Part shown: in pieces, positions 1 to 30,661 of the stretch
Layout of the letters: each line of letters begins with the position of its first letter
Position numbering within the stretch: position 1 is the first letter of the stretch
NCBI GenBank assembly: GCA_002269645.1
Contig: NIVC01004111.1
Span: 1-30,661 of the forward strand
Direction: 5' to 3'
Length of the DNA: 30,661 nucleotides
Source of the DNA: Macrostomum lignano
Lineage: Eukaryota
Notes under the pieces: generated by a model
What the model saw: only the letters and a program-made list of their open reading frames with translations
What the model was told of the DNA's origin: nothing
Database searches by the model: none
Program-made: the position numbers and the translations under genes

Positions 1-877
1 TCGCCAGATTTGGCACCTGCCAATTTTGCAATTTTCCCCCAAATAAAGAAAATTCTTCGCGGCTGGGTTTTTCAAAACCGAAGTGAACTTGAAAGCCTCA
101 CTCGCCACGTCATTCCTCTACGAAATGCCTCTCTCTGCGTTTGCCGAGGCATCAACGCATGTGGTCCAGGTGGCAGAAGTGTGTGCATTTGGATGGCAAC
201 TATGTGGAGAAGCCACAGGCCGAGTTGGATGAGTAAATTTACAATTGCACTATTCTTACTGCTGACTAACTTGAGATTCGGTCAAAGTTACTGATTAAAA
301 TTATCCACGTTTCTTTTCTTCACTGTTTTACGAATATCACTGTTTTTATTCCAAAGGCTCTCGAGGATGTGTAACCCTAGTAAGGACCTTTAGACATGGA
401 AGAACAACCAAAGGGGATAATTGGGAATATTATTCAACTTAGTTAAAAAATAGAGTCCCTAATTATCCCCTCTCTTTCTCTTCTCTATCCCAAGTCCAAC
501 TTTTGTCACTTGCCGAACCCAGCTTTCTGGTGTCACTGTGAGCAGAATGACATCATTTGTGTACATGGTTACTTGGGCTCACTTTATGAGCTTAAGTTGA
601 CAAGCCCTTTTTATTTGTAATCCTTGGTTGCTGGAATCATTAATTTCTGAAAGCAATGTAGGTGGTAGACTAAAATTGACTATCAGGTGGTTGTGGTTGC
701 ATCAAACATCAACACGGTTTGCACTTTCGCTGACATTTTTTGTCACAGTGTAGCGCGTACCTAAAAGAATTACAGTGCACCCTTTTCAAGGTTGTGCGCG
801 CCATATGATTTTGATCTATGCACGAAAAAAAATAGAATGGTGCGAAAAATCTGTGCCCTACTCGCTGGGACCACTGG

Positions 878-1093
878 TTGGAGGGTTTTTAGGGATGTTG
901 GAGGGTTTTTAGGATGTTGGAGGGTTTTTAGGGATGTTGGAGGTTTTTAGGATGTTGGAGGGTTTTTAGGGATGTTGGAGGGTTTTTAGGGATGTTGGAG
1001 GGTTTTTAGGGATGTTGGAGGGTTTTTAGGGATGTTGGAGGGTTTTTAGGGATGTTGGAGGGTTTTAGGGATGTTGGAGGGTTTTTAGGGAAG
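878..1093. repeat. 20-bp minisatellite (ggagggtttttagggatgtt) ~10-11 copies
   Basis: Direct tandem units with 1-nt T/G-run variants. Confidence 0.95.
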
Positions 1094-1509
1094 TTGCAAA
1101 TTGAAGAGCATATCGGAATTTTACGACTGTACTACAAACACTTTTAAAAATCTTCAAGATTTCCATAAGCGAGGAAGCACCCTGGTTACACAGCTGTAGG
1201 TTGCAAAGTTACAAAAAAGTTATTTAACACAGCGCAGCCAATCTTTGCCGAAGTGCAGAACAATTAATAATACATTGCTCGCTTCGGTGACAAATGCTCT
1301 GCCAAATTATATTTTGAAGGCGCCTTCTGCTGTTTTGCTGGCGGGGCCCTCTTTTACCCGCGCGCACTGCCCGCTGTTTAAGTCTCAGCACATCTGGCTG
1401 CTTGGCGAGTGCGATGGGACAGTCTGGCTCTCTTGTAGTCTGGGAAGCTGCCGATTGTTCGAGGGTTGCTGGCTCGTCCGAGATGAGAGCTGGGGTAGAG
1501 TACCGTAGG

Positions 1510-2385
1510 AAGGATTGAGGGAGAGTAGAGAGGATTGAGGGAGAGTAGAGGTGATTGGGGGAGAGTAGAGGTGATTGGGGGAGAGTGGAGGTGATTGGGG
1601 GAGAGTAGAGAGGATTGGGGGAGAGTAGAGGTGATTGGGGAGAGTAGAGGTGATTGGGGGAGAGTGGAGGTGATTGGGGGAGAGTAGAGGTGATTGGGGG
1701 AGAGTAGAGAGGATTGGGGGAGAGTAGAGATTGGGGGAGAGTAAAGAGGATTGGGGGAGAGTAGAGATTGGGGGAGAGTAGAGAGGATTGGGGGAGAGTA
1801 GAAGGATTGGGGGAGAGTAGAGAGGATTGGGGGAGAGTAGAGAGGATTGGGGGAGAGTAGAGATTGGGGAGAGTAGAGATTGGGGGAGAGTAGAGAGGAT
1901 TGGGGGAGAGTAGAAGGATTGGGGGAGAGTAGAGAGGATTGGGGGAGAGTGGAGGTGATTGGGGGAGATTAGAGAGGATTGGGGAGAGTAGAGATTGGGG
2001 GAGAGTAGAGATTGGGGAGAGTAGAGATTGGGGGAGAGTAGAGAGGATTGGGGAGAGTAGAGATTGGGGGAGAGTAGAGAGGATTGGGGAGAGTAGAGAT
2101 TGGGGAGAGTAGAGAGGATTGGGGGAGAGTAGAGGTGATTGGGGGAGATAGGGAAGTTTGGGGAAGAGTAGAGATGATGGGGATAGATCAGAGATGGTGG
2201 GAAGAGATGGGAGATGGTGGGAAGATATGAAAAAACATGGGGAGAGATGAGATGATGAGAAAGTAGGAGATGATATGTAGAGACAGAAAAGACAGGGAGA
2301 GATGAGAGAAGATTAAGAGAGAGAGTGGAGACAATGGGAGAGAGTATAGAGAGTTGGGAAGAGAAGGGAGCATAGAGTGGAGAGC
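1510..2385. repeat. Purine-rich 17-20-bp minisatellite (gattgggggagagtaga[ga/gg]) decaying into a GA-rich low-complexity tract
   Basis: More than 30 units from 1510 to ~2150, then a degenerate AG-rich tract up to ~2385; lies in the intron before the DIC exon. Confidence 0.95.
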
Positions 2386-2461
2386 TCTATACAATAGGGC
2401 ATCAATCACCCAGCAGTGCCGTGCATGCAGTTCACTGCAACCCCCCCCTCGGCAACTCCAG

Positions 2462-2956
2462 GGCCCCGTGTCGGCCGTGGCCACCCATCGCGCCACCGGC
2501 CCAGTCGATCTCGGCCACATCGTCCTGTCGGCCTCGTTCGACTGGACTGTCCGCCTTTGGTCTCTCCGCGACCTCGGCACGGTTCACGTGTTCGAGGAGA
2601 CCTCCGACTACGTGATGGACCTGTGCTGGTCGCCGGTGAACCCGGCCCTGTTCTGCGCCGCTGACGCCCTCGGCCGGCTGGACTTCTGGCAGCTGAACTT
2701 GGACACCGAGCAGGCCGCCGCCAGGGCCCAGTGCGACGCGGCCGTCAACCGTTGCCGGTTCAGCGACTCCGGCCTGCTGCTCGGCGCCGGCGACCACCTC
2801 GGCCGGCTGACCGTGTTCGAGCTGGCGGACAGCCTGGCCTCGCCGCGCCAGGAGGAATGGAAGCTGCTTGGCCGGACCCTGCACGAGCTCAAGCAGGCCA
2901 CCGCTGAGCTCGCTGCCGCCGAGCAGGACCCGCCCGGCGTCGGCCCAATTCGCTGA
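2462..2956 (+). CDS. DYNC1I: Cytoplasmic dynein 1 intermediate chain, terminal coding exon (C-terminal WD40 repeats)
   Basis: Acceptor ctccag|GGC. GPVSAV...SASFDWTVRLWS...DYVMDLCWSPVNPALF...GRLDFWQLNLDTE...PRQEEW..LGRTL matches, as recalled, metazoan DIC motifs (SSFDWTVKLW, DYVYDVMWSPTHPALF, GRLDLWNLNNDTE, W..FGRTL). Confidence 0.9.
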   Translation, partial: GPVSAVATHRATGPVDLGHIVLSASFDWTVRLWSLRDLGTVHVFEETSDYVMDLCWSPVNPALFCAADALGRLDFWQLNLDTEQAAARAQCDAAVNRCRFSDSGLLLGAGDHLGRLTVFELADSLASPRQEEWKLLGRTLHELKQATAELAAAEQDPPGVGPIR

Positions 2957-3096
2957 GTCGGCCGCGCCTGGGGGACTCGAACTCGGGACCTTCTTTGACT
3001 TGGGGGTTGCTGGGTCTGCCGGTTTTTTGCTATTTTTCTTTGGTTACCCGGTATTGATATTCCTAAGCTTGCAGGGTGTTTTGTTGGGGTCTGTTT

Positions 3097-3586
3097 GGGT
3101 TACCGGTTGATTGGGTATTTACCTGGGTTACCGGTTGATTGGCTATTTACCTGGGTTACCGGTTGATTGGCTATTTACCTGGGTTACCAGTTGATTGGGT
3201 ATTTACCTGGGTTACCGGTTGATTGGGTATTTACATGGGTTACCGGTTGATCGGGTATTTACCTAGGTTACCGGTTGAATGGCTATTTACCTGGGTTACC
3301 GGTTAATTGGCTATTTACCTGGGTTACCGGTTGATTGGCTTTACCTGGGTTACCGGTTGATTGGCTATTTACCTAGGTTACCGGTTGATTGGGTATTTAC
3401 CTGGGTTACCGGTTGATTGGCTATTTACCTGGGTTACCGGTTGATTGGCTATTTACCTAGGTTACCGGTTGATTGGCTATTTACCTAGGTTACCGGTTGA
3501 TTGGGTATTTACCTGGGTTACCGGTTAATTGGGTATTTACCTGGGTTACCGGTTGATTGGGTATTTACCTGGGTTACCGGTTAATA
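3097..3586. repeat. 28-bp minisatellite (ttgggtatttacctgggttaccggttga) ~17 copies
   Basis: Tandem units with ggg/ggc and tgg/tag variants; probably within the DIC 3' UTR. Confidence 0.95.
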
Positions 3587-3755
3587 ACATGTCGTTTACA
3601 GTGCAAGCCAGGGCCCTGCATATCCATACACATATACTGAACTATAATAAGTGTCATCTGTCTCCCACAGTTTCCTCACATCCCATCATCCCATTGAGTA
3701 TCGCGCGCTTCTCTACGCTTCGGTGTCGGCAAGTCTGTCTGATATTTTTGATTAA

Positions 3756-3766
3756 AATAAAATAAA
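3756..3766 (+). terminator. Tandem AATAAA polyadenylation signals, candidate for the dynein IC transcript
   Basis: attaaAATAAAATAAAatg lies 800 nt after the stop codon and is followed by T-rich sequence. Confidence 0.45.
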
Positions 3767-4271
3767 ATGCTATTATTCCTACTTTAAGTAGCTTCAGAGC
3801 GCAGAAGTGCAAAGATTAAATAGGGCTCCGTAGTCTATGCTAATATTAATATGCATCTATTTTAAATTGCCTTTGCTTTTCAGCGCTTTTATTGATTCGT
3901 GTAAATTATATAATTAACAAATTAATATCATATTGTATTACTATTAGCATACTACTGCAATAGTGTCGCACATTCAGTTGCGCAAGTTTGCAGATTTCAG
4001 AAGCGGTTTTCTCAAATCTCAGATCTTGGTGGTCCTTCCCCGCTTTGGTGGTTTATTTGCACCTGTGTCCTTGCTGTCCAGGCTCTAAATATAACGCTTT
4101 ATATTTTATCACTGATGCACGCCAACATTATTCATGATATTTATGAGCATACAGTTGCTGCTACTGACACAAGACTGCCCGCAGAGCTGGTCTTTGTCAT
4201 GCCAGTTTTTTATTGCAAATATCGGCTTACTTGAACATGCAAACATGCTGCAAAAAACACTGCATTAAGTT

Positions 4272-4960
4272 CTGACCTCTCTGTCCTCTCCTCTGACCTC
4301 TCTTTGTCCTCTCCTCTCTGACCTCCCTTCTCTGACCTCTCTTTGTCCTCTCCTCTCTGACCTCTCTGTCCTCTCCTCTGACCTCCCCTCTCTGACCTCT
4401 CTTTGCCCTCTCCTCTCTGACCTCCCCTCTCTGACCTCTCTTTGTCTTCTCCTCTGACCTCCCTCTGACCTCTCTTTGTCTTCTCCTCTGACCTCCCTCT
4501 GACCTCTCTTTGCCCTCTCCTCTCTGACCTCCCCTCTCTGACCTCTCTTTGTCTTCTCTGACCTCCCTCTGACCTCTCTTTGTCCTCTCCTCTCTTACCT
4601 CCCCTCTCTGACCTCTCTTTGTCCTCTCCCCTCTGACCTCCCCTCTCTGAACTCTCTTTGTCCTCTCCTCTCTGACCTCCCTTCTCTGACCTCTGTCCTC
4701 TCCTCTGTGACCTCCCCTGTGACCTTCCCTTTCTGATCTCCCCTCTCTGACCTCTCTTCTCTGACCTATCCTCTCTGACCTCTTCTGACCTCTTCTGTCT
4801 GACCCCTCCCCTCTGACCTTTCCCCTCTGACCTCCCCTATTTGACCTTCTCTCTGACCTACCCCCCTCTGACCTCCCATTTCATCCCTTCTGACCTCCCC
4901 CCTGCCGTCCCATCTGTGACTTCACCCTTTTTGACCCCTCTCTCACCCACAATCTCAGAC
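4272..4960. repeat. Pyrimidine-rich compound minisatellite (ctctgacctc-based)
   Basis: Alternating ctctgacctctctttgtcctctc and ctctgacctccc units, degenerating towards 4960. Confidence 0.92.
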
Positions 4961-5457
4961 CCCTCTCTGATGGACACGGAAGTAGATTCAGACCGGGGTG
5001 GAAACCCCTGCTGACATTGCAGTGTCCCTAACAAGTCACGCGCCTTCCTTAATTTTCTCTTTTGACAAAGTAACGAAAGCTTAACACAGAAAAGCACCGT
5101 AAGAATGGGCGGAGCTTTGCAATGCAATGAATAGAGTTGCTATATTTAATCACAGCTTCTTCGCAAAAAAACTGTGTAATCTGAATCCATCTGGCTCTAT
5201 TTTAAGGATAATATTAGGAATAAATAGGGGCAATCCGCAAGATATTTATCGTATGCGCATCACAGCGGTTGGAACAGACACATTGCTATTTGCCTGCCAA
5301 TGTAATAGAATATATGAAAAATAGTTTCTTCAATCCCTTAGAATTACAATACTTTGTAAGCTTTGCTCCCGCCACCAGAAATCCGCACAGGTTAATAAGC
5401 AGTTTGTATTGTCTCTTTCATTATTGAAGTTTTTCATTGCTCGCTCGAAACTCGAAC

Positions 5458-5613
5458 TCACGGCTTGAGTCCGGCCGAGCACTTGCAGCCCTCGATGGCG
5501 TACAGAGTCAGCTGCATGCTGCCGCCGTCCGTGCAGGCCGCCGTGATGGCCGGCTTGGCCCGGTAGCCCGTCGGGTTGCAGCAGGAGCACTCGCCCATCA
5601 CCTTCACCGTGCC
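5458..5613 (-). CDS. Terminal exon: second half of CTCK domain and stop codon
   Basis: ctgcag|GGC; hand translation [54 protein letters not shown]. This matches the VWF/mucin CK pattern CxCCxP...C.dG...CxC. Confidence 0.88.
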   Translation of the reverse strand, partial: GTVKVMGECSCCNPTGYRAKPAITAACTDGGSMQLTLYAIEGCKCSAGLKP

Positions 5614-6660
5614 CTGCAGTGGTGCAGTGGGGCAGCTGTGCGATTCACTGGATTCCTGCTGGTGCCTCTCCGATCAGTGCCTGAGAATCTGCCTCCCCGA
5701 TCAGTGCCTGAGAATCTGCCTCCCCGATCAGTGCCTGAGAATCTGCCTCTCCCTCAGTGCCTGAGAATCTGCCTCTCCGCTCTCCCTCAGTGCCTGAGAA
5801 TCTGCCTCTCCGCTCTCCCTCAGTGCCTGAGAATCTGCCTCTCCGCTCTCCCTCAGTGCCTGAGAATCTGCCTCTCCCTCAGTGACTGAGAATCTGTCTC
5901 CCTCAGTGCCTGAGAATCTGCCTCTCCGCTCTCCCTCAGTGCCTGAGAATCTGCCTCTCCGCTCTCCCTCAGTGCCTGAGAATCTGCCTCTCCCTCAGTG
6001 ACTGAGAATCTGCCTCTCCTTCAGTGCTTGAGAATCTGCCTCTCCCTCAGCCTGAGAATCTGCCTCTCCTTCAGTGCCTGAGAATCTGCCTCTCTTAGGC
6101 ACTGCCCATTAGGCTACCCACATCAAGGCTCGGACTCACCTGCTCAGTGACGTGCACAGAGTTGCTACCCGGACAGGCGCCTACGCACCGGTCGATGCTG
6201 ACTGGGGTAGCGAACCGGCAGAAGCGGCCGTTTGGACGTTTGGCCTCCCTCAGCAACGTGCTGCCCCTGGCGCAGGCCCGCAGGCTGGCCCGGTAGCAGC
6301 AGCCGGACTTGTCCATCACCCGCTGCGCCTCGGATCCGGCGGTGCCGGCCTGCACCTCGTCGGACAGCGTGCAGGGCGGCACCTCGGAGAGTTCGAGCGG
6401 CTGTGTTGACAACTGGCCATGAAGGCAAAGCCGCTTGCTGCAGTTGGCCCGGTCCACGTCCACACGGCCGCTGGGCCAGGCGACGCCGTTCACCTGTTAG
6501 TCAGTTAGTTAGTTAGTTAGTCATCTAGTTAGCTATTTAGCTATTTAGCTAGGTTAGTTAGTTAGTTAGTTAGCTTGTTAGTTAGTTAGTTAGTTAGTCA
6601 GTCAGTCATCTAGTTAGCTATTTAGCTATTTAGCTAGGTTAGTTAGTTAGTTAGTTAGTC

Positions 6661-6702
<42 letters not shown>

Positions 6703-6837
6703 CTTGTTAGTTAGTTAGTTAGTCAGTTAAGCTAGTTAGTTAGTTAGTCAGTTAGTTAGTTAGCTAGTTAGCTAGTTAGTTAGTTAGTTAGCTTGTTAGT
6801 TAGTCAGTTAGTTAGTTAGCTAGTTAGCTAGTTAGTC

Positions 6838-6883
<46 letters not shown>

Positions 6884-9800
6884 CTAGTTAGCTAGTTAGC
6901 CCACAACCGCCGCCGCCCGCCGCTCACCTGGCAGGCGAAGCAGTCCTGGATGCTGACGCAGCTGCCGTTGGCGTTCCTGGCCATGCCCGGCTTGCACTGG
7001 CAACCCGGCTGGCAGTTGGACTGCGGCTGCGCGAGCTCCGGGTTCAGCAGCTGGGCGCAGGTGGTCTCGCATCGGCCGGTGTCCACGTACGCGTCATTGG
7101 GGTTGCAGCAGGCACCCTCGTCGCCGAAGCAGTCGGTGACGCGGCTGGTCGGCCCGACGCACTCGGCACCGCCGTTGGCAGCTGGGGTTGCGATGGATCT
7201 GAGGGGAGGTCGGGTCCAGAGTTCAGTGTCTAATAATGGCTCTCTGTCCAGGGTTCAGTGTCTAATAATGGCTCTCTGTCCAGGGTTCAGTGTCCACTGG
7301 CTGTTGGTCACAGGGTCTGAGGCGTATCCAGAGCCAGTCTCTACGAATTTACCTGGTCCAGGTCTGCTTGCCGGAGCCGCAGGTGACGTTGCAGCCGCCA
7401 ACTTTCTGCCAAGCCGACCAGACACAGTCCTGGGCGCAGCTCTTCTCCTCGCAGACGAACTGGCCGCTGACGCAGGTGCACTTGTTGCAGGCCTTGTTCA
7501 CCACCGAGCCCGGCGGCATCAGGCGGCTCGCGTTCTCCGGATGCTCGCAGCTGCACTCGGCCACCGCCACGCAGGTGTCGGCCTCCCTGACCTTGTCTCC
7601 AGCGCAGCCGCAGCCCTGCATGCAGCCGACGTCCTGGCACTGCTTGTTGGCGCGCACATCAGAGCAAGTTCGCCAGCACTTGGTGGCGCAGCTGATGAGA
7701 GTCTCTGGGCCGGAGCAGACGGTCTCGTTGCAGGGCATCAGCACGGGCTCGAACTCGTGGTCTCGACACGCCTGGCCTCCGTTGGCCGCCGGCCGCAGCA
7801 CTGGCCGGGTTCTCTCCCGCTCGCCAACGCCGCAGCTGGGATTGCAGCCGGTGCCGACGCAGTTCTTGACTCGCTCGCTCCAGGCGGACCACTGGCCTAC
7901 CAGACAGTCCACTTTGCACTGCTTGCTGCACGGAACAACTTCGTAAGTTGACGGACAGGCCTTGCCACCGTTGGCCGCCTGTCTGGTGATCTGGCGGAGC
8001 CGCAGCTGTTGGCCGGTGGCGGTGGGGTTGACGCCGTCACAGTTGGCATAGCAGGTGCCGTTAGTCCAGTCGGAGACTTGGCAGTCGACTGGTGGGGCGC
8101 AATCCTGCCGGTTGCAGGACTGCTGATCGGCGTCCATGCGGCCCCTGGCGTCCGGAGCGCAGCTGCGCGTGTCGTTGACGCACAGGCGGACGCAGGCGCG
8201 GCTCCGGCGCTTGGTGCCCGTGCCGCACGGCGCGCTGCAGGCTGAGAATTCCGACCAATCAGACCACTGCGGCGCCGGATTCGACGCGTCGTCTGGGCGT
8301 TTCGGCATGCACTCGGGCCTGCCGGTGAAGTAGCTGCAGTAGCAGATCTCGCAGGGGTTCTCGGAGGGCATGGTTTCGCCAGGCGGCACCCGGTTGCCGA
8401 AGCGGTCCAAGCAGCCTGGGCAGCGGCCCGTATTGCATGGCTCTGACTCAGAGGCGAGGCCAACGCAGGCTCGACCGGTGCCGCGACGGCTGGTAGCCTG
8501 GGCCCGGGTTCGAGTCCTTGAGCCGCCGTCGCAGGCCTTCGAGCAGGGCTCCCAGTCTGACCAGGGTCCCCAGGTGCAGTCGCAGTTTTTTGTTGGCACG
8601 CAGGTGGCAACGCCGTTGACGCAGCGGCCCTGCGAGCAGAGGCCGCAGCTCAGGGTGGTCAGGTCGCAGGTGCACTGGTCCGGCTTCACGCAGGCCCGGG
8701 CTTTCTCGTCGAACACGAAGCCTTGCTCGCAGAAGCAGCCAGTTGAGCAGGCCAGCTGGTCTGAACAGGTCTCGTTAGTGACATGACCACAGGTGTAAGG
8801 GCAGGACGTGGTGCTGCACTGTCGCATCACCTTGCCCTCGGAGCAGCTTGGCGAAGTAGTGGTCGAGCCGCACGGATGAACGTTGCACAGGGCTGTCTCG
8901 GTGGTTGCGTCCTCTAGCAGGCAGTCGCCCTGGGGCGTCCTCGTCCGGGTCTTTACTCCGCCGTTGCAGGTCTGAGAGCAGTCGGACCAGGCAGACCACT
9001 GACTCCACACGCACGGACATCTCTGAGTGTTGCACAGCTCAAATTCCTGAATAATTGAACAATTCAAAGAATTAGTTCAGAACACACGACTGTTTTATCT
9101 ACAATAAGCTAGCGGCTTCAACTATAGCACCGGTCTGTACTGAATAAGACGGATCTCACGTCGACTAAGGCTTCAGATAGAATGAAACTGTCTTCGAATA
9201 TGTCTTCAGAGATTAGCAGTTAATAACGGGAATGTCTAAACAGCCTGTAAAGTAGCCAGGGAGACTGGTGCGAAATCTCCCCTATATTTGGCTAGTCAGA
9301 CAAACTATCGATTGCTAACGGAGCTCGGCTCCATTCCGTTGTAGGAACGGATTTTGGACACAGCTTACCTGGAAGTCTTTAGGCTGACACGGCTCGCCGC
9401 CGAACCGAGCAGGAGAAGCGACGGTGCGATTTCTGTACCGAACACCGGTGCCGCAGGTCGATGAGCAGGAGCCCCACGGCTTCCACTGGCCCCACTGACA
9501 ATCGTTCGAGCAGTTCGTCTTACTGCACCGGAGAGCGCCATTGCTGCAGCTGCACTGGCCGCAGTCTATCCGAATAACCACACCAGACTCCAGCATGTCA
9601 CCTTCATTAATCTTTTCTAAAGGAGAGGACAAACCTGAGGTGCCGTCCAACTCAACCCAAACGTCTCTTGGATAAGACTCAGACAACTGCAACTCCTTGG
9701 AGACTTCGCTCATAGCCACCATGCACTCGCAGTCACCGCGAGCAAGACATGGAGGAGGAGTCGCTAAAAAACGGTTTTCAAATAATTAGAATTCGTATGT

Positions 9801-12800
9801 TTAGCACTATCAAGAACAAAATAATAATATAAAACAAATACTCACTCGGCTCAATCATCACACATGTAGGTGTGCCTGAAATCCCAGGAGAAGTGGTTAC
9901 TGACGTCGATATTGAAGTCGACAAAGTAGTTGTCGAAGTAGATGTTGTGGTTGTAGACGACGGTGGAGTTGTGGTTGTTGATGTTGGTGTCGTAGTAGTC
10001 GTTGCAGATGTTGTGTTTAGTGTCGTATACGGGGTTGTTGTCGACGGCGGTGTCGTGGTCGTTGCCGTCGAAGTTGGTGTTGTAGTTGTCGTCGACGAAG
10101 TAGGTGTTGTAGTTGTCGTCGTCGAAGTTGGTTTTGTAGTTGTTGTCGAACTTGGAGTTGTAGATGTCGAAGCCGCTGTGGTTGTTGTCGATGTTGGTGT
10201 AGTAGTTGTGGTCGACGGCGGCGTTGTTGTAGTCGACGTCGAGGTTGTGGTCGACGTTGTGGGTGTTGTAGTTGTCGTCGTCGAAGTAGGTGTTGTAGTT
10301 GTCGTCGTCGATGTCGATGTCGGTGTTGTAGTTGTTGTTGAAGGCGTTGTGGTTGTTGTCGACGTTGGTGTAGTGGTTGTGGTCGACGGCGGCGTTGTCG
10401 TAGTCGACGTCGAGGTTGTGGTCGTCGAAGTTGGTGTTGTAGTAGTCGTCGTCGAAGTAGGTGTTGTAGTTGTCGTCGTCGAAGTAGGTGTTGTAGTAGT
10501 CGTCGTCGAAGTCGGTGTTGTAGTTGTCGTCGTCGAAGTAGGTGTTTTAGTTGTCGTCGTCGAAGGAGGTGTTGTAGTTGTCGTCGTCGATGTTGGTGTT
10601 GTAGTTGTTGTTGAAGGCGTTGTGGTTGTTGTCGACGTTGGTGTAGTAGTTGTGGTCGACGGCGGCGTTGTCGTAGTCGACGTCGAGGTTGTGGTTGTTG
10701 TCGAAGTCGGCGTTGTAGTTGTCATCGTCGAAGTAGGTGTTGTAGTTGTCGTCGTCGAAGTAGGTGTTGTAGTTGTCGTCGTCGAAGTCGGTGTTGTAGT
10801 TGTCGTCGTCGAAGTCGGTGTTGTAGTTGTCGTCGTCGAAGGAGGTGTTGTAGTTGTCGTCGTCGATGTTGGTGTTGTAGTTGTTGTTGAAGGCGTTGTG
10901 GTTGTTGTCGACGTTGGCGTAGTGGTTGTGGTCGACGGCGGCGTAGTTGTGGTTGATGTGGATGTTGTCGTAGACGTCGACGTCGACGTCGACGTTGATG
11001 TTGTGGTCGAAAGTCTTGTGTAACATCCTAGCATGCTTACCTGAACATTGACCGGAAGGTTGTTCGTATTGATGAAGTTGAACTTGATTCTGATTCTGTT
11101 TGTCTGTAGACCAAGGCCGCCGATTGAGGCACACTCGATAAAGTTATTGCTACACGTGGCCACGTCCTCAGCACTGTTGGCAGATTTTACTAATGTGAAG
11201 GTTGCAGCAACGCCAGACGATTTATACAGCTGGATTGACGTAATCAATCCTGGAGTGCTTGAAATGATGCTGAGCTTTCCAATAATCGACTGACTGCCGT
11301 CGTCGCCACTGACATTGAAGTCAAAGGAAATGCTTTCATCTTTGCGGGTTACTGAAGGTGCGCGGTTGACATCAAGACCACTCGTCGACGGACGAAGGAG
11401 GTTCAACTCGCTTTGCGCAATGAGTCCAACACCTTGAGTGGAAGCACTCACAGAGATGTCGCTCAACCCAATTGGACCATTGTTCGCCATGCCGTCTTCC
11501 TCAATGCAACGCTGCGGCAAGGAGGTGCTCTTTGCAAGAATGTTCTCTGTAGTCGTGGTTGTCGAAGGCGGCGTAGTAGTCGTCGACGGCGATGTCGTGG
11601 TGGTCGACGTCGAGGTTGTCGTCGTTGGTGCTGTGGTCGTTGTTGAGCTTGAGGTTGTCGTTGTTGATGATGGTGTCGTAGTTGTTGTAGACGGTGGAGT
11701 TGTGGTCGTCGACGTCGAGGTCGTTGTTGTTGTAGGTGTTGTTGTCGTCGATGTAGGCGTTGTAGTTGTCGACGTTGGCGTAGTCGTAGTCGACGTAGGC
11801 GTAGTTGTAGTCGACGTTGGCGTTGTGGTTGTCGATGTTGAGGTCGTAGTTGTAGACGGAGGTGTTGTAGTTGTCGTCGTCGATGTTGGTGTTGTAGTTG
11901 TTGTTGAAGGCGTTGTGGTTGTTGTCGACGTTGGTGTAGTGGTTGTGGTCGACGGCGGCGTTGTCGTAGTCGACGTCGAGGTTGTGGTCGTCGAAGTTGG
12001 TGTTGTAGTAGCTGTCGTCGAAGTTGGTGTTGTAGTTGTTGAAGCCGTTGTGGTTGTTGTTGACGACGGAGTGGTGGTAGTTGTTGAAGGCGTTGTTGTG
12101 GTTGTTGACGTTGGAGTGGTAGTCGTCGATGTGGGCGTGGTCGTTGTCGCCGGTGAAGTTGTGGAGCCTTGCTTGAAACATCCATATATTCCAACTTGGA
12201 GGTCGATGCTGTTTTTGTCAGTTACAGATGTGTAGAAGACCTCGAATCGAAGCATTTTCGACACAATAGAGACTGTACTAAGGCACACCATTAGGTCTGA
12301 CTTGCAGCTCGTGAGATTGCTGCCAGAGAAATAGTAAGTGTCCCAATTTGGTTGAGAAAGCGTCGGCTTGTTGTACACTCGAACGGCTGTTACTTCGGGG
12401 GCTGTAAACCTCAGCTCAATTCGTCCAATCTCTACTCCGCTGGTCGATTCAGCTGCAGGGTTCACTTCAATTAGAATGTTCTCATTTGGATTACTAAAAG
12501 ATGTGGCCGTTGGCCGGTTCAAATTAAATGGGACTGGTGATGACAGGCGCAACTTTTCTAAATCAGAAGCCGTGTATCCAGACTGTGTTCCACCGATTAC
12601 TTGAATATTCGATGGTGAGATGATGAATGGGTTCGAAAGTCCATCAATTTCAATACAAACACGCGGCACTGTAGTAGTGGAAGGCGTTGTAGTACTAGTC
12701 GACGTCGACGTTGTCGTGGTTGTTGGTGTAGTGGTCGTAGTTGATGGTGTCGTAGTTGTCGTCGACGGCGGTGTCGTGGTCGTAGAAGGCGTTGTGGTTG

Positions 12801-15800
12801 TTGTCGACGTTGGTGTAGTAGTTGTGGTCGACGGCGGCGTTGTCGTAGTCGACGTCGAAGTTGGTGTTGTAGTAGTCGTCGTCGAAGTCGGTGTTGTAGT
12901 TGTCGTCGTCGAAGGAGGTGTTGTAGTTGTTGTCGTCGAAGTAGGTGTTGTAGTTGTCGTCGTCGATGTCGATGTCGGTGTTGTAGTTGTTGTTGAAGGC
13001 GTTGTGGTTGTTGTCGACGTTGGTGTAGTAGTTGTGGTCGACGGCGGCGTTGTCGTAGTCGACGTCGAGGTTGTGGTTGTTGTCGAAGTCGGCGTTGTAG
13101 TTGTCATCGTCGAAGTAGGTGTTGTAGTTGTCGTCGTCGAAGTAGGTGTTGTAGTTGTCGTCGTCGAAGTCGGTGTTGTAGTTGTCGTCGTCGAAGTCGG
13201 TGTTGTAGTTGTCGTCGTCGAAGGAGGTGTTGTAGTTGTCGTCGTCGATGTTGGTGTTGTAGTTGTTGTTGAAGGCGTTGTGGTTGTTGTCGACGTTGGC
13301 GTAGTGGTTGTGGTCGACGGCGGCGTAGTTGTGGTTGATGTGGATGTTGTCGTAGACGTCGACGTCGACGTCGACGTTGATGTTGTGGTCGAAAGTCTTG
13401 TGTAACATCCTAGCATGCTTACCTGAACATTGACCGGAAGGTTGTTCGTATTGATGAAGTTGAACTTGATTCTGATTCTGTTTGTCTGTAGACCAAGGCC
13501 GCCGATTGAGGCACACTCGATAAAGTTATTGCTACACGTGGCCACGTCCTCAGCACTGTTGGCAGATTTTACTAATGTGAAGGTTGCAGCAACGCCAGAC
13601 GATTTATACAGCTGGATTGACGTAATCAATCCTGGAGTGCTTGAAATGATGCTGAGCTTTCCAATAATCGACTGACTGCCGTCGTCGCCACTGACATTGA
13701 AGTCAAAGGAAATGCTTTCATCTTTGCGGGTTACTGAAGGTGCGCGGTTGACATCAAGACCACTCGTCGACGGACGAAGGAGGTTCAACTCGCTTTGCGC
13801 AATGAGTCCAACACCTTGAGTGGAAGCACTCACAGAGATGTCGCTCAACCCAATTGGACCATTGTTCGCCATGCCGTCTTCCTCAATGCAACGCTGCGGC
13901 AAGGAGGTGCTCTTTGCAAGAATGTTCTCTGTAGTCGTGGTTGTCGAAGGCGGCGTAGTAGTCGTCGACGGCGATGTCGTGGTGGTCGACGTCGAGGTTG
14001 TCGTCGTTGGTGCTGTGGTCGTTGTTGAGCTTGAGGTTGTCGTTGTTGATGATGGTGTCGTAGTTGTTGTAGACGGTGGAGTTGTGGTCGTCGACGTCGA
14101 GGTCGTTGTTGTTGTAGGTGTTGTTGTCGTCGATGTAGGCGTTGTAGTTGTCGACGTTGGCGTAGTCGTAGTCGACGTTGGCGTAGTTGTAGTCGACGTT
14201 GGCGTTGTGGTTGTCGATGTTGAGGTCGTAGTTGTAGAAGGAGGTGTTGTAGTTGTCGTCGTCGATGTAGGCGTTGTAGTTGTCGACGTTGGCGTAGTTG
14301 TAGTCGACGTTGGCGTTGTGGTTGTCGATGTTGAGGTCGTAGTTGTAGAAGGAGGTGTTGTAGTTGTCGTCGTCGATGTTGGTGTTGTAGTTGTTGTTGA
14401 AGGCGTTGTGGTTGTTGTCGACGTTGGTGTAGTGGTTGTGGTCGACGGCGGCGTTGTCGTAGTCGACGTCGAGGTTGTGGTCGTCGAAGTTGGTGTTGTA
14501 GTAGCTGTCGTCGAAGTTGGTGTTGTAGTTGTTGAAGCCGTTGTGGTTGTTGTTGACGACGGAGTGGTGGTAGTTGTTGAAGGCGTTGTTGTGGTTGTTG
14601 ACGTTGGAGTGGTAGTCGTCGATGTGGGCGTGGTCGTTGTCGCCGGTGAAGTTGTGGAGCCTTGCTTGAAACATCCATATATTCCAATTTGGAGGTCGAT
14701 GCTGTTTTTGTCAGTTACAGATGTGTAGAAGACCTCGAATCGAAGCATTTTCGACACAATAGAGACTGTACTAAGGCACACCATTAGGTCTGACTTGCAG
14801 TTCGTGAGATTGCTGCCAGAGAAATAGTAAGTGTCCCAATTTGGTTGAGAAAGCGTCGGCTTGTTGTACACTCGAACGGCTGTTACTTCGGGGGCTGTAA
14901 ACCTCAGCTCAATTCGTCCAATCTCTACTCCGCTGGTCGATTCAGCTGCAGGGTTCACTTCAATTAGAATGTTCTCATTTGGATTACTAAAAGATGTGGC
15001 CGTTGGCCGGTTCAAATTAAATGGGACTGGTGATGACAGGCGCAACTTTTCTAAATCAGAAGCCGTGTATCCAGACTGTGTTCCACCGATTACTTGAATA
15101 TTCGATGGTGAGATGATGAATGGGTTCGAAAGTCCATCAATTTCAATACAAACACGCGGCACTGTAGTAGTGGAAGGCGTTGTAGTACTAGTCGACGTCG
15201 ACGTTGTCGTGGTTGTTGGTGTAGTGGTCGTAGTTGATGGTGTCGTAGTTGTCGTCGACGGCGGTGTCGTGGTCGTAGAAGGCGTTGTGGTTGTTGTCGA
15301 CGTTGGTGTAGTAGTTGTGGTCGACGGCGGCGTTGTCGTAGTCGACGTCGAAGTTGGTGTTGTAGTAGTCGTCGTCGAAGTCGGTGTTGTAGTTGTCGTC
15401 GTCGAAGGAGGTGTTGTAGTTGTCGTCGTCGAAGTAGGTGTTGTAGTTGTCGTCGTCGATGTTGGTGTTGTAGTTGTTGTTGAAGGCGTTGTGGTTGTTG
15501 TCGACGTTGGTGTAGTAGTTGTGGTCGACGGCGGCGTTGTCGTAGTCGACGTCGAGGTTGTGGTTGTTGTCGAAGTAGGTGTTGTAGTAGTCGTCGTCGA
15601 AGTCGGTGTTGTAGTTGTCGTCGTCGAAGAAGGTGTTGTAGTTGTCGTCGTCGAAGTCGGTGTTGTAGTTGTCGTCGTCGAAGTAGGTGTTTTAGTTGTC
15701 GTCGTCGAAGGAGGTGTTGTAGTTGTCATCGTCGATGTTGGTGTTGTAGTTGTTGTTGAAGGCGTTGTGGTTGTTGTCGACGTTGGCGTAGTGGTTGTGG

Positions 15801-18800
15801 TCGACGGCGGCGTAGTTGTGGTTGATGTGGATGTTGTCGTAGACGTCGACGTCGACGTCGACGTTGATGTTGTGGTCGAAAGTCTTGTGTAACATCCTAG
15901 CATGCTTACCTGAACATTGACCGGAAGGTTGTTCGTATTGATGAAGTTGAACTTGATTCTGATTCTGTTTGTCTGTAGACCAAGGCCGCCGATTGAGGCA
16001 CACTCGATAAAGTTATTGCTACACGTGGCCACGTCCTCAGCACTGTTGGCAGATTTTACTAATGTGAAGGTTGCAGCAACGCCAGACGATTTATACAGCT
16101 GGATTGACGTAATCAATCCTGGAGTGCTTGAAATGATGCTGAGCTTTCCAATAATCGACTGACTGCCGTCGTCGCCACTGACATTGAAGTCAAAGGAAAT
16201 GCTTTCATCTTTGCGGGTTACTGAAGGTGCGCGGTTGACATCAAGACCACTCGTCGACGGACGAAGGAGGTTCAACTCGCTTTGCGCAATGAGTCCAACA
16301 CCTTGAGTGGAAGCACTCACAGAGATGTCGCTCAACCCAATTGGACCATTGTTCGCCATGCCGTCTTCCTCAATGCAACGCTGCGGCAAGGAGGTGCTCT
16401 TTGCAAGAATGTTCTCTGTAGTCGTGGTTGTCGAAGGCGGCGTAGTAGTCGTCGACGGCGATGTCGTGGTGGTCGACGTCGAGGTTGTCGTCGTTGGTGC
16501 TGTGGTCGTTGTTGAGCTTGAGGTTGTCGTTGTTGATGATGGTGTCGTAGTTGTTGTAGACGGTGGAGTTGTGGTCGTCGACGTCGAGGTCGTTGTTGTT
16601 GTAGGTGTTGTTGTCGTCGATGTAGGCGTTGTAGTTGTCGACGTTGGCGTAGTCGTAGTCGACGTAGGCGTAGTTGTAGTCGACGTTGGCGTTGTGGTTG
16701 TCGATGTTGAGGTCGTAGTTGTAGAAGGAGGTGTTGTAGTTGTCGTCGTCGATGTTGGTGTTGTAGTTGTTGTTGAAGGCGTTGTGGTTGTTGTTGACGT
16801 TGGTGTAGTGGTTGTGGTCGACGGCGGCGTTGTCGTAGTCGACGTCGAGGTTGTGGTCGTCGAAGTTGGTGTTGTAGTAGCTGTCGTCGAAGTTGGTGTT
16901 GTAGTTGTTGAAGCCGTTGTGGTTGTTGTTGACGACGGAGTGGTGGTAGTTGTTGAAGGCGTTGTTGTGGTTGTTGACGTTGGAGTGGTAGTCGTCGATG
17001 TGGGCGTGGTCGTTGTCGCCGGTGAAGTTGTGGAGCCTTGCTTGAAACATCCATATATTCCAATTTGGAGGTCGATGCTGTTTTTGTCAGTTACAGATGT
17101 GTAGAAGACCTCGAATCGAAGCATTTTCGACACAATAGAGACTGTACTAAGGCACACCATTAGGTCTGACTTGCAGCTCGTGAGATTGCTGCCAGAGAAA
17201 TAGTAAGTGTCCCAATTTGGTTGAGAAAGCGTCGGCTTGTTGTACACTCGAACGGCTGTTACTTCGGGGGCTGTAAACCTCAGCTCAATTCGTCCAATCT
17301 CTACTCCGCTGGTCGATTCAGCTGCAGGGTTCACTTCAATTAGAATGTTCTCATTTGGATTACTAAAAGATATGGCCGTTGGCCGGTTCAAATTAAATGG
17401 GACTGGTGATGACAGGCGCAACTTTTCTAAATCAGAAGCCGTGTATCCAGACTGTGTTCCACCGATTACTTGAATATTCGATGGTGAGATGATGAATGGG
17501 TTCGAAAGTCCATCAATTTCAATACAAACACGCGGCACTGTAGTAGTGGAAGGCGTTGTAGTACTAGTCGACGTCGACGTTGTCGTGGTTGTTGGTGTAG
17601 TGGTCGTAGTTGATGGTGTCGTAGTTGTCGTCGACGGCGGTGTCGTGGTCGTAGAAGGCGTTGTGGTTGCTGTCGACGTTGGTGTAGTAGTTGTGGTCGA
17701 CGGCGGCGTTGTCGTAGTCGACGTCGAGGTTGTGGTCGTCGAAGTAGGTGTAGTAGTAGTCGTCGTCGAAGTCGGCGTTGTAGTTGTCATCGTCGAAGTA
17801 GGTGTTGTAGTTGTCGTCGTCGAAGTAGGTGTTGTAGTAGTCGTCGTCGCAGGAGGTGTTGTTGTTGTCGTCGTCGAAGGAGGTGTTGTAGTTGTCGTCG
17901 TCGATGTTGGTGTTGTAGTTGTTGTTGAAGGCGTTGTGGTTGTTGTCGACGTTGGTGTAGTAGTTGTGGTCGACGGCGGCGTTGTCGTAGTCGACGTCGA
18001 GGTTGTGGTCGTCGAAGTAGGTGTTGTAGTTGTCGTTGACGATGGTTTAGTGGTGGTTGACGTCGATGTAACTGTATTCGTTGTGATTTTTTCCGTGGTC
18101 TTGGTTGTGTAACAACCCAAAATATTTAGTTTTATCGACAATTTCAGGTCAGGTAAATTAGTAAACTCGTAAAATACGGAAATAGAAACAGCGTTTAGTC
18201 CTCGACCGCTGATAGAAGCACATGCTATCAAATCTTCAAGACATGTAAGCGTCTCAGCAGAAGTTGTTGTCTTTTTTACCAAAGAAAGAGGGGCACTGAA
18301 GTCAGCTTTAGAAAGAAACTGCATGGATGTGATTAAAACAGGAACATTCGCTATAGTCTGTAGCTTTCCTATCGTTGATGGGATTCCCCCATCCTCAGAG
18401 ACATCGAAGTTAAATTGTATCGTTTCTGTTTTAGGCGAATCTGACGCCAACTGACTTACAACAAGCCCACTTTCATTTGGTCGTAGCGAATTTAAATCCG
18501 ATTGTGGAATCGAAGCTCCGATGGAATAGTTGCTGACAGACATATCAGTCAAAGATATAATATTATTGTCGGACATAAAATCTGTTTCTAGACACACGCT
18601 GCTAGGAGTATTTGTAGATGTTGTCGATGGTTGAATAGTGGTAGTCGACGACGAAGTCGTAGCCGTTGATGTTGGTGCAGTAGTTGTGGTTGACAACAGC
18701 GTGGTTGTCGAAGTTGATGCCGTCAACGTCGTTGCTGGAGTCGTAGTGGTATTCGTAGACGTAGATGTTGGAGTCGCAGTAGTAGAGGTAGGTGTTGTGG

Positions 18801-21800
18801 TAGTCGTAGAAGCCGTTGTTGTGGTCGTTGTTGGTGTTGTTGTCGTGTCGTTAATGATGGTGTTGTAGTTGTTGTAGACGACGGAGTTGTGGTGGATGTT
18901 GACGTTGGCGATGTTGTTATAGTCGTCGTTGGCGTAGTAGTTGTCGTCGTTGGCGTAGTTTTAGTCGTCGTTGGCGAAGTTGTACTCGACGTTGGTGTGA
19001 ATGTTGTAGTCGACGTTGGCCTGGTAGTTGTATTCGACGTTGGCGTTGTGGCTGTCGATGTTGAGGTCGTAGTTGTAGAAGGAGGTGTTGTAGTTGTCGT
19101 CGTCGATGTTGGTGTTGTAGTTGTTGTTGAAGGCGTTGTGGTTGTTGTCGACGTTGGTGTAGTAGTTGTGGTCGACGGCGGCGTTGTCGTAGTCGACGTC
19201 GAGGTTGTGGTTGTTGTCGAAGTAGGTGTTGTAGTAGTCGTCGTCGAAGTCGGTGTTGTAGTTGTCATCGTCGAAGTAGGTGTTGTAGTTGTCGTCGTCG
19301 AAGTCGGTGTTGTAGTTGTCGTCGTCGAAGTCGGTGTTGTAGTTGTCGTCGTCGAAGGAGGTGTTGTAGTTGTCGTCGTCGATGTTGGTGTTGTAGTTGT
19401 TGTTGAAGGCGTTGTGGTTGTTGTCGACGTTGGCGTAGTGGTTGTGGTCGACGGCGGCGTAGTTGTGGTTGATGTGGATGTTGTCGTAGACGTCGACGTC
19501 GACGTCGACGTTGATGTTGTGGTCGAAAGTCTTGTGTAACATCCTAGCATGCTTACCTGAACATTGACCGGAAGGTTGTTCGTATTGATGAAGTTGAACT
19601 TGATTCTGATTCTGTTTGTCTGTAGACCAAGGCCGCCGATTGAGGCACACTCGATAAAGTTATTGCTACACGTGGCCACGTCCTCAGCACTGTTGGCAGA
19701 TTTTACTAATGTGAAGGTTGCAGCAACGCCAGACGATTTATACAGCTGGATTGACGTAATCAATCCTGGAGTGCTTGAAATGATGCTGAGCTTTCCAATA
19801 ATCGACTGACTGCCGTCGTCGCCACTGACATTGAAGTCAAAGGAAATGCTTTCATCTTTGCGGGTTACTGAAGGTGCGCGGTTGACATCAAGACCACTCG
19901 TCGACGGACGAAGGAGGTTCAACTCGCTTTGCGCAATGAGTCCAACACCTTGAGTGGAAGCACTCACAGAGATGTCGCTCAACCCAATTGGACCATTGTT
20001 CGCCATGCCGTCTTCCTCAATGCAACGCTGCGGCAAGGAGGTGCTCTTTGCAAGAATGTTCTCTGTAGTCGTGGTTGTCGAAGGCGGCGTAGTAGTCGTC
20101 GACGGCGATGTCGTGGTGGTCGACGTCGAGGTTGTCGTCGTTGGTGCTGTGGTCGTTGTTGAGCTTGAGGTTGTCGTTGTTGATGATGGTGTCGTAGTTG
20201 TTGTAGACGGTGGAGTTGTGGTCGTCGACGTCGAGGTCGTTGTTGTTGTAGGTGTTGTTGTCGTCGATGTAGGCGTTGTAGTTGTCGACGTTGGCGTAGT
20301 CGTAGTCGACGTAGGCGTAGTTGTAGTCGACGTTGGCGTTGTGGTTGTCGATGTTGAGGTCGTAGTTGTAGACGGAGGTGTTGTAGTTGTCGTCGTCGAT
20401 GTTGGTGTTGTAGTTGTTGTTGAAGGCGTTGTGGTTGTTGTCGACGTTGGTGTAGTGGTTGTGGTCGACGGCGGCGTTGTCGTAGTCGACGTCGAGGTTG
20501 TGGTCGTCGAAGTTGGTGTTGTAGTAGCTGTCGTCGAAGTTGGTGTTGTAGTTGTTGAAGCCGTTGTGGTTGTTGTTGACGACGGAGTGGTGGTAGTTGT
20601 TGAAGGCGTTGTTGTGGTTGTTGACGTTGGAGTGGTAGTCGTCGATGTGGGCGTGGTCGTTGTCGCCGGTGAAGTTGTGGAGCCTTGCTTGAAACATCCA
20701 TATATTCCAATTTGGAGGTCGATGCTGTTTTTGTCAGTTACAGATGTGTAGAAGACCTCGAATCGAAGCATTTTCGACACAATAGAGACTGTACTAAGGC
20801 ACACCATTAGGTCTGACTTGCAGTTCGTGAGATTGCTGCCAGAGAAATAGTAAGTGTCCCAATTTGGTTGAGAAAGCGTCGGCTTGTTGTACACTCGAAC
20901 GGCTGTTACTTCGGGGGCTGTAAACCTCAGCTCAATTCGTCCAATCTCTACTCCGCTGGTCGATTCAGCTGCAGGGTTCACTTCAATTAGAATGTTCTCA
21001 TTTGGATTACTAAAAGATATGGCCGTTGGCCGGTTCAAATTAAATGGGACTGGTGATGACAGGCGCAACTTTTCTAAATCAGAAGCCGTGTATCCAGACT
21101 GTGTTCCACCGATTACTTGAATATTCGATGGTGAGATGATGAATGGGTTCGAAAGTCCATCAATTTCAATACAAACACGCGGCACTGTAGTAGTGGAAGG
21201 CGTTGTAGTACTAGTCGACGTCGACGTTGTCGTGGTTGTTGGTGTAGTGGTCGTAGTTGATGGTGTCGTAGTTGTCGTCGACGGCGGTGTCGTGGTCGTA
21301 GAAGGCGTTGTGGTTGCTGTCGACGTTGGTGTAGTAGTTGTGGTCGACGGCGGCGTTGTCGTAGTCGACGTCGAGGTTGTGGTCGTCGAAGTAGGTGTAG
21401 TAGTAGTCGTCGTCGAAGTCGGCGTTGTAGTTGTCATCGTCGAAGTAGGTGTTGTAGTTGTCGTCGTCGAAGTAGGTGTTGTAGTAGTCGTCGTCGAAGT
21501 CGGTGTTGTAGTTGTCGTCGTCGAAGTCGGTGTTGTAGTTGTCGTCGTCGAAGGAGGTGTTGTAGTTGTCGTCGTCGATGTTGGTGTTGTAGTTGTTGTT
21601 GAAGGCGTTGTGGTTGTTGTCGACGTTGGCGTAGTGGTTGTGGTCGACGGCGGCGTAGTTGTGGTTGATGTGGATGTTGTCGTAGACGTCGACGTCGACG
21701 TCGACGTTGATGTTGTGGTCGAAAGTCTTGTGTAACATCCTAGCATGCTTACCTGAACATTGACCGGAAGGTTGTTCGTATTGATGAAGTTGAACTTGAT

Positions 21801-24800
21801 TCTGATTCTGTTTGTCTGTAGACCAAGGCCGCCGATTGAGGCACACTCGATAAAGTTATTGCTACACGTGGCCACGTCCTCAGCACTGTTGGCAGATTTT
21901 ACTAATGTGAAGGTTGCAGCAACGCCAGACGATTTATACAGCTGGATTGACGTAATCAATCCTGGAGTGCTTGAAATGATGCTGAGCTTTCCAATAATCG
22001 ACTGACTGCCGTCGTCGCCACTGACATTGAAGTCAAAGGAAATGCTTTCATCTTTGCGGGTTACTGAAGGTGCGCGGTTGACATCAAGACCACTCGTCGA
22101 CGGACGAAGGAGGTTCAACTCGCTTTGCGCAATGAGTCCAACACCTTGAGTGGAAGCACTCACAGAGATGTCGCTCAACCCAATTGGACCATTGTTCGCC
22201 ATGCCGTCTTCCTCAATGCAACGCTGCGGCAAGGAGGTGCTCTTTGCAAGAATGTTCTCTGTAGTCGTGGTTGTCGAAGGCGGCGTAGTAGTCGTCGACG
22301 GCGATGTCGTGGTGGTCGACGTCGAGGTTGTCGTCGTTGGTGCTGTGGTCGTTGTTGAGCTTGAGGTTGTCGTTGTTGATGATGGTGTCGTAGTTGTTGT
22401 AGACGGTGGAGTTGTGGTCGTCGACGTCGAGGTCGTTGTTGTTGTAGGTGTTGTTGTCGTCGATGTAGGCGTTGTAGTTGTCGACGTTGGCGTAGTCGTA
22501 GTCGACGTAGGCGTAGTTGTAGTCGACGTTGGCGTTGTGGTTGTCGATGTTGAGGTCGTAGTTGTAGACGGAGGTGTTGTAGTTGTCGTCGTCGATGTTG
22601 GTGTTGTAGTTGTTGTTGAAGGCGTTGTGGTTGTTGTCGACGTTGGTGTAGTGGTTGTGGTCGACGGCGGCGTTGTCGTAGTCGACGTCGAGGTTGTGGT
22701 CGTCGAAGTTGGTGTTGTAGTAGCTGTCGTCGAAGTTGGTGTTGTAGTTGTTGAAGCCGTTGTGGTTGTTGTTGACGACGGAGTGGTGGTAGTTGTTGAA
22801 GGCGTTGTTGTGGTTGTTGACGTTGGAGTGGTAGTCGTCGATGTGGGCGTGGTCGTTGTCGCCGGTGAAGTTGTGGAGCCTTGCTTGAAACATCCATATA
22901 TTCCAATTTGGAGGTCGATGCTGTTTTTGTCAGTTACAGATGTGTAGAAGACCTCGAATCGAAGCATTTTCGACACAATAGAGACTGTACTAAGGCACAC
23001 CATTAGGTCTGACTTGCAGTTCGTGAGATTGCTGCCAGAGAAATAGTAAGTGTCCCAATTTGGTTGAGAAAGCGTCGGCTTGTTGTACACTCGAACGGCT
23101 GTTACTTCGGGGGCTGTAAACCTCAGCTCAATTCGTCCAATCTCTACTCCGCTGGTCGATTCAGCTGCAGGGTTCACTTCAATTAGAATGTTCTCATTTG
23201 GATTACTAAAAGATATGGCCGTTGGCCGGTTCAAATTAAATGGGACTGGTGATGACAGGCGCAACTTTTCTAAATCAGAAGCCGTGTATCCAGACTGTGT
23301 TCCACCGATTACTTGAATATTCGATGGTGAGATGATGAATGGGTTCGAAAGTCCATCAATTTCAATACAAACACGCGGCACTGTAGTAGTGGAAGGCGTT
23401 GTAGTACTAGTCGACGTCGACGTTGTCGTGGTTGTTGGTGTAGTGGTCGTAGTTGATGGTGTCGTAGTTGTCGTCGACGGCGGTGTCGTGGTCGTAGAAG
23501 GCGTTGTGGTTGCTGTCGACGTTGGTGTAGTAGTTGTGGTCGACGGCGGCGTTGTCGTAGTCGACGTCGAGGTTGTGGTCGTCGAAGTAGGTGTAGTAGT
23601 AGTCGTCGTCGAAGTCGGCGTTGTAGTTGTCATCGTCGAAGTAGGTGTTGTAGTTGTCGTCGTCGAAGTAGGTGTTGTAGTAGTCGTCGTCGAAGTCGGT
23701 GTTGTAGTTGTCGTCGTCGAAGTCGGTGTTGTAGTTGTCGTCGTCGAAGGAGGTGTTGTAGTTGTCGTCGTCGATGTTGGTGTTGTAGTTGTTGTTGAAG
23801 GCGTTGTGGTTGTTGTCGACGTTGGCGTAGTGGTTGTGGTCGACGGCGGCGTAGTTGTGGTTGATGTGGATGTTGTCGTAGACGTCGACGTCGACGTCGA
23901 CGTTGATGTTGTGGTCGAAAGTCTTGTGTAACATCCTAGCATGCTTACCTGAACATTGACCGGAAGGTTGTTCGTATTGATGAAGTTGAACTTGATTCTG
24001 ATTCTGTTTGTCTGTAGACCAAGGCCGCCGATTGAGGCACACTCGATAAAGTTATTGCTACACGTGGCCACGTCCTCAGCACTGTTGGCAGATTTTACTA
24101 ATGTGAAGGTTGCAGCAACGCCAGACGATTTATACAGCTGGATTGACGTAATCAATCCTGGAGTGCTTGAAATGATGCTGAGCTTTCCAATAATCGACTG
24201 ACTGCCGTCGTCGCCACTGACATTGAAGTCAAAGGAAATGCTTTCATCTTTGCGGGTTACTGAAGGTGCGCGGTTGACATCAAGACCACTCGTCGACGGA
24301 CGAAGGAGGTTCAACTCGCTTTGCGCAATGAGTCCAACACCTTGAGTGGAAGCACTCACAGAGATGTCGCTCAACCCAATTGGACCATTGTTCGCCATGC
24401 CGTCTTCCTCAATGCAACGCTGCGGCAAGGAGGTGCTCTTTGCAAGAATGTTCTCTGTAGTCGTGGTTGTCGAAGGCGGCGTAGTAGTCGTCGACGGCGA
24501 TGTCGTGGTGGTCGACGTCGAGGTTGTCGTCGTTGGTGCTGTGGTCGTTGTTGAGCTTGAGGTTGTCGTTGTTGATGATGGTGTCGTAGTTGTTGTAGAC
24601 GGTGGAGTTGTGGTCGTCGACGTCGAGGTCGTTGTTGTTGTAGGTGTTGTTGTCGTCGATGTAGGCGTTGTAGTTGTCGACGTTGGCGTAGTCGTAGTCG
24701 ACGTTGGCGTAGTTGTAGTCGACGTTGGCGTTGTGGTTGTCGATGTTGAGGTCGTAGTTGTAGACGGAGGTGTTGTAGTTGTCGTCGTCGATGTTGGTGT

Positions 24801-27800
24801 TGTAGTTGTTGTTGAAGGCGTTGTGGTTGTTGTCGACGTTGGTGTAGTGGTTGTGGTCGACGGCGGCGTTGTCGTAGTCGACGTCGAGGTTGTGGTCGTC
24901 GAAGTTGGTGTTGTAGTAGCTGTCGTCGAAGTTGGTGTTGTAGTTGTTGAAGCCGTTGTGGTTGTTGTTGACGACGGAGTGGTGGTAGTTGTTGAAGGCG
25001 TTGTTGTGGTTGTTGACGTTGGAGTGGTAGTCGTCGATGTGGGCGTGGTCGTTGTCGCCGGTGAAGTTGTGGAGCCTTGCTTGAAACATCCATATATTCC
25101 AATTTGGAGGTCGATGCTGTTTTTGTCAGTTACAGATGTGTAGAAGACCTCGAATCGAAGCATTTTCGACACAATAGAGACTGTACTAAGGCACACCATT
25201 AGGTCTGACTTGCAGTTCGTGAGATTGCTGCCAGAGAAATAGTAAGTGTCCCAATTTGGTTGAGAAAGCGTCGGCTTGTTGTACACTCGAACGGCTGTTA
25301 CTTCGGGGGCTGTAAACCTCAGCTCAATTCGTCCAATCTCTACTCCGCTGGTCGATTCAGCTGCAGGGTTCACTTCAATTAGAATGTTCTCATTTGGATT
25401 ACTAAAAGATGTGGCGTTGGCCGGTTCAAATTAAATGGGACTGGTGATGACAGGCGCAACTTTTCTAAATCAGAAGCCGTGTATCCAGACTGTGTTCCAC
25501 CGATTACTTGAATATTCGATGGTGAGATGATGAATGGGTTCGAAAGTCCATCAATTTCAATACAAACACGCGGCACTGTAGTAGTGGAAGGCGTTGTAGT
25601 ACTAGTCGACGTCGACGTTGTCGTGGTTGTTGGTGTAGTGGTCGTAGTTGATGGTGTCGTAGTTGTCGTCGACGGCGGTGTCGTGGTCGTAGAAGGCGTT
25701 GTGGTTGCTGTCGACGTTGGTGTAGTAGTTGTGGTCGACGGCGGCGTTGTCGTAGTCGACGTCGAGGTTGTGGTCGTCGAAGTAGGTGTAGTAGTAGTCG
25801 TCGTCGAAGTCGGCGTTGTAGTTGTCATCGTCGAAGTAGGTGTTGTAGTTGTCGTCGTCGAAGTAGGTGTTGTAGTTGTTGATGAAGGCGTTGTGGTTGT
25901 TGTCGACGTTGGTGTAGTAGTTGTGGTCGACGGCGGCGTTGTCGTAGTCGACGTCGTGGTTGTTGTCGACGTTTCGATAGTTTGATAGCACCCGAGTATT
26001 TGTAGTTTTATGTGCTGAGGCATTATATTAACAAAGGAAATCGTAATGGATATTTTCGTTGCCGTTAGTCCTTGGCCAGGTATTTTCGCGCATTGGATCA
26101 TGTCATTAAAGCAAGCTGTTATGCCTGATGTTTCAGTGGCGCTTACAATCAAATCTTCGGGTGATGAATTGTTGTAATTGGCTCTGAGCTCCACCTTTTT
26201 TATCAGTGACTTGGGTCCAACCTGGGCAATTTGCAGTGCACCTATTATCGAGGCACTTCCGTCGTCACCTGCAACGAAGAAATCCAGCTGAATGGACTCT
26301 GTCGTTGGTGTATTTGTATTGCCTGTGATTTGGAATCCAGTTCCTGCTTTGCTGAACCTTAGATCATCTAAACTGCGGTCGGCATACGAATTCACTCCGA
26401 GAGATGCGCTTCTAATGTACATTTCTTCCGTGGTGATTATGTTCGAATCTGCCATACCATCTTTTTCTACGCAACGAGGAGGCGTGGTCTCCGTCTTTGC
26501 TTTTACAAGTTCAGTTGTGGTGTACATTGTGGTTGGCGGCAGAGTTGTTGTTAGTTTTTCAAAGCAACCAAAGACCGAGAGCTTTAAGGACATGGTTGTT
26601 TCCTGCACGAATGAAAACGTCAGCCGAACTTCTTGCGCCGTCAACGGATTTGAATTGGCTGGCAAAGCGCAGTGCAGCAGATCCGGGAAGCATTTTCTGC
26701 TAGTGCTCGTCAAGTTAGCCAATTGTGTGTAGTCCGAATCCTCAGCTTTTTTAAATTCAACGACTATAAATGCAGTTGGAATGAAAAAGTCCGTCGATAT
26801 TAGCTCAAGCCGAGTCAACTGAGAGTTGATTTTAGTGTTTTGTGTCAGCGAGATTGTTAATGTCGCGTTCAGTCCCGTTGTGTTAAGAACAAAGTAGTCT
26901 GGTGAGACTGGCCGCAGGTCAGACTTCGGCTTCTTGGCTGACGAACTGGGATTCACTTTGATGTCCTCGTCTCTGATCACCGAGTCCGTCGCCATTCCAT
27001 CCTGTTCATCTGGCTCGCAAACTCGCACGATGCCGGTAGTTGTCGACGTAGTCGTTGTTGTTGTGGCTGCAATGCGCAAAGGTTAAAGGCAATTCTGTTG
27101 TTCTATTTTTACTAAAGCTTGAATAACCTATTTAGGTCAGAGGGAAAACTTTTAGAAGGCTGCTTTGACTGACAGCTGTTTGAAATTTGTTTAAATAGTT
27201 TTCGGATAAGTTCTCAACTTTTTACAGCAAATGCAAAAATGAAGTCACTTAATGGAGGGTTTGTCTACATACTCAGTACGAGTAAATCGTCTATATGCCA
27301 AGAAATAAGCTCGTACGAGACACAGCTTAAGATTGCCTATATGATTGAAATTCGTCAGTGTGATGCATTGAGCAGAAACTAAAGACAACGTACGGGCATA
27401 TCGAATTCCACTATATTCGATGCTAGCTATTGGTATGCTTCTACGACCGTACGATCATCGACAAAGAGAATATCTAAGGCTACGAAGAAGATACAAGGCA
27501 TACCCGCTACTACAAGACAGAGGCTGTCACAATATGATTTGCCAGCTTACACAAGCACGACGGAGGTTCATCTTCTCCGTTCCTGCACTCAACGATGCCA
27601 TCGCATACGTGGGCACAAATGCTGACACCAGCGGCATTTAGACAGCGAACGTTGTCCCCGGTGCACGGTGTGGTGACTGTCGTTGCAGAAGTCGTTGTTG
27701 GTGTCGTTGTTGTCGTTGTCGATGTCGAAAAAGACGTTGTAGTTGGCGATGTTGTTGTTGTTGACGATGTGATAGTGGTAGACGTCGGCTTAGTAGTTGT

Positions 27801-30391
27801 GGTCGACGGCGGCGTTGTTGTAGTCGACGTTGAGGCTGTCGTCGTCGATGTTGGCGTAGTGGTTGTGGTCGACGGCGGCGTAGTTGTGGTTGATGTGGAT
27901 GTTGTCGTAGACGTCGACGTCGACGTCGACGTTGATGTTGTGGTCGAAAGTCTTGTGTAACATCCTAGCATGCTTACCTGAACATTGACCGGAAGGTTGT
28001 TCGTATTGATGAAGTTGAACTTGATTCTGATTCTGTTTGTCTGTAGACCAAGGCCGCCGATTGAGGCACACTCGATAAAGTTATTGCTACACGTGGCCAC
28101 GTCCTCAGCACTGTTGGCAGATTTTACTAATGTGAAGGTTGCAGCAACGCCAGACGATTTATACAGCTGGATTGACGTAATCAATCCTGGAGTGCTTGAA
28201 ATGATGCTGAGCTTTCCAATAATCGACTGACTGCCGTCGTCGCCACTGACATTGAAGTCAAAGGAAATGCTTTCATCTTTGCGGGTTACTGAAGGTGCGC
28301 GGTTGACATCAAGACCACTCGTCGACGGACGAAGGAGGTTCAACTCGCTTTGCGCAATGAGTCCAACATCTTGAGTGGAAGCACTCACAGAGATGTCGCT
28401 CAACCCAATTGGACCATTGTTCGCCATGCCGTCTTCCTCAATGCAACGCTGCGGCAAGGAGGTGCTCTTTGCAAGAATGTTCTCTGTAGTCGTGGTTGTC
28501 GAAGGCGGCGTAGTAGTCGTCGACGGCGATGTCGTGGTGGTCGACGTCGAGGTTGTCGTCGTTGGTGCTGTGGTCGTTGTTGAGCTTGAGGTTGTCGTTG
28601 TTGATGATGGTGTCGTAGTTGTTGTAGACGATGGAGTTGTGGTCGTCGACGTCGAAGTCGTCGTTGTTGTAGGTGTTGTTGTCGTTGTCGATGTTGATGT
28701 TGATGTTGACGTTGTTGTAGATGTCGGCGTAGTTGTTGTAGTTGTCGTAGATGTTGTTGTGCAAGACTGTTCATCGGTTCCGTCCTTCATTTCGTTTGGC
28801 GGAAAAGTTTTTTTATATGATTAATTCAATTTTATTTATTAATATTTGAGCAGGTTCAGCTAAAACAAAATTTAAAATTTTTTACTCACTTCGCAATCGC
28901 GATTTCCGTCGCAGAGTTGTGTCACATTGATGCACTTGCACTGATCGCATATAACAGTGTCCTTTTCCATGCAGAGGCATTCTAAATGTAAGATTGATTA
29001 GTTTCCAAGTTTAAATTAAAAAGTCGCTAGTTTTTGCGATTTTGACTTTCTGAGCTTACTGCAGCCAATTTCGTCGCTGCCGTCTCCACAGTCGTCGTGG
29101 CCATCGCAGTGGTTGACTCGTGGAATGCACTTGGTTTCTGTGGTGTCTGCTGCCCCACATTTGAACTCAGACACTTCGTCGCACTCTGCCAGGTGGAAAA
29201 TAAGCAGTTTTATGAATGAAGTCGATTAGCGACTTTTATAAAAGTTTTCAAATTTTAAACAATTTCCATAAAATATTTCTCACTCTTGCAGTCGTCTTCG
29301 TCAGTCGTGTCGGGCAGTCCACAGTCGTAGACTCCGTCGCATCGTTTCTGCTTTGGCAGGCATTTGCCGGTTTTGTTGCATTGAATCTCAGTTGGATTGC
29401 AACCTGCAATGAGATGCGGTTTAGCATTCGAGTCCTAAGTATGCGTAAAATATATTCTCGGTTCATTATTGTAATAAAACTTTAAAATCAATATGCAAAT
29501 GGGGGATTCTTCAGTTCGTCTGGTCTCACCGCAGTTTAACTCGTCCGAACCGTCCGTGCACTGAGGAATGCCGTCGCATTTGAGAGACATGGCCACGCAC
29601 TGCTGCGTTGTGATGCAGCGGAAGTACGACGGCGAGCAGGTTGTGTCTGCGGGTTGAGTTCGGGTGCTCTGGCTTGTTTTTCGCCCCGCCACACTATCAG
29701 ATCCTTAGGTTGGGCTGCCAGCCTTCCAGATTCTCAGTTACTGGGTCACCCTCCCGGAGTCAACGTCAGGCCACCGCCGCCCTCCCAGACCCTCATGACT
29801 CACATGACTCTCGCTACCCTTCCAGATCCTCAGTTTCTGGGTCACCGCCGGCCTACCAGGTCCTCAGTTGCTGGGCCAGCCTCCCAGATCCGAGTTACTG
29901 CATGGGCCAGGTTGAAGACCAGCTCGCAATGAGCTAGCTATACACAATCGCATGCTACTTACTGCAGTTCTTCTCGTCGTCTCCGTACAGACAGTCCAGA
30001 GTGCCGTCGCAGAACTGGCTGTAGCTGATGCACATCCCGGTCACATTGCACGCGTATTGGTTCTCAGTGCAAGTTGGCTTAGTCGGCCGGCACACTGAGC
30101 TGTCGCTAGTGCAGTTCATCACACCGCCTTTGGTGCAGCTGCAGGTTGAACAGCTGGTGGTATTGTGAATGACAGAACCTTTGGGGTACTCCTTGCCCTG
30201 GTAGAAGCAGGGACAGTTGTCACTGGGTATGCACTCATTGTCGTGCTCAACATAGCCGTTGGGGCAGGCGCAGCCCTCGATGCACTGGCTGTTGACGCAG
30301 TGGGGCTCCGGCTCCAGGCCGACATTGTGGCAGGTCTTGGCGCAGGGTGGCATGCAGGGCTGGTAGACGCGACCGCCAGTGCACATGATGG
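5458..30391 (-). CDS. Giant SCO-spondin-like / gel-forming mucin-like secreted glycoprotein (5' end outside window; 12 exons, ~7,400 aa in window after restoring two 1-nt deletions)
   Basis: I joined exons by hand using GT-AG sites and matching phases: 30391-29963, 29646-29530, 29403-29284, 29185-29060, 28981-28890, 28784-27551, 27066-9846, 9763-9369, 9046-7353, 7198-6928, 6493-6140, 5613-5458. The translation gives TIL, LDLa, PTS, discoidin-like, TSP1, VWC-like and CTCK motifs, as in the SCO-spondin/hemolectin/mucin/VWF superfamily. Confidence 0.9.
5665..6094. repeat. 26/33-bp intronic minisatellite (ccctcagtgcctgagaatctgcctct[ccgctct])
   Basis: About 14-15 tandem copies filling the last intron (5614-6139) of the mucin gene. 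Confidence 0.95.
6140..6493 (-). CDS. Exon: VWC-like remnant + first half of C-terminal cystine knot (CTCK)
   Basis: taacag|GTG ... CAG|gtgagt; ORF 6095..6493 containing ...[19 protein letters not shown] (CxGxC). Confidence 0.85.
6497..6899. repeat. (TTAG)n / (CTAA)n tetranucleotide microsatellite with TAGC/TCAG variants
   Basis: Fills almost all of intron 6494-6927. Confidence 0.97.
6928..7198 (-). CDS. Exon: end of TSP1 + TIL domain
   Basis: cctcag|A ... CAG|gtgagc; [24 protein letters not shown]...CETTC...[25 protein letters not shown]. Confidence 0.9.
7214..7294. repeat. 32-bp direct repeat x2.5 (gtccagggttcagtgtctaataatggctctct)
   Basis: Visible tandem copies inside intron 7199-7352. 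Confidence 0.9.
7353..9046 (-). CDS. Exon: TSP1 / TIL / VWC-like array
   Basis: attcag|GAA ... AG|gtaaat; ORF 7349..9067. Repeated WSxWSxC..C.G...R.R TSP1 motifs and two TIL domains ([10 protein letters not shown]..., [10 protein letters not shown]...). Confidence 0.93.
9369..9763 (-). CDS. Exon: RGD-containing Cys linker, VWC-like module, first TSP1 repeat
   Basis: tttttag|CG ... CAG|gtaagc; [20 protein letters not shown]...[18 protein letters not shown]...[25 protein letters not shown]. Confidence 0.9.
9846..27066 (-). CDS. Giant 17.2-kb mucin exon: PTS tracts with discoidin-like domains C, D, (A-B)x3, E, (A-B)x3
   Basis: Acceptor ttgcag|CC at 27067 and donor CCG A|gtgagt at 9845. It spans ORFs 25379..27079, 18723..25373 and 9778..18726. 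Length 17,221 + 2 restored nt = 17,223, a multiple of 3, matching phase 1-1. Confidence 0.85.
10200..17530 (-). repeat. Coding macro-repeat block 2: (A-PTS-B-PTS) x3, periods 2,487 and 2,382 bp
   Basis: Anchors at 15917, 13430 and 11048; the length differences come from extra PTS subunits. Confidence 0.95.
18900..25570 (-). repeat. Coding macro-repeat block 1: (A-PTS-B-PTS) x3, exact 2,196-bp period
   Basis: Shadow ORF anchors at 23956, 21760 and 19564 (and 24346, 22150, 19954) are exactly 2,196 nt apart. Confidence 0.95.
27551..28784 (-). CDS. Exon: end of LDLa, PTS tract, discoidin-like domain B0, PTS tract, LDLa-like domain
   Basis: ORF 27510..28790. Donor TTG T|gtaagc at 27550. Ends CTGDNVRC...[17 protein letters not shown]. 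The acceptor is an AAG at 28786-28785. Confidence 0.85.
28890..28981 (-). CDS. Exon: N-terminal part of an LDLa domain
   Basis: atttag|AA ... GAA|gtgagt; [30 protein letters not shown], completed by DGTDEQSC in the next exon. Confidence 0.85.
29060..29185 (-). CDS. Exon: single LDLa domain (phase 1-1)
   Basis: tggcag|AG ... TGC A|gtaagc; hand translation [41 protein letters not shown]. Confidence 0.9.
29284..29403 (-). CDS. Exon: single LDLa domain (phase 1-1)
   Basis: ttgcag|GT ... AAG A|gtgaga; hand translation [39 protein letters not shown]. Confidence 0.88.
29530..29646 (-). CDS. Exon: single LDLa domain (phase 1-1)
   Basis: ccgcag|AC ... TGC G|gtgaga; encodes [38 protein letters not shown]. 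Confidence 0.9.
29695..29905. repeat. Degenerate ~33-bp intronic repeat (ccagatcctcagttnctgggtcacc...)
   Basis: Four to five diverged copies in intron 29647-29962. Confidence 0.55.
29963..30391 (-). CDS. Exon: TIL + VWC-like + LDL-receptor class A domain
   Basis: Acceptor gctgcag|CC and donor TGC A|gtaagt. TIL: [18 protein letters not shown]...[24 protein letters not shown]. Then [13 protein letters not shown] and LDLa CTENQYAC...[16 protein letters not shown]. Confidence 0.9.
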
Positions 30392-30661
30392 CTGCAGCAA
30401 TAGGGTTACAGTAATATGAAAATTGTAATAACTGCAATAAATTACCCCTGGTAGAAAGAGGATGTAACGCTAAATGCTGATTAACTTTATCAATTTCTCA
30501 CTTGTGGCTTCAAATATTCTCAGGATAACCAGAAAGGTATAGAGATTACTAATTAAATAATGTGCATGCGCAGAAGTTTTATAATCGCAAGGACATTGTT
30601 CCACTGGCAACACACTTTTCAGGTCTCTATGGGCTGAGAAGCTGTCAGGTGCTAACTGTTT

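Follow-up and report, generated by a model that had tools for sequence, protein, structure and literature searches.

A probable hybrid SCO-spondin/mucin gene with a repetitive Pro/Thr/Ser core in Macrostomum lignano

The window, namely the whole stretch of 30,661 nucleotides of contig NIVC01004111.1 that was analysed, most likely contains the 3' part, 25 kb in length, of a single giant Macrostomum lignano gene, which lies on the minus strand with its N-terminus at high coordinates and a coding span from 30391 to 5461. The stitched model of this part consisted of twelve exons with canonical GT..AG junctions, which preserved the frame throughout, and encoded 7,397 aa, with about 5,700 codons being stop-free except for two 1-bp shifts. 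Positions 30392-30661 were assigned to an intron, whose acceptor (...ctgcag) directly adjoins the first exon. The species assignment was supported by an M. lignano protein identical (100%) to the C-terminal end of the model. The features of the gene are given below.

29963..30391, minus strand: first exon in the window, TIL, VWC-like module and LDLa 1 (Pfam; donor GTAAGT)
29530..29646, minus strand: exon, LDLa 2 (Pfam Ldl_recept_a 47.1 bits, in segment 29704-29438; GT..AG joins reproduce the P0110 sequence)
29284..29403, minus strand: exon, LDLa 3 (Pfam 31.8 bits; GT..AG junctions)
29060..29185, minus strand: exon, LDLa 4 (Pfam 34.8 bits; junctions; a 20-residue footprint MS peptide maps inside)
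28890..28981, minus strand: exon, first part of LDLa 5 (26.6 bits when spliced)
27551..28784, minus strand: exon, end of LDLa 5, PTS, domain A1, PTS and sixth LDLa (donor GTAAGC at 27551)
28445-27957, minus strand: domain A1, in exon 27551..28784
9864..27066, minus strand: giant exon of ~17.2 kb, 15 discoidin-like domains alternating with PTS (stop-free segments, junctions)
27019-26561, minus strand: domain C', giant exon
26473-25985, minus strand: domain D, giant exon
24416-23928, 22220-21732, 20024-19536, 16377-15889, 13890-13402 and 11508-11020, minus strand: type A domains, giant exon
25564-25083 (frameshifted), 23369-22887, 21173-20691, 17526-17044, 15150-14668 and 12657-12175, minus strand: type B domains, giant exon
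18594-18109, minus strand: domain E, giant exon
25405..25415, near 25411, minus strand: frameshift 1, a 1-bp deletion inside a type B domain (DNA compared with an intact copy)
18843..18851, near 18847, minus strand: frameshift 2, a 1-bp deletion inside a PTS tract (frame change at 18845-18849)
9369..9763, minus strand: exon, VWC/FnI-like cysteine module and TSP1 number 1 (TSP1_spondin 46.2 bits, VWC 19.8 bits)
7353..9046, minus strand: exon, TSP1 numbers 2-7, two TIL and VWC-like modules (Pfam)
6928..7198, minus strand: exon, end of the last TSP1 and third C-terminal TIL (Pfam TIL 33.4 bits; junction)
6140..6493, minus strand: exon, VWC-like module and CTCK, first half (P0003 residues 430-548 match at 100% identity)
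5461..5613, minus strand: last coding exon, second half of the CTCK, then the stop codon (phmmer to 4nt5)

This arrangement confirmed the hybrid SCO-spondin/mucin domain layout in the window. Its N-terminal part reads TIL, VWC-like module and five LDLa; in the center, 16 PTS tracts alternate with 16 cysteine-bounded domains of ~160 aa each, with one weak LDLa placed after the first of them; and the C-terminal part carries 6-7 TSP1, three TIL, VWC-like modules and the CTCK. In segment 30497-29958, Pfam recognized a TIL with 38.7 bits and an LDLa with 33 bits, while the VWC-like module after this TIL scored 18 bits, under the cutoff. The last of the clustered LDLa is split across two exons, for which the join 28890/28784 was the sole in-frame GT..AG option found. 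On the C-terminal side, TSP1_spondin (89.9 bits) was recognized in five stretches of exon 7353..9046 and TIL (44.6 bits) in two, with one extra TSP1 in exon 9763-9369; TSP1 number 7 begins in the former exon and continues into exon 6928..7198. The CTCK gave no Pfam match and was identified by its similarity to the VWF cystine-knot chain 4nt5 (phmmer, E 5e-4). These assignments bore out the SCO-spondin-type order that a sequence-only reading of this DNA had described at both ends. Regarding the sixth LDLa at about 27670-27551, which the same reading had called stranded, the six-cysteine CDG...EDE pattern was indeed present, but its Pfam score (19.5 bits, E 1.2e-3) fell under the cutoff.

The part of the gene lying upstream was accessible through the M. 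lignano UniRef entry A0A1I8GJ02 (P0110), which overlapped the first window exons with 99% identity, its residues 963-1105 corresponding to exon 29963..30391 at that level. In Pfam, P0110 was shown to carry two VWD, C8 and TIL ahead of the overlap and to continue from them into the LDLa exons and domains A and C', so the VWD-C8-TIL assemblies that had been predicted upstream were in fact located there. Upstream of the window, the gene would encode at least 960 additional residues, these assemblies among them, and the whole protein would be roughly 8,500 residues long, with most of the gene inside the window. Two VWD, C8 and TIL thus run into five LDLa, which we scored as the SCO-spondin arrangement of three VWD-C8-TIL followed by LDLa; the indication of the third VWD is a single unmapped MS peptide, TFDGLTFEYQGR, which suggests its presence. 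P0110, which lacks a start Met, gave no EMI match in Pfam. Since the true N-terminus lies outside both the window and P0110, neither a signal peptide nor EMI was seen, and MS peptides mapping to neither of the two showed that further N-terminal sequence exists.

The 7,397-aa model is composed of 34.8% Thr, 13.9% Ser and 8.4% Pro, and its 16 PTS tracts sum to ~3,040 aa. The cysteine-bounded domains fall into five sequence types (A, B, C', D and E), and the DNA identity among the repeat super-units amounts to 91-98%. As in gel-forming mucins, the big PTS core lies mainly in one giant exon between VWD and VWC/CTCK ends, and its composition is compatible with dense O-glycosylation. An alternative donor of the giant exon was noted at 9846.

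Pfam was silent across the central segments: no CysD (Mucin2_WxxW) interrupts the PTS, and the central domains had no match to F5_F8_type_C (PF00754) at E <= 0.01. Likewise, a profile of the five domain types searched against the PDB sequences returned no discoidin match at E <= 10. However, the AlphaFold (AF2) models built for type A (pLDDT 81.7, pTM 0.82) and type B (pLDDT 78.0, pTM 0.80) were both related by Foldseek to discoidin domains, with an E value of 2.4e-4 for type A and of 1.6e-5 for type B, the latter giving 15 matches at E <= 1e-3. The top matches, at TM 0.5-0.58, comprised neuropilin b1b2, CASPR2, DDR2, the FV and FVIII C domains and retinoschisin. F5/8C domains carry an end-to-end disulfide between their first and last cysteines, and Cys6 and Cys167 were invariant in the repeat domain, one at each end. 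On the basis of these models, the repeat domain is assigned to the discoidin-type (F5/8C) beta-sandwich at the fold level only; the earlier description of these repeats as discoidin-like therefore stood for the fold and failed for the sequence, in which both Pfam and the PDB were silent. The PTS-interrupting domains are accordingly modeled as discoidin-type where CysD would be expected.

In Dataset S2 of the published footprint proteome (PMC6410801), more than 20 peptides matched the N-terminal, central and C-terminal parts, with eleven in the central and N-terminal parts and 13 in the C-terminal part, all exact to the model and including matches unique to the single-copy domains C', D and E. 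Three of these peptides supported splice junctions: a 12-residue peptide spans 9369/9046, a 20-residue peptide spans 6140/5613, and a 19-residue peptide begins at the boundary of exon 6928..7198. All three parts of the protein are hence translated, and the occurrence of the peptides in footprints indicates that the animal produces the protein and releases it, in support of the secretion that had been proposed from the sequence. Since tubulin, myosin and other cellular proteins occur in the dataset as well, presence therein is no proof of an adhesion role or of regulated secretion.

Continuity as a single transcript is inferred, and it was weighed against an arrangement of three distinct genes or transcripts that follow each other head to tail along the same strand, i.e., a VWD/LDLa unit, a PTS/discoidin mucin and a TSP1/CTCK unit, which we regard as unlikely. 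Such a division would account for the fact that the public models and transcripts (599, 1,680, 738, 1,176 and 2,625 aa) are all fragments and none joins all three parts. BOX15_Mlig003285g1, to which the product of exon 7353..9046 is 100% identical, begins at an internal Met and spans the last 599 aa only, and the transcriptome entries of 738, 1,176 and 2,625 aa are labelled '5UTR_CDS_3UTR'. However, all the parts are connected by in-frame GT..AG junctions with neither a stop nor a plausible start between them, and within the 2,625-aa transcript the VWD region is already connected to the LDLa cluster and to domains A, C' and D. Repeats of this kind collapse in short-read assemblies, and a mucin core devoid of polymerisation ends would be unusual. 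Mlig-ap2, moreover, likewise existed as four unconnected transcripts until it was joined by the genome (PMC6410801).

Two frameshifts interrupt the 17-kb exon, the first reading CCAACGCCA in the window versus CCAACGGCCA in the intact copies, and these would, if real, give a truncated protein. Single-base deletions are typical errors of long-read assemblies, and the M. lignano genome is partly duplicated. Because of such duplicated copies the peptides could derive from a near-identical copy, and the two shifts, together with the '# Proteins' value above 1 listed in the MS tables for many peptides, would fit a decaying pseudogene in the window, or one dead copy among duplicates, with the peptides coming from an intact copy elsewhere. 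Following each shift, however, reading continues in the new frame without a stop, over 2,200 and 3,000 codons, and the domain sequences are intact, which points to very recent events or sequencing errors rather than decay; both shifts match the above error type; and peptides of domain E, which is single-copy and lies downstream of both, match the window exactly. A pseudogene or dead duplicate is therefore improbable, and both 1-bp deletions are probably assembly errors.

The gene model was compared with SCO-spondin. Domain content and broad order (VWD, LDLa cluster, discoidin-type, TSP1/TIL and CTCK) are common to both; with the vertebrate protein in particular, the gene shares VWD-C8-TIL followed by the LDLa cluster, FA5/8C, alternating TSP1/TIL/VWC and the terminal CTCK. 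Chick SCO-spondin (Q2PC93) comprises 3 VWD, 13 LDLrA, 1 FA5/8C, 12 TIL, 27 TSR, 7 VWC and 1 CTCK. In contrast, the window gene has six LDLa and 6-7 TSP1, so that its TSP1 series with TIL and VWC ends in a CTCK as expected but is far shorter, and its mid-protein discoidin domain, recognizable at the fold level only, occurs in 16 copies. SCO-spondin has a single FA5/8C and no large PTS, whereas the window gene has 16 PTS tracts; EMI and EGF-like domains of SCO-spondin were not seen in the available parts of the window protein. Among the listed matches, in which every entry is ~1,000 aa or shorter, an Octopus bimaculoides 'SCO-spondin' was the best named match covering VWD plus LDLa, and in the published annotation the C-terminal transcript matches a fragment of sea-urchin SCO-spondin best.

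The sequence-only reading had also put forward Mlig-ap2 for comparison, a pertinent choice given that the window derives from M. lignano. Mlig-ap2 (M. lignano adhesion protein 2; GenBank MH586845 / QAX24810.1) is a surface-binding glue protein present in footprints, with a core of 21 x 255 aa and 25 x 221 aa basic repeats (Wunderer et al., 2019, PMC6410801). Both genes have common flanks (VWD and TIL, then LDLa at the N-terminal side; TIL/TSP1 at the C-terminal side), a giant repetitive core, unconnected transcriptome pieces and footprint presence; C8 was added to the ap2 flank in a 2021 domain map, and the LDLa number ranges from 1 to 5 across Macrostomum species. The cores differ, being acidic to neutral PTS plus discoidin-like in the window gene versus basic repeats in Mlig-ap2. 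Identity of the two was rejected: the ap2 antibody epitopes TSRKSTGRTTRQKK (21x in ap2) and VNRETPKEPKKALS (26x), as well as their short sub-strings, are absent from the six frames of the window, the ap2 MS peptides are likewise missing from the window, and the MS table lists ap2 as an entry of its own, with a pI of about 10 versus 5.7 for the N-terminal entry of the window protein. The plain ortholog of a described protein that had been named as a refuting case was thus not encountered in ap2, and the published domain maps suggest that the two genes are paralogous.

That the gene is simply the flatworm SCO-spondin, acting like the vertebrate protein as a fibre outside the cells or a matricellular factor, in either case in the nervous system, instead of in mucus or adhesion, would suit the domain content, the broad order and the names of the best matches, but is very improbable given that neither ~3,000 aa of PTS nor a set of 16 discoidin-type domains occurs in the described SCO-spondins, that TSP1 number 6-7 rather than 27, that the available upstream part (P0110, without the true N-terminus) shows no EMI, that the peptides come from material the worms deposit on glass, and that ap2, a second gene with the same flanks, is a glue protein.

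We thus consider it likely that one giant M. lignano gene encodes a secreted mucin-type glycoprotein built on an SCO-spondin-type scaffold with an amplified discoidin/PTS core, and the sequence-only interpretation was, overall, supported. The product would be a cysteine-rich, secreted, mucin-type glycoprotein, in which a discoidin-type module and a Pro/Thr/Ser linker have probably been amplified in tandem, mostly within the single 17-kb exon. If the product assembles analogously to VWF, gel-forming mucins and SCO-spondin, its CTCK would form disulfide-linked tail-to-tail dimers, the N-terminal VWD assemblies would link these head to head into polymers, and the PTS tracts, if densely O-glycosylated, would become stiff hydrated rods. 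The regularly spaced discoidin-like domains, at the positions of CysD in vertebrate mucins, could be folded knots or ligand-binding cross-linkers. Polymerisation, glycosylation and a role in mucus or adhesion are all inferred.

A lineage-specific hybrid had been proposed, and while the architecture was present, its novelty was diminished by earlier descriptions. Invertebrate gel-forming mucins have been reported to cluster nearest to SCO-spondins, and lophotrochozoan mucin-like proteins to be characterised by F5/8C domains (Lang et al., 2016, PMC4948705). The latter and hemolectin share VWD-C8-TIL, F5/8C, PTS and CTCK with the window gene, but have '3 + 2 VWD', a mid-protein F5/8C and CysD inserts. 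By Pfam, in contrast, VWD and C8 are absent from all segments downstream of the core, so that the 3 + 2 VWD pattern of hemolectin/hemocytin was not found; the window gene also lacks CysD, its discoidin-type domain is past the reach of Pfam and occurs 16 times, and LDLa and TSP1 are present. As SCO-spondin-like invertebrate mucins with F5/8C were described in 2016, the window gene is a variant, not a new kind. In the limpet, P-vulgata_3 (VWD x3, C8 x2, TIL x2, LDLa x5) and P-vulgata_6 (TSP1 x4 plus cystine knot, aligning with Mlig-ap2) are both termed SCO-spondin-like and both occur in adhesive pedal mucus (Kang et al., 2020, PMC7333891). By their published description they mirror the two ends of the window gene, but they are two separate proteins with no core described, whereas the window gene has one.

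Across 1.84 billion representative proteins, the sole non-Macrostomum match of the domain profile was 'mucin-2-like' XP_064614628.1 (P0111; locus L001) of the chiton Liolophura sinensis, in which, as in the window gene, PTS alternates with a cysteine-bounded ~150-aa domain starting C-x-LEDGM. The similarity between the domains is weak (E 2.6e-4; hhalign probability 37% across the first 78 columns). Each chiton domain occupies one exon, in contrast to the giant exon that houses most of those in the window gene. The flank of the chiton gene was shown to contain one exon with a canonical F5_F8_type_C domain and another with a VWC.

All long stop-free stretches between 30.5 and 5.4 kb lay on the minus strand, and thus the mucin gene was read from high to low coordinates. 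Exon joins were guided by an N-terminal M. lignano fragment (UniRef A0A1I8GJ02), a public C-terminal fragment and a relative, and GT..AG junctions preserving the frame were located. Twelve exons could be joined in this manner.

Exons of the mucin gene in the window; the twelve exons are joined in frame by GT..AG junctions
30391-29963, minus strand, exon 1 in the window, beginning directly after ...ctgcag
29646-29530, minus strand, exon 2
29403-29284, minus strand, exon 3
29185-29060, minus strand, exon 4
28981-28890, minus strand, exon 5
28784-27551, minus strand, exon 6
27066-9864 (or 9846), minus strand, exon 7, the 17-kb exon
9763-9369, minus strand, exon 8
9046-7353, minus strand, exon 9
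7198-6928, minus strand, exon 10
6493-6140, minus strand, exon 11
5613-5461, minus strand, exon 12

The stitched product comprised 7,397 residues (34.8 % Thr, 13.9 % Ser and 8.4 % Pro) with 16 Pro/Thr/Ser (PTS) tracts amounting to ~3,040 residues, and according to this model the sequence-only reading, which had described a SCO-spondin scaffold expanded into a mucin of >7,400 aa, was correct in its coordinates, length estimate and domain order. The segment 30392-30661 was assigned to an intron of the gene. A short ORF at 30661-30580 (ending ...VLPVEQCPCDYK), considered as the end of a TIL domain, was rejected, being intronic and missing from A0A1I8GJ02.

On the N-terminal side, Pfam identified TIL and LDLa domains in 30497-29958 and a second LDLa in 29704-29438, and three more LDLa exons exceeded the Pfam cutoff when scanned singly (31.8, 34.8 and 26.6 bits); a VWC-like module behind the TIL domain scored a sub-threshold 18 bits. 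The LDLa that had appeared stranded between PTS tracts showed the correct cysteine pattern at 19.5 bits, under the Pfam cutoff, and was located directly after the first discoidin-like domain. In SCO-spondin, an LDLa probably adjoins the F5/8C domain as well. The C-terminal side carried six to seven TSP1 repeats and three TIL domains (Pfam), and the last 110 residues matched the cystine-knot domain of von Willebrand factor (PDB 4nt5, E 5e-4). Two introns of this part, 6496-6899 and 5663-6094, consisted almost entirely of tandem repeats, one of them being (GTTA) x 100, and the intron splitting the CTCK contained ~15 copies of a 26-33-base unit.

VWD-C8-TIL assemblies had been expected upstream of the window. 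A domain profile retrieved A0A1I8GJ02, a 1,680-residue M. lignano "VWFD domain-containing protein", which overlapped the first exons of the window at 99 % identity and carried two VWD domains, a C8 and TIL domains ahead of the overlap, as predicted. The C-terminal query matched BOX15_Mlig003285g1 (Macrostomum lignano) at 100 % identity, its other matches being relatives at 85, 81 and 72 % identity in transcriptome-like contigs. Fragmentary annotation conceals such genes: the public record contains five pieces, each of at most 2,625 aa, which are assigned here to one gene of ~8,500 aa. No literature was found on the transcript id RNA815_290 or describing a Macrostomum mucin. The protein homologue searches returned 142 hits, none longer than ~1,016 aa though the families are mostly several thousand residues long, so that their nulls for giant proteins (ap2, SCO-spondin and full mucins) do not signify absence.

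Between the PTS tracts, 16 domains of ~160 residues were recognized, each having invariant first and last cysteines and two further cysteines internally. They fell into five types with a mutual identity of only 19-40 %, namely A (seven copies), B (six copies), and C', D and E (one copy each); alternating A and B domains formed super-units of 2.2-2.5 kb with a DNA identity of 91-98 %. These domains matched no Pfam family, and a profile of the five types found no discoidin sequence in the PDB. When 1.84 billion representative proteins were searched exhaustively by HMM profile, the only matches were a fragment of the gene itself and one chiton mucin; a word-indexed homologue search yielded none, a weak null given that the companion listings contained no proteins above ~1,000 aa. 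The predicted models of types A (pLDDT 81.7, pTM 0.82) and B (pLDDT 78.0, pTM 0.80) were beta-sandwiches, of which the best PDB matches were nearly all discoidin domains, including neuropilin b1b2, CASPR2, DDR2, factor V/VIII C domains and retinoschisin (best E 2.4e-4 for A and 1.6e-5 for B, the latter with 15 matches at E <= 1e-3). The term "discoidin-like" applied to these repeats by the sequence-only reading therefore holds at the fold level only, since fold comparison alone provided the link.

The 17-kb exon was interrupted twice, each time by a single-base deletion, the rest of its ~5,700 codons being open. One break, near 25411, lies in a type-B domain (CCAACGCCA here versus CCAACGGCCA in intact copies), and at the other, near 18847, the PTS reading shifts to the next frame. 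Beyond each break the new frame ran on for thousands of codons without a stop, its domains intact, and mass spectrometry detected peptides of domain E, which is present once and lies downstream of both breaks. The breaks are thus attributed either to the assembly or to very recent damage in one of several copies; they resemble errors of long-read assembly.

The supplementary tables of Wunderer et al. (2019; PMC6410801) were searched for the predicted tryptic peptides. In Dataset S2, the footprint proteome, eleven peptides matched the N-terminal and core parts of the model exactly, among them peptides of LDLa 4 and of the domains that occur once (C', D and E); thirteen fell on the C-terminal part. 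Three of the C-terminal peptides supported splice junctions: DFQ/EFELCNTQR and TEQ/GTVK cross a junction (at the slash), and SIATP... starts at an exon boundary. The peptides were spread over three unconnected transcriptome entries.

Transcriptome entries carrying the matched peptides
2,625 residues, "MUC5B / hemolectin-like" entry, already joining the VWD region, the LDLa cluster and domains A, C' and D
738 residues, second entry, with domains B and E
1,176 residues, third entry, with a sea-urchin SCO-spondin fragment as best UniRef50 match

These observations show that the product of the mucin gene is translated and released onto glass. The window protein is not discussed in that paper. Since the same dataset also includes tubulin and myosin (PMC6410801), presence in footprints demonstrates translation and release rather than a specific adhesive role. 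Six Dataset S2 peptides of the 2,625-aa entry (e.g., TFDGLTFEYQGR and NNPNEQYCYSDDACLTK) matched neither the window nor A0A1I8GJ02, indicating further N-terminal sequence beyond both, probably a third VWD. The footprint tables also contained a further "MUC5B/Hml-like" entry (2,969 aa) whose peptides differed, which points to another mucin-like paralog in footprints.

The described glue protein Mlig-ap2, which the sequence-only reading had named as a relevant comparison, consists of 14,794 residues with a core of 21 x 255 and 25 x 221 residues (PMC6410801). In other Macrostomum species, the LDL domains of ap2 number one to five, with TIL ahead of them. The comparison proved apt in that the window gene has the same flank plan as Mlig-ap2; their cores differ, ap2 having basic repeats whereas the window gene has a classic mucin core with discoidin-type domains. 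Identity of the two was rejected: the ap2 epitope peptides and their sub-strings were missing from all six frames, as were the ap2 mass-spectrometry peptides, and ap2 appears in the published mass-spectrometry tables as a separate entry with a pI of ~10 and unrelated peptides. The window gene is thus distinct from ap2 while having an ap2-like frame, and the common flank plan suggests that it is a paralog of ap2. At least two versions of the ap2-type scaffold therefore exist in one animal, the second also recovered from footprints, and their two cores constitute a natural experiment on the polymer core, surface binding versus hydration, lubrication or cross-linking.

Lang et al. (2016; PMC4948705) placed SCO-spondins as the nearest cluster to the invertebrate gel-forming mucin-like proteins and found F5/8C domains typical of lophotrochozoan mucin-like proteins. 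The pedal mucus of the limpet includes two proteins termed SCO-spondin-like, one with VWD/C8/TIL/LDLa x5 and one with TSP1 x4/CTCK, of which the latter aligns with Mlig-ap2 (PMC7333891), and among the matches listed in the N-terminal search an Octopus "SCO-spondin" was the best named one spanning VWD and LDLa. In the "mucin-2-like" gene of the chiton Liolophura sinensis (CM072730.1, 28332459-28378680), PTS exons separate at least 15 exons, each encoding one C-x-LEDGM domain of ~150 aa weakly similar to the Macrostomum core domain (hhalign probability 37 %, with orthology unclaimed); this chiton domain was negative against PDB and Pfam. Two further exons lie upstream of the C-x-LEDGM exons.

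Upstream exons of the chiton locus (coordinates within the locus)
1835-2161, VWC exon
6276-6608, canonical F5_F8_type_C exon

Two gene calls on the flanks, 3,696 and 5,807 aa long, may belong to this chiton gene as well. A Logan contig from SRR23372229 (10,981 bases, AT-rich with GC 33 %) had a VWD-TIL-VWD-C8-TIL-LDLa head 39 % identical to that of the window gene, behind which PTS tracts and cysteine-bounded segments alternated; the latter did not match the Macrostomum domain profile, and conservation of the core beyond Macrostomum is thus unsupported.

The observation was confirmed and its interpretation supported, but in view of the 2016 work and the limpet, Octopus and chiton cases the hybrid is no new concept and is less novel than the sequence-only reading had assumed. 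What is new is the specific variant: an SSPO/ap2-type frame that keeps the LDLa cluster and TSP1 tail, lacks the second VWD block and CysD, and in its core alternates PTS with 16 discoidin-type domains that have diverged strongly. The window gene, annotated in fragments and so far undescribed, belongs to the SCO-spondin-like invertebrate mucins, has flanks as in Mlig-ap2 and provides a concrete, fully mapped example for the 2016 proposal of a common origin of invertebrate gel-forming mucins and SCO-spondin. Its relevance is mainly to the flatworm adhesion model and mucin evolution.

By analogy with VWF, gel-forming mucins and SCO-spondin, the CTCK would form disulfide-linked dimers, which the N-terminal VWD assemblies would link into polymers, and the PTS tracts would be heavily O-glycosylated and extended in shape. 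The discoidin-type domains, which take the place of CysD in vertebrate mucins, might cross-link non-covalently or bind glycans, lipids or matrix, and the TSP1/TIL tail might bind cell surfaces or other secreted proteins. The protein could be an overlooked third giant structural glycoprotein in the temporary-adhesion or gliding secretion, sister to Mlig-ap2 through duplication of an ancestral SCO-spondin-like mucin and a subsequent core swap, with a fast-evolving discoidin-type lectin module in the cross-linking role of CysD; we regard this combined proposal as speculative and rather improbable. If true, the protein would carry part of the O-glycan/PNA-type signal and of the mechanics now credited to ap1 and ap2 alone.

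The remaining part of the window holds the end of a convergent gene for cytoplasmic dynein 1 intermediate chain 2, encoding its WD40 C-terminus (PDB 9dgr_g, phmmer E 6.7e-41; Pfam WD40), and four minisatellite arrays.

Features beside the mucin gene
2354-2956, plus strand, last exon of the neighbouring gene
877-1096, minisatellite array, 20-base unit
1511-2182, minisatellite array, 20/59-base units
3096-3582, minisatellite array, 28-base unit
4278-4875, minisatellite array, ~14-base unit

With 11-47 copies, the arrays take up the interval that separates the two convergent genes and produce a strong local GC and AT skew.
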